This document shows, piece after piece, positions 1-64,000 of a DNA stretch of 64,000 nt (position 1 is its first letter; each line of letters opens with the position of its first letter). The notes beneath the pieces were generated by a model. That model made no database searches, was not told where the DNA came from, and saw nothing but the letters and a program-made list of their open reading frames with translations. The stretch spans positions 62,001 through 126,000 of the forward strand of contig JBEKTZ010000011.1 of the NCBI GenBank assembly GCA_049515535.1, given 5' to 3'. The stretch is from Candidatus Aminicenantales bacterium. Lineage in GTDB: Bacteria; Acidobacteriota; Aminicenantia; Aminicenantales; UBA4085. Made by a program: the position numbers and the translations under genes.

Positions 1-651
1 CAAGCGCTCAGGGCCGTCAAAGCCGTCGGGACGCCTTCGGACATTCCCGGTTTGCTGGATCTTCTATTGAAGACCAAGGACGAAGCGGACCGGCTCGCCG
101 TCGAAAACGCGATCACCGGCCTCGCCCAAAAAATCGCCAATCCCGACGGCCGGGCGGGCGCGGTCCAGGCCAAGCTGGAGGGAGAGAAAGACGCCCGAAA
201 GCGCTGCCTACTTTACGGAGTCCTGGGCAAGATCGGCGACGGCAGTTCCCTGGCCCTTCTTCGCGAGGCCCTGCAGGACCCCGACAAAGAGGTCGCCGAT
301 GCCGCGGTCCGCGCGCTCACGATCTGGCCGACATCGGCGGCCCGGGATGACGTCTTTGAAATCGCCCTGAGGTCGGCCGACGAGGTCCACCGGGTCCTGG
401 CTTTACGGGCCTTTGTCCGCCTGACCGGACTCGAGAAATACCGCGCTCCTCAAGCGGCCGTCGAAGACCTCCGGAAAGCGCTCGAAATCGCGTCGCGTCC
501 CGAAGAGAAAAAATTGATCCTCAGCAGCCTGCCCGATTTCTCCTGCCCGGACGCGATCAAGCTCGCCGCGACCCTGGTCAACGACAAGGACGTCAAAGCC
601 GAGGCCCGCGTCGCCTTGGACAAGATCAAGGAAAAACTCGTTAAAGATTGA
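1..651 (+). CDS. HEAT-repeat protein, C-terminal part (5' end outside window)
   Basis: Frame open from the window edge; repeated helical HEAT motifs (LGKIGDGSSLALLREALQDPDKEVADAAVRAL); resembles the HEAT part of 41543-44434. Confidence 0.8.
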   Translation, partial: QALRAVKAVGTPSDIPGLLDLLLKTKDEADRLAVENAITGLAQKIANPDGRAGAVQAKLEGEKDARKRCLLYGVLGKIGDGSSLALLREALQDPDKEVADAAVRALTIWPTSAARDDVFEIALRSADEVHRVLALRAFVRLTGLEKYRAPQAAVEDLRKALEIASRPEEKKLILSSLPDFSCPDAIKLAATLVNDKDVKAEARVALDKIKEKLVKD

Positions 652-695
652 GAAATGGCGGATAATAGGCGGCTCATGGACAAGGAGGTGCGGTC

Positions 696-1868
696 ATGAT
701 CGAAGGGCAGGAAACCCTCACCGCGACCGCCCGCCTGAAATACGGCATGATCGGCGGCGGAAAAGGCGCCTTCATCGGCGACGTCCACCGCAAAGCCATC
801 GCCATGGACGGCAAGGCCGAACTCGTCGCCGGATGCTTCTCGCAATCCTACCAAAACACCCTCGAAACCGGCAAGAGCTGGGGTCTGGACAAGAAGAGGC
901 TGTATAAAACCTTCGCGGACATGATCAGAACCGAGGCCGGAGACAAGGACCGGCCCGATTTTATCCTCATCGTCACGCCGAACCAGACTCATTTCCCCAT
1001 CGCCAAGCTCGCCCTCGAGAACGGATTCCACGTCGTCTGCGACAAGCCGCTGACGACGAGCAGCCGCGACGCCGAAGAGTTGGAAAAGCTGGCCGCGGAA
1101 AAAGGCCTCCTTTTTTGCGTCACCTACGCCTATCGCGGATATCCTATCGTCCACCATATGCGCGAAATGATCGCCAACGGCGAACTGGGCGACATCCGCT
1201 TCGTCGCGGCCGAATATCCCCAGGATTGGCTGGCCACGCCGCTCGAAAAGACCGGCCAGAAACAAGCCGCCTGGAGGACCGATCCGAAGCGGGCGGGCCT
1301 ATCCAACTGCGTCGGCGACATCGGCAGCCATATCGAAAATATGGTCTCGTACCTGACCGGGCTCGAGATGGAATCGCTGTGCGCCCGTCTCGACATCTTC
1401 GGCAAGGGGCGCACGCTCGACGACAACGCCTCGATCATGGTCAATTTCAAAGGCGGGGCGAAAGGACTGTTCTGGAGCTCGCAGATCGCGGTCGGCTACG
1501 ACAACGGCTTCCGCGTCCGGATTTTCGGGACCAAGGCCTCGCTCGAATGGGCCCAGGAAGAGTGCAATTACTGCCGGGTCGGCGCCATCGGCCGGCCGAC
1601 GGCCCGCTTGTCGCGCGGCCGGGACCCGTTTTATCCCCGCGCCCAGGCCTTGTCGCGTCTCCCATCCGGACATCCCGAAGGCTATTTCGAAGCGTTCGCC
1701 AACATCTATTCCCGTTTCCTCACGGCGCTGGGCAAGAAATCGGCGGGCCGGAAACCGACGAAGGATGATCTGGATTTTCCCGACATCCGAGACGGCATCC
1801 GCGGCGTGCGATTCATCGAAACGTGCGTCGCGAGCTCGAAAAAGGGCGCCGTCTGGGCCCCCTTCTAA
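696..1868 (+). CDS. Gfo/Idh/MocA family oxidoreductase
   Basis: GMIGGG Rossmann motif, TPNQTH, CDKP motif, GDIGSH; AAGGAGG SD upstream. Confidence 0.92.
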   Translation: MIEGQETLTATARLKYGMIGGGKGAFIGDVHRKAIAMDGKAELVAGCFSQSYQNTLETGKSWGLDKKRLYKTFADMIRTEAGDKDRPDFILIVTPNQTHFPIAKLALENGFHVVCDKPLTTSSRDAEELEKLAAEKGLLFCVTYAYRGYPIVHHMREMIANGELGDIRFVAAEYPQDWLATPLEKTGQKQAAWRTDPKRAGLSNCVGDIGSHIENMVSYLTGLEMESLCARLDIFGKGRTLDDNASIMVNFKGGAKGLFWSSQIAVGYDNGFRVRIFGTKASLEWAQEECNYCRVGAIGRPTARLSRGRDPFYPRAQALSRLPSGHPEGYFEAFANIYSRFLTALGKKSAGRKPTKDDLDFPDIRDGIRGVRFIETCVASSKKGAVWAPF

Positions 1869-1880
1869 GGAGCGATCGAT

Positions 1881-2870
1881 ATGAGCAAACCCGTCACGCT
1901 TTTCACCGGCCAATGGGCGGATCTCCCGTTCGAGGACATCTGCAAAAAAGCGGGCGGCTGGGGATACGATGGGCTGGAGATCGCCTGCTGGGGCGATCAT
2001 ATGGACGTCCGCAAAGCCGCGGCCGAGCCCGCCTATGTCGCCAAGAAAAAGCAGATCCTGAAGAAATACGGGCTCCGCTGTTGGGCGCTCGGCGCGCATC
2101 TCGCCGGACAGTGCGTCGGCGACGCGCACGATGAGCGCCTCGACGGATTCGCCCCGGCCGAAGTCAAGGGAAAGCCGGACGACCTCCGGGCCTGGGCCAT
2201 CGAAGAAATGAAGATGACGGCGCGGGCGGCCAAGGCCATGGGGTGCGGCGTCGTCAACGGGTTCATGGGCTCGCCCATCTGGAGGTACATCTATTCCTTT
2301 CCGGCAACCACGGAGCAAATGATCGAGGACGGGTTCAACAAAATCAAAAAGCTCTGGACGCCGATCCTGGACGAATTCGACAAATGCGGAGTGAAATTCG
2401 CCCTCGAAGTCCATCCGACCGAGATCGCCTTCGACTTTTACACCGCCCGGCGGCTCCTCGAGAAATTCAAACGGCGGCCAGCGCTCGGCTTCAACTTCGA
2501 CCCGAGCCACCTCGTCTGGCAGGGGGTCGAGCCGCCCCTCTTCATCCGCGAATTCGCCGACCGCATCTACCACGTCCACATGAAGGACGCGGCCGTGACG
2601 CTCGACGGCAAGGCCGGGATCCTCGGCTCGCACCTCCCCTTCGGCGATCCGCGGCGGGGCTGGAATTTCCGCTCGCCCGGACACGGCGACGTCGATTTTG
2701 AGGAGATCATCCGGGAGTTGAACGGCATCGGCTACGCGGGGCCTCTCTCCGTCGAATGGGAGGACAACGGCATGGACCGCGAGTTCGGGGCGCAAGAAGC
2801 GCTCGAGTTCGTCCGCTCGATCAATTTTTCCCCGTCCGCCGTCGCCTTCGATAAGGATATGAAAAAATAA
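1881..2870 (+). CDS. Sugar phosphate isomerase/epimerase (xylose-isomerase-like TIM barrel, AP_endonuc_2)
   Basis: GYDGLEI, FALEVHP, FDPSH, HVHMKD and LSVEWED metal-ligand motifs. Confidence 0.9.
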   Translation: MSKPVTLFTGQWADLPFEDICKKAGGWGYDGLEIACWGDHMDVRKAAAEPAYVAKKKQILKKYGLRCWALGAHLAGQCVGDAHDERLDGFAPAEVKGKPDDLRAWAIEEMKMTARAAKAMGCGVVNGFMGSPIWRYIYSFPATTEQMIEDGFNKIKKLWTPILDEFDKCGVKFALEVHPTEIAFDFYTARRLLEKFKRRPALGFNFDPSHLVWQGVEPPLFIREFADRIYHVHMKDAAVTLDGKAGILGSHLPFGDPRRGWNFRSPGHGDVDFEEIIRELNGIGYAGPLSVEWEDNGMDREFGAQEALEFVRSINFSPSAVAFDKDMKK

Positions 2871-2883
2871 GATGAAGGGGAAC

Positions 2884-4266
2884 ATGAAAAAGAAAAATAG
2901 CGGCGACAAAATCCCCTGGACCCGCCGGGATTTCATCAAGTCTTCGGCGACGGCCGGACTGGGCCTGGCCATCGCCCGGGGAGCCCTGGCTCAAACGCCG
3001 CAGAATCCCGCGCCAGGCGCTTCGCCCCCCGTCAAAAAGACCGCCGACGAGCTGCGCATCGTCCTCATCGGCGCCGGCGAGCAGGGCCGCGTTCTCCTCG
3101 AATCCTGTCTGCGCATCCCCGGCGTCAGAATCGTGGCCGTCTGCGACATCTGGCCGTACAGCCTGCAATATGCCACCGGCTATGTTCGCAAATACGGACA
3201 CAACCCCGCGGCTTACGAAGATTACCGGGACATGCTGGGCAAGGAAAAAGGCGTGAACGCGGCGCTCGTCGCCACTCCCGACTGGATGCATGCCGAGCAC
3301 GCCAACGCCTGCCTGGAAGCCGGCCTGCCCGTCTATTGCGAAAAGGAAATGTCCAACTCGCTCGAGAAAGCGCGGACCATGGTCGAAACGGCGCGGCGCA
3401 CCGGGAAGCTCCTCCAGATCGGCCACCAGCGCCGCAGCAATCCCCGCTATATCCACGCCATCGACAAGCTCATGAAAGAAAAAAGACTCCTCGGCCGGGT
3501 GAACCTGGCCTACGCCCAGTGGAACCGCTCCAAGGCCGATATGCTCGGCTGGCCGAAAAATTACCCGATCCCGCAGGACAAGCTCCAAAAATACGGCTAC
3601 GACTCCATGGTCGATTTCCGGAACTGGCGCTGGTTCAAGAAATTCGGCGGCGGCCCCATTGTCGACCTCGGCTCGCACCAGATCGACCTCTTCAGCTGGG
3701 TGTTCGGCGCGGACCCGAGCACGGTCGTCGCGAGCGGCGGCATCGATTACTACAAGAACCGGGAATGGTACGACAACGTCATGGCCATCTATGAATTCGA
3801 GACCCCGGAAGGGACGGCGCGAGCATTCTATCAAGTGCAGACAACGACCAAGCAGGGCGGTTTTTACGAAGTCTTCATGGGCGACGACGGGGCGCTCCAA
3901 ATCTCGGAAGTGCCGCAGCGCGGCAACTGGGCCATGCGCGAAGCCCACGCGCCCGAATGGGACTCCTTGGTCAAAGAGGGGCTCCTCCTGTCCGAGGCCC
4001 CAGTCATCCAGAAAATCGACACGCGGAACGTTTTCGTGGACGTCCGCGTCACGGCCGAAGCCGGCCGCTGGCCGATCCCCGTCGATCTGGCCAAGCCGGC
4101 CCACCAGCCGCACCTCGAGAATTTTTTCAATGCCGTCCGGCTCGGCACGCCCCTGAACTGCCCGGCCGAGGCGGCCTATAAAAGCGCGGTTGCGGTCCTG
4201 AAAGTCAACGAAGCGGTCGGCTCGCGCGGTCTCCTCCGATTCCGGCCGGAGCAATTCAAGGCATGA
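2884..4266 (+). CDS. Tat-exported Gfo/Idh/MocA oxidoreductase
   Basis: TRRDFIK twin-arginine signal; IGAGEQG, ATPDWMH, YCEKEM, DLGSHQID; alternative start at 2872. Confidence 0.88.
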   Translation: MKKKNSGDKIPWTRRDFIKSSATAGLGLAIARGALAQTPQNPAPGASPPVKKTADELRIVLIGAGEQGRVLLESCLRIPGVRIVAVCDIWPYSLQYATGYVRKYGHNPAAYEDYRDMLGKEKGVNAALVATPDWMHAEHANACLEAGLPVYCEKEMSNSLEKARTMVETARRTGKLLQIGHQRRSNPRYIHAIDKLMKEKRLLGRVNLAYAQWNRSKADMLGWPKNYPIPQDKLQKYGYDSMVDFRNWRWFKKFGGGPIVDLGSHQIDLFSWVFGADPSTVVASGGIDYYKNREWYDNVMAIYEFETPEGTARAFYQVQTTTKQGGFYEVFMGDDGALQISEVPQRGNWAMREAHAPEWDSLVKEGLLLSEAPVIQKIDTRNVFVDVRVTAEAGRWPIPVDLAKPAHQPHLENFFNAVRLGTPLNCPAEAAYKSAVAVLKVNEAVGSRGLLRFRPEQFKA

Positions 4267-6557
4267 AGAGAGGGGTCCTCACGGTCGCCGCGATATGCCT
4301 ATTGGCGCCCTGGTCATGGGCTTCGGCGACGAAACCTCAAAAGTGGAACGGAAGCCAAACGAGCCCCGTCCATCAAATCCCGCTCAAGGACGAATTCGAT
4401 CAGCCCATCATCCCGACCGAGAAAAATCCCCTGCCTTTCTCCTCTAAATATACCTGCGCTCCTTGTCACGATTACTCCCTCATCCGCAAGGGCCGGCACT
4501 TCGACGCGACGGCGGCGCCGGGCGCCGGGCGGCCGGGAGAGCCGTGGATCTGGGTGGATGAACGGACCGGCACGCTGCTGCCTCTCTCATACCATTCCTG
4601 GAAAGGCTCGCGGAATCCGAAAGATTTTGGGCTTTCCCCTTGGGATTTCACCCTTCTCTTCGGCCGGCATATGAACGGCGGCGGAATTTCGGAGCCCGAC
4701 GGGCCGGCCGCGACATCCGAATCGCGGTGGAACGTTTCCGGCAAAATCGAGATCAATTGCCTGGGCTGCCACAACGCGTCCCGGGTCCAGAATCACAGCG
4801 AATGGGCCAAGCAGATCCTCCGTCAGAATTTCCGCTGGGCCGCGACCGCGGCGGCCGGATTGGGCGAGGTCGGCGGCATGGCTTCGCGCCTCGGGCCGAC
4901 CTGGGACGTCTTCGACGGGCCCAACCCGGATGATTCGGAATGGGCCGTGGCGCCGTCCGTGAAATACAACAAGAACCTCTTCGATACCAAACACCGCGCA
5001 TTCCTCGATCTCGCCTACAAGCCCGACGACGGCCGCTGCCTCGCCTGTCACGCGACGGCGCCGGCGGGCGTCAAGAAGTTCAATTTCGACGAAGACGTCC
5101 ATACGGCGGCGGGAATCGCCTGCGTGAGCTGCCACCGCCACGACGTCAGCCACGACATGATCCGCGGCTACGAAGGCGAAGCCGCCGACAATCCGGCGCT
5201 CGCGGCCGAGGATTTCACGTGCCGGGCCTGTCACCTCGGCGGCGCGTCGAGCCGGAGCGAAAAGATCCTTCCCGGACGGATGGGCGCGCCATATCCCAAG
5301 CACAACGGCCTTCCCGCCGTCCACTTCGAGCGGCTGGCCTGCACGGTCTGTCATTCCGGGCCGCTTCCGGCGAATGAGCCGACCCCCGTCCGAACGGCGC
5401 GGGCCAACCGGCTGGGCATATTCGGCATCGCGAATTGGACCACCGAATTGCCGGTCATCCAGGAACCGATTTATATCCGGGATAAAAACGGCAAGCTGAC
5501 CCCGCACCGGCTGATGTGGCCGGCCTTCTGGGCCGAAGTGAGAGGGAAAGAGATCACGCCGCTCAAACCCGACCAGGTCCTGGCCGCGGCGGGCGATCTT
5601 TTGTTCCCGGAAAAATCCGCGACGCGCATTCTCACGGCGCTCTTCGATGTCGTCGGGCCGGGAGGGACGCCGGCGCTCGTCATGAGCGGAAAAGCGTTCG
5701 AAATGAACGTGGACGGCGGGCTGGACGCTTCGCCCTTCAAAGAAGGAAAGAAAGGCGGGGAATATTATTGGGCGGTCAAAAAAGACGGAAAATATTCGCC
5801 GCTCATTCCCGATTTCAATCCGGCCAACCAGGAAGCCGCCGCCGAGCCGGAGGCCCGGATCCAGAAAGCCCTGGAAGCCCTTGCCGCCGAACCCGCCCTT
5901 TGGAAACCCGTTCTGGCCTATAAAGGCTTTCTTTACCAGCTCATCGACAACAATCTCGACAAATCGGAAAGCAAACGCCCGGCCGCTCCGTCGCCGCAAT
6001 TCTTCCGGCTCAAAGACGGGAAAACCCAACCGGTCATCCCCGACGAAGAGAAGCGGATGATCACCGCGCTGGCCGGCACGGATCAGACGCTGACCGAGGA
6101 GCAGGTCGCGCTCGTTCTCAAGGCCCTGGGCGAAAAAGAGCATGCGTACATCTCCGGCGGAAAGCTCTTCCGGCTGGACGATAAAGGGAAGCTCGAAGCC
6201 AGAGACGATGACGCGGCCGCCCCCGTCGCCTGGCCCTTGGCCCACCAGGTTCGGCCGGCGCGCCAGGCCCTCGGCGTCAACGGCTGCACGGATTGCCACA
6301 GCTCGGGATCGGATTTCTTTTTCGGCAAGGTCAAAGGCACGGGGCCGCTTAGAACTGAAAACGTCGCTGTCCGCCGGGCATCATCCTTCATGGGCGTGGG
6401 AGGCTTGTACCATCGTCTTTTCGGATTGTCGTTCACGGTCCGGCCGGCTTTCAAGGTCGTTCTTTTCATTTGCGCCTTCGTCATCGGAGCGCTCCTGCTC
6501 ATCGTTTTTCTGATCGCCTTGGGGCGATTTGCCGGGCTGATCGAGAAGAGGAAATAG
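4263..6557 (+). CDS. Membrane-anchored multiheme (7 CxxCH) c-type cytochrome
   Basis: Signal peptide; CAPCH, CLGCH, CLACH, CVSCH, CRACH, CTVCH, CTDCH; C-terminal TM helix; ATGA overlap with the upstream gene. Confidence 0.88.
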   Translation: MKRGVLTVAAICLLAPWSWASATKPQKWNGSQTSPVHQIPLKDEFDQPIIPTEKNPLPFSSKYTCAPCHDYSLIRKGRHFDATAAPGAGRPGEPWIWVDERTGTLLPLSYHSWKGSRNPKDFGLSPWDFTLLFGRHMNGGGISEPDGPAATSESRWNVSGKIEINCLGCHNASRVQNHSEWAKQILRQNFRWAATAAAGLGEVGGMASRLGPTWDVFDGPNPDDSEWAVAPSVKYNKNLFDTKHRAFLDLAYKPDDGRCLACHATAPAGVKKFNFDEDVHTAAGIACVSCHRHDVSHDMIRGYEGEAADNPALAAEDFTCRACHLGGASSRSEKILPGRMGAPYPKHNGLPAVHFERLACTVCHSGPLPANEPTPVRTARANRLGIFGIANWTTELPVIQEPIYIRDKNGKLTPHRLMWPAFWAEVRGKEITPLKPDQVLAAAGDLLFPEKSATRILTALFDVVGPGGTPALVMSGKAFEMNVDGGLDASPFKEGKKGGEYYWAVKKDGKYSPLIPDFNPANQEAAAEPEARIQKALEALAAEPALWKPVLAYKGFLYQLIDNNLDKSESKRPAAPSPQFFRLKDGKTQPVIPDEEKRMITALAGTDQTLTEEQVALVLKALGEKEHAYISGGKLFRLDDKGKLEARDDDAAAPVAWPLAHQVRPARQALGVNGCTDCHSSGSDFFFGKVKGTGPLRTENVAVRRASSFMGVGGLYHRLFGLSFTVRPAFKVVLFICAFVIGALLLIVFLIALGRFAGLIEKRK

Positions 6558-6563
6558 CGGGCC

Positions 6564-7250
6564 ATGCTATTGTTCATCCTCATCACCGTGTTGTCCGTGA
6601 CGGCCGTTCTCATTCGGCTGACCTTCCTCCGCTTCAAACAGACCGTATCGGCCGGAGAGAAAACCCCGGCCCCGTTTTCCGCAGTGGCCTTTGGAAAATG
6701 GCTGGCCGGCCGGATGACGACGGCATTCTCGAAAGAAGCGCTCGATAAAGGCCGGGATATTTATCGGGCCTGGACAAAGGATCATTACCCCGGCCCGCTG
6801 AAGTGGATTTTCATCGGCTTCGGGGCCAGCCTGACATATCTTGTCGCGAGCGGCTTTTTCTTCGCCCTTTTCATCGGGCGGGGGATGTTCGGCTTGCCGC
6901 TCCTCGGCCACGTCATGTTCGGAGGATTGTTCGCGGCGAGCCTCGCCCTGCTGTTGATCTGGCGCGGCCGGGCCTACCGGCCGGACAAGGATGAGGCGAC
7001 CGTTTTCGAATCGTTCGTTTGCCCGGTCTTCAAGAATCTCAGCGGGACGCGCCTGCGCAATATTCTGTTCTGGACGTTCGCCGCTTTCGGGCTTGTCCAG
7101 GTAGCGACCGCCCTGGGGTCGATGCTTCCGGTTTTCACGTTCGAAACGCAGCAGGCGCTCGTCACCGTCCACCGCTACAGCGCCTTGGCCCTTCTTCTGA
7201 CCGCGATCGTATTCATCGACCTCGCCGTCATTCCCCGCCGCCGGCCATGA
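6564..7250 (+). CDS. Polytopic membrane protein, possibly cytochrome b-like partner
   Basis: About 5 hydrophobic segments; His in or next to TM segments (LLGHVMFGG, VTVHRYS); follows the cytochrome. Confidence 0.55.
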   Translation: MLLFILITVLSVTAVLIRLTFLRFKQTVSAGEKTPAPFSAVAFGKWLAGRMTTAFSKEALDKGRDIYRAWTKDHYPGPLKWIFIGFGASLTYLVASGFFFALFIGRGMFGLPLLGHVMFGGLFAASLALLLIWRGRAYRPDKDEATVFESFVCPVFKNLSGTRLRNILFWTFAAFGLVQVATALGSMLPVFTFETQQALVTVHRYSALALLLTAIVFIDLAVIPRRRP

Positions 7251-8128
7251 CCCAGGCGCCCGTTTCCCGCTTCTCTCACCAGGCGATGGGGACCTTTTTC
7301 GAAGTGAATATCGCCGGCGAAGAGAGCACCTACGCGGAACAGGCGGCCCGGGCCGCGTTCAAGGAGATCGACCGGCTGGAAAGCCTGTTCAGCCGCTTCG
7401 ACGCGACGAGCGAAATCAGCCGCCTCAACCGGCTCGGGCCGGGCGAATCGATCGCCGTCGGGCTCGAGACGTTCGAATGCCTGACCATTGCTGAACGGGT
7501 CCGCAAGGAGACCGGTGGCGCGTTCGACGTCAATGTCCGCGGCCGGAATCCGGCCTCCGAAGGCAAAGGCCCGGCTCCTGCTCCCGCCGCGTTTTGGCTT
7601 TCCAAGACGTCCTCGGGATTCGAGGCGGGCCGGGCCGAAACGTCGGGCGGCGGCTGCGCCCGCCTGGATCTCGACCTCGGCGGCATCGGCAAAGGATACG
7701 CTCTCGACAGGGCCATGGCGGTCCTCGCCGAGTGGAGCATCGGGAACGTCCTCGTTCACGGCGGCACGAGCACGGCCGTCGCCGTCGGATCCGCGCCCGG
7801 GGCTCCCGGCTGGCCGGTCGGAGTCGGCGGAGGCTGGCCCTGCCCGGACGCGCCGCGAGAGATGATGCTCTCGGGCCGGGCGCTGAGCGGTTCGGGCACG
7901 GATGTGAAAGGGCAACACATCCTCGATCCCCGAACCGGCGCTCCGGCCAAAGGCCATGTCGCGGCCTGGGCCCTTCATTCCGACGCGGCCGGCGCCGACG
8001 CGCTATCGACCGCGTTCATGGTCATGAAGACGGAGGACGTCGAAAAATATTGCTCGCGCCATCCCGAAGTCTGGGCCTTAGTCGTCATAGATTACGGCGA
8101 GTGCCGGATGTTCGGGAATCATCGCTAA
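7247..8128 (+). CDS. apbE: FAD:protein FMN transferase (ApbE family)
   Basis: AMGT, SEISRLN, TGGAFDV, LDLGGIGKGYALD, HILDPRTG, ADALSTA; ATG at 7247 overlaps the upstream TGA. Confidence 0.9.
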   Translation: MTQAPVSRFSHQAMGTFFEVNIAGEESTYAEQAARAAFKEIDRLESLFSRFDATSEISRLNRLGPGESIAVGLETFECLTIAERVRKETGGAFDVNVRGRNPASEGKGPAPAPAAFWLSKTSSGFEAGRAETSGGGCARLDLDLGGIGKGYALDRAMAVLAEWSIGNVLVHGGTSTAVAVGSAPGAPGWPVGVGGGWPCPDAPREMMLSGRALSGSGTDVKGQHILDPRTGAPAKGHVAAWALHSDAAGADALSTAFMVMKTEDVEKYCSRHPEVWALVVIDYGECRMFGNHR

Positions 8129-8150
8129 TTTCAATAATTCTCGTCCCTTG

Positions 8151-8211
8151 ACGCATTAACGAAATTCGATCGCATTGAATTCGGAGGTTGAGTTATCTGC
8201 CACCGAAATTT
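8151..8211. repeat. Hairpin repeat family H, copy A (left arm truncated)
   Basis: acgcattaacgaaattcgatc...gaattcggaggttgagttatctgccaccgaaattt matches the copies at 14073, 29169 and 61373. Confidence 0.8.
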
Positions 8212-8213
8212 AA

Positions 8214-8492
8214 TTAGCGATCTTTGAGAAAATCCTTGATCGAATCATGATCACCCGCCAGAATGAACTCGATAAGATCGTGCCTCCAACGGAATAATAT
8301 TCGATTATGAAGGCCATGCCGAATTTCCCAGAAGTCATCCCGGAGGCGTTTGAGACCAATCCCTGCGGGTAAATGGACTCGTGTCTCAATGAGGTCTAGA
8401 AAAGCAAAACAAGCGGCTTTAATATCGACTTTATGTCTAGGAAGGAGCGCCTTTATCGAGCGGTCAAATGACGGCTTGAATTCATATCTCAC
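8214..8492 (-). CDS. RelE/ParE-like toxin
   Basis: 92 aa; MRYEFKPSFDRSIKAL, GLKRLRDDFWEIR, RILF, C-terminal GDHD; coupled to an upstream antitoxin. Confidence 0.7.
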   Translation of the reverse strand: MRYEFKPSFDRSIKALLPRHKVDIKAACFAFLDLIETRVHLPAGIGLKRLRDDFWEIRHGLHNRILFRWRHDLIEFILAGDHDSIKDFLKDR

Positions 8493-8752
8493 AGGGACTT
8501 CAGGTGTTTGCGGGCTCCCTTCGCGGTCTTATAGTTCTTACCGCATTCGGCGACGAGGCGTTCGATTTTTCCCCACTCCTCTTGAGTGTAGGAATTTTTC
8601 TCTTTGATTTCACACGGCATGAAGAAGATGCCCTTAGCCGTGACCTTGAAGATCACCATGGAACCCTTTTTAAGATTTAAAATGCCCCGGATTGGGGCAG
8701 GGACAGTGATTTGTCCTTTGGACGTCATCCTGGCTATTTCTGTGATTTCCAT
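8489..8752 (-). CDS. AbrB/MazE/SpoVT family antitoxin
   Basis: MTSKGQITVPAPIRGILNLKKG AbrB motif; TTGACA-17-TATGGT promoter and AAGGAG SD upstream. Confidence 0.85.
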   Translation of the reverse strand: MEITEIARMTSKGQITVPAPIRGILNLKKGSMVIFKVTAKGIFFMPCEIKEKNSYTQEEWGKIERLVAECGKNYKTAKGARKHLKSL

Positions 8753-8941
8753 GGAAACTCCTTATATTCTTACTTTCTTACCATACCTCCACTTGAGCAA
8801 GTTGTCAATCATATATTAATGAACGGCTAGGATGAGACGGAATTCTCAGCGGATACAGATTTCTCTTCGGCGGGCTTGACTTTGCTTTCTTTCCAGGTCA
8901 TACTAGGGTGTGAATATTTCTTACCAATAAGGGGACGGGGG

Positions 8942-9313
8942 ATGGCCAAGACGGTCAAGTTCTCGATCAGCATGCCGGCGCCGGAGTTCAAGGCGCTCGA
9001 GGTCGCGCGCCGCAAGGCCGGGAGGACGAGAAGCCAGTTCATTCGAGAGACGATCCTCAAAGCGCACGACGGACAGACAGCTGGCGCGGAGGCCTTTTCG
9101 GTCGGAGAGGACCGCAGCGCCTATGGGTCGCTGCACCCCGCGGATATGACGGATATGGCCGAATTGAGGCAGAGGGCGATCGCCGCGGCCGGAAGGTTCG
9201 AGTCCGGAGTCCCCGACATTTCGATCGAGCATGATCGGTATTTGACAGATCCTGAAGCGGGAAGCAAGGGCGGATCGCCCGGGCGGGCCGGGAAAGACGG
9301 AGGGACGCGATGA
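8942..9313 (+). CDS. Ribbon-helix-helix (CopG-like) antitoxin
   Basis: KFSISMP...RTRSQFIRE RHH pattern; GRFESGVPDISIEHDRYL VapB-type tail; overlaps the PIN gene. Confidence 0.8.
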   Translation: MAKTVKFSISMPAPEFKALEVARRKAGRTRSQFIRETILKAHDGQTAGAEAFSVGEDRSAYGSLHPADMTDMAELRQRAIAAAGRFESGVPDISIEHDRYLTDPEAGSKGGSPGRAGKDGGTR

Positions 9314-9717
9314 ATGTTTTCGTCGATACGAGCGCCCTCCTGGCCGTCCTCGACCGGAGCGACGAGCGGCACGCCGCGGCCAAGCGGATTTGGGAAGAGA
9401 TGCTGAACGGGGCTCACACCCTCGTCTCCCACAATTACGTTCTGGTGGAGACCTCGGCCGTCTTGATGCGGCGTATCGGGTTGGAGGCCGCTCGCGTCTT
9501 CGAGCGGGATGTCCGGCCGGTCCTGCGTCTTGTCTGGGTGACGAGGGAGATCCACGAGGCCGCGGTGGGGGTTCAACTGACGGCGGGCCGCCGCGCCCTG
9601 AGCCTCGTCGACTGCGTAAGCTTCGAGGTCATGCGGAGGACGGGCCTCCGGTCGGCCTTCGCCTTTGACCCTCATTTCCGCGAATTCGGATATGAATTGA
9701 AGGAAATCCCTGGCTAG
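9310..9717 (+). CDS. vapC: PIN-domain VapC toxin
   Basis: VFVDTSA, YVLVE, SLVDCVSF, AFAFDPHF acidic PIN residues. Confidence 0.9.
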   Translation: MNVFVDTSALLAVLDRSDERHAAAKRIWEEMLNGAHTLVSHNYVLVETSAVLMRRIGLEAARVFERDVRPVLRLVWVTREIHEAAVGVQLTAGRRALSLVDCVSFEVMRRTGLRSAFAFDPHFREFGYELKEIPG

Positions 9718-9784
9718 GGGGCTGAAAAAAAATCCTTGACATTCCGCGACCCAGCCAATACTTTATTAATTAGGGAGGGGCAAA

Positions 9785-10078
9785 ATGGCTAAAAAAACCA
9801 TGTCGAGGCGCGAGCTCATCAAGCTCGCCGGGACGGTGTCGGCGTTCGGCGCGGTCTTGGGTTTTAGTCCCAGAAAAGGGCACGCGGGGGGGCGATCGAC
9901 CATCGACTTTGCGAAAGTCGAGATCAAATTCTACAAAGAACAGAGCCTGTTCTATGATCTTAGCTTCCCCGAAGAGGACTGGAGTTTTTTTGGGAAGGGA
10001 GGATCCCGGATCAATGCCAAGATCTTCCGGGGCACCAAGCAAATCGGCACGACCTGGTCGTGGACCCCGGAGCGTTGA
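9785..10078 (+). CDS. Small Tat-signal protein of unknown function
   Basis: MSRRELIKLAG twin-arginine signal; GGAGG SD; TTGACA-17-TACTTT promoter at 9736-9764. Confidence 0.7.
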   Translation: MAKKTMSRRELIKLAGTVSAFGAVLGFSPRKGHAGGRSTIDFAKVEIKFYKEQSLFYDLSFPEEDWSFFGKGGSRINAKIFRGTKQIGTTWSWTPER

Positions 10079-10097
10079 GCGGCCGTTCCTAAATCCC

Positions 10098-10240
10098 GTC
10101 AAGGGACGAGCCTTCGCGGCGGAAGCAGACCCCCGGGCTAAGCCCAGAGCCCCGTCCGCCGCACTCGCTCGTGGCTTATATCGACGGGCGAGTACGGCGG
10201 AAACTGACCCCCGGGCAAAACCCGGGGCCCCGGCCGCCGT
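10098..10240. repeat. GC-rich modular palindromic repeat family R, copy 1
   Basis: caagggacgagcc + two cggcggaa..gacccccggg-loop-cccggggcccc..ccgccg modules + actcgcYcgtggcttatatcNacgggcgagt hairpin. Confidence 0.85.
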
Positions 10241-10261
10241 TGGGGTAGCGGCGGGACGTGT

Positions 10262-10978
10262 TTGATAAATAAAAGACCGCGATTCCATTTCAATCTTCTC
10301 CGGGACACAGGGTTTTCGTTCGTCTGCGGGATCTGCTCGAAATGCTGCCACGGGAAGGCCATTCGCGTCGGCCCCTATGAGATCGTCCGGATCGCCCGCC
10401 GCCTCGGCCTGACGACGGGCCGGTTTCTTTCGAGATACACCGAACAGGGCGGCACCATCCTCCGCCTCAAGTCCGGCGGCGCCTGCGTCTTTCTCGGACC
10501 CCAGGGCTGCCGGATCCATTCCGACCGCCCTTATGTCTGCCGTCTGTATCCCCTCGCAAGGAAGGTCGACGTGAAAGGCCGGGAAAAATTCGCCCGAATT
10601 CCGCTCGAGCCGGAATGCCGAGGCCGCCTAGGACGGAACGGGACGGTCGATTCTTTCCTCGCGGGACAGGATGTCCTTCCTTTTTGGCGATTCAATAACC
10701 GTTACGAAATCATCACGAAAAAGATGATCCGAATCCTCGGTCGAATCGCAGCGAAATCGAAGCGGCTGGGACAAGGCGGAAAGGTCGGGCCGCAAAAGGC
10801 ATCCAACCTATCCAAGCCGCTCAAGCTGCCTCCCCTCTTGTCTCCTTGGTTCGATGTCGATGCCTCGGTCGCGGAGTACTGCCGGAAACGCAGGCGAAAG
10901 GTCCCGGACGATATCGAGAAGGAGCTGGCACTTCACATCGAAGCCATGAATGCCTGGCTCAAAGAGCTCGGCGCCTAG
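10262..10978 (+). CDS. YkgJ family cysteine-cluster (CxxCxxCC) Fe-S/Zn protein
   Basis: FVCGICSKCC, CVFL, CRIHSDRPYVCRLYP. Confidence 0.85.
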   Translation: MINKRPRFHFNLLRDTGFSFVCGICSKCCHGKAIRVGPYEIVRIARRLGLTTGRFLSRYTEQGGTILRLKSGGACVFLGPQGCRIHSDRPYVCRLYPLARKVDVKGREKFARIPLEPECRGRLGRNGTVDSFLAGQDVLPFWRFNNRYEIITKKMIRILGRIAAKSKRLGQGGKVGPQKASNLSKPLKLPPLLSPWFDVDASVAEYCRKRRRKVPDDIEKELALHIEAMNAWLKELGA

Positions 10979-11038
10979 AGATCCCCGAATTCAAGATATC
11001 CAAAGGCGAATCGGAGGACGGCCCGGCTGATGGGCCAT

Positions 11039-11359
11039 TTATTCGCCGTACATCTCGGTTATGATCCGCCGGAGCGCGGCGGCTTCATCCTCGGTAAGAG
11101 AGCCGATCTTGGAACTCAGCCGGGACTTGCTGATCGTGCGGATTTGGTCCACTGCGATCTCGGCCTCCCGGCCGCCATACGGCACTTGCAGCCGCGAACG
11201 CCAGGTTGAATGAATTTGGGTGCTCAGCGGGCAGATCGTAATGGTTTGTAGAAGCTCATTAAGGGCGTCCAGGCTTACGATGACGACCGGCCTCTTTTTA
11301 GCCATCTCCGCCCCTTGGGTCGGTTCTAAGTTGGCCCAGCGAATCTCGTACCGTTTCAT
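11039..11359 (-). CDS. mazF: PemK/MazF family endoribonuclease toxin
   Basis: WANLEPTQGAEMAKKRPVVIVS, DQIRTISKSRL; start overlaps the antitoxin stop. Confidence 0.9.
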   Translation of the reverse strand: MKRYEIRWANLEPTQGAEMAKKRPVVIVSLDALNELLQTITICPLSTQIHSTWRSRLQVPYGGREAEIAVDQIRTISKSRLSSKIGSLTEDEAAALRRIITEMYGE

Positions 11360-11691
11360 TTCTTTCCGGCCGGACGCCGATGGAAATCGTATCGTGATTT
11401 TCGTTCGGCGACTCGGGGCGTTTTGGCGGCATCCCACGGGATGCTTTCCAATCCGTCTGTGCCCGCGGCGTCCCATTCGATCCAGTTTTCCCCGGCGGCT
11501 GCCATTTCCCGGGCCGTCGCTTCCCAAGAGAGCTTTTCTATGCAGGGCCCGGCCGGACGCAGCATGATGCCCTCGCTCCTCTCTTCCATAATGACCGCCC
11601 CTCCGATCCGATATCGGCGCAAAGTGGCGGCGGGAACTCGGACCCCTCGGGAGTTGCCTATGCGTACGACCTTGAGTTCAATTATCTTCAC
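11356..11691 (-). CDS. mazE: AbrB/MazE antitoxin
   Basis: KVVRIGNSRGVRVP motif; GTG start at 11691. Confidence 0.85.
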   Translation of the reverse strand: MKIIELKVVRIGNSRGVRVPAATLRRYRIGGAVIMEERSEGIMLRPAGPCIEKLSWEATAREMAAAGENWIEWDAAGTDGLESIPWDAAKTPRVAERKSRYDFHRRPAGKK

Positions 11692-11726
11692 GTAACTACT
11701 GTAATTACTTTTCAATTAAACGTCAA
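11692..11726 (-). promoter_or_regulatory. Sigma70-type promoter with palindromic operators, mazEF
   Basis: TTGACG-17-TACAGT; GTAATTAC and GTAGTTAC repeats overlap or flank the -10. Confidence 0.65.
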
Positions 11727-11822
11727 GTAAAGAAAAGAATTCAAGACATAAATATGAAAAATTTGTGATACATTGTCCGGGTCCCGCTGATCACGCGCCC
11801 GACGGGCCTGCCGAAGACCCGG

Positions 11823-11888
11823 GTCAAGGGACGAGCCTTCGCGGCGGAAATGGACCCCCGGGTAAAGCCCGGGGCCCCGGCCGCCGTG
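11823..11888. repeat. Palindromic repeat family R, copy 2
   Basis: gtcaagggacgagccttcgcggcggaa..gacccccgggtaaagcccggggccccggccgccgt. Confidence 0.85.
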
Positions 11889-11930
11889 GAAGCGCTGAGG
11901 AAGCGCCGGGATAGCTAGCGAAGACCGCCG

Positions 11931-12896
11931 ATGCCGAAGCCCTTTTCTCCGCGCGAGGTCCTGTTCGCGTCCACGACGGACTGCAACCTGAATTGCGCCC
12001 ATTGCTCGGTCGAGCGGGGAAAGGCCCGACTGCCGATACCGGCGGCGGTGAAGTTCCTGCGGTCCTGCCGAAAGGCCGGCGTCGAAAGGGTCGGGTTCAC
12101 CGGCGGCGAGCCGTTCCTGGACACGGAGTTCCTCTTCGCGCTGACCGAACGCGCCGTCGCGAACGGGCTCCTGTTCGGAATGATCACCACGAACGCGCGC
12201 TGGTTCAAGAGCCCCGCGCACTTGCGGCGGACCCTGAAGGAATTGTACGACCGCGGCTATGACGGGTCCTTCGGCGTCAGCGTGGACGCGTTTCACGGGA
12301 AGGACCCCGCAAAGCCCGCCCTGTTCATCGAGATAACCTCAGAGATCTGGAACCGGCCGGATATCGCCCGTGTCATCGCCGTGAGGGGGGCCCGGGATGA
12401 GGAAACGGAAGCGATCCTGGGCGGCCTGGCCAAAGCCCTGAAGGCGAAGCTCGTCCACGTCGGTGGGCAGCGGGTCATCAGGAACGAGTCCCTGTTCGTG
12501 CCCGTAACGATGATCGATCTTGCCCCCGTCGGCAAGGCGGAGCCCCTCCTCGACCCATGGGGCAAGGACTGGTTCAAGGAGGACTTCTGCCGGGGACCGG
12601 GCCATGTCTTCTATGTCCTGCCCGACGGCAGCGTCAAGCCCTGCTGCGGCTACGCCACGGACTCCGAACGATTGACCGTCGGCAACATCCACAAGGATAC
12701 GGCCTCGAAGATGCTCGAGAACGCCTCCCGGAATCCGTTCGTGTCCGCGGTCTTCGAAGCCGGACTGTCCCGCGTCCGCGCGCGGCTGACGAAACACGGC
12801 GTCGTCTTCCCGGGCGCGACGACCAACCAGTGCTATTTTTGCCATCATGTGTTGGCCAGGGTTCCCCGAAAGACCCTGGATGGGTGCCTGTCCTAG
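11931..12896 (+). CDS. Radical SAM protein with SPASM/twitch domain
   Basis: CNLNCAHC (CxxxCxxC), FTGGEPFL, TTNA; C-terminal C..G...PDGSVKPCC...VGNI...CYFC. Confidence 0.9.
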   Translation: MPKPFSPREVLFASTTDCNLNCAHCSVERGKARLPIPAAVKFLRSCRKAGVERVGFTGGEPFLDTEFLFALTERAVANGLLFGMITTNARWFKSPAHLRRTLKELYDRGYDGSFGVSVDAFHGKDPAKPALFIEITSEIWNRPDIARVIAVRGARDEETEAILGGLAKALKAKLVHVGGQRVIRNESLFVPVTMIDLAPVGKAEPLLDPWGKDWFKEDFCRGPGHVFYVLPDGSVKPCCGYATDSERLTVGNIHKDTASKMLENASRNPFVSAVFEAGLSRVRARLTKHGVVFPGATTNQCYFCHHVLARVPRKTLDGCLS

Positions 12897-12998
12897 CCCA
12901 GTCCTCCGCTTATGAACGTCAAGTATTATTCCCGTTCGCATAATGATTGTCCTCGATGATCCGGCCCGTCGGCCTCTTTCGTGGCAAATTTCTTGTTC

Positions 12999-13109
12999 TT
13001 GACTTGATTTGCGTCCGGGATTATCCTCTTTTCGTGATGGGGAGCGGCGATTCCACGCTTAATGGGAGCGTAAGTCGTGCAGAGCGAAAAAGCAAATCCT
13101 TATACTCCC
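12999..13109 (+). ncRNA. Promoter + candidate structured leader RNA L, diverged copy
   Basis: TTGACT-17-TATCCT then ttcgtgatggggagcggcgattccacgcttaatgggag..agtcgtgc..cgaa..tccttat; homologous to 29031-29150 and 30205-30325. Confidence 0.55.
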
Positions 13110-13141
13110 AAGCGACATTCGGGATTATCGAGGGAAAGACC

Positions 13142-13405
13142 ATGAGAACGGAAGGCTTAAGCGCGCTGATGATGATTTGGAAGGAAGAAAAGATCGGGCG
13201 GCGGACGTTCCGGAATATCCGCAGGTCCCTGCGGCTCCGGCCGCGGCTCGAGCGTGTGGATATCGGCCCCGGCCGCGCCAAATGGATCCGGACCCGTCTC
13301 GCGCAGATCGCGCGCCGCCTCGAACGGCTGGAAGGCCGCCGACAGGACGTCCTGTGGTATTTCAAGAACAAGTGGCTCGAGGAGCGCGGCGACCTCTTCG
13401 AATAA
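13142..13405 (+). CDS. Small basic hypothetical protein
   Basis: ATG with GAGGG SD downstream of leader L; 87 aa, Arg-rich, helical. Confidence 0.55.
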   Translation: MRTEGLSALMMIWKEEKIGRRTFRNIRRSLRLRPRLERVDIGPGRAKWIRTRLAQIARRLERLEGRRQDVLWYFKNKWLEERGDLFE

Positions 13406-13473
13406 TCCCCCCTAGGCGTCGGGCCAAATCAACTCCGCGATATCCATAGAGATATCCGTCAAATTCTCCCAAT

Positions 13474-13499
13474 AAAACGGTTTGAAGACCGTTTTTTTT
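13474..13499. terminator. Intrinsic terminator between convergent genes
   Basis: aaaacggt-ttgaag-accgtttt stem followed by a T-run. Confidence 0.65.
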
Positions 13500-13552
13500 A
13501 CGCCCCAAAAAGATCGCGATCCCAAAGCCAAACGGATGTCCGGCCGGATCGA

Positions 13553-13972
13553 CTAGGAAATCAGCTCGGCCTGGACGGCGATTTCGGGACCGGCCAAGGC
13601 CTTGGAAACCGGACAATTCTTCTTGGAGAATTCGATCAGCTCCAGGAATTTGGCCCGGTCGATCCCCGGCGCCTCGACCGTGGTCAGGAGCTCGATCTTG
13701 GTGATGGTCGGGCCGTCCCCGAGATGGACGTGGGCGACGGTATGAATTCTTTTGGGCGGGAACTTCTCCTTGGTCAACTGGGCCGCGAGGAACATGGAAA
13801 AGCACCCCGCTTCGGCCGCACCGACCAATTCCTCGGGGTTCGTGCCTTTGTTTTCCTCAAAACGGGAGCCGAACGTGAACGGCCCCTCGAAATATCCGCT
13901 GCCCACCTTCATGGTCCCCGCGCCCTCGCGCAGGGTCCCGGTCCAAACCGCTTCCGCTTTTCGAACGGGCAT
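13553..13972 (-). CDS. osmC: OsmC family peroxiredoxin
   Basis: AVWTGTLREGAG, GTNPEEL, AGCFSM, NCPVSKAL. Confidence 0.92.
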   Translation of the reverse strand: MPVRKAEAVWTGTLREGAGTMKVGSGYFEGPFTFGSRFEENKGTNPEELVGAAEAGCFSMFLAAQLTKEKFPPKRIHTVAHVHLGDGPTITKIELLTTVEAPGIDRAKFLELIEFSKKNCPVSKALAGPEIAVQAELIS

Positions 13973-14072
13973 GATCCCTCCTTCCGTTGTCGAGATTAAT
14001 CGTCGGACCGATTATAGGGGCCGAAAAAGTCCCGGTCAAGAATAAATGGACGCGATGGTCACCACCAAGTCC

Positions 14073-14153
14073 TTAATTTCGGTGACAGTCAACGCATTAC
14101 CGAAATTCGATCACGTTGAATTCGGGGGTTGAGTTATCTGTCTCCGAAATTAA
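14073..14153. repeat. Hairpin repeat family H, copy B (left edge of defence island)
   Basis: ttaatttcggtgacagtcaac...ggttgagttatctgtctccgaaattaa imperfect inverted repeat. Confidence 0.85.
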
Positions 14154-14212
14154 TGGATGGAAGTCATCGGCAACCGGACTAAATAAGCCCTTCCTTCTGA
14201 ATCCTAATACGC

Positions 14213-16993
14213 CTATTCGATTTTCATTTTGTTTGCCAGTTCCAAATCCTCCAATATCTGCTTCAATTCGGCCGCGAGTCTTTGGGCAATTCCAGCATCC
14301 ACGGTTACCGAAAAATCGACGCCAATCCTCAGCTCCGTGCCACTCCGGAGTTTCGGTAGGATCCTCGTACCCAACCTATTCCAAATCTCTGGAGGAACCT
14401 CGCCGGTAATCCTAATGGTCTTTATTTTCCCAGCCGGCGCAGTTCCCAATCCTGGCTCAGGGCTCAGCGGCGGAATCGGCACGGGCGTAGGCCCTAGCCC
14501 AGGCGCAATCCCCTTCCCGACATCCAAACCGCCGCCCGGCAACGACTCCATACCAGTTCTCAATGCTTTTGCTTTAGCCTTAAGAAGAAGAAACACCCCC
14601 GGCTCAAACGCGACCTCATCCTGAGCCAACAGTTCCTCGAACCAAATTCGCTCGTATCCACCATCCGTCTTCCGGCCTGAGCCGAGCCCAAACTCCCCCT
14701 TCACCACGAATTCGCCTATCTTGCCGCGCAATACGGCGTCGGGATCAATCAGCCTTGTTAACGACCCGTTTAAGAAGCTCTGTCTCAGGCTGGCCAACGG
14801 CCATGCGCCTTCTTTTTTCAGTGCCGGCGGCCAATTCCTCTCGATATACCCCGCTCCCACCGATTCATTCAACAAAGCGTATGATTTCAGGGCCGTTATC
14901 ACCCGACCGCATAGCGTCTCGCCGCTGCTCGAATGACCCGCTCCCAGGTCTATTGTCTTAAGCCCATCCGGTTCCTGATTGTCCGCAATAACTACATAAC
15001 GATATCCGCCCCAGACTTCATCCCTAACGGCCGCCTCCGCATCAGCCACCTTCGCTTGGAGCTCGGCCCGGTCGGTCTTGTCAAAGTCGCCCCCCAGCGT
15101 CCCTTCCGCGACTTCTTTGGCCACCCGCTTCCAAGCCAACCACAATTCCACTTTATCGCGGAGATCACGGCCGGGCTTTTTCAAACACCAGATGAGCGAT
15201 CCCGGATAAAGCCTCGGCGACTTACCCCGCTGCTTTGTCCATTCCGAAATCTGTTGGCGCAGCGTTTCGCTTCCCGTCCATTCGCAGTCAGGCTCGGCAA
15301 CGACGAGTGTGAGCTTCGGTGTGTCTTGGACTTCCACCCCATCTGCCGGCAAAGATACCATAGGAATGCTTCGGCCCCGTTCAAACTCTTTCTGGATGAA
15401 AGTCCTTATAGTAGGCCTGATCTCGGAATCTTCATCGAGAGAAGCCTTCCGGTCGTTAACGACCTTTTTCATCGTCGGCTGGTGGCTGATCTTGAAGCCG
15501 TCAGAACCGACGCGCCTGACAAAGTAGGATTTATCCTCCAGTGTAAAGGCGGCATTATCAACGGACGTCGTGTCGATCTCCGGTTCTCCCAAGGCAAACC
15601 GCAACTCCGGCAGGTGGGCCACTTTGTCGATCTGTCCCCCGGAGCTTTCGAATAGTATCGTAGCTCCAACCCGACGATGGATTTCCTTGAGTGCACCTTT
15701 GGTATCGGCATCCAAAGCTTTTGCATGCGAGTGAGTGCCTGATAGATCAGAGTCAATGGCGGCAACGAGCCGTGATTCACCGAGCTGTCCCAACACGATG
15801 CTACGGAAATCCGAGACTTCCAGCGGCGCAGACCCGAGCGTGATTAACGGCTCCCTGCGCGCTTCCGTAAAACCAGTTCGATAAGCCCAGGAAATCCATT
15901 GGGCGAGCATGGCCAAGGTCCCCCGCGTCTGTTGATACTGAGTAAGGGCCTGCCATTTTCTCTGGAAGACAGATAGAGTTGCCGGATGGAACGGGTAGCA
16001 GATTTCAAAACGGCATCTGAGGTATTCTCTGGCCTTAGCCTCGGTCGCGGCGCTGTCCACGGCTGTCCATTCCGCCGGCAACTGGGCCCGGCGTTCGAAA
16101 CACCAGTCCGCATATTCTTTAGAGACGTTCTTACGGATACGATCGCTTCCGATATCCTCGAACAGGCGGCGCCGGACGACCTCACTGATTTCAGTCTCGT
16201 CATTGGCGATGAGATCCTTGGCCACCCGGCGGACGACCTTCGTGATCTTGTCTTGCCACTGGATGTCCCAATCGGTCATCTCAACCTGACTGCGGGGCAA
16301 GCTAATGACTGCCACGCCTTGCGTAGTGCCGGTAGTAGCCACGGTCAGATTCTGGATAAAGGCATAAAATTGATCAGCCATTCCGCGATGGCGATTCAGG
16401 AAGTTGAGCACCTCGTCAAAAAGTAGGAGCACCGGCCCGCCTGCTGCCTTAAACACACGGGCGAGGGCCTCGGTTCCCGGTGGTGTGGTCTTGGCCGCCG
16501 CGCCCAGTTCTTTCACTCCATTGTCTCCGGCCAATTGCCGGGCGACATCAATCCATGGCGTCTCCCGTCCCTCCCGCGGGTCCCAGGCATTGCCAACAAA
16601 AGCGGCGACTTTTGCTGAGGGCACGGCCTTGATGCCGGCCTCCAAGATCAAGTCCGCTACCCCGGAGTACTCTGCCGCTTTCTTCCCATTTGTAACCAGG
16701 TGATAAAGCGCCGTGAGCGTGTGGGTCTTTCCGCCGCCGAATTGGGTGATAAGCGTCATCACCGGCGCGGTATTCGCGGTCTCGCCAGAGAGCCGCCGAA
16801 GCACCATCCCCGCGTGCTCGCGCAACGCCCGCGTGAAGCAGGTCCGCGCGAAGAACTTCTTGGGTTCTCGGTAATCCTCCGGCGCGGTCCTGGCAATGAC
16901 TTGTTCCAAGTGGATCGCAAATTCGTCCGGATTGAACGATCGCCCTTCGCGGACTTCCTTGCGTGGTGTAGTTATTTTGTACCAAGGTTCCAT
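14213..16993 (-). CDS. DUF499 family AAA+ ATPase (BREX-related/restriction-like system)
   Basis: N-terminal PWY..TPRKEV..EFA; Walker A QFGGGKTH; Walker B LLLFDE; CYPFHP. Confidence 0.9.
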   Translation of the reverse strand: MEPWYKITTPRKEVREGRSFNPDEFAIHLEQVIARTAPEDYREPKKFFARTCFTRALREHAGMVLRRLSGETANTAPVMTLITQFGGGKTHTLTALYHLVTNGKKAAEYSGVADLILEAGIKAVPSAKVAAFVGNAWDPREGRETPWIDVARQLAGDNGVKELGAAAKTTPPGTEALARVFKAAGGPVLLLFDEVLNFLNRHRGMADQFYAFIQNLTVATTGTTQGVAVISLPRSQVEMTDWDIQWQDKITKVVRRVAKDLIANDETEISEVVRRRLFEDIGSDRIRKNVSKEYADWCFERRAQLPAEWTAVDSAATEAKAREYLRCRFEICYPFHPATLSVFQRKWQALTQYQQTRGTLAMLAQWISWAYRTGFTEARREPLITLGSAPLEVSDFRSIVLGQLGESRLVAAIDSDLSGTHSHAKALDADTKGALKEIHRRVGATILFESSGGQIDKVAHLPELRFALGEPEIDTTSVDNAAFTLEDKSYFVRRVGSDGFKISHQPTMKKVVNDRKASLDEDSEIRPTIRTFIQKEFERGRSIPMVSLPADGVEVQDTPKLTLVVAEPDCEWTGSETLRQQISEWTKQRGKSPRLYPGSLIWCLKKPGRDLRDKVELWLAWKRVAKEVAEGTLGGDFDKTDRAELQAKVADAEAAVRDEVWGGYRYVVIADNQEPDGLKTIDLGAGHSSSGETLCGRVITALKSYALLNESVGAGYIERNWPPALKKEGAWPLASLRQSFLNGSLTRLIDPDAVLRGKIGEFVVKGEFGLGSGRKTDGGYERIWFEELLAQDEVAFEPGVFLLLKAKAKALRTGMESLPGGGLDVGKGIAPGLGPTPVPIPPLSPEPGLGTAPAGKIKTIRITGEVPPEIWNRLGTRILPKLRSGTELRIGVDFSVTVDAGIAQRLAAELKQILEDLELANKMKIE

Positions 16994-17014
16994 TGTAAAT
17001 ACTCCACCTTCAGT

Positions 17015-17812
17015 TTAGGAAAGCATTTTTTCCATAGAATTTACAAGATTTCTTAGCCATTTGATGTCACTTTGAACCCCATCGATATCAATTGGGTTAA
17101 CAATTATCTTTCCGCTATTACGAACTCGGCGTATATCTCCTTCATGAGCAATCTCATTCCTTCGTTTTATAATCCGGTTCAGATGTTCTTTAACCTCCTC
17201 TGCCCTCTCATTCATATTCTTTCCGCATCTGCTCCACAGACTCTTTATCCCAACCATGCTCCAAGCTGCGGCGATATCCTCCGGGCGCTGAAGCGTTAGG
17301 TCTTTGTGAAACTTTTCCTGTAAGCCCTGCTTCACAATATGCATAGGTCTCGTCCGCACCCTCCCCCCTATTCCTTTTCGGAGTTTAGCGTTTTTCACGG
17401 CACGCTTAACGAACGATAGCGGCAATGAAACCTTCTTGAGTTCCGAGGGCCATTTTTTATCCGAGCGGCCCATTTTTTTAATAACCCGAGCCAGGAGCTC
17501 GTCGTGACAATAGCGATCGAGCGCTGACACCGAACTTACTATTGCGGCTCGTAAAAGCTCTGAGAGTTCATCTTGACGAAATTCATTTAGCGAAACTGGA
17601 GATTTCGCACGGAGAATAAGTAAAGCATGGTTTCCATCGATTCTCTGTATTTTTTCCGTGCTGGGCCAGCGCATTAAATTCTTAAATTTAACTGCCCAAT
17701 CTTGACGAGTGCCTCGTTGGCGCCTATTGTAAAGCAGGTCATATAGATTAAGAAGTCGATCCACTCTTTGCATTGTTACATCAAAAACTGCTTTAGGTTT
17801 CATATGCGTCAC
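17015..17812 (-). CDS. HEPN-domain putative RNase effector
   Basis: LLRAAIVSSVSALDRYCH N-terminal helix and RRNEIAH (Rx4H) motif; lower GC. Confidence 0.75.
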   Translation of the reverse strand: MTHMKPKAVFDVTMQRVDRLLNLYDLLYNRRQRGTRQDWAVKFKNLMRWPSTEKIQRIDGNHALLILRAKSPVSLNEFRQDELSELLRAAIVSSVSALDRYCHDELLARVIKKMGRSDKKWPSELKKVSLPLSFVKRAVKNAKLRKGIGGRVRTRPMHIVKQGLQEKFHKDLTLQRPEDIAAAWSMVGIKSLWSRCGKNMNERAEEVKEHLNRIIKRRNEIAHEGDIRRVRNSGKIIVNPIDIDGVQSDIKWLRNLVNSMEKMLS

Positions 17813-20800
17813 CTTGGTACTGCCAAAAGCATCGCATCTAACAGGCGTTTCTCCTCGCTTTTTCTTGGATAAAGCGCCGAAAGTGCGTTTGCCAGGCGCA
17901 TGAAGTCCGCTCCACGCTCCTGCTCGGCTTTGATAAGCATCCGGAGGGCATTCGCCTGCCCACCCGCTTGGAGCAGCATCGCCGCGTGCACACGGTCGAG
18001 CGTGGTCGCTTCGCGCATGGCGTCGCCTTCGACTGCTAACGGGTTCAAGCTCATCTCACGACGGCCTCGGCCACGTCCGCGAATCTTCGGTGCTTGTTCC
18101 TCCTCGAATTCGGGAAAAAGCACCTGCTGGATTGGGAGCGTCGGGTCGTGCTCGATCAAGTCGGCAACAGCATCGGCTCCGTCCTCACCAAAGAGTTGCT
18201 TGGTCCGCTCGGAGATGGCCATAAGTCTGACCACTCCCTTTATCGTCTCGATGATGCGGCCTTCCCACTTAGGGAGTTCAATGCCCAACGGTTGGGCGAA
18301 ACGGCGGACCACATCAAAAATAAGGCTGTAACCCTCTGCCTTCCCCTTCGGGGTAGCCTCCCCTTCATCCGTGTCACTTGAGTCCTCTTCTGATTCCTCA
18401 TCCGGCTCGCCGCCAGAGCCGTCCCGGCCGTTGGTAGCTTGGAGTGTCCAGAGGAAGAGCGCGGTGAGGCGCGCGTCTTCTTCCAGTACACCCGCCATGC
18501 CGTTTCGCGCTCTAGCTTCGGCTGTGCCGAGGATCTGCTCAAGGGCGGTTCGGCCGACGACTTCCCAGACCTTCACCAGATATTCGGCGAGTTTTACTTC
18601 GCGGCCGTCGGCAGTCTCGACCTTCCGATAGCGGCTGAAGATTTCCAGTGCCGGACCAATGCAGGCGAAAACCAGGTCCGCGCCGCGAATGCCCTCGCCC
18701 TGCAAACGCTCCATCCAGTCGCCGACACGCTTGGGGAGTTCGCGCAAGACTTCGCCCCAGTCGCCGACCAGCACGTCATCCGGCCGCGGGCGGCAGACGA
18801 GATGGACGCTCGTAGCTAAAGCTGCCGAATCCATAGCCCGCAGACGACTACCCGATTCGGTGGCAATAGGCCAGGATCCGGTAACGACCCAACCACCCTT
18901 TATCATCCCAGACAAAAGTGCCTCCCAGCCCTCCGTTGTCTTATGGGCAAAAACAACGGCCCCAACACCATCCGCTCGCAAAATCCGGCATCCTTCTATA
19001 AAAGCTCTTTCCATGGTCGATTCGAAGAACAGCTTATCTTTTGGGCGACCGGCTACTACCTTGGTTTCATCTTGAACGGCCTCCCGTAACTTGGGAGACA
19101 GCGGATTCGATGGATCAAATGGATCGCGCAGAAGGGGATGTCCGCGCAAGCTGCGTTTGGCCCAGGTGAGGAAGAAATCCGACAAATCGGAATATGGTAT
19201 CGCGTCATAATATGGCGGGTCGGAAAAGAATACCGATGCTGAATCGGTAGGCAACGGAGACTCGCATGCATCCGCTTGCTGAACTTGAGCATGATTAATT
19301 CGGATCGCAGACAATTCGGCTATAACTTTCAAAATCCAATTAAGTTCTTCCTCCCATCCACCGCTTGCGCCAGCAAAAGGCTGTGCCTCACACCAATCCC
19401 AGATTATTGGCAAGGCTGGTCGAGACAAGGTATTACCTCCCATATATTCCGCAGTCGGTTTCCATCTACACATGCTGGTTGCCTTGTCGGCTAGTTTGTC
19501 CAACACAAGCGTAAGTAGTTCTGCCACTGATTCACTCTTCGATTCTCTGATAAGCTGAAGCAAGCAAGTCAACATCACCTTCTGCCTCGCCGTGAACAGG
19601 TCGCCCCACTTGAGCATGCCGTATCGCTGCACGCGGAAGCCCAGCGTGCCGACCGGCGGCAGGCGTTCATCCGGCACGGGGCAAAGGCCCTTCTCGCCAT
19701 CACGCTCCCACTCATCTAGAATTCCTTTCAGCCGCTTATGCGCGTTCCAGACGGCTTCGTAATCGCACTCGGTAGGAAGACGGTAATGCCGTCCCGTCTC
19801 GCCAGGTCGTAGCGTCACGACAGCCAGCATCCGTGCGCCGCCAATTCGGTCACCTCTCTCGTCGAAGACTGCATCTGCTCCGCCACGCTGCTCGGCTAGT
19901 TGGGCCCGGACCCGGTTTGGCGGTAAAACCATATTGCAGCATAGGCATGTCGCCTTGGCCCGGGCGACCGTCCTGCCCTGAACTTCTTTCTCGTTCTTAG
20001 GCTCGAAGACTTCGAATTCAACTCGCGGCGGTTCACCCTTGGGCTGTATAACTTTATATCTGAGCGCACGCCGCCGATTGGCTTTGCTGCAGAGCCAAAA
20101 TGAGCGCATGAGCGGAATCTCCGCCCCGCAGTTGGGCGATTCGCACTTCACCGTCCGAGCCCAGAGGTAGGCAATCGGGGTGGCCCCATCAGGGTCTTTT
20201 GGATAGAATTCAGCCAGTTCCTTTTCGGCCTTCTTCTTGATCTCATCGCCGACTCGGCGCAGCTCTTCGGCAAGTTCCGATCCATGTCGCGGGATATCCT
20301 CCAGCATGACCTTTAGGATGAGGCACGCTACAGGATTGAGATCACTGGCGAAGGTCTCACAACCCAGCCGCAGGGCTTCGAGCGGAATCGATCCACCCCC
20401 GGCAAAAGGGTCCACAACGAGAGGCGTCTCTTCTGGATAAGCGGCTTTCACGAGCGCTCGCGCTGTTTGCAGGTAGTCTGCGTTTGCGGAGTTATCCCAA
20501 TTGGCGAAGTCCCCGATGAATTCAAAGATGGCCTTCCGAAGTCCTTTATCGGTCTTGACTTCAGACTCCCATCGACTTGGTCGCCCGTGTTTTCTAATGA
20601 GAATGTCCTTTGCTGCGGTCCTAAATTCCTCTGGGCAAGCGTTATCACACGGATCCGGCAAGAGAAGGGCCATGAGCATCGCTCGGCAGGCTGCTAGCGG
20701 CCGGCGAGCCCACCATAGATGAAGCGTGGATGGATGACCGTGGCGGATAGACTTCTCCCGCACCGAGTGCTTAGAGACTACTGCAATGGGGAAGTCGACT

Positions 20801-20832
20801 TCAGCCAGGCGCTTACATTCTTTCGGTATCAT
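17809..20832 (-). CDS. DUF1156 adenine-specific DNA methyltransferase
   Basis: LHLWWARRPLAACRA, DPFAGGGSIP (motif I), SDPPYYD (motif IV), Zn ribbon. Confidence 0.92.
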   Translation of the reverse strand: MIPKECKRLAEVDFPIAVVSKHSVREKSIRHGHPSTLHLWWARRPLAACRAMLMALLLPDPCDNACPEEFRTAAKDILIRKHGRPSRWESEVKTDKGLRKAIFEFIGDFANWDNSANADYLQTARALVKAAYPEETPLVVDPFAGGGSIPLEALRLGCETFASDLNPVACLILKVMLEDIPRHGSELAEELRRVGDEIKKKAEKELAEFYPKDPDGATPIAYLWARTVKCESPNCGAEIPLMRSFWLCSKANRRRALRYKVIQPKGEPPRVEFEVFEPKNEKEVQGRTVARAKATCLCCNMVLPPNRVRAQLAEQRGGADAVFDERGDRIGGARMLAVVTLRPGETGRHYRLPTECDYEAVWNAHKRLKGILDEWERDGEKGLCPVPDERLPPVGTLGFRVQRYGMLKWGDLFTARQKVMLTCLLQLIRESKSESVAELLTLVLDKLADKATSMCRWKPTAEYMGGNTLSRPALPIIWDWCEAQPFAGASGGWEEELNWILKVIAELSAIRINHAQVQQADACESPLPTDSASVFFSDPPYYDAIPYSDLSDFFLTWAKRSLRGHPLLRDPFDPSNPLSPKLREAVQDETKVVAGRPKDKLFFESTMERAFIEGCRILRADGVGAVVFAHKTTEGWEALLSGMIKGGWVVTGSWPIATESGSRLRAMDSAALATSVHLVCRPRPDDVLVGDWGEVLRELPKRVGDWMERLQGEGIRGADLVFACIGPALEIFSRYRKVETADGREVKLAEYLVKVWEVVGRTALEQILGTAEARARNGMAGVLEEDARLTALFLWTLQATNGRDGSGGEPDEESEEDSSDTDEGEATPKGKAEGYSLIFDVVRRFAQPLGIELPKWEGRIIETIKGVVRLMAISERTKQLFGEDGADAVADLIEHDPTLPIQQVLFPEFEEEQAPKIRGRGRGRREMSLNPLAVEGDAMREATTLDRVHAAMLLQAGGQANALRMLIKAEQERGADFMRLANALSALYPRKSEEKRLLDAMLLAVPR

Positions 20833-23792
20833 TCGGCGCCTCCCGCTGCAACCGCAGATGGAAAATCCATCCCATAGCGATGCTGCCGCACACGGAAGGC
20901 ATCACGTCCCCCCTCCATGATGTCAATTACTGACTGCACGATATCTTCATTGTCAATTGATCCGTGTTTCTCCACTTTCGCCTTGCGATCGCTAATCGCA
21001 TTCAAGACGATCACCTGCTCGGCATCACCGGACACAACGATGTTCGGGTTGTGCGTGCAAACAATGATCTGGCGTTTCTCCTTGAGCGCCCCGAGAATAT
21101 CAGCGAGAACCTGACCAATGAGTCGATTGTCCAAGTTATCTTCCGGCTGATCGATAACGAGCGGCGTCGCCTCCGCTAAGGCGATGAGAGGAAGCATCGC
21201 ACTCGACCTTTGGCCTGGAGATAGTTCCCCAACCGGACGGTCATTCAGAAGTATGCTTTCTTCGTCGTCCCATTCGGTCTCCTGAAGTGTTATCAGTTTC
21301 GTCAAGCGAGCGCTATTCTCCTGGAGAGACTCGACCTGGGCGGCTTCGTCCATTTCCCACGGCTTCCACAAGTCAATCGCCTTTTGGGCTTCAGTAGTTG
21401 TGATTTGTGCTGATGGATCATCGGGGAGCGGGCGACCAGCAAAGACGCTCGCATCACCGGCAAGCAGCGCCTGGACCAAGGTTACGGGATTAAAGTGGGT
21501 GGCTAAGATCTCCGGAATCCGGCGGTTCTTGTACTGCGTCGCAAAGGCAGATGCAATCTTGAATTGAATAATTTCCTCGCTGAATCGCCGCGTATCTCGC
21601 CCCGCTTGGAAGCGGAGTGATATCTTCATGCGTCCGGCAAAGTATTGATTAAGCCTCGTCTCGATCGTCTCATTATGTCGTGCCCGAATTCCCGCAATCC
21701 GATCGTGGCTTTGTATCAGTTGGTCTGCGGTTTGCTTCCGCGCTGTTAGCGTATCTTGAAGACGCTTCCAGGCTTTCATATACTCATCGCGGACAGCAGA
21801 TACCTCGCGTAATCTACGCTCCGCATTCGTACGAAGGTCAGCAATTTTTTGCATGGACGAGTCGTCTGCAAATGAAGCTCTGATCTTTGACTGGAGTGCA
21901 TCAATTTCAGTTTTGACCACGGCGATATGCTGACCCAATAGTTTGGACAATTCCTTCAGCACTTGGGTGGCAGATGACAGGTACCTCTGCACATTTGCCT
22001 CCGAATCAACAATCTTGAGTTTTTGTGTCACATCAGTCATCCACCAATCGCGGAGCGACTGAGGTGCCTCCTGGAGGAGTTCCGTCAGTCCCTCTCGTAG
22101 CGAGGTAAGGTCAAACTCTTCCACCTTGGCTGTAAAAGAATCGACATTCTGCTTGATAATCTGCAAGACTTGCCCTTTCATCTGGGCGAGGTCGAGTTCG
22201 CCGAAGTGTTTCTTAACTTCCTCGGTATTTAGCTTTTCGAAGGCGGCTTTGTATTCAGAATAGCGACGGATAATACCGTTCTGGCGAGCGTAAATAGTAT
22301 TGAGCTCGTTTGTGATCTTTTCAACGTCTTTTCGGTTGGCTTGAAATTGTTGGCGAAGATTGTCTCGTTCCTGCCTAGCTGGCGGCAATTCTGCGACAAG
22401 ACGATCCAAGAGATCCCTCTGACGTGCGGTATCCCGGCCAAGTGTCTCGATTTCGCTCCATCCAAAGAGTCGCACGGGATAATCGCCGCTGGATTCAACG
22501 TCGGCGACGGATAGTTGATCGCCGTCGGTTGTAAACACCTTGGTTGCATAATCCTCTTGCGGATCGAAAGTAGCTTCAAGAATGCGCCTATCGCCAGCCT
22601 GGGTCTGATAAACAACTCGAATGAGGCAGCCAGTCAGATTTGCTTTCTGCATTTCACGGATGCGTTCGGAAAGCTTGTTGGTCGTGTCGAGTTCCGAAAT
22701 TGTGCGGTTGTAGCCAAACACGAAGCGTAGCGCTTCGACAATTGTCGATTTGCCAGAGCCGCGGGGGCCGATGAGGCAGTTGAGGTTTTCAGCAAAGGCG
22801 ATGCGCTCATTCTTGAACAGCGACTTGTCGTCGCCCACAATTTCAAGACCAAGAAGAAGGGGGCTGGGGGGCGTTGGCAGATCAGATGTGAAGCGGATTC
22901 TCGTTTCGGGGAATTTCAGCGCGTCGTGTATCCCCTTGAGGCCCAGGGTCGTCATTTTAGCCCAGGTGACCAAGTTTGGCCGGGCGAAGTCTTCGATGCA
23001 ATGTGCGTCGAGCCGCATTGTCACGGGAATTGCGACCTTGTGCCCCTTTTCGATCGAGGTCCACCGATAGTGCCTTTTATCCGTAGCCTTAGCTATCTCA
23101 AGAGCATCCAAACCTACTTTGAGTAAGTAGTCCTTCAGTTCATTGGAGAGTTGCTGTTCCTGTTCGGCCTGTGTAGCCGGATCAATTGTTAGAAGCTTAA
23201 TAAGGCCAGTAGCGGTTTGCCGAAAGTGGTGCCGGACGCCTTGTTGTGAATTGACGTGTGCAGCAACGCATACGCCACCCTCGTCGTGAATACGCTTGAT
23301 AAAATCCTCTAAGCGCAGTCCCGTAATAATTTCATTGCCTGTCCTGTGTGCATCGTCCGGGATAGCCTTGAGCCCTGCGAACAGGCGACTAAAACTCTCC
23401 ACGGTTGATCCCTCGGGGAGTATGACGAGGATATGTAGCCTCGAGCAACTGATCGCCGCCTCGGGCTGGAAGTTCACCTCCATTCCAGGAAGGACCAAAA
23501 AGTCTTTCTCACCTCGGCTGGCATTGGACACCTTACTGGCATAGGAGCATTTCATGTGGTCGGTGATTACTACCAAATCGAAATGCTTTTTCAACGCGTT
23601 GATGAACTCGGCTTCGCCGCTGGGCGCAAGAAGTTTTTTCCGATCATTGAGTGTCTTATCACCCGTTTGGTTCCAGTCGTGACTGTCGGGAGAGTGCACG
23701 TGAAGCGCCACTCGGCGGAAACGGGCAGTCCGTTTTCGAAGCTCATCCAAGATCGCAAACAAATCCTGATAAGGGGGTACTTGGGGAGTCAT
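20829..23792 (-). CDS. PHP phosphoesterase + ABC/SMC-type ATPase fusion (Ppl/TrlF-like)
   Basis: PHP: LHVHSPDS, ITDH, GMEV, AAHV, LDAH; ATPase: GPRGSGKS, LSPGQ, LVIDQPED, CTHNPN; coiled coil between. Confidence 0.88.
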   Translation of the reverse strand: MTPQVPPYQDLFAILDELRKRTARFRRVALHVHSPDSHDWNQTGDKTLNDRKKLLAPSGEAEFINALKKHFDLVVITDHMKCSYASKVSNASRGEKDFLVLPGMEVNFQPEAAISCSRLHILVILPEGSTVESFSRLFAGLKAIPDDAHRTGNEIITGLRLEDFIKRIHDEGGVCVAAHVNSQQGVRHHFRQTATGLIKLLTIDPATQAEQEQQLSNELKDYLLKVGLDALEIAKATDKRHYRWTSIEKGHKVAIPVTMRLDAHCIEDFARPNLVTWAKMTTLGLKGIHDALKFPETRIRFTSDLPTPPSPLLLGLEIVGDDKSLFKNERIAFAENLNCLIGPRGSGKSTIVEALRFVFGYNRTISELDTTNKLSERIREMQKANLTGCLIRVVYQTQAGDRRILEATFDPQEDYATKVFTTDGDQLSVADVESSGDYPVRLFGWSEIETLGRDTARQRDLLDRLVAELPPARQERDNLRQQFQANRKDVEKITNELNTIYARQNGIIRRYSEYKAAFEKLNTEEVKKHFGELDLAQMKGQVLQIIKQNVDSFTAKVEEFDLTSLREGLTELLQEAPQSLRDWWMTDVTQKLKIVDSEANVQRYLSSATQVLKELSKLLGQHIAVVKTEIDALQSKIRASFADDSSMQKIADLRTNAERRLREVSAVRDEYMKAWKRLQDTLTARKQTADQLIQSHDRIAGIRARHNETIETRLNQYFAGRMKISLRFQAGRDTRRFSEEIIQFKIASAFATQYKNRRIPEILATHFNPVTLVQALLAGDASVFAGRPLPDDPSAQITTTEAQKAIDLWKPWEMDEAAQVESLQENSARLTKLITLQETEWDDEESILLNDRPVGELSPGQRSSAMLPLIALAEATPLVIDQPEDNLDNRLIGQVLADILGALKEKRQIIVCTHNPNIVVSGDAEQVIVLNAISDRKAKVEKHGSIDNEDIVQSVIDIMEGGRDAFRVRQHRYGMDFPSAVAAGGAE

Positions 23793-24178
23793 TTTCCATT
23801 CCCTCCGACGTGTTCATTCAACACCTTTTCCCTGGAAGAAGTAAAATTGGGAATCATCAATTCCAAAAACCCGGCTTCAATCGGCGGTTTTACAAAGCCG
23901 TCGCGGAACCTTTCCGTCCATGCGTTGTTGGTGAACTGATAATTGGCGTTGTTGAGCCGGAGGTGCACAAAGGCCGGGAGGGTAACAGCCAGAGTCTTCC
24001 GTTCTGCGATGAACTCTGGTTGGCCGGTTTGCAGTGAGCGGAGTATCGTACAGAAGGTGGTCCTGCCACGGCCGTTTTCCGCATAGACGAGGGTCAGTTT
24101 ACGGAACGTCACGTCTCCATTGGCGGCGTAGCTCCGAAAGCGACCGATGCTCTTGATTTGGACGATTTTCTCAAGCAT
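23789..24178 (-). pseudogene. Truncated AAA_13/RloC-like ATPase N-terminus joined to a Fic-like wHTH remnant
   Basis: IKSIGRF...LVYAENGRGRTT (Walker A with K>R); only 129 aa; tail FRDGFVKPPIEAGFLELMIP. Confidence 0.6.
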
Positions 24179-24300
24179 GGCCGTCTCCGCTTCGTCCTGG
24201 GCTTTGACCGCTTGCTTTGTCCTTCAATACGACCAGCCCCGCCTCCGTTGCCCTGTACCGCTGCATCCGGCTTCGCGGTTTGTCGAGGATGGTCAATCGA
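24171..24300 (-). pseudogene. C-terminal remnant of a Fic-like winged helix
   Basis: TILDKPRSRMQRYRATEAG resembles the TIPDKPxSxxQxYRLTxxG motif. Confidence 0.5.
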
Positions 24301-24444
24301 GATTTCTCACTACAGTCGATGAAATAATTGTTATTGGTTCTGATAGACTGATGGTTTTGTTCGATCAAGTTGCGACCATTAAGGCAATTGTCTTCATTCC
24401 CTGAAATAGGATCACATTGCACGTTCGTGATCCCATTAATGGTA

Positions 24445-25494
24445 TCATGATCCTATTCTCTCCCATTCGGCATTACGCCCTTTTCCTAAGCAGCGGATTT
24501 CCTTATTCCTTTTTAAATCCGCCAGGGCGCGTTTTATCGTCGGATAGCTTATCCCCGGGCACGCACGCTGAAGGTCCGCAATCCGGAATCTCCCGGGCAA
24601 ACGGCGAATCGAGTTCTGCAGCATCTCTTTTTTTGCTCCTCGCGCTGAAGTAATTGTTCCTACCCGTTCTTCGAATTCTTTATAAGCGCCTACGAGAGTT
24701 CCAAGAAAATAGTCCCACCAAGGCCGCAGATCATGCCTTCCCTCGTGCCAACCTCCCGAGCTTTTTTGCAAGGCCTCGTAATAGGTTTCCTTGCTATCCT
24801 CGATAATGCGTTCGAGGCTGATATATCTGGCGACTTCATAACCGGCTTGGTAGAGCAACAACAAAGTCAGCAGTCTCCCCACTCTGCCGTTTCCGTCCCA
24901 AAACGGATGGATGCATTCAAAGTCAAGAACGAAGGAGGCAATCGTCAATAAGGGCTCGGCACTTCTTTCGTCCAGCGCCCGATGATAAAGCTCACATAGT
25001 TTTTTTGTGAATTCCGGTGCGCCGACTGCGGAGACAGGACGGAACCGGACAACCTGCCGCCCATCGCTTACGATTTCAAGAATAGCATTATCCTTTTCTT
25101 TCCATCTTCCTCCTTTCTCCGGGGTTTTCGCGAACATTCGGCGATGAAAATCAAGAATCAGGCCTGGGGAAAGAGTCATCCTGTTCGCCCGCGTGTGAAT
25201 TTCAGCTAGGACATCGCGGTAGCCGGCGACTTCCGCTTCAGAACGATTTCTGGGCCTTACTTTTTTATTGACGAGAGGCTCTAACCTTTCCGCCGCTACG
25301 ATAACGCCTTCGATCCGGTTTGAAGATTCGACACTCTGGATTATGGCGACGCGACGGAGAGTCTCGAGAATTTCGGGCGATTGTTGTTGGTAAAGATCCT
25401 GTCTTCCCCGGAATTCACCCAGAGCCCGGACGGTCATAAGCAGACTTTGTGATATTGGCTGTTCAAGAAAGTAACCGAATTCAAAGGATCTCAT
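24445..25494 (-). CDS. Fic family protein
   Basis: SSNRIEG and canonical HPFWDGNGRVGR motif; C-terminal wHTH. Confidence 0.92.
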   Translation of the reverse strand: MRSFEFGYFLEQPISQSLLMTVRALGEFRGRQDLYQQQSPEILETLRRVAIIQSVESSNRIEGVIVAAERLEPLVNKKVRPRNRSEAEVAGYRDVLAEIHTRANRMTLSPGLILDFHRRMFAKTPEKGGRWKEKDNAILEIVSDGRQVVRFRPVSAVGAPEFTKKLCELYHRALDERSAEPLLTIASFVLDFECIHPFWDGNGRVGRLLTLLLLYQAGYEVARYISLERIIEDSKETYYEALQKSSGGWHEGRHDLRPWWDYFLGTLVGAYKEFEERVGTITSARGAKKEMLQNSIRRLPGRFRIADLQRACPGISYPTIKRALADLKRNKEIRCLGKGRNAEWERIGS

Positions 25495-28400
25495 GTGTCG
25501 GTTTCCTCGTATTTAAGCTTTTCCTCTCTCACCTTCATCGGCCTTGTCATTGCGTCCACTGCCAAGTAATAGTGCGCGACCTTGGTCACTTCATGCCAAT
25601 TGAAACGGGCAGGATCCTTAATTGGTTCCTGGAGAGTGGGCTTGGTGGAGCAGTTGGTCACTACATAGAGATAATAACAGTCACGCCGGTCTTCAGCGAC
25701 ACGACGCTCGTTGGGCGTCAGTAAGATCATGCCGGCGGCCTCGGACAAGCCCTTGACCTCAATGAGGCGCAATTCGCCCGAGTTTACATCCAGGCTGGTC
25801 ACATCGTAGCCGAGGTTCTGTTCATGAACGTCGAAGACCTGGCGGCCGGAGGAACTCTCATATTCCATGGCGACCCTCATGGCCGTCGCCTCGGTTTCAG
25901 GGTTCGGCCGCATGCGCCTCAGCTCCGGGGCTTCGCGCTCGGGATGTGGAAGGACCAGAATTCTCGCCATCCGTTCGACATTCTGAAGAGTCAAGGATTT
26001 CTGCTGCTGGAGTTCGCGCCTTCTTTTCTCCCTGCGGGATAAGAGTTCGGCATGCCTGTTTTCTGCCTGGGCAAGCCGGCCTTCCGCGCCGGTAATGCCC
26101 TTATTGACTTCGTCGCAGGCCCGGCCTATTTCGTCATCCGCCCGCTGGATCAATTCCGTCAGGGATATTTCGATATGTTGAGCGACACGCTCAAGATCGG
26201 CAAGGCGTTCTTTCCGAACTTCCTCGAGGAAAGGCTGGAGAACATGAGCCTGGAGCCAGTCCGACGGCTCGGGAAGAGACGTGATCTCGGAAGGAGCAGC
26301 CGGAGCATCTGCCGGAGTAAAGTTTCCTATGACATTTGGCTCTTGGAGAATGGGCTCTTTATCGAACGCGATCTCCAGGGCAAACAACCGCTCATGGATC
26401 ACGTCGCCGAGCCCATCGACGATACAGGATCGGTAGAAATCCATCCGGACCGGAGATTCGTGCTGGAGAGAATAGAAGCAAGCGCCTTTGCTCAGAGCTT
26501 CGCGGGCCTTGGCATAGGAGTGACGGCGGATGGCCTCGAATAGCGGGTGTCCCGGCGTCACCCATTCTAGGTTATTGCTCTCGGCGGTTTCCCGGTCGGT
26601 TGAGCATTTGGGATATTTGTTGGCCAAGGCCGGGAGCTTCCAATCCTTTTCCTGTTCATAGCGTCGGAGAATATTGGGGATCTTGCCGGGCTCAAAGGCG
26701 TGAGGAAAATTCTCAATGGATTTGATTCGTATCGGAACGGTATCGGCCGCCTCCCGAATGAAGCGGGCTATTGTCTCAGGCACAACCCGCCGCTCCTGGG
26801 CCCGGGCGCGGCGCTCAATGAGCATTTCGAGGTTGAGGTTCTTAGAGGCCAGGCCTTCGAGGGCGTTCTGGCAAATCGCCCGGAACCGGCCTTCGTCGAC
26901 ATTCTGGAGAATGCGGTCTTCGAGGTCGGCGGCGCCGAGCTTGCCCGCATAATAGTCTCGGAGAATCCGCTCGACATGGGCCGAGGGGAGGATTTCGCCG
27001 ATGACGTTGAAGACGGCATCATCATCCAACGCGTCGCGGATTTGCTTGAGTTTATCCAAGAGTCGCCGAAGGACACTGCCTTCGATCGTATTCGTCGCTA
27101 CGAAGTTGAAAATCAAGCAGTCTTTCTTCTGACCATATCGGTGGATACGGCCCATGCGCTGTTCCAGCCGATTCGGATTCCAGGGGATGTCGTAATTGAA
27201 AAGGATATGACAGACCTGGAGGTTGATGCCTTCGCCCGCGGCTTCCGTAGCGACGAGGATCTGGCTTCCTCCGTCCCAGAACTGTTGCTCCGCGTGGAGC
27301 CGGGTGCCGGGTTCATCGCGGGAACCCGCCCTCATTCCGCCGTGAATAATGCCGATTTTGAAGCCCCAGGTCTTGAGCTTGGCGACAAGATAGTCCAGGG
27401 TATCCTTGAACTCCGTGAATATGAGGAGCCTCTGGTCGGGATTATCAAAGAAGCCCTGTTCCTGGAGAATCGATTTGAGCTTGAACAGCTTGGCTTCGAT
27501 ATTCCGGTCTTCCACGTTCTTGGCCTGTTCGGCCAGGCTGAGGAGTTCTTCGATTTCGTCGCGGACCTGGTCGGCGTTTTCGGTCAGGGTGACTGCCTCG
27601 AGCAATTCCTCAAAGCGTTGCCGTTCTCCCTCTTCCATTTCTTCGAGCTCTTCCGGGTCGGGAAGATCGGGCGGGGCAACCTGGATGAGTGCGATGGCCT
27701 TCTTGAGGCCAAGTTCCAGTCGACGGGCGCGGTTCTCAAGGCTGCACCGGACGGCATGTATGCTCGAAGCCAGGCGCCTTTGATAGAGAGCCATGAGGAA
27801 GCCGACCGCCCGGGCTCTGGGCGTATCTCCCTGGGCCGCGGCTTTGGTGCTTTGCCTCTTGACGAACCTCGTAATCTCGTTATAGAGGCGGTCTTCATCG
27901 CCGTCTATCTTGAAATCGGCCGTTATCGGGATACGCTTCGTGAAGATCTTTTTTGCCACCCAAGTCCCGTCCGGCTGCCGTTCGGGGAAAAAGACCATGG
28001 CTTCCTTGGTACGGCGAAGGTAAAATGGAGCGTGGTGTCGTTCCATGGCCTCATGAATCGAGCAGACATCGGCATAGACGTCCGGATCAAGGAGCTGAAG
28101 GAAAAGGGTGAAGTTCTCGGCATTGCCCTTGTGGGGAGTCGCCGTCATGAGCAGGAGATGGTCCGTCGTATCCCTGAGGAGTTCGCCGAGGGAATAGCGA
28201 GCTGTCTTTCGCGACGGCGGGGTCCAGGACATTCGATGGGCTTCATCAACGATGACTAGGTCCCAATGGACTTGCCTGAGTCCCGGCAGGATGTCTGTTC
28301 TTTTGGCCAGATCCAGGGATGTGATAACTTTCTTCTGCTCCAACCATTGGTTGACGCCATACTGTTCCTTGATATCTCCGCCCTTGAGTACGATGAACTT

Positions 28401-28943
28401 CTGGTTGAACTTTTCCTTGAGCTCGCGCTGCCATTGAAAGGTTAGATTGGCGGGGCAAACGACTAGAATTTGATCGGCCAGCCCGCGCATCTGGAGTTCT
28501 CGGAGGAGAAGACCGGCCATGATGGTCTTCCCGGCGCCGGCATCATCTGCCAGGAGGAACCGGACGCGAGGCAACTTGAGGAGATAGTCATAAACGGCTT
28601 CAAGCTGATGCGGAAGAGGATCGATCCGGGAAATGGATAGGCCGAAGTAGGGGTCGAATTCATAAGCGATGCCTAGAGAATATGCTTGAAGGCCGAGGCG
28701 GAGTAGTTTGCCATCGCCGTCGTAGGTAAAGACCGAATCTAGGATCATCAGGGAGGCGAGGTCGGTATCGGCGAGGTGCACTTTCCGGTAGCGACTGGAA
28801 TTCAGGCCGACGAGGCCCAGAACCCAGATGTTCTCGTTTTCTCGGCGCACGGTCTCGACACGCATGGGCTCGTCGAAAAGCGGGCCGGAGAGAATCTGGC
28901 CTTCGCGGAGGGTAATCGAGTTAACGGGCATCTTCTGACTCAT
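25491..28943 (-). CDS. SNF2-family helicase with C-terminal DUF3883 nuclease-like domain
   Basis: LADDAGAGKT, DEAH, MTATPH, EGINLQ, QRMGRIHRYGQ; LGYDVTS...RLIEVKG. Confidence 0.92.
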   Translation of the reverse strand: MSQKMPVNSITLREGQILSGPLFDEPMRVETVRRENENIWVLGLVGLNSSRYRKVHLADTDLASLMILDSVFTYDGDGKLLRLGLQAYSLGIAYEFDPYFGLSISRIDPLPHQLEAVYDYLLKLPRVRFLLADDAGAGKTIMAGLLLRELQMRGLADQILVVCPANLTFQWQRELKEKFNQKFIVLKGGDIKEQYGVNQWLEQKKVITSLDLAKRTDILPGLRQVHWDLVIVDEAHRMSWTPPSRKTARYSLGELLRDTTDHLLLMTATPHKGNAENFTLFLQLLDPDVYADVCSIHEAMERHHAPFYLRRTKEAMVFFPERQPDGTWVAKKIFTKRIPITADFKIDGDEDRLYNEITRFVKRQSTKAAAQGDTPRARAVGFLMALYQRRLASSIHAVRCSLENRARRLELGLKKAIALIQVAPPDLPDPEELEEMEEGERQRFEELLEAVTLTENADQVRDEIEELLSLAEQAKNVEDRNIEAKLFKLKSILQEQGFFDNPDQRLLIFTEFKDTLDYLVAKLKTWGFKIGIIHGGMRAGSRDEPGTRLHAEQQFWDGGSQILVATEAAGEGINLQVCHILFNYDIPWNPNRLEQRMGRIHRYGQKKDCLIFNFVATNTIEGSVLRRLLDKLKQIRDALDDDAVFNVIGEILPSAHVERILRDYYAGKLGAADLEDRILQNVDEGRFRAICQNALEGLASKNLNLEMLIERRARAQERRVVPETIARFIREAADTVPIRIKSIENFPHAFEPGKIPNILRRYEQEKDWKLPALANKYPKCSTDRETAESNNLEWVTPGHPLFEAIRRHSYAKAREALSKGACFYSLQHESPVRMDFYRSCIVDGLGDVIHERLFALEIAFDKEPILQEPNVIGNFTPADAPAAPSEITSLPEPSDWLQAHVLQPFLEEVRKERLADLERVAQHIEISLTELIQRADDEIGRACDEVNKGITGAEGRLAQAENRHAELLSRREKRRRELQQQKSLTLQNVERMARILVLPHPEREAPELRRMRPNPETEATAMRVAMEYESSSGRQVFDVHEQNLGYDVTSLDVNSGELRLIEVKGLSEAAGMILLTPNERRVAEDRRDCYYLYVVTNCSTKPTLQEPIKDPARFNWHEVTKVAHYYLAVDAMTRPMKVREEKLKYEETDT

Positions 28944-29030
28944 CGGACTAAATCCCTAAGAGAATCTGGGATCATGATGCTGATGAAAAACTTCATGCTC
29001 CCGTCGTATCCTTATAGGATAGGCCCCTAA

Positions 29031-29150
29031 AAATAGGGATAGGAGTTTCCTTTTCTTCGGCGCGCCGATTTTCCTTCCCGCTAAGCTCGGAATCGGCGCT
29101 CCCATCACGAAACGACTATATCGCCGGCTGCGGCGCGAGTCAAGAACGAG
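29031..29150 (-). ncRNA. Promoter + candidate structured leader RNA L upstream of the defence operon
   Basis: TTGACT(29138-29143)-17-TATAGT(29115-29120); near-identical to 30205-30325. Confidence 0.65.
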
Positions 29151-29168
29151 GGACTCGGCACTACGCAT

Positions 29169-29242
29169 ATTTCGGTGACAGTCAACGCAATACCGAAATT
29201 GCCCTTATTGGAATAAGAATTTAGGTTGAGTTATCTGTCACC
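29169..29242. repeat. Hairpin repeat family H, copy C
   Basis: atttcggtgacagtcaacgca...ggttgagttatctgtcacc. Confidence 0.85.
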
Positions 29243-29271
29243 TTACTATCATCATAGATAATGAAAATTTA

Positions 29272-29733
29272 TTAACATAATTTACTAAATTGAAAATTAA
29301 ACATATAACAATGGATATGATCTTTTTTACATGATTTAATAACATCCCCTAAATGAGGCAAATTTGATGTGGGATATCCTATAGCTATAAATAATGAATG
29401 TATATTATGAGTCTTTATTATTGATTCTAGTTCCGCATACGCACCTAATACTGAGACCGAAAGATTAGTAATGTCCTCGATTGCAACAGTGCCGGCTTTT
29501 TTGGGGTCATCATCGATAAAACCTATAAGGTCTGCATGGCTAAAATCCCAGCTTTTGTATTTGCATTTTTCAATTATCCTTATAGCTAACAACTTCCCGG
29601 CTTTCCCGGCTCCATAAATCAATATTCTCCCTTGTGGAGCCACCATATAGGACTTTTTCATAATATATTCCCAAATAAATAAAACGGCAGCCATGATACA
29701 GACGATTATAATGAAGACGCTAATTAAATCCAT
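29272..29733 (-). CDS. Membrane-anchored CoA-binding-like Rossmann domain protein (CapD/PglF N-terminal type), AT-rich
   Basis: TM helix, ILIYGAGKAG, GFIDDDPKK, VLG..., LFIAI; AGGAGG SD. Confidence 0.7.
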   Translation of the reverse strand: MDLISVFIIIVCIMAAVLFIWEYIMKKSYMVAPQGRILIYGAGKAGKLLAIRIIEKCKYKSWDFSHADLIGFIDDDPKKAGTVAIEDITNLSVSVLGAYAELESIIKTHNIHSLFIAIGYPTSNLPHLGDVIKSCKKDHIHCYMFNFQFSKLC

Positions 29734-29745
29734 GTTTTCCTCCTG

Positions 29746-30165
29746 TTAAAAAGAAAAGAGCTGTGAAAGTAAAAATCTACACATAAATATAGCTATCAAC
29801 CCAAAAATATTAATTAGAAAACGCGAGGTTGCAATTGATTGATAAGATTGTTGGCCGACAGGGGCATGGAGAATTGTTTTTACGAGACGAACACAGACAA
29901 CCCATAATATGAAAAGCAAAAAAACTAAAGTAAAAAGAGGAGCGCTAGCGATACGCTTGGAAGGCAAATTGAGATAATCGCTAGCGAAGGCAAAAATTCC
30001 TAAAAAGGATATAGAAATGATAATCAAATTATGCCCAAAAATATTTCGGTCTCTTCTTATACATTGAAAGATAGGCGAGATTAGTTTAGGCCATGTAATG
30101 GTTAAGAAGGTGGCGCCTAAAGTCGGTAATAGAGATTGGAGCACGATTGGAAATGTTTTAAACAT
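29746..30165 (-). CDS. AT-rich 4-TM hypothetical membrane protein
   Basis: ATG at 30165 with AAGGAG SD; four hydrophobic segments. Confidence 0.65.
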   Translation of the reverse strand: MFKTFPIVLQSLLPTLGATFLTITWPKLISPIFQCIRRDRNIFGHNLIIISISFLGIFAFASDYLNLPSKRIASAPLFTLVFLLFILWVVCVRLVKTILHAPVGQQSYQSIATSRFLINIFGLIAIFMCRFLLSQLFSF

Positions 30166-30204
30166 TTTATGGGACTCCTTCACACACGTGAGATCGTAGC
30201 ATTG

Positions 30205-30325
30205 AAATAGGGATAGGAGTTTCCTTTTCTTCGGCGCGCCGATTTTCCCTCCCGCTAAGCTCGGAATCAACGCTCCCATCACGAAACGACTATATCGCCG
30301 GCTGCGGCGCGATGTCAAGAACGAG
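30205..30325 (-). ncRNA. Promoter + candidate structured leader RNA L upstream of the AT-rich gene pair
   Basis: TTGACA(30313-30318)-18-TATAGT(30289-30294); duplicate of 29031-29150. Confidence 0.65.
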
Positions 30326-30443
30326 AGAATAGGCGCAAATAAGAATTATATATGGGCTTCGGGGCGGCGGAGAAGGCGCTCTTCGCCAAGGGCGGAACCA
30401 TCGTTCACAGCGAGGAGCTCTTCGCCCCTTCTAAGCAGTATAA

Positions 30444-30522
30444 GATGGGGTTAAATTTTCATTCTGCCACTTTCTTCGATGGGAAGAGCATAAAAGTGGC
30501 AGAATGAAGATTTGACTCCGTC
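30444..30522. repeat. Long REP-like inverted repeat
   Basis: gatggggttaaattttcattctgccacttt / aaagtggcagaatgaagatttgactccgtc 30-bp arms. Confidence 0.8.
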
Positions 30523-30530
30523 ATTTTCCC

Positions 30531-30881
30531 TCAGCTTCTCTTCCAGGACAAAATGAGGCCGACAACCCCCTGCCAAAAAAGGGAGGAAAATATCGTCAGC
30601 AGATGCCACTGGTCGCCAAGCCGGTGCCCGTTGATCACGGTCGCCGAGCCGTAATAGATGGCCAGAATGGTCAGGATCATAAGGGCTGCGGTGATGTTAT
30701 TGGTTTTCAGGAAAAGGTGCATTTCGCGCTCATCGGGTTTCCGTTTCCTTGACGCGAAATGGGTCACAACCGGCAGAAGGGCAAAGAAAGCGAATAGGGC
30801 TAAGCCTACTTGTCCAAAAAGCAGGGTGGCCGTTATGACGGCCATGCCGACGAATCCCGTGAATCCGTATCTCCAGATCAT
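30531..30881 (-). CDS. Small membrane protein (DER-motif, DUF2178-like)
   Basis: 4 TM segments with KPDERE motif; coupled to an XRE regulator. Confidence 0.65.
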   Translation of the reverse strand: MIWRYGFTGFVGMAVITATLLFGQVGLALFAFFALLPVVTHFASRKRKPDEREMHLFLKTNNITAALMILTILAIYYGSATVINGHRLGDQWHLLTIFSSLFWQGVVGLILSWKRS

Positions 30882-31102
30882 TTCATTTCCTCCCTTAATA
30901 TGAAGATTTCTTCAACCCGGGCCCCGAAAAAGCGGGCCAGGCGTAACGCCAAGACGACCGACGGGTTGAACTTCCCATGCTCGATAGCCAGGATGGTCTG
31001 TCTCGAAACCCCGAGCGTGTCCGCCAGTTCTTCCTGGGTTATCTGGTCGCGATTGAATCGAAATTCCCTGAGTTTGTTTTCGAGAACATTTTTGTATTCC
31101 AT
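30878..31102 (-). CDS. XRE/Cro helix-turn-helix transcriptional regulator
   Basis: ITQEELADTLGVSRQTILAIEHGKFNPSVVLALRLARFF; palindrome atgtatattaatatatacat upstream (31122-31141). Confidence 0.9.
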   Translation of the reverse strand: MEYKNVLENKLREFRFNRDQITQEELADTLGVSRQTILAIEHGKFNPSVVLALRLARFFGARVEEIFILREEMK

Positions 31103-31362
31103 TTTTAAGGCCTCAAGAACGATGTATATTAATATATACATTATGTCAAGTATTATATACTTTCATTTTTTTCCGAAAATTGTGGATTTGCCTTGACGTT
31201 TGCCGATTTTTTCAATGAGCCCGGACCGAAGCGCCAGAACTTTCTGATCCATCAACGTCCTGTTAGAGTCTGACCGTAGTCCAGTTTCCAAGACGAGGCT
31301 AATCCATCAACGTCCGATCAGAGTATATTGACGATGCTTGTCAATTCCGACATAATTCATGC

Positions 31363-33093
31363 GTGCATCTCCTGAAAAAAGTCTTCCCGCGGGAAGCCCC
31401 CTATCCCTCTCCCCCAGAAAGCGCATCGCACTTTCACATCATCTATTCCTCGCTTAAACAGCGCCTCTCGTCCTCTCCGTCCCTCGTTCTCCTCTTGATC
31501 TTCATTCTGGCCCTCGCTATCCGGGTCTTGTTTCTTTTCCATTATCGGATGATCGAGACGGACGGCGCTTATTATGGAGCCGTCGCCCGTCTTTTCGCCG
31601 ATGGTCATTGGATAAAAGCCTGCGACCCCTACTGGCCTCCGTTGTTTCCCTTTTTGACGATTCTGCCCTATAAATTGGGGCTGTCGCTGGAAGCTTCGGG
31701 AATCGTCATTTCCCTTCTGGCCTCCGCCGGCTGTGTCATCGTCTGCTTTTTCCTGGCCCGGCTGATCGCGGGCGAAAAGGCCGGCCTTCTGGCCGCCGGT
31801 CTGGCGGCCGTTCACCCGCGGCTGGTGAGTATATCCCAGAGCTTCATGACCGAGCCTTTGTATGGGGTCCTTGTCTGCGGCGGGCTTGCTCTGTTCTGCC
31901 ATGCCGTTCAATCCGCTCGCGGACGATCCTTTTTAAAAAACGGAATATTTTTCGCTTTATCCGGCGCCCTCCTCGGCTTGTCGTTCTTGACGCGGCACGA
32001 AGGCGCTTTTTACTTTCTCCTTTTATTGGCGATCGGCGCGCTCGCCATGATCTTCGGACAAGCCCGCGTCAAAGACTCGCCACACCGTTCCCTCGCGCAT
32101 CGCATAGTTCTGCCCTTGTTCATGCTCGCCGGATTCGCGATCGTCTCGTTTCCTTATATCCGGCAAGTGGCCAAGCTCGAAGGACGATGGACGTTGGGAG
32201 AAAAGGCCGAAGCGAACATGTATGTCGCCTACAGGGACGATTATCAAAAGGCCGGGATCTCCGTGAAGCGCTCGGACTACGACTCGATCACCGCGCCGGA
32301 CGAGGCGCGTCAACCCGGAGATTACCGCGTCTTCGAATTCGTTCGAAAAAACCCGCTGAAGATCATCGGGAGAATCGCTCAAATCATCCCCCGGGCCGTC
32401 CTGGATAAAATCCCCAGCTTCATCACATGGCCATATATCCTCCTCGGCCTTTTTGGGCTTTTCTACAGGAAATTCGTCAAGCGCTCTTCGTCTTACGAAA
32501 AGCTCTTCGCTCTCTGCGTCCTTCTCCCGGTCCTGATGTATTCCCCGCTGTTTCTCTATCGGCGCTTTTTTATCGCGACAGCGCCCATTTTCCTGGCATG
32601 GGGAGCGATCGGACTCGACGAGCTCCGCCACCGCTTGAAGCGCGCCCATTTCGCAATCGTCATCATCGTCTGGAGCCTGGTTTCTCTCGGGGCCACGCAT
32701 TTTTCCCTCTCGAACCAGTCCTGGCCGATTCTCTATAAAGATGCCGGATTGTGGCTGAAAGGGCAGAATATCAAACCTCTTGTTCTTTCGGGGAGGAAGC
32801 CGGAGACGAGCTTTTATGCCGGAGCGGAATTCCGGCCGCTCGAGAGCCAAACCATGGAGGAGCTGAAGCCTTTCCTGGCTGAAAAAGGCGTCACCCATCT
32901 TGTGGTCGAAGACTACGTCTTTGCCGATAGCCATCCGAACCTGGCCGGCCTTCTCGATCCTGAAAAAGCGCCTCCATGGCTGCGCCCTGTTTTCTCGGCA
33001 ACCAAAGAAGGCCACCGATTGATTGTTTATGCCTATGCGCCGGCGGATGCGCCGCGGAATTCGTGGGTACACGCCACTCAATCCAGAGATTGA
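31363..33093 (+). CDS. GT-C (ArnT/PMT-2, GT39-like) membrane glycosyltransferase
   Basis: ETDGAYY, YWPPLFP, MTEPLY, LTRHEG; many TM helices; start uncertain. Confidence 0.8.
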   Translation: MHLLKKVFPREAPYPSPPESASHFHIIYSSLKQRLSSSPSLVLLLIFILALAIRVLFLFHYRMIETDGAYYGAVARLFADGHWIKACDPYWPPLFPFLTILPYKLGLSLEASGIVISLLASAGCVIVCFFLARLIAGEKAGLLAAGLAAVHPRLVSISQSFMTEPLYGVLVCGGLALFCHAVQSARGRSFLKNGIFFALSGALLGLSFLTRHEGAFYFLLLLAIGALAMIFGQARVKDSPHRSLAHRIVLPLFMLAGFAIVSFPYIRQVAKLEGRWTLGEKAEANMYVAYRDDYQKAGISVKRSDYDSITAPDEARQPGDYRVFEFVRKNPLKIIGRIAQIIPRAVLDKIPSFITWPYILLGLFGLFYRKFVKRSSSYEKLFALCVLLPVLMYSPLFLYRRFFIATAPIFLAWGAIGLDELRHRLKRAHFAIVIIVWSLVSLGATHFSLSNQSWPILYKDAGLWLKGQNIKPLVLSGRKPETSFYAGAEFRPLESQTMEELKPFLAEKGVTHLVVEDYVFADSHPNLAGLLDPEKAPPWLRPVFSATKEGHRLIVYAYAPADAPRNSWVHATQSRD

Positions 33094-33122
33094 GTGCGCG
33101 TCCCGGAATTCCTGGTAGCGGG

Positions 33123-33224
33123 TCAATCAGAGAAAAGAATCCTGCCGCTGTCAAGTTTATTTAGATATTTACGAGCACTATTGGCTACCTTTTTTATTTC
33201 CCAACTTTTTTTCTGCGAAATCAC
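33123..33224 (-). pseudogene. Truncated RelE/ParE-like toxin
   Basis: GTG-initiated frame VISQKKSWEIKKVANSARKYLNKLD overlaps the antitoxin end and stops after 33 codons. Confidence 0.55.
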
Positions 33225-33459
33225 GCTTTAATTCCTCAAACGAAGTGAACTTCCCACCCTTTATTTCTTTAATGGCCCCTTCAATTTGGGACCATTCGCT
33301 AGCACTAACGCTTACAGCTTCAATTTCTTCTTTTACAAGATTTCTAATGAACTCTCTAATTTTTCCAGTCTTACTGTATCCCCTTTCTACACAAATTGCA
33401 TCAAAGGCCAAATATTCATCTTTGGGCAAGCGCAATGTAATACTTTTTACACCGTTCAC
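33178..33459 (-). CDS. RHH antitoxin (RelB-like)
   Basis: KSITLRLP...GYSKTGKIREFIR; GKFTSFEEL tail; AT-rich. Confidence 0.75.
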   Translation of the reverse strand: MNGVKSITLRLPKDEYLAFDAICVERGYSKTGKIREFIRNLVKEEIEAVSVSASEWSQIEGAIKEIKGGKFTSFEELKRDFAEKKLGNKKGSQ

Positions 33460-33510
33460 CTTAACACCTCACCGTATCGTTACTTTCGGTACCGTAATAA
33501 TTTCGCATTA

Positions 33511-33539
33511 AATATAATGCATTATAATGCATATGTCAA
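33511..33539 (-). promoter_or_regulatory. Promoter with perfect palindromic operator
   Basis: TTGACA-17-TATATT; spacer contains ATGCATTATAATGCAT. Confidence 0.7.
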
Positions 33540-33672
33540 GCATTATTTAAAAATTTCGCAGTTTGAAGGACAAAAAAGATATAATCCCCCCCTCTTGTCA
33601 GAGCGGGGCCATATCGATATAGTAAAAAGGACCGCGAATTTAAGCGCGATAAACCCACGGAAGGAGTGACGG

Positions 33673-34362
33673 ATGATCAGAAAAGCCATCATCTCGGCGA
33701 TCGCGTTTCTCTTCATGACCATCATCGGGCTGAGCGCGCTCGCCCCGTCCCAATCCCAGGATTCCAGCAAGGAAGAATTGAAGCTCCAGCTTCCCAAGCC
33801 GATGTTCATTGGCACGCCGCGGAACATCAAGACGTCGAACCTGGAAGTCATCACCGGCAAGCCCCGCGGCCCGTTCTTCGTGGCCAAGGGGACGAAGATC
33901 CTTTCGTTGAAAAAGCCTGTCATCTCGAGCGACATGCAGCCGGTCATCGGCGAATTGAATTTCATCACGGACGGCGAAAAATCCGGCGAGGACGGCTATT
34001 TCGTCGAGCTCGGCCCCGAGAAACAATGGATCCAGATCGATCTCCAGGGTGAATTCAATCTGAACGCCGTCGTCGTCTGGCATTATCACGCCCAAGCCCG
34101 CGTTTACCGCGACGTCGTCGTCCAGGTTTCGGACGACAAGGATTGCGTCAACGGCGTCACGACGCTCTTCAACAACGACCACGACAACACAACCGGCCTG
34201 GGGATCGGCAAGGACAAGGAATACATCGAGACGAACGAGGGCAAGCTGATCGACCCCAAAGGCTTGAAAGCCCGCTATCTCCGGCTCTTCAGCAACGGGA
34301 ACACGTCGAACGACATGAACCACTACGTCGAGGTGGAGGTTTACGGCACGCCGGCGAAATGA
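33673..34362 (+). CDS. Secreted discoidin/F5-8 type C (galactose-binding-like) domain protein
   Basis: Signal peptide; ITDG, QWIQIDL, ARYLRL, YVEVEVYG. Confidence 0.75.
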   Translation: MIRKAIISAIAFLFMTIIGLSALAPSQSQDSSKEELKLQLPKPMFIGTPRNIKTSNLEVITGKPRGPFFVAKGTKILSLKKPVISSDMQPVIGELNFITDGEKSGEDGYFVELGPEKQWIQIDLQGEFNLNAVVVWHYHAQARVYRDVVVQVSDDKDCVNGVTTLFNNDHDNTTGLGIGKDKEYIETNEGKLIDPKGLKARYLRLFSNGNTSNDMNHYVEVEVYGTPAK

Positions 34363-35909
34363 GCAAGACCGCTTTCCGCGGGCTTTTGTTGATCGTCCTG
34401 TGCGGAGCCGCTCTGCTCCGCGTCCCGGGCCTGAGCCTCAGGCCGATGCATCATGACGAAGCCAACCAGGCCCTGAAGTTCGGCCTGCTCCTCGAAAAAG
34501 GCGAATATCGATACGATAAAGCCGACCATCACGGTCCGACGCTCTATTATCTGACCCTTCCCCTGGCCTGGGCCTCGGCCAAAACGACATTGGCTTCCCT
34601 CGACGAGACGACGCTCAGGCTTTTGCCGGTCCTCTTCGGCCTCGGGCTCATCCCGCTGCTCGTTCTGTTCGGGAAAGACATCGGCCGACCGGCGGTTCTT
34701 TTCGCCGGGCTCTTCGCCGCCCTGTCCCCGGCCTTCGCTTATTACAGCCGGTTCTACATCCAGGAAACGCTGTTCGTTTTCTTCATCGCGGGATTCCTGG
34801 GTTCGCTCTGGCGCTTTATATCCCGGCCGTCGTCGGGTTGGGCCGTCGCCGCGGGCTTTTTCGGCGGCATGATGTTCGCCACGAAGGAAACCTCCGTCGT
34901 CGTCTTCGCGGCCACGGCCGGCGCTTTAGTCTTGACAAACCTTACCGCGAAAAAGGAGGCGATGCCGCCCGCCGCGAACCCGGGAATTCGGGCGCTCCAT
35001 ATCGGGCTCTTCGCGGCCGCGGCCGGCGTGACGGCCGCGTTGTTCTATTCCTCCTTTTTCACGAACCCGAAAGGCGTGGTGGACTCCGTCCTCGCTTTTC
35101 AAACCTATTTCGCGAAAGGCGGGACGCCGGGCCTCCACGGCCACCCCTGGTGGTATTATCTCGGCCTTCTGACACGGGTGAAATCGGGCGGGCTCGCTTG
35201 GAGCGAGGCGCTCGTCCTGGCCCTCGCCTGTCTCGGATTTCTCGCCGCCGCTCTCAAGCGCGATCGTTTCGCGATTTTCATCTCTTTTTACGCGCTCATC
35301 ACGGCCGCCGTTTTTTCGCTCATCCCCTACAAAACGCCATGGAACCTCCTCCCCTTTCACCTCGGATTCGTCATTCTCGCGGGGATCGGGACGGTTTTCA
35401 TGTTCCGGTCGTTGCGGGAAAGATATCAAAAAATCCTGGCCGGGATTTTGCTCGCGATCGGGCTTTTTCAATTGGGATGGCAGAGCTATCAGGCGAATTT
35501 CCGGTATTACGCCGATCCCCGGAATCCTTACGTCTACGCCCAGACGAGCACGGATTATCTGAAGCTCGTCCGCCGCGTGGACGAGATCGCCTCGCTCCAT
35601 CCGGATCATGAACGCATGCCGATCAAGGTCGTCTGCGATCCCAGCGAGACCTGGCCCCTGCCCTGGAGCCTGAGGCGGTTCGAGCGAGTCGGCTATTGGA
35701 CGAATTGGCAGGATTGGCGCGCGGCCGCGAGTTTCGAGGACGCGCCGATCGTCATCGCCTCGCGGGACCAGGCCGAACGGATCCAACCGCTCATCCAGAG
35801 CCGATATCAATCGGAATATTACGGCCTGCGGCCCGACGTGCTGCTCATGATTTTCATCCGAAACGACCTCTGGGACCATCTTTTAAAAAACAAGGCCGCT
35901 TTTGAATAA
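34359..35909 (+). CDS. TIGR03663-type GT-C membrane glycosyltransferase-like protein
   Basis: LRPMHHDEA, HHGPTLYY, YYSRFYIQE, ATKET, PYKTPW; ATGA overlap. Confidence 0.8.
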   Translation: MSKTAFRGLLLIVLCGAALLRVPGLSLRPMHHDEANQALKFGLLLEKGEYRYDKADHHGPTLYYLTLPLAWASAKTTLASLDETTLRLLPVLFGLGLIPLLVLFGKDIGRPAVLFAGLFAALSPAFAYYSRFYIQETLFVFFIAGFLGSLWRFISRPSSGWAVAAGFFGGMMFATKETSVVVFAATAGALVLTNLTAKKEAMPPAANPGIRALHIGLFAAAAGVTAALFYSSFFTNPKGVVDSVLAFQTYFAKGGTPGLHGHPWWYYLGLLTRVKSGGLAWSEALVLALACLGFLAAALKRDRFAIFISFYALITAAVFSLIPYKTPWNLLPFHLGFVILAGIGTVFMFRSLRERYQKILAGILLAIGLFQLGWQSYQANFRYYADPRNPYVYAQTSTDYLKLVRRVDEIASLHPDHERMPIKVVCDPSETWPLPWSLRRFERVGYWTNWQDWRAAASFEDAPIVIASRDQAERIQPLIQSRYQSEYYGLRPDVLLMIFIRNDLWDHLLKNKAAFE

Positions 35910-35975
35910 GGCCCGGTCAGGCTTGACGCGCAAAAACGCAAAACGTATATTAAGAAATAAGAAAAAGGAGGAGCC

Positions 35976-36287
35976 ATGAAAAAAACCTTGACGCTGGGAG
36001 TCCTGTTTGTCTTCGCCCTCATGTTTCTTGCCGCGGCCTGCGCGCCCGGACCGAACGCCTCCGAGAATACGGCCGGCAAGGAAGGCCTCGTCGCCGGTTT
36101 CTGGATGGGCCTGTGGCACGGACTGATCTCGCCCATCACGTTCGTCATTTCCATTTTCGAGAAGAGCGTCCGCATCTACGAAGTTCACAACAACGGCAGC
36201 TGGTATAACTTCGGGTTCGTGCTCGGCGCCGGGCTCTTTTTGGGCGGCGGCATCCTCGGCAACAGAGGCAGAAGGAAAAGATTCTGA
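35976..36287 (+). CDS. Small lipoprotein/membrane protein
   Basis: LAAAC lipobox; GFWMGLWHG, IYEVHNNGSWYNFGF. Confidence 0.75.
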   Translation: MKKTLTLGVLFVFALMFLAAACAPGPNASENTAGKEGLVAGFWMGLWHGLISPITFVISIFEKSVRIYEVHNNGSWYNFGFVLGAGLFLGGGILGNRGRRKRF

Positions 36288-36369
36288 AATTCGGCGGACC
36301 CGCGACCCGCGGGAAAATCGTCCCGAGACAAAAAAGACATAAGAGGCCGCGGAATTCAAAAGGGAGGAT

Positions 36370-37791
36370 ATGAAGATGAAAGGAAACAGTCTCGATCGGC
36401 TTCTCGAATCCCTGTCCGGGATCGTCGCCCGGCAGGGCGAGCGAATCATCGTCCATGACCAAAAGAGGCTTCCGGGAAAAATCGACGACCTGATCCAAGA
36501 AGCCGTCTTTGGCCCCGCCGAATCCAAGGCCGCGGCGCGTTGGCTCATCTGGGAGACCGCCCAAGCGCTTGGCATCCGGCCGGCTTCCATCCACAATTTT
36601 TACAAGGCGCTCGGCCGGGGCGAAGCCGCGAACGCGTTCACGGTGCCGGCGATAAATCTCCGCATGATCGCTTACGACTCGGCGCGGGCCGTCTTCCGCG
36701 CCGCCCGGCGGATCGATTGCGGCGCGATGATCTTCGAGATCGCCCGGAGCGAGATCGGCTACACCGACCAGCGCCCGGCCGAGTACGTCTCGGCCGTGCT
36801 GGCCGCGGCCATCCACGAAGGCTTCCGCGGCCCGGTGTTCATCCAAGGCGATCATTTCCAGATTTCGGCCAAGAAATTCGCGACGGCCGCGGAATCCGAA
36901 GTCCAATCCATCCGCGACCTCATCCTCGAGGCGGTCAAGGCCGGGTTCTACAACATCGATATCGATACCTCGACGCTCGTGGACATCTCGAAGCCGACGC
37001 TGGCCGAGCAGCAGAAAATGAACTACGAACTCTGCGTCGCTTTTACGAAGTTCATGCGCGGGCATGAGCCAAAGGGCGTCACGATCTCGGTCGGCGGGGA
37101 GATCGGCGAAGTCGGCCGGAAGAACAGCACGCCCGAAGACCTGGACGCGTTCATGAAGGGCTATAACGCCGGCCGAGGCGCCGCTGAGGGCATCAGCAAG
37201 ATCAGCATCCAGACGGGGACGAGCCACGGCGGCATCGTCCTGCCCGACGGAACGCTGGCCCAGGTCGCGATCGATTTCGACGTCCTGCGAATATTGGGCG
37301 AAAAGGCCCGCAGGGAATACGGGATGGGCGGCGCCGTCCAGCACGGCGCGAGCACGCTGCCGGAGCAGGCGTTCCACAAGTTCGTCGAAGCGGGGACGTG
37401 CGAAGTCCACCTGGCCACGGCTTTCCAGAACATCATCATGGAGCACGAGGCGGTCCCCGGCTCCCTGCGCCAGGAAATCCACGAATGGCTGAAGATCAAC
37501 GCGGCCGACGAACGCAAACCCAGCGATACCGACGCCCAGTTCGTCTATAAAACTCGGAAGAAAGCCATCGGCCCGTTCAAAAAGGCCTTTTGGTCCCTGC
37601 CGGTTAGCGCGCGCGACGCGGTCGGCGCGAGCCTCGAAAAGATGTTCACGTTCCTCTTCGAGCAACTGAACGTGAGCGGGACGACGGACATCGTGAAAAA
37701 ATTCGTAAAAGCGCCCGAGATTCATCAGGCGCTCCCCGCCGGAGGAGTGAAGGGCTCTTCGGGTAAATCCGTTGACGGATTAGCGGATTAG
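36370..37791 (+). CDS. Class II fructose-bisphosphate aldolase family protein
   Basis: FTVPAIN, QGDH, GGEIGEVG, GTSHGG, VQHGAS. Confidence 0.88.
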   Translation: MKMKGNSLDRLLESLSGIVARQGERIIVHDQKRLPGKIDDLIQEAVFGPAESKAAARWLIWETAQALGIRPASIHNFYKALGRGEAANAFTVPAINLRMIAYDSARAVFRAARRIDCGAMIFEIARSEIGYTDQRPAEYVSAVLAAAIHEGFRGPVFIQGDHFQISAKKFATAAESEVQSIRDLILEAVKAGFYNIDIDTSTLVDISKPTLAEQQKMNYELCVAFTKFMRGHEPKGVTISVGGEIGEVGRKNSTPEDLDAFMKGYNAGRGAAEGISKISIQTGTSHGGIVLPDGTLAQVAIDFDVLRILGEKARREYGMGGAVQHGASTLPEQAFHKFVEAGTCEVHLATAFQNIIMEHEAVPGSLRQEIHEWLKINAADERKPSDTDAQFVYKTRKKAIGPFKKAFWSLPVSARDAVGASLEKMFTFLFEQLNVSGTTDIVKKFVKAPEIHQALPAGGVKGSSGKSVDGLAD

Positions 37792-37840
37792 AGGATAGAT
37801 CGACAACCTATCTTTGGCCTCGATTCGTCGTTGAGCTTTC

Positions 37841-38629
37841 CTATTTTTTATTGGAGAGCTGGGCGTCGTCGCCCATGACCCGGGCGGCCCAGAGCAGGCC
37901 GCGTTTTACGATCTCCCGCGCCTGGGGAACGTTGAAATCCGCCGCGACATGGCCCAGTGACGAATAGAAGATCCGGCCCTTCCCGTACATTTTTTTCCAG
38001 ACGACCGGCATGACGCAGCCCTTGATCCAGGGCGCATATTGGCCCGAGAACGTGGTCGTAGCAAGGACATCGTTCAGCGGATCGACCTGCATGTAATACT
38101 GCTCGGAATGCATCTTGAAGTCCGTGAGGCCTTTAGTGATCGGATCCACGTGGTTCGTGATGTTGACCTCGTAATCGATGACGCCGCCGGGATGGGCCAC
38201 CCACTGCCCGCCGGTCATGAATTCGTATTCGACGCTGCCGCGGAAGGAGTCCGCCAGGCCGCCGTGCCAGCCGGCCAGCCCGACGCCGTTTTTGACCGCT
38301 TCCTCCAGGTTCCGTTCCTGTTCGGGTTTGATCGAGCCCTGGGTATAAACCTGGACGATGAGGTCGAGGGATTTCAGCTTGGCGAGATCCTGGTAAGAAT
38401 CGAGCGTGTTCGAGATCTCGACGTCGAAGCCTTGTTCGGCCAGCCATGGCGCGAAAATGTCCACGCATTGTTTGGGCTCGTGGCCTTCCCACCCTCCCCA
38501 GACGAAGAGGGCCTTCTTCTTTTTCGCCGGCGCCTGCCCGGCCATGGCGAGGCATAAAATTGAAAACATCAAAACCACGCCCAAAATCACCGGCATTTTG
38601 GGCGACGTATCACGCCTGAGTTTTTTCAT
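37841..38629 (-). CDS. ThuA-like domain protein
   Basis: [41 protein letters not shown]. Confidence 0.88.
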
Positions 38630-38827
38630 CGATCCCTCCCGCTCTCCTCGAATGTGTCCTAATGACTTCGGTCTCTTTGTCCCTTATCATTTAATAAATT
38701 CGAGCATCTGCGTGGGTGGCGCCGATCGGGCGCCCGGATGCCCGAAGCTTCTGGGACCCTCGTCAGGGTGAGAAGCGAGGGCAGCTGGGCTGATCGGAGA
38801 CAGGACCCACGCAGATGCTCGAACCGC

Positions 38828-39592
38828 CTACAGCTCTCTGATCCAGATGTTTCTAAAGCGGACAGGGCAGCCATGGTCCTGGAGGCCGACCGGAAGCTTG
38901 TCGGCGTGGGCGACGTAGGGCGGCCTCGCTTTGTGGGCCGTAGGCCCGGTCAGCACCGTATAGCTCTGGACAATGATGCCGTTATGGATTACCGTCATCC
39001 AGGCCGGAGTGAGGAGCTTCTTGTCCTTGTCGAAGCGCGGCGCGTAGAAGACGATGTCGTACGTCTGCCATTCGCCCGGCTTCCGGCAGACGTTGAACAT
39101 GGGCGGGTACTGGCCGTAGATGGCGGCCGTTATCCCGTCGGCGTAGGTCTTATTGTTATAGCCGTCGAGGACCTGGACTTCATATAAGTTCATCAGGAAA
39201 ACGCCGCTGTTGCCGCGCTCCTGCCCTTCGCCTTTCACCTCGGCCGGGGCGGCCCATTCGACGTGGAGCTGGCAGTCGCCGAATCCCTGTTTCGTCTGGA
39301 TTGAGCCGGTGCCGGCCGCGACTTCCATATAGCCTTTCTCGACTTTCCATCGGGCGGCATTCCCTTTTTCGTCGGCCCACTGAGAGAGGTCCTTGCCGTC
39401 GAAAAGGACGATGGCGCCCGGAGGAGCGACGACGGGCGGTCCGGCCGGGCCGGGATCGAGGACCGTCGGCAGGGGGCGGTTCGGATCATGAACGGTCCAT
39501 TCCATCTTGGGAATGATCTGCGCGACGGCGAACCCGATCAAGCCCAACATCACTAAAAAGGATATTCCAAGGGCTGTCATCTTCATGGTCAT
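38828..39592 (-). CDS. DUF1080 (3-keto-glycoside hydrolase-like) secreted protein
   Basis: LFDGKDLSQW, GNSGVF, YEVQVLD, GEWQTYDI, LQDHG..VRFRNIWI. Confidence 0.9.
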   Translation of the reverse strand: MTMKMTALGISFLVMLGLIGFAVAQIIPKMEWTVHDPNRPLPTVLDPGPAGPPVVAPPGAIVLFDGKDLSQWADEKGNAARWKVEKGYMEVAAGTGSIQTKQGFGDCQLHVEWAAPAEVKGEGQERGNSGVFLMNLYEVQVLDGYNNKTYADGITAAIYGQYPPMFNVCRKPGEWQTYDIVFYAPRFDKDKKLLTPAWMTVIHNGIIVQSYTVLTGPTAHKARPPYVAHADKLPVGLQDHGCPVRFRNIWIREL

Positions 39593-39603
39593 GTCCCGCC
39601 GCT

Positions 39604-40995
39604 TTACAGCGACCAGCCCTGCCGGTATTCCTTATGGACGAACTTGTTGGCCTCGGGAAGGTTCGTGAACTCCAATTTCTCGCCATCCCACTGAAGCACG
39701 GTCCTGACGTCTTTCATCCGGAGGGCGACATTGCCGAGGAGCATGGTCTCGGTCAACAGCCCGCTGTAGGAGAAATCCGTGGTCGATTTTTTCCCCGTCT
39801 TGATCGCGGCGATCCATTCTTCCATGATGCCGGGCGATCGGGGAATGGTTTTTTCCGGCCGTTTGTAATCCTGCATCATCTTCTCGGGAAGGATGCGGGG
39901 ATTATCGCCGTATGTGCTGCACATGATCATCCCTTTCTGCCCCACGAACAGGCAGCCCCCGCCGTCATCTCCCATCGTCCGGCCGCTGTCGAGAACCGCG
40001 GGCCGGGGAGGCATCAGGCCGCCGTCGTACCAGACCATTTTCGCGGGCGGCATGCTGCCGCGCGCGGGAAAGGCATAAGTGATGATTTCGCCGAGCGGAA
40101 ACGAATCCTTCGTGTATTTGGTCGAGCTGGCCTGGACCGTCGCGGCGTGGCCGAGCTTGAGCGCCCAGTAAATCTGATCGACGAGGTGGGCGCCCATGTC
40201 GCCGACCGCGCCCGTCCCATAGTCCCACCAGCCGCGCCAATTGAACGGCAGATACGCCGGATGATATGGACGCCAGGGCGCCGGGCCGAGCCATACGTCC
40301 CAGTCGAGGGTGGGAGGCACGGACGGGATCTCCTTGGGCGCGTCGATGCCTTGCGGCCAGATCGGCCGGTTGGTCCAGACGTGGGCCTCGGTCACGTTGC
40401 CGATCGCCCCGTCCCAGATCCATTCGCAGATCAGGCGCGCGCCCTCCTTGGAATGGCCCTGGTTGCCCATTTGGGTGACGAGGTTCCTCTTCTTGGCCTC
40501 TTCGGCGAGGAGCCGCGCTTCCTTGATCGTATGGGTCAGCGGCTTCTGGACGAAGACGTGCTTCCCCATTTTCATGGCCGTCATGGCGATGACGGCATGG
40601 TTGTGGTCGGGAGTGCTGACCGTGATCGCGTCCAGGGACTTCTCTTTGTCCAGCATCTGACGAAAGTCCCGATACTTATTGGCTTTATCATACTTGGGCT
40701 GGTATTCCGGCTTGTTTTCCTTGTTGGCCAGGAAACCGCCCATCTGCGTGTCGTCGCAATCGCACAGGGCGACGATGTTCTCGGGGCTCGCGGCCCAGAT
40801 GTCGGATGTTCCTTTGCCGCCGACGCCGACGCAGCCGATGTTCAGCGTGTCGCTCGGCGCCGTGTAGCCCGGACCGCCCAGCACCTTCCGCGGAACGATC
40901 ACGAGGCCCGCGGCGGCCGTGGCCGTCGTCCCGATAAACGCGCGGCGGGTCAGCGGCGCGCCGGGTTTCGGGGAATTATCATTGCGGATGGTCAT
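39604..40995 (-). CDS. Tat-exported Gfo/Idh/MocA oxidoreductase
   Basis: TRRAFIG; VGVGGKG, STPDHNH, FVQKPL, GDMGAH. Confidence 0.9.
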   Translation of the reverse strand: MTIRNDNSPKPGAPLTRRAFIGTTATAAAGLVIVPRKVLGGPGYTAPSDTLNIGCVGVGGKGTSDIWAASPENIVALCDCDDTQMGGFLANKENKPEYQPKYDKANKYRDFRQMLDKEKSLDAITVSTPDHNHAVIAMTAMKMGKHVFVQKPLTHTIKEARLLAEEAKKRNLVTQMGNQGHSKEGARLICEWIWDGAIGNVTEAHVWTNRPIWPQGIDAPKEIPSVPPTLDWDVWLGPAPWRPYHPAYLPFNWRGWWDYGTGAVGDMGAHLVDQIYWALKLGHAATVQASSTKYTKDSFPLGEIITYAFPARGSMPPAKMVWYDGGLMPPRPAVLDSGRTMGDDGGGCLFVGQKGMIMCSTYGDNPRILPEKMMQDYKRPEKTIPRSPGIMEEWIAAIKTGKKSTTDFSYSGLLTETMLLGNVALRMKDVRTVLQWDGEKLEFTNLPEANKFVHKEYRQGWSL

Positions 40996-41088
40996 TGTGC
41001 TTCCTCCCTGATAAGATGGCTTTATTCATAAGCGTTTCTTAGGATAATATATACGAATTAAGGTTCGAGTCAACCGGAAGGAGGCAAC

Positions 41089-41541
41089 ATGAGCGAAGAA
41101 AAGAACCGATCCGATCTGATCGGGTTTTGCGGACTCTACTGCGGGGATTGCCACGGCTTCAAGGGCATTATCCCCGATCTGGCCCGCGACTTAAGAAAAG
41201 AACTGCGGGCCGCGAAATATGAAAAATTCGCGGAAGTGATCTCCGAGCTGGGCTTCGCCAAGGCCCTCGGAGATTACGACAAAGCCTACGAGGTCCTGGG
41301 CGCCATGGTCAAGTTCCGCTGCCGGAAGGGATGCCGGAAGGGCGGCGGTTCGCCGTTCTGCAAGATCCGCCTCTGCTGCCAGACCAAGGGCTGTGAGGGC
41401 TGTTGGGAGTGCGGCGAATTCGAGTCATGCGGCGAATTAAAATTCCTCGAGCGCGTCCACGCCGACGGACATATCAAAAACCTGCGCGCAATTCAAAAAA
41501 AAGGGAAAAAGGCGTTCCTCTCGGGAAAAAGATATTGGTGA
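41089..41541 (+). CDS. DUF3795 cysteine-rich protein
   Basis: GFCGLYCGDC, CRKGCR, CKIRLCC..GC..CWEC..F..C. Confidence 0.8.
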   Translation: MSEEKNRSDLIGFCGLYCGDCHGFKGIIPDLARDLRKELRAAKYEKFAEVISELGFAKALGDYDKAYEVLGAMVKFRCRKGCRKGGGSPFCKIRLCCQTKGCEGCWECGEFESCGELKFLERVHADGHIKNLRAIQKKGKKAFLSGKRYW

Positions 41542-41542
41542 C

Positions 41543-44434
41543 TCATCTCTGGGGGCGTACCCGGAGATAAAGATTCTTGAAATAGAGCGGGGTGTTGTGG
41601 GACTGGAGCTCGATCTGGCCGGCCGGATAAATCGGCTTATCGCGCTCCCAGTAGTTTTCCATGACCACGTCATCGACGACGAGCACGCCGTTGAGATAAA
41701 CGGTGACGCGCTCGCCGGCCATCCTGATATAAAACGTGTTCCACTCCCCCACCGGCCGGTCCGCGCGGACGAGCGGCTTTGAGGGGTTGATTTTATTGTT
41801 GTAGAGCCCGCCCGAGCCATCCGGGCTTTGGGTTTGGTCCCAGATCTGGACCTGCGGGGAGCCGCGCAGATAAATGCCGCTGTCTCCTTTTTCCTGGATC
41901 TTCCAATCGACGAACATCTCGAAATCTCCGTAATCCTGGAGCGTGCACAGGCTGTGGCCCTGGCCGTCGAAGGCGAGCGCGCCGTCGATGACTTTCCAAT
42001 GCTGCCTCATGAGCGCGTCCGCTTCGCGCTGGGCCCTGGCCGATTCATCCGGTTTCATCCTGGCCCGGGCCGGAGGATCGGCGACCAGGCCTTTCCACCC
42101 GGAAAGATCCTTGCCGTTGAATAGATAAGCAAAGCCTTCTTTGAACAAAAGGGTCCGGGCGTATTTTTCCGCTTCATCCCGATCGTAATCGTTGTCCAGG
42201 AAAAGCAAGGCCCTTTTGAGGATCACGGCCGTTTCGAATCCGGCCAAGCCCTCGACGCCGGGGGCGGGAAGGGCCGATTTCACGATCGCCTGGGCGGCCT
42301 TGACCTGAAGCGCGGGATCGTCGAGAAACCTGGCGAGCAAGGCCAACGATTCCGGCGTCCGGACATCGGCCAGGGCGGATATGACAAGATTCTTTTCATT
42401 GGCCTCTGCGGCGATTTCTAGAGCTTCTTTCAAGAGCGAGATTTTTCGCTCGGCTGAAAACGGCTCTCCTCCGGCCAGGCGGGTGATGCCGCGCAGGGCC
42501 AGGTAGCGCGTTTTCCGGTCGGGCGCGGCCCGAGCGCTCTGGAACAATTCATCGAGCGCGTCCGCGGCCATCCAATTGGCCAGGGTCGAGAGCGCCGCGG
42601 TCTGGCATTGCGCGTCCGGGCTTTTCGTTTCCATGACGACCCATCCCAGGGCTCTTTCCCCGCCGATCCTGGCCAGCGGCCTCATGAGATCCGGCCGTTT
42701 CGAGGCCGGCGCTTTATTCAAAGCCGCGAGGATCGCGTCGGCCCGCATCTCGGGATCGGCGATCTGGCCGGTGGAGGCGACAAGAGCGTTCTGGATGAGC
42801 ACGATTTCCGGGGCCGCCGCGTTCGAAAGCAGAAGATCGACAAGGAGAGGCGCGTCGTCCAGGCGGACAAGCTTTTCGAGCGACTCGAGCGCCGCTTTGC
42901 GGACGGCGGGATTTTCGCTTCCGGCCTCGGCCAGGATCAATCCAGCCCGTTCCTTGGCCTGGCGCTCCGCCAGGATTTCTATCAAGGCGACGCGCGCGTG
43001 CGGCGGCGAGCCGGGGAGCATCTCCGCAGCCTTGGCCGTGACTTTATCCGGCGAGAAAAAAGAAAACGCCTGCCGGACGGCGGCGACCTGGTCTTCATCG
43101 TCGGTTGGCATGAGAGGCCAGACCTCATCGAAAACCTCATCGCCGGCCAGCCGCGACGCCGCCCCGACGGCGGCCAGCCGGACGGCCTTGTCTTCGCTCA
43201 GGATTGCGTGCCGGACGGCCGGAAGCGCCGATTGATCCCCGCGGCGGCCCAGCATGGCGATGATGTCGGCCCGCGCTTCGGCGCCGGCCCGCGCCGATTT
43301 TTCGATCCACCGCGCCGTGGCGGTTTCTCCCGGAACCAAATCCGCGAGCTCGAGAGCTCTCTGCCGGAATTTTCCGTCTGGAGAATCCATGGCCTCGAGC
43401 AAAACATCGAAGATCCCGGGCCCGAGGATTCCGGCCAGCAGCGTCAGCGCGGAAGCGCGGACCTGGCTTTCTCCGGGCAGGGCGTAATTCTTGAGGAATT
43501 CGCGGCAAATCTTTTCGCTTAAATCCTTATTCCCGGAGTCCCGGAGGCGTTGGGCGAAAAGCAAATAGAGGGACGCGGCCTTCGCTCGTCCATAAGGCGA
43601 GGCCGTGACCGCCGTCCGTTCGAGGACGGATTGGGAGGCGGGATCGCCGATGTTCGCCAGTGCGGCCAGCGCGGCCGTACGGAGCCTTTCGTCGGGACCG
43701 GACGCATACGGCGATATTTTTTTCACGGCCGCGAGGCTTCTCATCTCGCCGAGGGCCTGGATGAGAGACTCCCGATTCTCGGTCGGCGCGACGTCGAGGG
43801 CTTTGATTAAAACGATCTCCGCTTCCGCCGAACGGACGACGGTGAGAGCCCGCGCCGCCGGTCCGCCCAATTTCGGGTCGGTCAAGAGCTTGGCCAGCGG
43901 CTTGACGATCTCCCCCTTTCCGGCCAGTTGGAGCTGGCCGATGAGAAACGACTTGATTTCGGCGTCGCGCGGTTCATCGAGGGCCCTGAGGAGCTCTTTG
44001 ACGAACGGAAGGCGCTCGGCTTCGGCCCCCGCTCTCGCCACATAGACGGCCGCGGCATCCGTGGCGAACCGGGCCAGGGTGTCGTCGTCTTCGCCGGGGG
44101 CGGCCAACCTCCCGATGATCTCTCTCATCCCCTCCGGCCCCATGGCCACGATCTCGGCCGCGAACAGATCCCTGTCCCGGCCGCTCTCGGCCGGAAACTT
44201 GGCCAGGATCGTCGAGATCCTGGAGGAGATCGATATCTTGTCCTGCGTTCCCACGGAGAGAGTCACGCAAAAAATCGCGCCCAGGATAAAGATCGCGCTT
44301 CGGCGGCGGCTGGGGCCCCGGGTTTTGCCCGGGGGTCCACTTCCGCCGTACTCGCCCGTGGATATAAGCCACGGGCGAGTGGCGAGCCGAAGGCTCGTCC
44401 CTTGGCTTATCGCCGATTGTCTATGCGTTTTCAT
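41543..44434 (-). CDS. HEAT-repeat + DUF1080 protein (repeat R inserted in signal region)
   Basis: HEAT repeats, C-terminal LFNGKDLSGW...GDSGIYLRG...IELQSH; ATG 44434 with GGAG SD (alternative 44458). Confidence 0.88.
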   Translation of the reverse strand: MKTHRQSAISQGTSLRLATRPWLISTGEYGGSGPPGKTRGPSRRRSAIFILGAIFCVTLSVGTQDKISISSRISTILAKFPAESGRDRDLFAAEIVAMGPEGMREIIGRLAAPGEDDDTLARFATDAAAVYVARAGAEAERLPFVKELLRALDEPRDAEIKSFLIGQLQLAGKGEIVKPLAKLLTDPKLGGPAARALTVVRSAEAEIVLIKALDVAPTENRESLIQALGEMRSLAAVKKISPYASGPDERLRTAALAALANIGDPASQSVLERTAVTASPYGRAKAASLYLLFAQRLRDSGNKDLSEKICREFLKNYALPGESQVRASALTLLAGILGPGIFDVLLEAMDSPDGKFRQRALELADLVPGETATARWIEKSARAGAEARADIIAMLGRRGDQSALPAVRHAILSEDKAVRLAAVGAASRLAGDEVFDEVWPLMPTDDEDQVAAVRQAFSFFSPDKVTAKAAEMLPGSPPHARVALIEILAERQAKERAGLILAEAGSENPAVRKAALESLEKLVRLDDAPLLVDLLLSNAAAPEIVLIQNALVASTGQIADPEMRADAILAALNKAPASKRPDLMRPLARIGGERALGWVVMETKSPDAQCQTAALSTLANWMAADALDELFQSARAAPDRKTRYLALRGITRLAGGEPFSAERKISLLKEALEIAAEANEKNLVISALADVRTPESLALLARFLDDPALQVKAAQAIVKSALPAPGVEGLAGFETAVILKRALLFLDNDYDRDEAEKYARTLLFKEGFAYLFNGKDLSGWKGLVADPPARARMKPDESARAQREADALMRQHWKVIDGALAFDGQGHSLCTLQDYGDFEMFVDWKIQEKGDSGIYLRGSPQVQIWDQTQSPDGSGGLYNNKINPSKPLVRADRPVGEWNTFYIRMAGERVTVYLNGVLVVDDVVMENYWERDKPIYPAGQIELQSHNTPLYFKNLYLRVRPQR
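44295..44404 (-). repeat. Palindromic repeat family R, copy 3 (in-frame in CDS)
   Basis: Reverse complement reads caagggacgagccttcg..actcgcccgtggcttatatccacgggcgagtacggcggaagtggacccccgggcaaaacccggggcccc. Confidence 0.85.
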
Positions 44435-44454
44435 GGACGATTCTCCACCGTTTT

Positions 44455-45726
44455 TCACAAATGCCAGGGCGCGCGCATCGGCTCATCGATCAGCCGGTCG
44501 GCCTCCTCGTCGCCGACGAAGCGCTCCGCGACAGGGTCGAATTCAAGAGGCCGCCCCAGCCGCACCGCGATCTTCGCCAGGTTGACGATGGTGCAGGTCC
44601 GGTGGCCGTTTTCCTCGTTGAGAGCGAACTTCCGCCGCGATCTGACCGCCTCCGCGAAATCGGTCAGCTGCGGTTCGGGATCGGGAAGCCCCGCGGCTTT
44701 GGCCTTGAGGTCGGGGATATCGGATTTGAATCCCCGAAAGAGCTTTCCCAACGGTCCCTGGAGGAAAGGCGCATCGACGTCCCTGTTTTCGCCGTCCAGG
44801 ACGATCTCGCAGCCGTCCGCGTATTTCAGGCTGACGTTCCGCCAGCTTCCGCAGGCGTCGGGATGCTGCTGGGGACAGTCGGCGACGATCGAGACCGGGG
44901 CGGTGTGGTCCTTTTCCAACAGATATTGGACGGGGTCGAGGTAATGCATGCCCATGTCGCCCAATCCGCCGCCGTCATAATCCCAGTAGCCGCGAAACGT
45001 CTGATGGACGCGGTGGGGATGATAGGGCTTGAACGGGGCGGGCCCCAGCCAGAAATCGTAATCCAGCTCTTTGGGCACGGGCTGCGGCGGCAGGTAGGTC
45101 TTTCCGCTCCAATAGAATTTCCAGTCGAACCCGGTGATCCCGCTGATGGTCGCTTTGAGCGGCCAGCCGAGCAGCCTATTCCGGACGATTTTTTTGATAG
45201 GCTTGACGGTCGCGCCGAAGTCGTAGAATTGGCTTTGGAACCGGAACCAGGTGTTGATTCTGAAGATTCGTCCGTTTTTTTGAACGGCTTCGACGACCTT
45301 CCGGCCTTCCCCGATCGTCCGGGTCATCGGTTTTTCGCACCAGATGTCCTTGCCCGCTTCGGCCGCGGCCACGGATATCAAGCCGTGCCAGTGCGGAGGC
45401 GTCGCGATATGGACGATGTCAATATCGGGTCGGGCCAGCACCTCGCGGAAATCCCGATAGCCTTTGACGCCGGGTCCGGCGGCCTCGAGCGCCGTCTTGA
45501 GATGGCTTTCGTCTACGTCGCAGACGGCCAGCAGCCGGCCGTCGTCATATTTGATATGGCCCAGACCCATGCCGCCGACGCCGATAATCGCCCGGGTCAA
45601 CTGATCGCTGGGAGGCACATAGCCCGGACCGCCCAAGACATGACGCGGCACGATGGCCAGCGCGGCAGCCGCTCCCAACGATCGTTTGATAAAATCCCTG
45701 CGATTGAGGCTCTTACGTCCGGGCAT
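44455..45726 (-). CDS. Tat-exported Gfo/Idh/MocA oxidoreductase
   Basis: NRRDFIK; IGVGGMG, ATPPHWH, WCEKPM, GDMGMH; GAGGAG SD. Confidence 0.9.
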   Translation of the reverse strand: MPGRKSLNRRDFIKRSLGAAAALAIVPRHVLGGPGYVPPSDQLTRAIIGVGGMGLGHIKYDDGRLLAVCDVDESHLKTALEAAGPGVKGYRDFREVLARPDIDIVHIATPPHWHGLISVAAAEAGKDIWCEKPMTRTIGEGRKVVEAVQKNGRIFRINTWFRFQSQFYDFGATVKPIKKIVRNRLLGWPLKATISGITGFDWKFYWSGKTYLPPQPVPKELDYDFWLGPAPFKPYHPHRVHQTFRGYWDYDGGGLGDMGMHYLDPVQYLLEKDHTAPVSIVADCPQQHPDACGSWRNVSLKYADGCEIVLDGENRDVDAPFLQGPLGKLFRGFKSDIPDLKAKAAGLPDPEPQLTDFAEAVRSRRKFALNEENGHRTCTIVNLAKIAVRLGRPLEFDPVAERFVGDEEADRLIDEPMRAPWHL

Positions 45727-45948
45727 GGCGATCTCCTCGTTTCGGGATCGGGAACTCCTAGTTTTCATATATTACGTTTTCCCCGCCCGGATATCAATCA
45801 AGAATTCGCGATTTCCGGTCGCGCCCGCTGCGATCGCCAGCAACGGCAAACCGCGTCACCCGAGTCTCTCGAATTCGATATGGATCCGCCGGTCTTTTTG
45901 TTATAATTTTCCTTCGCTGGATTCCAAGCCAAGCCTATGCGCCGCAAT

Positions 45949-46941
45949 ATGAAAAAGATCCGTTGGGGCATCCTGGGCTGCGCCCGGATCGCGGAGCGCG
46001 CCCTCATTCCGGCCTTTCGCGCGGCCGCGAACGCCGATCTCCTCGGGATCGCCGCCCGCGACGAGAAGAGAGCGCGCGCCTGGGCCGCGAAATATGCCAT
46101 CGAAAAAGCCCATAAAGATTACGTCTCCCTCCTCGAAGATCCCGATATCGACGCCGTCTATGTCCCCCTGCCCAACCATCTCCACGCCGAATGGACGATC
46201 CGGGCGGCCGCGGCGGGAAAGCATGTCCTGTGCGAAAAGCCGCTGGCCCTGACCGAAGCCGAAGTCCGGACGATGTTCCAGGCCTGCGACAGGGCGAATG
46301 TCCTCCTGATGGAAGCCTTCATGTACAGGTTCCATCCCCAATTCGAAAGGACGCTGCGCCTGGTCCGGACAGGCAGGATCGGCGACATCCGGGCCTTTCG
46401 TTCGGCGTTCACGTTCCGGATTTCGAGCGGGAAGGAAGACTACCGCTGGTATCCCGAAATGGGCGGAGGCGCGCTCTATGACGTCGGATGTTATCCGGTC
46501 AGCGCCGCCCGGACGATATTCGGCGAGGAGCCGTCTTCGGTCTTCGCCCGGGCCCGTCTCCATCCGGAATCCGGGATCGACGCGGCCATGAGTCTTCTCC
46601 TCGAATTTCCCGGCGGGCGCCACGCACATCTCGACTGCGCCCTGGATACGCAGTTCGAGAGCCAACTGGAGATCGCGGGATCGGAAGGCCGGATCACGCT
46701 CCCCCGCGCTTACACGCCCAAAAACTTCGATGTCCCCATTCAGATTTCGCGCGGCGAGGAGGAGGAGACGATTCTCGTCCCCGCGGCCAATCACTACGTC
46801 CAGATGATCGAGCATTTCGGAGAATGCGTCCGCCGCGGCCTCTCCCCTCGCTATGCGCTCGAGGACGCCGCGGGCAGCGCGCGGGTCATCGACGCGGCCT
46901 TCAAATCCCTGGCCGCTGCCCGGCCGGTCGTCCTGCCTTAG
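45949..46941 (+). CDS. Cytoplasmic Gfo/Idh/MocA oxidoreductase
   Basis: WGILGCARIA, PLPNHLH, LCEKPL, GGGALYDVGCY. Confidence 0.9.
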   Translation: MKKIRWGILGCARIAERALIPAFRAAANADLLGIAARDEKRARAWAAKYAIEKAHKDYVSLLEDPDIDAVYVPLPNHLHAEWTIRAAAAGKHVLCEKPLALTEAEVRTMFQACDRANVLLMEAFMYRFHPQFERTLRLVRTGRIGDIRAFRSAFTFRISSGKEDYRWYPEMGGGALYDVGCYPVSAARTIFGEEPSSVFARARLHPESGIDAAMSLLLEFPGGRHAHLDCALDTQFESQLEIAGSEGRITLPRAYTPKNFDVPIQISRGEEEETILVPAANHYVQMIEHFGECVRRGLSPRYALEDAAGSARVIDAAFKSLAAARPVVLP

Positions 46942-47006
46942 GGTTTTTCTTCCTGGCGAACGCCCGCCTTGACCTCCTTCGGGTCCGGGATTAAAATCAG
47001 AGATGG

Positions 47007-47087
47007 GCCACTCGCCCGTGGCTTATATCTACGGGCGAGTACGGCGGAAGCGGACCCCCAGGCAAAGCCTGGGGCCCCAACCGCCGT
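47007..47087. repeat. Palindromic repeat family R, copy 4
   Basis: gccactcgcccgtggcttatatctacgggcgagtacggcggaagcggacccccaggcaaagcctggggcccc. Confidence 0.85.
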
Positions 47088-47198
47088 CGATGGAAAAAAG
47101 AACGGGGAGAACGCGTCCGCTATCGAAGGCCTGGGTCGCGACGCGGGCACGGGGTTCACGGGCAACGCCCACGATCTCCGGAAAGGATTAAGCCAAAC

Positions 47199-48068
47199 AT
47201 GAACCGCAAAATCGTCCAGATCGCCATCCTTGTCCTAGCCGGGATCGGCGTTTTTTTCCTGTCGTGCGCCAAGTCGGAAGATCATTCCCTGTCCGGGGCG
47301 TCCTCGCCGTTTACCCAAACGCGGCCCACGCCCAAGGAGATCACGATCCGTAACGTGACGAAAGAAGTCGTCACGTTCACGCTCGTGCCGTCCGGATCGA
47401 AAGACAAGCCCGTGGCCAAGACGCTCGCGGTCGGCGCCATCGACCGCGTCGCCACCACCCAGACCCTGGTCATCGCCTATCAAAAATACGGGCGCGAGAT
47501 CACCTATTCGCTCTATCCCGGAAAGCCTTATTCCTTCCGCTACGACAGCTCCGGCCAGATCGATATCTGGGTCGGATCGCACGGCCGGGAAGACGCCGAA
47601 GACCTGGCCCCCTGGGTCCCCACGCCTCCGGAAGTCATCGCAAAAATGCTCGAGATGGCCAAGGCGGACAAGAACGCGATCATCTATGACATCGGCTGCG
47701 GAGACGGCCGGATCGTGATTTACGCCGCCCAGAAATACGGAGCCCGCGGCGTGGGCATCGACATCGACCCGCAGCGGATCAAGGAATCCAAAGACGCCGC
47801 CAAGAAGGCCGGCGTGGGAAAGCTGGTCAAGTTCCGCCTGGAGGACGCGACCAAATCCGATATTTCAGAAGCGACCATCGTCACCCTTTATCTCCTCCCG
47901 GAATCCAACGAACTCCTTCGGCCGAAATTCGAGCGGGAACTCAAGCCGGGGACGATCGTCGTCACCCACAATTATATCGTGCCGGGCTGGGACGACCGCG
48001 AAATCGATTCGACGACGGTCAACGACGCGGACGGAAAAGAGCACAGCGTATTCCTTTATAAACGATAA
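47199..48068 (+). CDS. Lipoprotein with C-terminal class I SAM-dependent methyltransferase
   Basis: FFLSC lipobox; PWVPTP, YDIGCGDGRI, GIDID, VTLYLLP. Confidence 0.85.
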   Translation: MNRKIVQIAILVLAGIGVFFLSCAKSEDHSLSGASSPFTQTRPTPKEITIRNVTKEVVTFTLVPSGSKDKPVAKTLAVGAIDRVATTQTLVIAYQKYGREITYSLYPGKPYSFRYDSSGQIDIWVGSHGREDAEDLAPWVPTPPEVIAKMLEMAKADKNAIIYDIGCGDGRIVIYAAQKYGARGVGIDIDPQRIKESKDAAKKAGVGKLVKFRLEDATKSDISEATIVTLYLLPESNELLRPKFERELKPGTIVVTHNYIVPGWDDREIDSTTVNDADGKEHSVFLYKR

Positions 48069-48161
48069 CAGGGCGGCTCCTCGCCTTTTTTCCGGCCGGG
48101 ACATCATGTTCTCCGCTCATTCCCAATAAAAAGGGACGCGTCGACGACATAAAAATAACGC

Positions 48162-48192
48162 TTGACTCTGACGTTACGTCATACTTTACAAT
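48162..48192 (+). promoter_or_regulatory. MerR-type promoter/operator
   Basis: TTGACT-19 bp-TACAAT with dyad TGACGT-T-ACGTCA in the long spacer. Confidence 0.85.
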
Positions 48193-48210
48193 TATCTTCC
48201 GGAGCCCAAA

Positions 48211-48993
48211 ATGTCAAAGTCTCAAGTCCGGCAATACCGGGTGAAAGAGTTCGCCGAGCTGACCAAGGTCACCATTCGCGCCCTTCACCACTACGACCAT
48301 ATCGGCCTGCTCCGGCCGAGCCGCCGGACGGAGAGCGGGTACCGGCTGTACACCGACCGGGACCTCGTCCGGCTCCAGCAGATCGTGACCTTGAAGTTCA
48401 TGGGCTTCTCGCTCGAAAACATCAAGGCGATCCTGGCCCGGCCCCAGTTCGCCGTCAAGAAGGCCCTGCGGATCCAGGTCGCGGCGGTCCGCGAAGAGAT
48501 CGAGCGGCTGCGCAAGGCGGCCCGGGCGCTCGAACAGGTCGCCGATGTTTTGGAGAAGGAAAACCGGATCGATTGGAAAAAACTCATTCGCAGCATGGAG
48601 GTCATACAAATGAGCGAAGAAACCAAAAAAGAATGGACGAAGAAGTTCTTCACCGAAGCGGACATGAAGGAGTTCGAGGAGATCGGCAAGAAGTACACGC
48701 CCGAGACGATGCAGGATTACCAGAACCGGTGGACGAAGCTGATCGCCGAGGTCCAGAAAAATCTCGACGCCGATCCCGCGAGCGCCGTCGCCCAGGACCT
48801 GTCCCGCCGCTGGTCCGAGCTTCTCGATCAGGGCTATCGCGGCCATGAAGGGCTCCTGCCCAAAATCGGCCAGGCGTATAACGCGGCGTGGAAATCCGGC
48901 GAAATGCCGGTCGCGCCCGGCGGAAAGCCGCCCTTCGACGAGAGGATCTGGGAATTCATCCAGAAAGCCAACGCGATCCGCAAAGCGAAATAG
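48211..48993 (+). CDS. MerR family regulator with TipAS antibiotic-recognition domain
   Basis: VTIRALHHYDHIGLL.P...SGYRLY; C-terminal ADPASAVAQ..W. Confidence 0.9.
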   Translation: MSKSQVRQYRVKEFAELTKVTIRALHHYDHIGLLRPSRRTESGYRLYTDRDLVRLQQIVTLKFMGFSLENIKAILARPQFAVKKALRIQVAAVREEIERLRKAARALEQVADVLEKENRIDWKKLIRSMEVIQMSEETKKEWTKKFFTEADMKEFEEIGKKYTPETMQDYQNRWTKLIAEVQKNLDADPASAVAQDLSRRWSELLDQGYRGHEGLLPKIGQAYNAAWKSGEMPVAPGGKPPFDERIWEFIQKANAIRKAK

Positions 48994-49028
48994 CTGACCG
49001 ACGTCAACTGTTCAATTCCATGCGCCAC

Positions 49029-49087
49029 TTGACAAAACATGATTTTGTAGCTACATTCGAGTCTCATATGTAGTCACGATATGAGAC
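49029..49087 (+). promoter_or_regulatory. TA promoter with operators
   Basis: TTGACA-17-TACATT; palindrome TGTAGCTACA over the -10; inverted repeat gtctcatat/atatgagac. Confidence 0.65.
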
Positions 49088-49091
49088 AGCC

Positions 49092-49604
49092 ATGCGATTC
49101 GTTAATGTTAGGGAATTGAAAAGCAAGACGTCGGAGATTCTCCGCGCCGCAGCCGGCGAGAATATTGTCGTTACCAATCGGGGGAAACCGGTCGCCGTCC
49201 TCCGAGGATTCGATAGCACGGAATTTGAAAGAGCCGCGTTTCGGCCGGCGGCCAGAGTCCGCGAAACCCGCGCTCCCTACGGCGTGGCTGTCGAGGATCT
49301 TCCTCCGCCCTCTCCTAAGCCCGGGGCTATGCTGTCCTGGAATCCTCTCAAAGCCGTCTTCTGGGACTATCCGGAACTGACGGACGAGGCGGCCTTGGGC
49401 CGTAAAATCCAAGCGGCACGGGGTTCTTCCGTCCAAGATGCATTCCGCTGGTATTTAGCCCGTTTTTTGGAAAGGGGCAGGGTCGTGGATACGCTGCGAT
49501 TTTTTCGGTTGGAGGAAATCCGGCGGGTCATGCCTTCGCTGAGGATTTCTCCCCGCGCCGTGGCCAAATGGGCAAGGATCCTGGCGGGCTATGGAAATAC
49601 TTAA
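49092..49604 (+). CDS. Phd/YefM-domain antitoxin with extra C-terminal domain
   Basis: VNVRELKSKTSEILR...VVTNRGKPVAVL; second domain AVFWDY...LARFLERG. Confidence 0.8.
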   Translation: MRFVNVRELKSKTSEILRAAAGENIVVTNRGKPVAVLRGFDSTEFERAAFRPAARVRETRAPYGVAVEDLPPPSPKPGAMLSWNPLKAVFWDYPELTDEAALGRKIQAARGSSVQDAFRWYLARFLERGRVVDTLRFFRLEEIRRVMPSLRISPRAVAKWARILAGYGNT

Positions 49605-50325
49605 AGAATTTTCCGCGGGCTATGCTTCACCGGCCCAGAAATCCGTCCTTGCGGCCTTGAGCCGAGATCCGATCATTAAGGATGCGTTTTTTCTGACCGG
49701 CGGAACGGCGCTATCCGTTTTTTACCTTGGACATAGGGTTTCGGACGATATTGATCTTTTCACCAGAGAGCCGCTCGACCTCCCGGCCGTCACGGATCTT
49801 ATTCTTCGGCCTTGGGCCGGGGAGTTCATCATGATTGAACGGGAATCTTCCTTCATTTCGGTTTTCATTCAGAACGTCAAGGTCGATTACGTTATCGATC
49901 ACTTGTCCGAAATGGAAGAGCGTCCCCTAGCCGACCTAGATTCCGGCGGCCGCCTGACCGTGGACTCACTGGAGGCGATCGCCGCCAACAAGCTGACGGC
50001 GCTGGTCGGCCGCATCGAACCGAAGGACTTCATCGACTTCTATTTCCTGCGGAAGGAATTTCCTCGTTTGAAAGCCGACTCCATCCTCGAGCGCGCGAGA
50101 AGGAAAGACGCCGTTTTCGACGATCCCATGACGGCGGCCACACGTCTGAAGGAAGGATTGCAAATCGTCCTTCGGTCCGCGCCGGAGGCCGAAGCCCGGA
50201 ATATCAAAGACGGCCGGCGCCACGCTCTGATCCCTTACCCTCGACTTCTGAAGCCCGTCGATTGGGAGGAGTTCGGACGGCTTTTCGAAACACTGGCGGA
50301 TTGGCTCTATGAGCAAGGGCGTTGA
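49591..50325 (+). CDS. AbiEii/AbiGii nucleotidyltransferase toxin
   Basis: FFLTGGTALS..YLGHRVSDDIDLF, ANKL, KDFIDFY. Confidence 0.88.
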   Translation: MEILKEFSAGYASPAQKSVLAALSRDPIIKDAFFLTGGTALSVFYLGHRVSDDIDLFTREPLDLPAVTDLILRPWAGEFIMIERESSFISVFIQNVKVDYVIDHLSEMEERPLADLDSGGRLTVDSLEAIAANKLTALVGRIEPKDFIDFYFLRKEFPRLKADSILERARRKDAVFDDPMTAATRLKEGLQIVLRSAPEAEARNIKDGRRHALIPYPRLLKPVDWEEFGRLFETLADWLYEQGR

Positions 50326-50390
50326 AGCAAATCTTATGGAGATACAATACCCGTCCATAAAGGCGGAATTCTGAAGATACGAATTACCCG

Positions 50391-50447
50391 CGAATTAGGG
50401 TGACATGCCCTAATTCTCTTGAATTTGGATCGTATCACCCTAATTCG
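50391..50447. repeat. REP-like inverted repeat
   Basis: cgaattagggtga ... tcaccctaattcg arms. Confidence 0.7.
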
Positions 50448-50589
50448 TGTCTCCCAAAATCAGGTCTTTTGCTTCCTTCGCTTTTGCGGAAACGGGCGTC
50501 ATGCCCCCGAAACTGTATAATGGTCAACCTTCACCTCGCTTGATTATTTCTCAAGGAGCATGCAAAATATTCTCAAGCATTAAAACAGG

Positions 50590-51685
50590 TTTCGTCGCCT
50601 GGACGGCGGACGGCATTTATTTCTCGGGGATGCAAAAAACGGCCGCCCATCTTTTCCGCTTCGACCCGGCGAGTCTGAAGATCACCCGCTTGACCGACCC
50701 CGACAGCTTCATCGGCGGCGGATTCACGTTCAGCCGGGATGGAAAGCGGCTGGCCTTCACCTCCGGCTCACCGACGACCCTGACCGAAATTTGTATCTCC
50801 GACCTCCCCTTCAAGCCGCGCGCGCTGACGAACATGACCGCGCAGGCGGACTCTTTCATTCTCGGGACCCGGGAGGTCATCTCCTGGAAGAGCAAGGACG
50901 GGACTGAGATCGAAGGCGTGCTGATCAAACCCGCCGATTTCGACCCGGCCAAGAGATACGCCCTGCTCTGCATCATCCACGGCGGCCCGACCGGCGTGGA
51001 CCGGCCGCTCCTCCTTTCGCCGGACACCCGCAACTATCCCGCGGATATCTGGGCGGCGCGCGGCGCCCTGATCCTCAAGGTGAACTACCGCGGCAGCGCC
51101 GGCTACGGGGAAAAGTTCCGCAAGCTCAATTTCCGCAATCTCGGTGTGGGGGACGCCTGGGACGTGCTCTCGGGAGTGGATTTGCTGGTCAAAAAAGGCT
51201 GGGCTGACCCGGCGCGCGTCGGATGCATGGGCTGGAGCCAGGGTGGATATATTTCAGCCTTCCTGACGACGTCGTCCGACCGGTTCAAGGCGATCTCGGT
51301 CGGCGCCGGTATCTCGAACTGGGCTACGTATTATTACAACACGGACATCACTACATTCACCCCCAACTACCTGGGCGCGAATCCCGCCGACGATCCACAG
51401 ATCTACCAGATGACCTCGCCCATGTCGTATATCAAGAAAGCGAAGACGCCGACGCTCATCCAGCACGGCGAGCTCGATAAGCGCGTTCCCATCCCCAACG
51501 CTTACGAGCTGCGGCAGGGCCTGGAAGATCGGGGCGTGCCCGCGGAGATGGTCGTCTATAAAGGCTTCGGCCACGGCGTCACCAAACCGAAATCCCAGCG
51601 GGCCGTGATGCAGCACAATCTCGCCTGGTTCAACCACTATATCTTCGGCGATCCGAAGCCGGACCTAACGGTCCCGATAAAATAA
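50590..51685 (+). pseudogene. S9 family peptidase, 5'-truncated
   Basis: IHGGP, GWSQGG nucleophile, HGELDKRV, GHG; begins mid beta-propeller with no plausible start or signal peptide. Confidence 0.75.
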
Positions 51686-51741
51686 GGACGCAATTCCGGC
51701 ATCGGCACATTTCGATAAATGAGATAACCTAAGGAGAGCGG

Positions 51742-52116
51742 TTATCCCTTCCGCACCGGGACGATCTCGACCCAGTACCCGTCGGGATCCTCGATGAAGT
51801 AGATCCCCATCTTGGGATTTTCGTAACAGACAACCCCCATCTCCTTATGCCGGCGATAGGCGGCGTCATAATCGTCCACGGTGAAGGCGAGGTGGATCTC
51901 ATTATCACCCAGATCGTATTTTTCCTTCCGGTCGCGGAGCCAGGTCAGCTCCAGCCGGTGGGGCGTAACGCTGTCGCCCAGGAAAACCAGGATGAAGCTC
52001 CCGTCTTCGGGGGCGATGCGGCGGACTTCCTTGAGATCGAGGGCGCGCTGATAGAAGTCCAGGCTCCGTTCTAAGTCGAGGACATTGACGTTGTTGTGGG
52101 CGAACGTGAATTTCAT
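51742..52116 (-). CDS. gloA: Lactoylglutathione lyase (VOC family)
   Basis: HNNVNVLDLERSLDFY, LELTW, HLAF, DPDGYWVE. Confidence 0.85.
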   Translation of the reverse strand: MKFTFAHNNVNVLDLERSLDFYQRALDLKEVRRIAPEDGSFILVFLGDSVTPHRLELTWLRDRKEKYDLGDNEIHLAFTVDDYDAAYRRHKEMGVVCYENPKMGIYFIEDPDGYWVEIVPVRKG

Positions 52117-52256
52117 GGCCGCGCTCCTTTTTTTTCTGCCGCGGAGATAAGGACGAGGGGGGTTCGTTTCATGGACAACTCCTTCCTTTGGGTTCATTAT
52201 AATAAAAAAGGCGGAAAGAAACTATGCGGATAACGGGCCGGATATTACCCAGCCTT

Positions 52257-54929
52257 CTATTGCCGGTTGGGAGACGTCGAGTTATCCTTCTCTAATTGTT
52301 CGACCCGTCGGCGCATCTCGGCGACTTTGACTTTCATATCATCGATAATCTTCTTGAACCGCTCATCTTCGCGGATATTTTCGAACAAGGGGTATCTCGA
52401 CGCATAATTATAGTTCCGCCATCCGGCATCGACGGCCTTTTCGAGCCACCTTAGAGCTTCATCCTTGTTTCCCTGGACGGCGCAAATCGCGGCCATGTTA
52501 GACAAGAGCCCGGAGCTTTCGTCGCCTTGTTCAAGCCGTTTCTGCAACCGGTCCAAGTTTCCCTGAAACAGCTTCTTCGCCTCGTCCTTTCTCCCTGCTT
52601 TCCAATAGATAAACCCGAGTTCGACAGGCTGTGTCCCAATTTTTTGATAATATTCTTTAGCCTTTTCGTAATGGCCGGAAAAGAGCTCAGCAAGGGCGGG
52701 GTACTCTATAACCCAGGGATGGTCAGGAAATTTGGACAGATATGTTTGGCTCAACTCGATCGCTTTATTATATTCTCCGAAGCCGAGGTATAAATCTATT
52801 TGCGCTATATTTGCCCAGTCCAAGTCAGGTTGAAGTTCAAGAGCTTTCTTCAGCCACTCCTCAGCTCGCACAGGGTCATCGAGGCCATAATAGATGGATC
52901 CCAAATCGGCACAAGGGAAAGCATCAGCCGGACTCAGGGCAATCGCTTTTTTTACGAATGGGAAAGCCTTATCGAACTCTCCGATATTGAAATAGTATTC
53001 GCCTAGAGCGCTGCACGCGAGTGCACTGTTGGGATTCGCTTCGACCGCCTTTTGGCCGGCCTCAACGGCTTTTCTCAACCATCCCTTCCCACCAAAATAG
53101 GCGGAGCCGAGGGCTTTGTATCCTTCAGCGAGGTTCGGGTCGAGGGAGATGGCTTTTTGAGCTTCCTCGATGCCTCTGTCGATCCATGTCTTAAGGAATC
53201 CAAATCGCTCGGCCCTCTGACAGTAAGCATCTCCAAGTCCAGCGTGGGCCAGGGCATAATCAGGATCAAGCTCGATCGCCTTCTTGAAAAGCTCAATAGC
53301 CTGCTCATTATCTTCCTTTTTGTATCGAGAGTAGTATTCGCGGCCTTTGACGTAATACTCATACGCCCTGATATCCTTGGTCGGTTTCTTCTCGATCCGC
53401 TCTTTTTCGGCCGGAGTGAGCTTCGCCTTGAGGGCTGCGGCAATTTGCTGGGCGATACCGCTCTGGATAGCAAAAATTTCCTTCATGTCCCGGTCAAAGG
53501 TATCTGCCCAGATATTTTGATCTTTGGCGGCGTCGATCAACCGGGTCGAAATGCGCACTTTGCTGTCGGCGCGACGCACGCTTCCATCAAGAATGTAGAC
53601 AACGTTGAGCTCCCGGCCGATTTCTTTTATTCCTAGATCGCTCTTTTTGTACTTCATCGCCGATGTCTGCGACCGGACATCCAGCTCGCTGATTTTGGAG
53701 AGCTGGGTAGTGATATCCTCGGTGATGCCGCTGCTGAAGGCTTCATCCTCTTTCGGGTCGCCGAGGTTTTTAAAAGGGAGGACGGCGATAGAGCGCTTTG
53801 AAGGCGCAGCGGACGGGGCCGCTTTCTTGGGCAAAACTTTTGTTAAAGAGATTCCTATGATCGCTACGGCGATGATCGCCGCGGCGGGGATGATAAGTTT
53901 TTTGAGCTTGAACGAGACCGTGATCTGTTTCGAAGTGAACGGCTTTCGTACGGGCGCGACGCGCTCGGTCGTCGGCAATCCATTTTCGATCCGCTCGAGT
54001 TCGGCCCGCACGTCGGAGGCGGTCTGATATCGCCTTGACCGGTCTTTCTCCAGGCACTTCAGGATGACCCCGGCCAGGTCATCGGGAATATGGGGATTGA
54101 GCCCTTTCGGATTTTTCGGCGTCTCGCCTTTTTGCTTCATGGCGATCGCGAGGGCCGTCTCGCCTTCAAAGGGGACCTTCCCCGTCGCCATCTCATAAAG
54201 AATGATGCCCAACGAATAAATATCCGAGCGATGGTCGATATCCTTCGCCTCGGCCTGCTCGGGCGACATATATTCCGGCGTCCCGATCATGACCCCCGGC
54301 CCCGTAACGCCCCTTCCTCGAATCGACCGGGCGATCCCGAAATCCATGATCTTGGCGTTCCCGCCTTTGTCGATCATGATATTCTGAGGTTTGAGGTCGC
54401 GATGAACGATACCCAGGCCATGGGCTTCGGCCAGTCCTTCGGCGACCTGCTTCCCAATGCTGAGGACGGTTCCGATGACGAGGCTGCCCGACATACGGAT
54501 CATGGTCTTGAGGTCCTCACCGGAGACATATTCCATCGTCAGGAAGTGGACGCCTTCCGCCTCGCCTAAGTCGAACATCCGGCAGACGTTGCGGTGGGCG
54601 ATCTTGCGGGCCAGCGTCATCTCATGGCTGAATCGCTCGAGGACTTCGGCATCGAGCGCGAGCTCGGGCTTGATCAATTTGAGGGCGATTTTTTCTTTAG
54701 TTTTTGTATCAAAGACTTTATAGACCTTTCCCATCCCACCCGCGCCGAGCTCCTCGATAACCTGGTAGCGGCCTGAAAAGTTCGTGCCGGCGGTCAGCTC
54801 TTTGATCGGCTGGTTGAGTGTCTCCGTCTGAGAGAAAGGAATATCCTTCCGCTTGGGAAAAGGGGTCGAGCACTCCTTGCAGAATTTAGAGTCCGAAGGA
54901 TTATCCGTTTGACATGCAGGACATTTCAT
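52257..54929 (-). CDS. Ser/Thr protein kinase with N-terminal zinc ribbon, TM helix, TolB-like domain and TPRs
   Basis: MKCPAC..FCKEC; LGAGGMG, HRDLKPQN, DFG, GTPEYMSPE; SIAVLPF; TPR repeats. Confidence 0.92.
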   Translation of the reverse strand: MKCPACQTDNPSDSKFCKECSTPFPKRKDIPFSQTETLNQPIKELTAGTNFSGRYQVIEELGAGGMGKVYKVFDTKTKEKIALKLIKPELALDAEVLERFSHEMTLARKIAHRNVCRMFDLGEAEGVHFLTMEYVSGEDLKTMIRMSGSLVIGTVLSIGKQVAEGLAEAHGLGIVHRDLKPQNIMIDKGGNAKIMDFGIARSIRGRGVTGPGVMIGTPEYMSPEQAEAKDIDHRSDIYSLGIILYEMATGKVPFEGETALAIAMKQKGETPKNPKGLNPHIPDDLAGVILKCLEKDRSRRYQTASDVRAELERIENGLPTTERVAPVRKPFTSKQITVSFKLKKLIIPAAAIIAVAIIGISLTKVLPKKAAPSAAPSKRSIAVLPFKNLGDPKEDEAFSSGITEDITTQLSKISELDVRSQTSAMKYKKSDLGIKEIGRELNVVYILDGSVRRADSKVRISTRLIDAAKDQNIWADTFDRDMKEIFAIQSGIAQQIAAALKAKLTPAEKERIEKKPTKDIRAYEYYVKGREYYSRYKKEDNEQAIELFKKAIELDPDYALAHAGLGDAYCQRAERFGFLKTWIDRGIEEAQKAISLDPNLAEGYKALGSAYFGGKGWLRKAVEAGQKAVEANPNSALACSALGEYYFNIGEFDKAFPFVKKAIALSPADAFPCADLGSIYYGLDDPVRAEEWLKKALELQPDLDWANIAQIDLYLGFGEYNKAIELSQTYLSKFPDHPWVIEYPALAELFSGHYEKAKEYYQKIGTQPVELGFIYWKAGRKDEAKKLFQGNLDRLQKRLEQGDESSGLLSNMAAICAVQGNKDEALRWLEKAVDAGWRNYNYASRYPLFENIREDERFKKIIDDMKVKVAEMRRRVEQLEKDNSTSPNRQ

Positions 54930-55059
54930 GGACGCTTCTTGCGCTGTTTTATGATGTGGACGCATCATAACAGAGAGAATAACGGGGGTCAATCCATTAT
55001 TCCCATCGTTCTCATCGCTGTTGTATAGTTTCGGAGCGGACATTGGGCTTATCTTCGAG

Positions 55060-55199
55060 GTCCCTGCGAGCGATCGAAGGGAGCGGGGCAATCATAATCC
55101 CCCCACAGCCCCCTTTGGAAAAGGGGGGGCTCGCTTCCCCCCTTTACTAAAGGGGGGAGAAGGGGGGATTAGCCGCGTCGCTTCGCTCCTCGCGATGAC
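55060..55199. repeat. Nested palindromic elements
   Basis: Outer gtc..tgcgag..gcaatc / gccgcgtcgcttcgctcctcgcgatgac enclosing inner aatcccccc..cccccttt..aagggggg..ggggggatt. Confidence 0.75.
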
Positions 55200-55270
55200 A
55201 GACTCTATCGGCAATTTTAAGATTTTCCGGCCGGTTTGACCCCGCCCCCTATTTTTGAGAATATAAAAAA

Positions 55271-55999
55271 ATGCCCAGGCCTGATCCCGGCTCCGTTCAT
55301 CTCTCCGTGGTCATCCCCGCGTTCAATGAAGAAGCGAGGATATTCGACACCGTGACCACGATCGCCGCGTATCTCCGAACGCGGGATTATGCGAGCGAAA
55401 TGATCGTCGTCGATGACGGAAGCCGGGACCGGACCGCCGAACGCGCGTCGGAAGCGCTGCGCGGAATGGAGCGCGGCCGTATCGTCAAGCTCCCCAAAAA
55501 CCGCGGCAAGGGAGCCGCCGTCAAAGAGGGGATCATGAAGGCCGAAGGCGATTTCATTCTTTTCTCGGACGCCGACCTCTCCACGCCCATCGAGGAGATC
55601 GAGAAATTCTGGCCCTGGACCGTGCGCGGTTTCGATGTCGTCATCGGCTCCCGGGCGCTTCCCGAATCGGACGTCCAAATCCGACAGGCTCCGTTCAGAG
55701 AGTTCCTGGGCAAGACGTTCAATATCCTCGTCCGTCTTTTGATCCTGGACGGGATCCGGGACACGCAGTGCGGCTTCAAGCTTTTCCGGAGGGAAGCCGC
55801 CCGGCGCGTGTTTCCCCGGGTCATGATCAAAGGCTTCAGCTTTGATGTGGAAGCGCTTGACCTGTTCCGTCGCGGAGGCTTCGGCATTGGTCAGGTCCCC
55901 GTCATCTGGAGGAATGCGCCCGAAAGCAAGGTTAAAATCGTACGCAGCTCGCTCCGCATGCTATGGGATTTATTGACGATCCGATTTCGTCGCGCATAA
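55271..55999 (+). CDS. GT2 dolichyl-phosphate beta-glucosyltransferase-like
   Basis: SVVIPAFNE, VDDGS, NRGKG, DADLS, DTQCGFK, FDVE. Confidence 0.9.
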   Translation: MPRPDPGSVHLSVVIPAFNEEARIFDTVTTIAAYLRTRDYASEMIVVDDGSRDRTAERASEALRGMERGRIVKLPKNRGKGAAVKEGIMKAEGDFILFSDADLSTPIEEIEKFWPWTVRGFDVVIGSRALPESDVQIRQAPFREFLGKTFNILVRLLILDGIRDTQCGFKLFRREAARRVFPRVMIKGFSFDVEALDLFRRGGFGIGQVPVIWRNAPESKVKIVRSSLRMLWDLLTIRFRRA

Positions 56000-56147
56000 G
56001 ATATCCGCAAAGCCGCCTTGCTCTCGGTCCTCCTTTTCGCTTTTCTATTCTATGAGGCCCGCACGAGCGTCATTCCCTACCGAGACATTTTCCTTTTTTA
56101 CCTCATGCTCGTCATCACGATCGTAACGGGCGAATCGGCGGCCCCAA

Positions 56148-57788
56148 CTATTTGAGGACGAGCTTCGTGAAGGGCGCGACATAAGCCTGGAGCAAAACCA
56201 GGAGCCCGACGAGCGAAGCGAGCGCCAGGCTGTGGAAGAAGACGTAGCGCAAGATCTCCCCTTCGTGCCCATACCACTTTGTCGCCGTGGCGGCGACGAC
56301 GATGCTCTGGGCGTCGATCATCTTGCCCATGACGCCGCCGGAGCTGTTGGCCGCGGCCATGAGCACAGGGCTGACGCCGATCTGCCCGGCCGTGATTTTC
56401 TGCAAGCTGCCGAAAAGGACGTTCGACGACGTGTCCGAGCCGGTCAGCGCCACGCCCAGCCAGCCGAGCATCGTCCCGAAGAACGGATACAGGATGCCGG
56501 TCCGGGCGAAAGCCAGTCCCATCGTCGCGTCGAGCCCCGCGTACCGGGTCATGGTGCCTAGAGCGAGCATCGCCGAGACGGTGATGAGAGAGAAGCGCAC
56601 GCGCTTGACCGTTTTCCACCAGATCGCGGCCATCCGGCGGAGGCCGAATCCCATGGCCAGCGCCGAGACGACGGCCGAAATGAAAATTCCGGTTCCCGTT
56701 AAAGAGAGCCAATTGAAGGACAGCACGGCGGCTTCCGGCGTCGGCCCCGGGGCGACGGGGGGCATGCGGTTGATCAGCATGTCCACGCCGGGCACGTGGA
56801 TCTTGAATGACGAAATACCGTCCAGCGACGCCTTGACCTGGGGGATTCCCCAGATGAACACGAGCACGCTCAAGACGAACCAGGGCAGCCAGGCTTTGAC
56901 GACGTCGGCCCGGCCGAAATCGCGCGTTCTTCCCGCTTTGTGGTCTTCTTCGCCGCCGTCCATTCCCCATATTTTCCGGGGGCGCCAGACCCGCAAAAAC
57001 AAGATGAGCGCGCCGGTGGATATGACGGCGGCGCCGACGCCGGCGAGCCAGGGGCCGTGAAAATTCGAGATCAGGAACTGGGGAACGGCAAAGGATATCC
57101 CGGCGACGAGGAGGGCCGGCCAGACCTCGAGCATGCCCCAGAATCCGGCGAACGCCCAGATCAGCCAGAACGGCACGATGATCGAAAACAAGGGAAGCTG
57201 ACGGCCGATCATCGCGCTCAGGACGCGGACATCGATGCCCGTGACGCCGGCCAAGGCGATAATCGGCGTGCCGAGCGCTCCATAGGCCACGGGCGCCGTA
57301 TTGGCGATCAACGATAGGCCGGACGCGATGAGCGGCCGGAACCCCAGGCCGATCAGGATGGCCGCCGTGACCGCCACGGGCGTGCCGAAACCGGCCGCCC
57401 CTTCGAAGAACGCGCCGAACGAGAACGCGATGAGCAGGAGTTGAAGCCGGCGGTCCTGCGTGATGCCGGTCAAGCTCTCCCGAAGAACCTTGAAATAGCC
57501 CCGTTCATCCGCCAGATCGTAGAGATAGATGACGTTTAAAATGATCCAGCCGATGGGAAATAAGCCGTAGGCCGCGCCGTAAAGAGCCACGGTCAGCCCC
57601 TTGCCGGCCGGCATCCCGAAAACGAAAATCGCGACCGCTATCGCCGCAGCCAGGCCGAGAAGAGCCGCCATGTGGGCCTTGATACGGAAAAACGCGAGCG
57701 ACCCCAGCAAAACGAAAATGGGGAGCGCGGCAAGAACGGTCGACAAGGCCCATTGCCCCAGAGGATCGTAAACCTGATTCCAGGCCAT
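56148..57788 (-). CDS. lctP: L-lactate permease
   Basis: FGAFFEGAAGFGTP, ANTAPVAYG, LTGSDTSSN, GGVMGKMI. Confidence 0.93.
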   Translation of the reverse strand: MAWNQVYDPLGQWALSTVLAALPIFVLLGSLAFFRIKAHMAALLGLAAAIAVAIFVFGMPAGKGLTVALYGAAYGLFPIGWIILNVIYLYDLADERGYFKVLRESLTGITQDRRLQLLLIAFSFGAFFEGAAGFGTPVAVTAAILIGLGFRPLIASGLSLIANTAPVAYGALGTPIIALAGVTGIDVRVLSAMIGRQLPLFSIIVPFWLIWAFAGFWGMLEVWPALLVAGISFAVPQFLISNFHGPWLAGVGAAVISTGALILFLRVWRPRKIWGMDGGEEDHKAGRTRDFGRADVVKAWLPWFVLSVLVFIWGIPQVKASLDGISSFKIHVPGVDMLINRMPPVAPGPTPEAAVLSFNWLSLTGTGIFISAVVSALAMGFGLRRMAAIWWKTVKRVRFSLITVSAMLALGTMTRYAGLDATMGLAFARTGILYPFFGTMLGWLGVALTGSDTSSNVLFGSLQKITAGQIGVSPVLMAAANSSGGVMGKMIDAQSIVVAATATKWYGHEGEILRYVFFHSLALASLVGLLVLLQAYVAPFTKLVLK

Positions 57789-58061
57789 GAATTTTTTTTT
57801 CTTTGAGGTCTTGGGTGTCTCCCGATGACGCGGGGCATTATATCAAATTCAAATGCCGGATGAACAAAAAAAATGAATGATAAAGTTTTGACAATCGCTT
57901 CCCTTCGGTGTTATAAAATGAAAAAAATCGGAATAAAAAAAATCGACCATCGAAGACCTCCTCATTCGGGCCGACAAGAGGATGTAAGAGCAGAAAAAGA
58001 AGAACCGGAACGTCTGACCGAAAGAAAGCCGCCGGCAATTCGAGAAATGAAAGGAGACGAC

Positions 58062-59816
58062 ATGGCAGAAGATCATTTGAAAAATGAAAAGGACGGCTTG
58101 GCCCTCAACCGCCGCAAGTTCCTGGCCTATTTTTCTTCCATCGGGCTCGGCGCGTCGCTCCTGCCCGGCGCGCTCCTGGCCGTGGCCCAGGACGCGCCGC
58201 AGATCACGTTGGGCATGGTCGACGAGGCGGCGCGGATCGCCGGCTTGAATCTCCCCCCCGACGCGGAAAAGAGAATCGCCGATCAGCTGAACCGGAAGGG
58301 CGGCCTTCTCGACAATTTCAAGGCGCTCCGCGACATGAGCCTCGGCAACGCCACGCCGCCGGCCTTCGTCTTTAACCCGGTCCTGCCGGGGATGAAACTC
58401 CCGTTGGACCGCAGGACCTTCAGATGGTCGAAACCGAACGCCGTCAAGCCTAAAACGGACGAGGATCTGGCCTTCCTCCCGGTGACCCACCTCGCCCGCC
58501 TTCTGGAAAAGCGCGAGATCAAATCCCTCGATCTGACCAAACTGTATCTCGAGCGCTTGAAAAAATACGATCCGATCCTGCACTGCGTCGTCACGCTGAC
58601 CGAAGAATTGGCGCTCAAACAGGCCGCTCAGGCCGACCGGGAAATCGCGGCCGGACGATATCGCGGGCCGCTCCACGGCATTCCCTGGGGGGCCAAGGAT
58701 CTTTTGGCGGTCAAGGGATACAAGACGACGTTCGGGGCGTCGCCGTATAAAGACCAGGTCATCGACATGGATTCGAGCGTATACACGAAGCTCACCGAGG
58801 CCGGCGCCGTGCTCGTGGCCAAGTTGACGCTCGGAGCGCTGGCCCAGGGCGACCGCTGGTTCGGCGGACAGACGAAGAGCCCGTGGGACCCGGCCAATCC
58901 GAACAACGGCTCGAGCGGATCTTCGGCCGGCCCCGCCGCGGCCACGGCCGCCGGGCTGATCGGATTCGCGATCGGGACCGAAACGCGCGGTTCGATCATG
59001 TCGCCTTCGAGCCGGTGCGGCGTGACGGGCCTGAGGCCGACGTTCGGCCGAGTGAGCCGCTACGGGGCCATGGCCCTGAGCTGGACGATGGACAAAATCG
59101 GCTCGCTCTGCCGCTCGGCCGAGGACTGCGCTCTGGTCCTGAAATTCATCGCCGGCCCGGACGGCAAGGACAACCACGTCATCGCCGCTCCCTTCGACTG
59201 GGATTCCGGCCGGGATGTGCGGAAACTCCGCGTCGGCTATATCAAGTCCGATCTCGAGAGCGACATTCCCGACGATCCGAAAAACCCGGACCGTGTCCAG
59301 CGCCTGCGCGAGAACCGGAAGTTCGGCCAGGAGGCGTTCGCCGTCATCAAAGCGCTCGGCGTGAATCTCGTTCCGATCGAGCTTCCGAAGGCGGGAAGCG
59401 ACGACATGGACTTCATCCTGACGACCGAAGCCGCGGCGGCGTTCGACGAGTTGATCCGGAGCGACAAGCTCGAGATGATGTCGGCCGAGCCCGAGCGCAG
59501 CTCATGGGTCGGCTCGTTCCGGCTGCATCGGTTCGTGCCGGCCGTGGAGTACATTCAGGCCAATCGCGCCCGGACCAGACTCATGGAAGCGTTCGCCCCG
59601 GTCTTTTCGAACATCGACCTTTTCATCGGAAGCTCGCTCGGCGTGACTAACTTAACCGGGCATCCGGAGATCAGCCTGCCGAGCGGGTTCGATTCCAAAG
59701 GTCAGCCGGCCAGCCTGCGCTTGACGGGGAAGCTTTTCGGCGAAGAGGACATGCTGCTCCTTGCCGCGGCGTTCCAAAGCAAGACCGACCACCATCTCCG
59801 GCGTCCGAAGCTGTAA
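58062..59816 (+). CDS. Tat-exported amidase (amidase-signature family)
   Basis: NRRKFL; GPLHGIPWGAKD, SSGSSAG, GTETRGS; AAGGAG SD. Confidence 0.9.
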   Translation: MAEDHLKNEKDGLALNRRKFLAYFSSIGLGASLLPGALLAVAQDAPQITLGMVDEAARIAGLNLPPDAEKRIADQLNRKGGLLDNFKALRDMSLGNATPPAFVFNPVLPGMKLPLDRRTFRWSKPNAVKPKTDEDLAFLPVTHLARLLEKREIKSLDLTKLYLERLKKYDPILHCVVTLTEELALKQAAQADREIAAGRYRGPLHGIPWGAKDLLAVKGYKTTFGASPYKDQVIDMDSSVYTKLTEAGAVLVAKLTLGALAQGDRWFGGQTKSPWDPANPNNGSSGSSAGPAAATAAGLIGFAIGTETRGSIMSPSSRCGVTGLRPTFGRVSRYGAMALSWTMDKIGSLCRSAEDCALVLKFIAGPDGKDNHVIAAPFDWDSGRDVRKLRVGYIKSDLESDIPDDPKNPDRVQRLRENRKFGQEAFAVIKALGVNLVPIELPKAGSDDMDFILTTEAAAAFDELIRSDKLEMMSAEPERSSWVGSFRLHRFVPAVEYIQANRARTRLMEAFAPVFSNIDLFIGSSLGVTNLTGHPEISLPSGFDSKGQPASLRLTGKLFGEEDMLLLAAAFQSKTDHHLRRPKL

Positions 59817-59823
59817 CCGCGGC

Positions 59824-61365
59824 ATGAAATCTCCTCGTCGAAAAACCGCTTCTTTGGCCTTCCTCGCCATCTTGCTCGGCGCGCTGGCCGCTCGTCCGGC
59901 GCAACAGCCCGCGCCTGTCACGATCGGTCCCGGTGATTCACTGAAGGAAATCGTTCGCAAAGCGGCCGGCGTCGTCCCCTCGCCCCGCCAGATCGCCTGG
60001 CAGGAAATCGAGTTCGCCGGGTTCATTCATTTCGGCATGAACACGTTCACCAACCGCGAGTGGGGTGAAGGCAAAGAGGATCCGAAGCTCTTCAATCCCA
60101 CGGACTTCGACGCCCGCCAATGGGTGGCAGCCTTCAAAGCCGCCGGCATGAAGATGCTGATCCTGACCGCCAAACACCATGACGGCTTCTGCCTCTGGCC
60201 CAGCCGATACACCGAGCACTCGGTCAAGAACAGCCCGTGGCGGGGCGGCAAGGGCGACGTCGTGCGCGAGGTGGCCGATGCCTGCCGCGAGGCCGGCTTG
60301 AAACTGGGAATCTATCTTTCGCCGTGGGACCGGCACGAGCCCACTTATGGCGATTCGCCGGCCTATAACGAACATTTCAAGAACCAGCTGCGCGAGCTGC
60401 TGACGAACTACGGCGACGTGGCGGACTTTTGGTTCGACGGCGCGTGCGGCGAAGGCCCCAACGGCAAGCGCCAGGTCTATGACTGGCCGGGTTACTGGGC
60501 CGTCATCCGCGAGCTGCAGCCCCGGGCGACCATCTCGATCATGGGCCCGGATGCGCGCTGGTGCGGCAACGAGGCAGGCGTCACGAGAGAGAGCGAATGG
60601 AGTGTCGTCCCCCTCCTCAAGCCGATCGAAGAGGCCGTATCCGACAGCGCCGGCGGGATCGATTATCAGAAAAAGGACCTCGGCTCGCGGCAGGCCCTTC
60701 TCGAAGCGGCGAAGAAAGGCGCTCGGCTGGCCTGGTATCCCGCCCAGGTCGACACATCCATCCGGCCCGGCTGGTTTTATCACGCCGCCGAGGACGACAA
60801 GGTCAAATCCCTCGCCCACCTGCTCGATATTTATTACGGAGCGATCGGCGGAAACAGCACGCTGCTGCTCAACGTCCCCCCCGATCCGCGGGGCCGCCTC
60901 CATGACAACGACGTCCGGAGGCTCAAGCAGATCGGGGACGCGCTGAGGACGACCTTCGCGGACAATCTGGCCAAGGGCGCGAAGGCGACAGCGACGCAAA
61001 CGAAGAGCCGCGGCGCGTTCGGGGCGGCCCATATCACGGACGCCGACGGGGACAGCTATTGGACCACGGACGACGGCGTAACGGCGGCCGCGATTGAATT
61101 CGATCTCGGGAGCGCCAAGATTTTCAACGTGGCGATGCTCCAGGAGCAGATCAAGGTCGGGCAGCGGATCGAGGAGTTATATCTCGACGCCTGGACGGGA
61201 AGCGTGTGGAAAGAGATCGCCCGCTCAACGACCGTCGGCTTCAAGCGGCTGCTGCGTTTTCCCGAAGTCGCGGCGGCGAAGGTCCGGGTTCGGATCACCC
61301 AGTCGCGGGTCTGTCCGACGCTATCGAATTTCGGCCTATTCCGCGCCTCAGACGTTTCCAATTAA
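59824..61365 (+). CDS. Alpha-L-fucosidase (GH29) with C-terminal F5/8 domain
   Basis: FIHFGMNTF, TAKHHDGFCLWPS, YLSPWDRH, WFDGA, IRPGWFY. Confidence 0.92.
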   Translation: MKSPRRKTASLAFLAILLGALAARPAQQPAPVTIGPGDSLKEIVRKAAGVVPSPRQIAWQEIEFAGFIHFGMNTFTNREWGEGKEDPKLFNPTDFDARQWVAAFKAAGMKMLILTAKHHDGFCLWPSRYTEHSVKNSPWRGGKGDVVREVADACREAGLKLGIYLSPWDRHEPTYGDSPAYNEHFKNQLRELLTNYGDVADFWFDGACGEGPNGKRQVYDWPGYWAVIRELQPRATISIMGPDARWCGNEAGVTRESEWSVVPLLKPIEEAVSDSAGGIDYQKKDLGSRQALLEAAKKGARLAWYPAQVDTSIRPGWFYHAAEDDKVKSLAHLLDIYYGAIGGNSTLLLNVPPDPRGRLHDNDVRRLKQIGDALRTTFADNLAKGAKATATQTKSRGAFGAAHITDADGDSYWTTDDGVTAAAIEFDLGSAKIFNVAMLQEQIKVGQRIEELYLDAWTGSVWKEIARSTTVGFKRLLRFPEVAAAKVRVRITQSRVCPTLSNFGLFRASDVSN

Positions 61366-61372
61366 TTTCGGC

Positions 61373-61443
61373 AATTTCGGTGACAGTCAACTCAACCCCG
61401 AAATTCAAAAGAGGAATTTAGGTTGAGTTGTCTGTCACCGAAA
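61373..61443. repeat. Hairpin repeat family H, copy D (most symmetric)
   Basis: tttcggtgacagtcaactcaacc...ggttgagttgtctgtcaccgaaa. Confidence 0.85.
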
Positions 61444-61528
61444 CTACGGATTTGACAGGACCGGAACGGAGAGGGTAAACTATTCATCCTAGAGGAATAG
61501 TATATTTTCGCTCGTTAAAGGAAAAAGC

Positions 61529-62017
61529 ATGAAGTTCAATCTTTTGATATATGCGGCGCTGGGAAGCGCCCTCGTGATCGGCCTGGCGGCCCCCCCGATA
61601 TCGGCCGAGGCGCCAGCCGGCCGTCTTTCCCTCCTTGGCGGCGACCAAGCGACATCCGGGAGCCCTGAAATCGTCTACAAGCCGATGCCAAAGACCGGGA
61701 AAAAATACGATCTCGGCGATGGAAACTATGCCGTCTATGACTTCAGCGAGAAGCCCAAGATGGGCACGGTCATCCTGAAGGTCCAGGTCTTCGACAAGAA
61801 AGGCGTCCAGATCGCCCCTTATGTCCTCAAAGGCAGGTCCGATATGCCCTCGATGCGGGGCGCCCACGATTCCGGCGACGTGGACTTCAAACTGAACAAG
61901 AAAAACGACTATCTTCTGCCGGTCAACATCGTCATGCCCGGAGACTGGGAAGTGCGGGTGACGTTCCTCAAAGACGGAAAGCCGGTTTTCTACGGCAGCA
62001 TCACCTTTGATGTCTAA
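61529..62017 (+). CDS. Secreted FixH/YtkA-like Ig-fold protein
   Basis: Signal peptide; DMPSMRGAH, VMPGDWEVRV. Confidence 0.7.
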   Translation: MKFNLLIYAALGSALVIGLAAPPISAEAPAGRLSLLGGDQATSGSPEIVYKPMPKTGKKYDLGDGNYAVYDFSEKPKMGTVILKVQVFDKKGVQIAPYVLKGRSDMPSMRGAHDSGDVDFKLNKKNDYLLPVNIVMPGDWEVRVTFLKDGKPVFYGSITFDV

Positions 62018-62999
62018 AAAAAAGCTCTTCGGGGCTCTGCTGGTCATAGCGGCATCCGCCCCTCATCTCTCCGCCCAGAGTTATCTCTTTTATCTCGAAG
62101 CCCAGGGGATCGCCGGATATTCCTCCGCCGCGAAAAAAGCCGTCTTCTATTCGATGAATCTCATGGAGACAATGCAAAAACCGGGCCTCGGATTCGACTA
62201 CGTCCAGCGTTTTTCGGGAGACGCCGGCGATATCGCCGTCCTGGCCGTCCAGGGGCGGTTGGCGGTCAATGCCGAAGGGGACAAGACATTCGAGCCCCAG
62301 CTCTACAACGCCTATCTGAAGTTCAAGACGCGAGCTGGGGATATCTGGATCGGCCACAACCGCCCAAAGTTCGGCCTCTCCTCGTATTTCGACAGTCACG
62401 CCCAGCTCCTCCAGCCCCTGGCCATGAACGGCTTCGGTTTCGACCGCGACTGGGGCGTCGGCATCGAGCGCGACACGACCTGGGGAAATGCCGGCCTGTC
62501 TCTGACCACGGGATCGGGCATGCCGCTCTATTTCAAGGGCAATTATTTTCTGGCGGCGCGAGTCTCCAAGGGGATCCTCAACCGGGAGAACTACAACATC
62601 GGCCTTTCGGCCGGATATGGAAAGCTCCTCGATGTCATGGGCTATCACCTGATGTCGGACGTGCCGATGGAATCCGCGCTGGCCGCTCTTGACGCGGCTT
62701 GGCTCTGGAACAACGTGGAAAATCGAATCGAACTTATCGGCGGAAAAAAAGGCGGGCAAGGCGCGTATGCCCTGTTTTGGCGCTCCGGACTTAACCTGCT
62801 TGAGGAAGGCCGGCTGAAGCTCGAAGTCCAGCCCGTCGTGTTCAGGACCATGGGCACGACCAAGGTCCAGTTCTCGGCCGGCGCGACCTATCTGGCCCAT
62901 CCTGATTGGACGTTTCGGGCGATGTATATGTATGATCGCGAGATGAAGGATTCTCGCATTATCTTCCAGGTCTATTACTACAAAGGAATACGGTTTTAA
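62010..62999 (+). CDS. Putative outer-membrane beta-barrel protein
   Basis: Signal peptide, amphipathic beta strands, YNAYLKF, C-terminal aromatic residue. Confidence 0.6.
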   Translation: MSKKKLFGALLVIAASAPHLSAQSYLFYLEAQGIAGYSSAAKKAVFYSMNLMETMQKPGLGFDYVQRFSGDAGDIAVLAVQGRLAVNAEGDKTFEPQLYNAYLKFKTRAGDIWIGHNRPKFGLSSYFDSHAQLLQPLAMNGFGFDRDWGVGIERDTTWGNAGLSLTTGSGMPLYFKGNYFLAARVSKGILNRENYNIGLSAGYGKLLDVMGYHLMSDVPMESALAALDAAWLWNNVENRIELIGGKKGGQGAYALFWRSGLNLLEEGRLKLEVQPVVFRTMGTTKVQFSAGATYLAHPDWTFRAMYMYDREMKDSRIIFQVYYYKGIRF

Positions 63000-63000
63000 C

Positions 63001-63627
63001 ATGAAAAATTTTTTGGCCGTGATTCTTATCCTCATGATCGCCGGCGCGCCCCTGCTCGCCGCGGTGGGCTGCGACCTCAACGATCCGGACCGCGATGTCA
63101 AGCGTCTCTTTCCCGAGTCCACGGGGTACAAAACGCTTTACGTCTCGATTGCCCAGAAAGGCGGCGCTGCGCTGCTGCGGCGGATCGAGGAGCGCCTCGG
63201 CGATAAGTTCAAGGGGCTCTTCGAAACCGCCGACGTCCCTTATACGATGTACCAGATCCTCAAGGGGAAGGAGATCATCGGCTATATCCACGGCGTCAAC
63301 CAGAAAGGTCAATATGGAGGCGTCCAGGTCGTCCTGGCCCTCGACCTCGAAGGCAACATCCGGGGCTTCTACTTTCAGAAGATGACCGGCCAGTACGCCA
63401 AGCTCCTCCGCGACCCGGAATTCGGAAAGCAGTTCATAGGGCTCAACTTGAAGGATTTTCAGGATTACGACGTCGTGTCCGGCCAGGCCAAGCCCGGAAG
63501 CCGCGTCGCGGCCATCAAGAACCCGGCGTCCCAGGCGGGTTCCGATTTCCGCGCCGCCCTCCGCGGGACGAAAAAGAATTTGATCCTCTGCGACGAATTT
63601 CTGCTCGGCAATAAATACGCGAAATGA
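63001..63627 (+). CDS. FMN-bind-like periplasmic protein
   Basis: KGQYGGVQVVLALDLEGNI...FGKQFIG pattern of FMN_bind domains. Confidence 0.55.
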   Translation: MKNFLAVILILMIAGAPLLAAVGCDLNDPDRDVKRLFPESTGYKTLYVSIAQKGGAALLRRIEERLGDKFKGLFETADVPYTMYQILKGKEIIGYIHGVNQKGQYGGVQVVLALDLEGNIRGFYFQKMTGQYAKLLRDPEFGKQFIGLNLKDFQDYDVVSGQAKPGSRVAAIKNPASQAGSDFRAALRGTKKNLILCDEFLLGNKYAK

Positions 63628-63689
63628 ACCGGCCCAAGAAACTCAAAAGAACGAGCGAGCTTCTCATCTCGAAAGCGCGCCCCGAGGCG

Positions 63690-63795
63690 CGAGGGGATCG
63701 CCCGAAGGCGAGCCTAGAGGAGGGGGGTCCCGCCTTGCGGGGGGAACCGACGGGACTGGTTCCCCAGCGAGCCTTGGGCGATCCCTGAGAGCGCA
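63690..63795. repeat. GC-rich intergenic palindrome
   Basis: gggatcgcccgaaggc / gccttgggcgatccc arms with internal hairpins. Confidence 0.65.
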
Positions 63796-63811
63796 TTAAG
63801 TAGGAGTGAAA

Positions 63812-64000
63812 ATGGCTAAAAAGATCAACATCTATCAAGTGGCTTATAAAAATCTGCTCCGCAAGAAAACGCGGACCGCGCTGACCATTTTGGGCATCGG
63901 ACTTTCAGCCTGGGTGCTCATCAGCCTGCTTGGGTTCAACCGGGGCTACGAGTCGGCATTGAACAAAGACATCGACAACATGGGCTTCCAGGTCCTCGTG
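63812..64000 (+). CDS. ABC transporter permease (MacB/FtsX type), partial
   Basis: AYKNLLRKKTRTALTILGIG; AGGAG SD; runs off the window. Confidence 0.8.
   Translation, partial: MAKKINIYQVAYKNLLRKKTRTALTILGIGLSAWVLISLLGFNRGYESALNKDIDNMGFQVLV

Follow-up and report, generated by a model that had tools for sequence, protein, structure and literature searches.

The stretch of DNA analyzed here (the window; 64,000 nucleotides [nt] from an uncultured Aminicenantia bacterium) contains two neighboring groups of minus-strand genes, termed cargo 1 and cargo 2, each with a copy of a module (L) in front of it and a copy of a hairpin (H) behind it. Positions are those of the window.

8151-8210: H copy A, consisting of the right arm and center only (half copy), between ApbE and a MazE-like antitoxin pair
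12954-13105, plus strand: L3, a diverged solo copy of L, the third in the window (model positions 210-362, E value 1.8e-39)
14073-14153: H copy B, a MITE/REPIN-like palindrome of 81 nt that lies 63 nt downstream of the hmaC stop codon
14213-28943, minus strand: cargo 1, an Hma-type defense operon (HmaA, HmaB, HmaC)
14213-16993, minus strand: hmaC
17015-17812, minus strand: HEPN, nested in the Hma operon
17809-20832, minus strand: hmaB methylase
20829-23792, minus strand: Ppl-like ABC ATPase, nested in the Hma operon
23789-24178, minus strand: PDC-S06-like fragment
24445-25494, minus strand: SoFic, nested in the Hma operon
25491-28943, minus strand: hmaA
29031-29167, minus strand: L1, probably the oriIS-side end of an IS91/ISCR-like element, left as a solo copy (model positions 230-363), reading into the Hma operon; predicted promoter with -35 TTGACT (29143-29138) and -10 TATAGT (29120-29115)
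29169-29242: H copy C, another member of the H family, 29 nt downstream of the stop codon of the gene for the 153-aa protein
29272-30171, minus strand: cargo 2, an AT-rich gene pair
29272-29733, minus strand: 153-aa CoA_binding_3/PglD_N-like protein
29746-30171, minus strand: 141-aa protein with no family match
30205-30338, minus strand: L2, probable second solo oriIS-side end (model positions 232-363), reading into the AT-rich gene pair; predicted promoter with -35 TTGACA (30318-30313) and -10 TATAGT (30294-30289)
30444-30522: a 79-nt hairpin unrelated to H, single copy in the genome, just past the stop of a 116-aa gene
30531-31141, minus strand: HTH_3 regulator (30878-31141) and the 116-aa gene, of unknown family
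61368-61450: H copy D, the best-paired copy (z -8.4), in a divergent intergenic region

An earlier sequence-only reading of this DNA had described the two cargoes as unrelated, which our analysis confirmed: one is a defense operon, and the other consists of two small genes in an AT-rich stretch (GC content of 0.37 to 0.45 in 500-nt bins over 29000-30499). The AT-rich pair was absent from 150 other genomes of the order. On a contig of run X4, L2 and the pair recur at 95% identity, flanked on either side by different DNA, which would also fit an L-plus-cargo module moving in one piece. The neighboring module at 30531-31141 may be missing from a related population. That reading had also placed a near-identical L at 29031-29150 and 30205-30325, and the repeat pair is real (97% identity between 29031-29138 and 30205-30312; 121 nt at 96.7% identity by blastn), as is the 18-bp gap that it had noted between L1 and H copy C. 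The edges that it gave to L have to be moved outward, as homology to the insertion-sequence family described below spans these 18 bp and ends at 29167, so that L1 directly adjoins H copy C, and that of L2 ends at 30338. The near-identity of L1 and L2 would point to recent copying or recombination between them. L3, which the earlier reading had missed, faces the convergent OsmC gene at its 3' end.

The metagenome contig L054 carries a 423-aa open reading frame (ORF) with Zn_Tnp_IS91 (7.9e-20) and Y2_Tnp (5.9e-26) domains, and L lies 165 to 290 nt downstream of the stop codon of this transposase, as the final ~135 nt of the insertion sequence. Eleven transposase 3' ends were examined, of which seven are followed by a recognizable L with a variant core, two are cut inside the spacer, and two lack L. 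A relative of L2 (L066; 87% identical) still has a decayed transposase 3' end upstream, and one copy in genome G019 has its oriIS end duplicated in tandem. The genome that contains the window (G000) yielded 27 transposase fragments by tblastn, none of them full-length or intact in the assembly; the window itself contains no transposase remnant, and its link to IS91 rests on homology to copies elsewhere. The full element would be ~1.7 kb long and would consist of a 5' region with a palindrome (GCGTCAACG...GTTGACG), a gene for a Y2 HUH transposase of 423 aa, a spacer of ~165 nt, and the L module. Within L, the predicted promoter (TTCTTGAC-N17-TATAnT) precedes a conserved core (GATTCCGAGCTTAGCGGGAGGGAAA), after which come a short hairpin of G and C, a run of A, and then the terminus GSAAAYYCYTAT, directly followed by a half-conserved NCCT. 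Across 41 aligned copies, the terminus is AAAAAGSAAAYYCYTAT plus NCCT, in consensus form AAAYYCYTAT+NCCT, and resembles the oriIS ends published for ISCR1 (GTGGTTTATACTTCCTATACCC; PMC13023784) and ISCR27 (GCGGTTGAACTTCCTATACC, 236 bp past the stop codon; PMC8894482).

The probable source of L is an IS91/ISCR-like rolling-circle insertion sequence, native to this Aminicenantia family, of which L would form the terminal region on the oriIS side. The element has the same transposase Pfam domain pair as IS91, IS801, and IS1294 (IS91 family, one-ended transposition), two unlike ends without inverted terminal repeats, and palindromes close to both ends (one on the 5' side, short ones on the 3' side); it differs from them in its ~290 nt between stop codon and terminus and in being known from sequence alone. 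The 4 nt after the terminus count against the assignment, being NCCT-like and thus different from the CTTG/GTTC targets of characterized IS91 members (CTTG, GTTC, or GTCC in the three elements named). L gives only weak support for the subterminal palindromes that an oriIS should have, because as a whole it folds no better than shuffles (z -1.75 and +1.06) and RNAalifold gave no consensus structure.

An nhmmer model of the L region (364 positions) gave 48 matches in the genome, 32 of which extend to the terminus. Eight of these 32 copies run on into the transposase gene, five have their left ends at model positions 39 to 118, and 19, including L1 (230) and L2 (232), have them at positions 210 to 265, with no single fixed base. 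The genome is strewn with decayed copies, and the commonest class keeps just the final 100 to 150 nt, i.e., L. Of the other genomes of the family, 8 of 24 contained the L core, versus none of 16 genomes of other families. Reversed-pattern controls for the L core and the H arm gave no matches in 41 genomes, and both L and H therefore occur more often than expected by chance.

The claim that L is portable and promoter bearing held at the sequence level, since L fronts unrelated genes at many places and its predicted sigma-70 promoter, which points out of the element, is near consensus (10 and 11 of 12 hexamer positions matched). The next gene of at least 100 aa, according to crude ORF-based gene calls, is codirectional for 17 of 19 short L copies versus 7 of 12 long copies. 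Judging from the consensus match and this orientation bias, the promoter probably fires, and short copies may persist because they drive genes. Given its predicted outward promoter, a solo L upstream of a gene would act as a donated promoter, like the POUT promoters of the ISCR1 oriIS region, and L1 and L2 would be two remnants fronting two horizontally acquired modules, the Hma operon and the AT-rich pair. Gene capture and promoter donation are both known from the family of elements to which L belongs. According to PMC6218425, the 232-bp oriIS region of ISCR1 has two outward promoters and increases downstream expression 13- to 15-fold. That region (POUT promoters PCR1-1 and PCR1-2), like that of L, spans a few hundred base pairs downstream of a Y2 rolling-circle transposase gene, has a ...CCTAT(A)CC-type terminus and outward sigma-70 promoters (predicted in the case of L), and is followed by variable, unrelated, often foreign genes (PMC6218425 and PMC13023784). 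The two differ in host (an uncultured Aminicenantia bacterium versus a gammaproteobacterium), in cargo (defense and housekeeping genes versus resistance genes), and in promoters (one predicted strong promoter, matching 10 to 11 of 12 positions, versus two weak ones); furthermore, most L copies are solo ends without a transposase, and L has no class 1 integron link.

If L were instead an ordinary host promoter with a 5' leader shared by a regulon, serving as an operator or cis-regulatory RNA, kept for regulation and not mobile, its retention across genera before genes such as those for nadE, pcm, a tricorn protease, and an M16 peptidase would be explained, as would the conserved -35/-10 spacer with its small palindrome and the TTCTTGAC form shared by the host OsmC promoter. 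However, in many cases L runs on directly from a transposase 3' end, the copies can be arranged as a nested series of truncations, the downstream genes have no function in common, L has no Rfam match in addition to its unremarkable folding, and some copies (L054 and L3) point into convergent genes. We therefore consider a host regulon highly improbable.

H copies B and C have the arm ATTTCGGTGACAGTCAACGCA in common and form long DNA hairpins (z -6.7 and -5.4, respectively; none of 200 shuffles folded equally well), the right arm of copy C being without its last 5 nt. On its other side, copy B is flanked by the OsmC promoter (TTGACC-17-TATAAT). The hairpins previously described behind both cargoes are thus genuine, but copy A is only half of one, with a degenerate left arm (z -1.5), and the hairpin at 30444-30522, which had been counted into the same pattern, is unrelated to H. 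The genome contains ~23 H loci, all of them intergenic, and no fewer than 11 lie 30 nt or less from a stop codon; terminal arms of ~23 nt are conserved, and variable interiors result in element lengths of 73, 175, and 223 nt. H was found in many copies in five further genomes of the family and in one from outside it; in the relative G014, H flanks ruvAB-queA and an ETF operon. H is a separate, non-autonomous MITE/REPIN-like palindrome, independent of L, that would land in intergenic DNA, mostly right after stop codons. It shares with REPINs/REP elements and MITEs the imperfect palindrome of 70 to 80 nt, the many intergenic copies often just past stops, the patchy occurrence among relatives, and the conserved arms with variable interiors. 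The differences are that it flanks no RAYT gene, that the search turned up no autonomous element bearing its arms, and that its TA flanks are indistinguishable from an extension of the palindrome.

The sequence-only reading had proposed that L and H together define an undescribed slot, i.e., the borders of a site-specific cassette system that accepts foreign genes, comparable to integron Pc/attI plus attC or to REP/RAYT capture. Five of the 32 L copies, in three regions of the genome, do lead through cargo into H: two in the window, two convergent ones at C3:285-289 kb with one H in common, and one at C12:16-21 kb. This exceeds the ~1% estimated for random units and counts against the insertion-sequence explanation, as do the direct contact of L1 with H copy C and a metagenome copy (L075) whose left edge is fused to an H arm, and the foreign-looking, mutually unrelated cargoes of the window and the different surroundings of L2 and the AT-rich pair on the X4 contig would likewise suit a cassette system. 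The distribution of the two speaks against such a slot: for 27 of the 32 L copies, the unit does not end in an H, ~18 of the ~23 H loci adjoin no L-driven unit, H in relatives flanks housekeeping operons, in five related genomes none of the eight L copies lies on the same contig as an H arm, and no further H-L junction (an H end followed by TTCTTGAC) was found in 27 genomes of the family. The reported lack of an integrase in the window extends to its whole contig (C11), which has no Phage_integrase, Y1_Tnp, or Y2_Tnp match, and neither of the two Y1_Tnp genes of the genome has H arms beside it. As in an integron (IntI, attI, Pc, and attC cassettes), foreign genes stand in tandem on one strand with an imperfect palindrome after each; in contrast to an integron, no integrase is nearby, each unit has its own promoter, and the palindrome is a genome-wide repeat. 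Since L, moreover, is part of an IS91-like element, a cassette system appears very unlikely, and the units are probably mobile-DNA debris in a phage defense island rather than a new gene capture system. Because L prefers gene fronts and H gene ends, and both may accumulate in the same flexible regions, tidy successions of L, cargo, and H would arise. A further point against a cassette system is that, in the IS91 mechanism (PMC13181058 and PMC8894482), DNA downstream of oriIS is flank and not the mobilized part.

A third possibility is that L-only copies are active non-autonomous rolling-circle mini-elements, with oriIS, an internal ter-like GTTCTTGA, and a transposase acting in trans, and that segments from L to L, or from H as a surrogate terIS to L, move one-ended and brought in the AT-rich pair. 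It would account for the clustered left ends (19 of 32), for 'TTTCTTGA/GTTCTTGA' ~20 nt before the transposase start and again at the -35 of L, for the GTCAACGC and GGTTGA that the 5' palindrome (GCGTCAACGC...GGTTGACG) has in common with the H arms, for the tandem end in G019, and for the position of H copy C, which adjoins L1 in the direction in which replication of the IS91 type would proceed; one-ended transposition in IS91 is given as 1 to 10% in PMC13181058. Nevertheless, the assembly lacks an intact transposase, the left boundaries are not fixed to one base, by our own estimate an 8-nt match such as that of H to the palindrome would be expected by chance at roughly a few percent, the H-L junction was not found again in the 27 genomes, and selection for a retained promoter accounts for the same left-end cluster. 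We regard active mini-elements as unlikely.

As promoter-donating remnants of an insertion sequence, the solo L copies resemble the putative mobile promoters that Matus-Garcia and colleagues reportedly described under 'promoter propagation in prokaryotes', in that homologous promoter-bearing sequences lie upstream of non-homologous genes in one genome; for L, in contrast to these, the source of the promoter can be named, namely, the end of an insertion sequence.

The Candidatus Aminicenantales assembly GCA_049515535.1 (G000 herein; other G numbers denote other genomes, and C numbers denote contigs) comprises 3.45 Mb in 32 contigs, and the window is C11:62001-126000. A sequence-only reading of the window had proposed that two unrelated cargoes are arranged in tandem between a promoter-bearing module (L) and a hairpin repeat (H), the two together forming an undescribed cassette system. 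The layout itself is real. Read along the minus strand, L2 comes first, followed by two AT-rich genes, H-C, 18 bp, L1, the 15-kb operon, and H-B; the L copies at 29031-29150 and 30205-30325 are 97% identical across 108 to 121 nt, and H-B, H-C, and H-D, folded as single-stranded DNA, have z scores of −6.7, −5.4, and −8.4, respectively. H copy A does carry H sequence but is only a half copy (z = −1.5), and a further hairpin at 30444-30522 is a single copy with no relation to H.

Features of the window:
8151-8210, H copy A
8214-8752 and 11039-11527, toxin-antitoxin-type genes (MazE/PrlF-like antitoxin plus 92-aa partner, PemK/MazF-like toxin); outside the island
10084-10240, 11809-11895, 44295-44383, and 47007-47090, both orientations, copies of a second, GC-rich repeat family
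12954-13105, plus strand, L3, a third, diverged L copy (E = 1.8e-39), aimed at the 3' end of a convergent OsmC gene
14073-14153, H copy B
14213-28943, minus strand, cargo 1, the Hma defence operon
23789-24422, inside the Hma operon, N-terminal fragment (129 aa) of a PDC-S06/AAA_13-type ATPase plus an 83-aa ORF
29031-29167, minus strand, L1
29169-29242, H copy C
29272-30171, minus strand, cargo 2, the AT-rich gene pair
30205-30338, minus strand, L2
61368-61450, H copy D

Cargo 1 is an Hma defence system (HmaA, 1e-166; HmaB, 5e-116; HmaC, 1.4e-93), and nested within its operon are SoFic, a Ppl-like ATPase, the PDC-S06-like fragment, and a RiboL-PSP HEPN gene. SoFic, the Ppl-like ATPase, the 129-aa fragment, and the 83-aa ORF look like secondary insertions in the hmaA-hmaB interval. 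The AT-rich pair (GC of 0.37 to 0.45 in 500-nt bins across 29000-30499) gave a single weak match, to CoA_binding_3/PglD_N, and was absent from the 150 other genomes of the order that were searched.

A pattern search with the conserved L core identified nine copies in G000, located upstream of unrelated genes (encoding NAD synthase, a tricorn-type protease, PCMT, an Exo_endo_phos-Omp85 protein, an NHL propeller protein, and an M16 peptidase). With up to three mismatches allowed, the core occurred in 8 of 24 further genomes from the family and in none of 16 from other families, and the reversed core, used as a control, gave no matches. When longer flanks were aligned after the addition of 22 metagenome stretches to the L set, many copies were found to have a further ∼165 nt in common upstream, preceded by the 3' end of a gene with a product terminating in ...KCGG.MKV.AFITD...IIDHLKLTFVAEKPPP. 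In the metagenome contig L054, positions 4758-6029 (minus strand) encode an intact transposase of 423 aa with matches to PF14319 (Zn_Tnp_IS91; 7.9e-20) and PF04986 (Y2_Tnp; 5.9e-26), the same combination as in the IS91/ISCR family, and L lies directly downstream of this gene. G013 and G019 also have full copies of this gene. In G000, tblastn detected 27 transposase fragments (the longest covering aa 163-422) and no full copy, and none of the fragments is in the window. Seven of 11 fragment 3' ends examined precede a recognisable L with a variant core, a form that the first core pattern had missed; two break off inside the spacer, and two have no L. A conserved palindrome, GCGTCAACG..GTTGACG, is located ∼120 nt before the transposase start codon in 8 of 10 copies.

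The 3' terminus of the element was set where 41 aligned copies stop being alike. Its consensus is AAAAAGSAAAYYCYTAT followed by a half-conserved NCCT (of the four columns past TAT, the first holds C in 14 copies, G in 10, A in 9, and T in 8, and the next three hold C in 23, C in 21, and T in 21), and L1 and L2 terminate in GGAAACTCCTATCCCT. For ISCR1, the right end is printed as GTGGTTTATACTTCCTATACCC (...ACTTCCTATACCC) in PMC13023784, and the oriIS (start site of rolling-circle transposition) of ISCR27 is given as GCGGTTGAACTTCCTATACC (...ACTTCCTATACC), 236 bp past the stop codon, in PMC8894482. Compared by eye, the element terminus and these strings agree at about 12 of 14 positions, with two 1-nt gaps; the conserved oriIS terminal sequence of the IS91/ISCR family is thus shared by the element, whereas the IS91 family target tetranucleotides CTTG, GTTC, and GTCC differ from the NCCT-like motif here. 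Since the terminus matches the ISCR1 and ISCR27 ends and L follows the transposase gene, L is, judged by its sequence, the terminal region on the oriIS side of an insertion sequence resembling IS91 and the ISCRs. The homology of L1 to its relatives reaches 29167, across the "18 bp," and halts at H-C; that of L2 reaches 30338.

Further observations were made on element copies outside the window. L093 (on G019:C9), a divergent copy, has its oriIS end (…CCGGGCGGAAAAGGAATTTCTTATAC) in tandem duplicate, ∼50 nt apart, downstream of the transposase; its promoter-like site is enclosed by an inverted repeat of 12 perfectly matched bp, CTTGACTTCGCC/GGCGAAGTCAAG. L054 carries a 395-aa ORF with no Pfam match (6233-7420, minus strand) directly upstream of the intact transposase gene. 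A divergent "MAAKEA" gene considered beside L was rejected, the similarity being to DNA of the element's 3' spacer.

When the final 364 nt of the element were modelled for nhmmer, the search gave 48 matches in G000, 32 of them reaching the terminus. Eight of these terminal copies extend leftward into the transposase gene, 5 begin at model positions 39 to 118, and 19 begin at positions 210 to 265, including L1 (230), L2 (232), and L3. In this 3.4-Mb genome, oriIS ends with a predicted promoter have become numerous, with at least 19 of them present as solo copies. An ORF called at 12947-13405 over L3 is probably spurious. Contig C12 (G000:C12:16000-80000) holds at least seven L-region matches, several transposase fragments, and two H loci.

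The proposal that L is a portable promoter-leader survived in its promoter part but not as a structured leader. The minus-strand hexamers, TTGACT-17-TATAGT in L1 and TTGACA-18-TATAGT in L2, match the consensus at 10 and 11 of 12 positions, respectively. By crude heuristic gene calls (3,115 genes), 17 of the 19 short L copies are followed by a co-directional gene of ≥100 aa, which lies within 250 nt in 10 cases, as are 7 of 12 long copies. The 232-bp oriIS region of ISCR1 is reported to contain two outward promoters that raise expression of the variable downstream genes 13- to 15-fold and that are required for the resistance phenotype (PMC6218425); L has the same position and direction as this region, and its match to the consensus is stronger. 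Solo L ends would persist where they act as promoters, and from their predicted promoters, L1 and L2 would drive two foreign modules.

A structured leader was rejected: no Rfam family attained its gathering cutoff anywhere in the window (relaxing to E ≤ 10 added only chance matches of miRNA models to the unrelated 30444 hairpin), RNAalifold on L gave four trivial pairs with no compensatory change and hence no consensus fold, and the z scores were −1.75 and +1.06. Two L subfamilies have the terminal hairpin in different registers, and the two short L hairpins (in the promoter spacer and before the A-run) are on average only ∼1 kcal/mol better than shuffles. They fit only weakly the "imperfect subterminal palindromes" described for IS91 ends in PMC13181058. 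An upstream ORF in L was also rejected, as its frame varies among copies and many lack a start codon.

Arm matches of H in G000 cluster to ∼23 loci, all intergenic, at least 11 of them within 30 nt of a stop codon and 4 in divergent promoter regions. The arms, TTTCGGTGACAGWCAAC(TCAACC), are conserved and ∼23 nt long, and the elements measure 73, 175, and 223 nt; most copies are flanked by TA, a candidate target-site duplication that, however, continues the palindrome. With up to one mismatch, arm matches number 21 in G000 and range from 2 to 22 across seven further genomes; the arm is multicopy in G003, G008, G014, G010, G004, and G035, the last from another family, and is missing from most other genomes searched. 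H shows features of a MITE, namely, terminal inverted repeats around an interior that varies, a high copy number, and a lack of coding capacity. No autonomous partner was found: arm pairs 3 to 5 kb apart, such as those surrounding ruvAB-queA and the ETF operon in G014, hold ordinary operons and no transposase. H is a repeat of the MITE/REPIN-like kind, and no tie to L could be demonstrated. In G003, a different hairpin repeat (GGGAGACACAATAC…GTATTGTGTCTCCC) borders an L copy on its left (L015:1330-1430; G003:C51), and the 223-nt H-armed element at G000:C6:19806-20028 has a similar sequence between its arms, which suggests that these small repeats are nested or chimeric.

The array differs from integrons and from REP/RAYT systems. 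An integron has an IntI tyrosine recombinase adjoining its cassettes, whereas none of the 11 PF00589 matches in G000, sought as the expected recombinase, is on C11; integron cassettes are promoterless, whereas each unit here has its own promoter; and attC occurs only with cassettes, whereas most H loci are without L and include divergent promoter regions and flanks of housekeeping operons. In REP/REPIN systems, the RAYT (Y1) gene is flanked by the repeat; the two Y1_Tnp matches in G000 (C9:107983-108345 and C13:96330-96653) have no H arm nearby with up to four mismatches allowed.

H ends the downstream unit in only 5 of 32 terminus-reaching L copies (L1, L2, C3:285254, C3:288804, and C12:20588; three regions), with L1 and L2 assigned by manual reading. 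About 1% of transcription-unit ends are estimated to carry H (∼17 gene ends among the 3,115 called genes), so L-driven units ending in H are enriched. Other results speak against a functional pairing. Only 5 of 23 H loci have an L match within 3 kb, versus ∼2 expected. In five related genomes, no H arm was on the same contig as any of the eight L copies, a weak test given the short contigs. A search of 27 family genomes for TTCTTGAC within the 60 nt after an H end returned, besides L1, only ordinary sequence, one match being the host's own OsmC promoter just past H-B. In the metagenome copy L075, a 21-nt H-arm fragment is fused to the left edge of L, where the G003 ortholog has a different hairpin repeat. 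We conclude with moderate confidence that L and H are two kinds of insertion in the same tolerant intergenic spots, the former favoring gene fronts and the latter gene ends. Both repeats belong to already known kinds of mobile DNA, and these two ordinary kinds explain the apparent new cassette system; the reading of L and H as parts of an undescribed system is not supported.

Among public sequencing runs, no RNA run came up with this region; X1, a peat metagenome and probably the source, contains 94% of sampled words of 28700-30700. Its contigs break at L and H, as repeats do, and show no joint deleting the 1,174-bp L-to-L unit, although contigs cannot show absence; its joints 14151→29070, 12970→29031, and 13041→29067 are best explained by cross-mapping of H or L loci from elsewhere. 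An X4 contig matches 29271-30319 at ∼95% and departs on both sides, with a joint 30319→31318 in which one side has only 41 letters, and an X3 contig may join 14152→24287, with only 26 letters on one side. These two contigs are weak hints that island modules differ between populations, as defence islands commonly do.

In IS91, transposition begins at oriIS and proceeds across the element toward terIS, its end site, which is missed in 1 to 10% of events so that DNA beyond it is carried off, according to PMC13181058. ISCR1, unlike ISCR27, is described in PMC8894482 as wrongly oriented to mobilise downstream genes. Given this direction, the genes downstream of L are flank and not its cargo; by analogy, an event primed at L1 could move upstream DNA, namely, H-C, the AT-rich pair, and L2. 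It is improbable, in our estimation, that short L is instead a living non-autonomous rolling-circle mini-element that captures and switches on foreign genes through one-ended events. We give little credence to a makeup in which a strong outward promoter accompanies an oriIS and a ter-like GTTCTTGA site inside the module, copied in trans by an IS91-like transposase, and there is a slim chance that one-ended events halt at another L or at an H hairpin serving as a surrogate terIS, in which case L-cargo-L or H...L segments would be one-ended transposition units. If true, this reading would explain the L-cargo-H-L-cargo-H array and would make L part of an ISCR-like system that captures and expresses genes and is native to an uncultured phylum.

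With L taken as a solo oriIS-side end, the copies nearly always face genes, among them housekeeping genes and the Hma defence operon. If its promoter is active, L would be a clean natural case of promoter spread by IS ends beyond the clinical ISCR1 setting and would illustrate how horizontally acquired defence genes may gain a host-compatible promoter. The element represents an IS91/ISCR-type family from Aminicenantia, a lineage of phylum rank that has no cultured model organism. In annotation, repeat masking is advisable for the 130-nt L modules and for the H hairpins, which should not be called regulatory RNAs.

The genome nearest to G000, which is the sole member of its genus among the genomes compared, has only one 1-kb gene in common with it at 98% identity. 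A radical-SAM/SPASM gene at 11931-12896 (stretch 11762-12909) has 98% DNA identity to G004:C42:7981-9006, from another genus, and its flanks have no match in G004:C42, which suggests a recent horizontal transfer of a single gene. The GC-rich second repeat family has units of ∼80 nt (…GGCGGAAnnGACCCCCGGGnAAAnCCCGGGGCCCCGGCCGCCG…), and its copy at ∼11825-11885 is lacking in the otherwise 98 to 100% identical G004:C42 stretch, providing an empty-site comparison.
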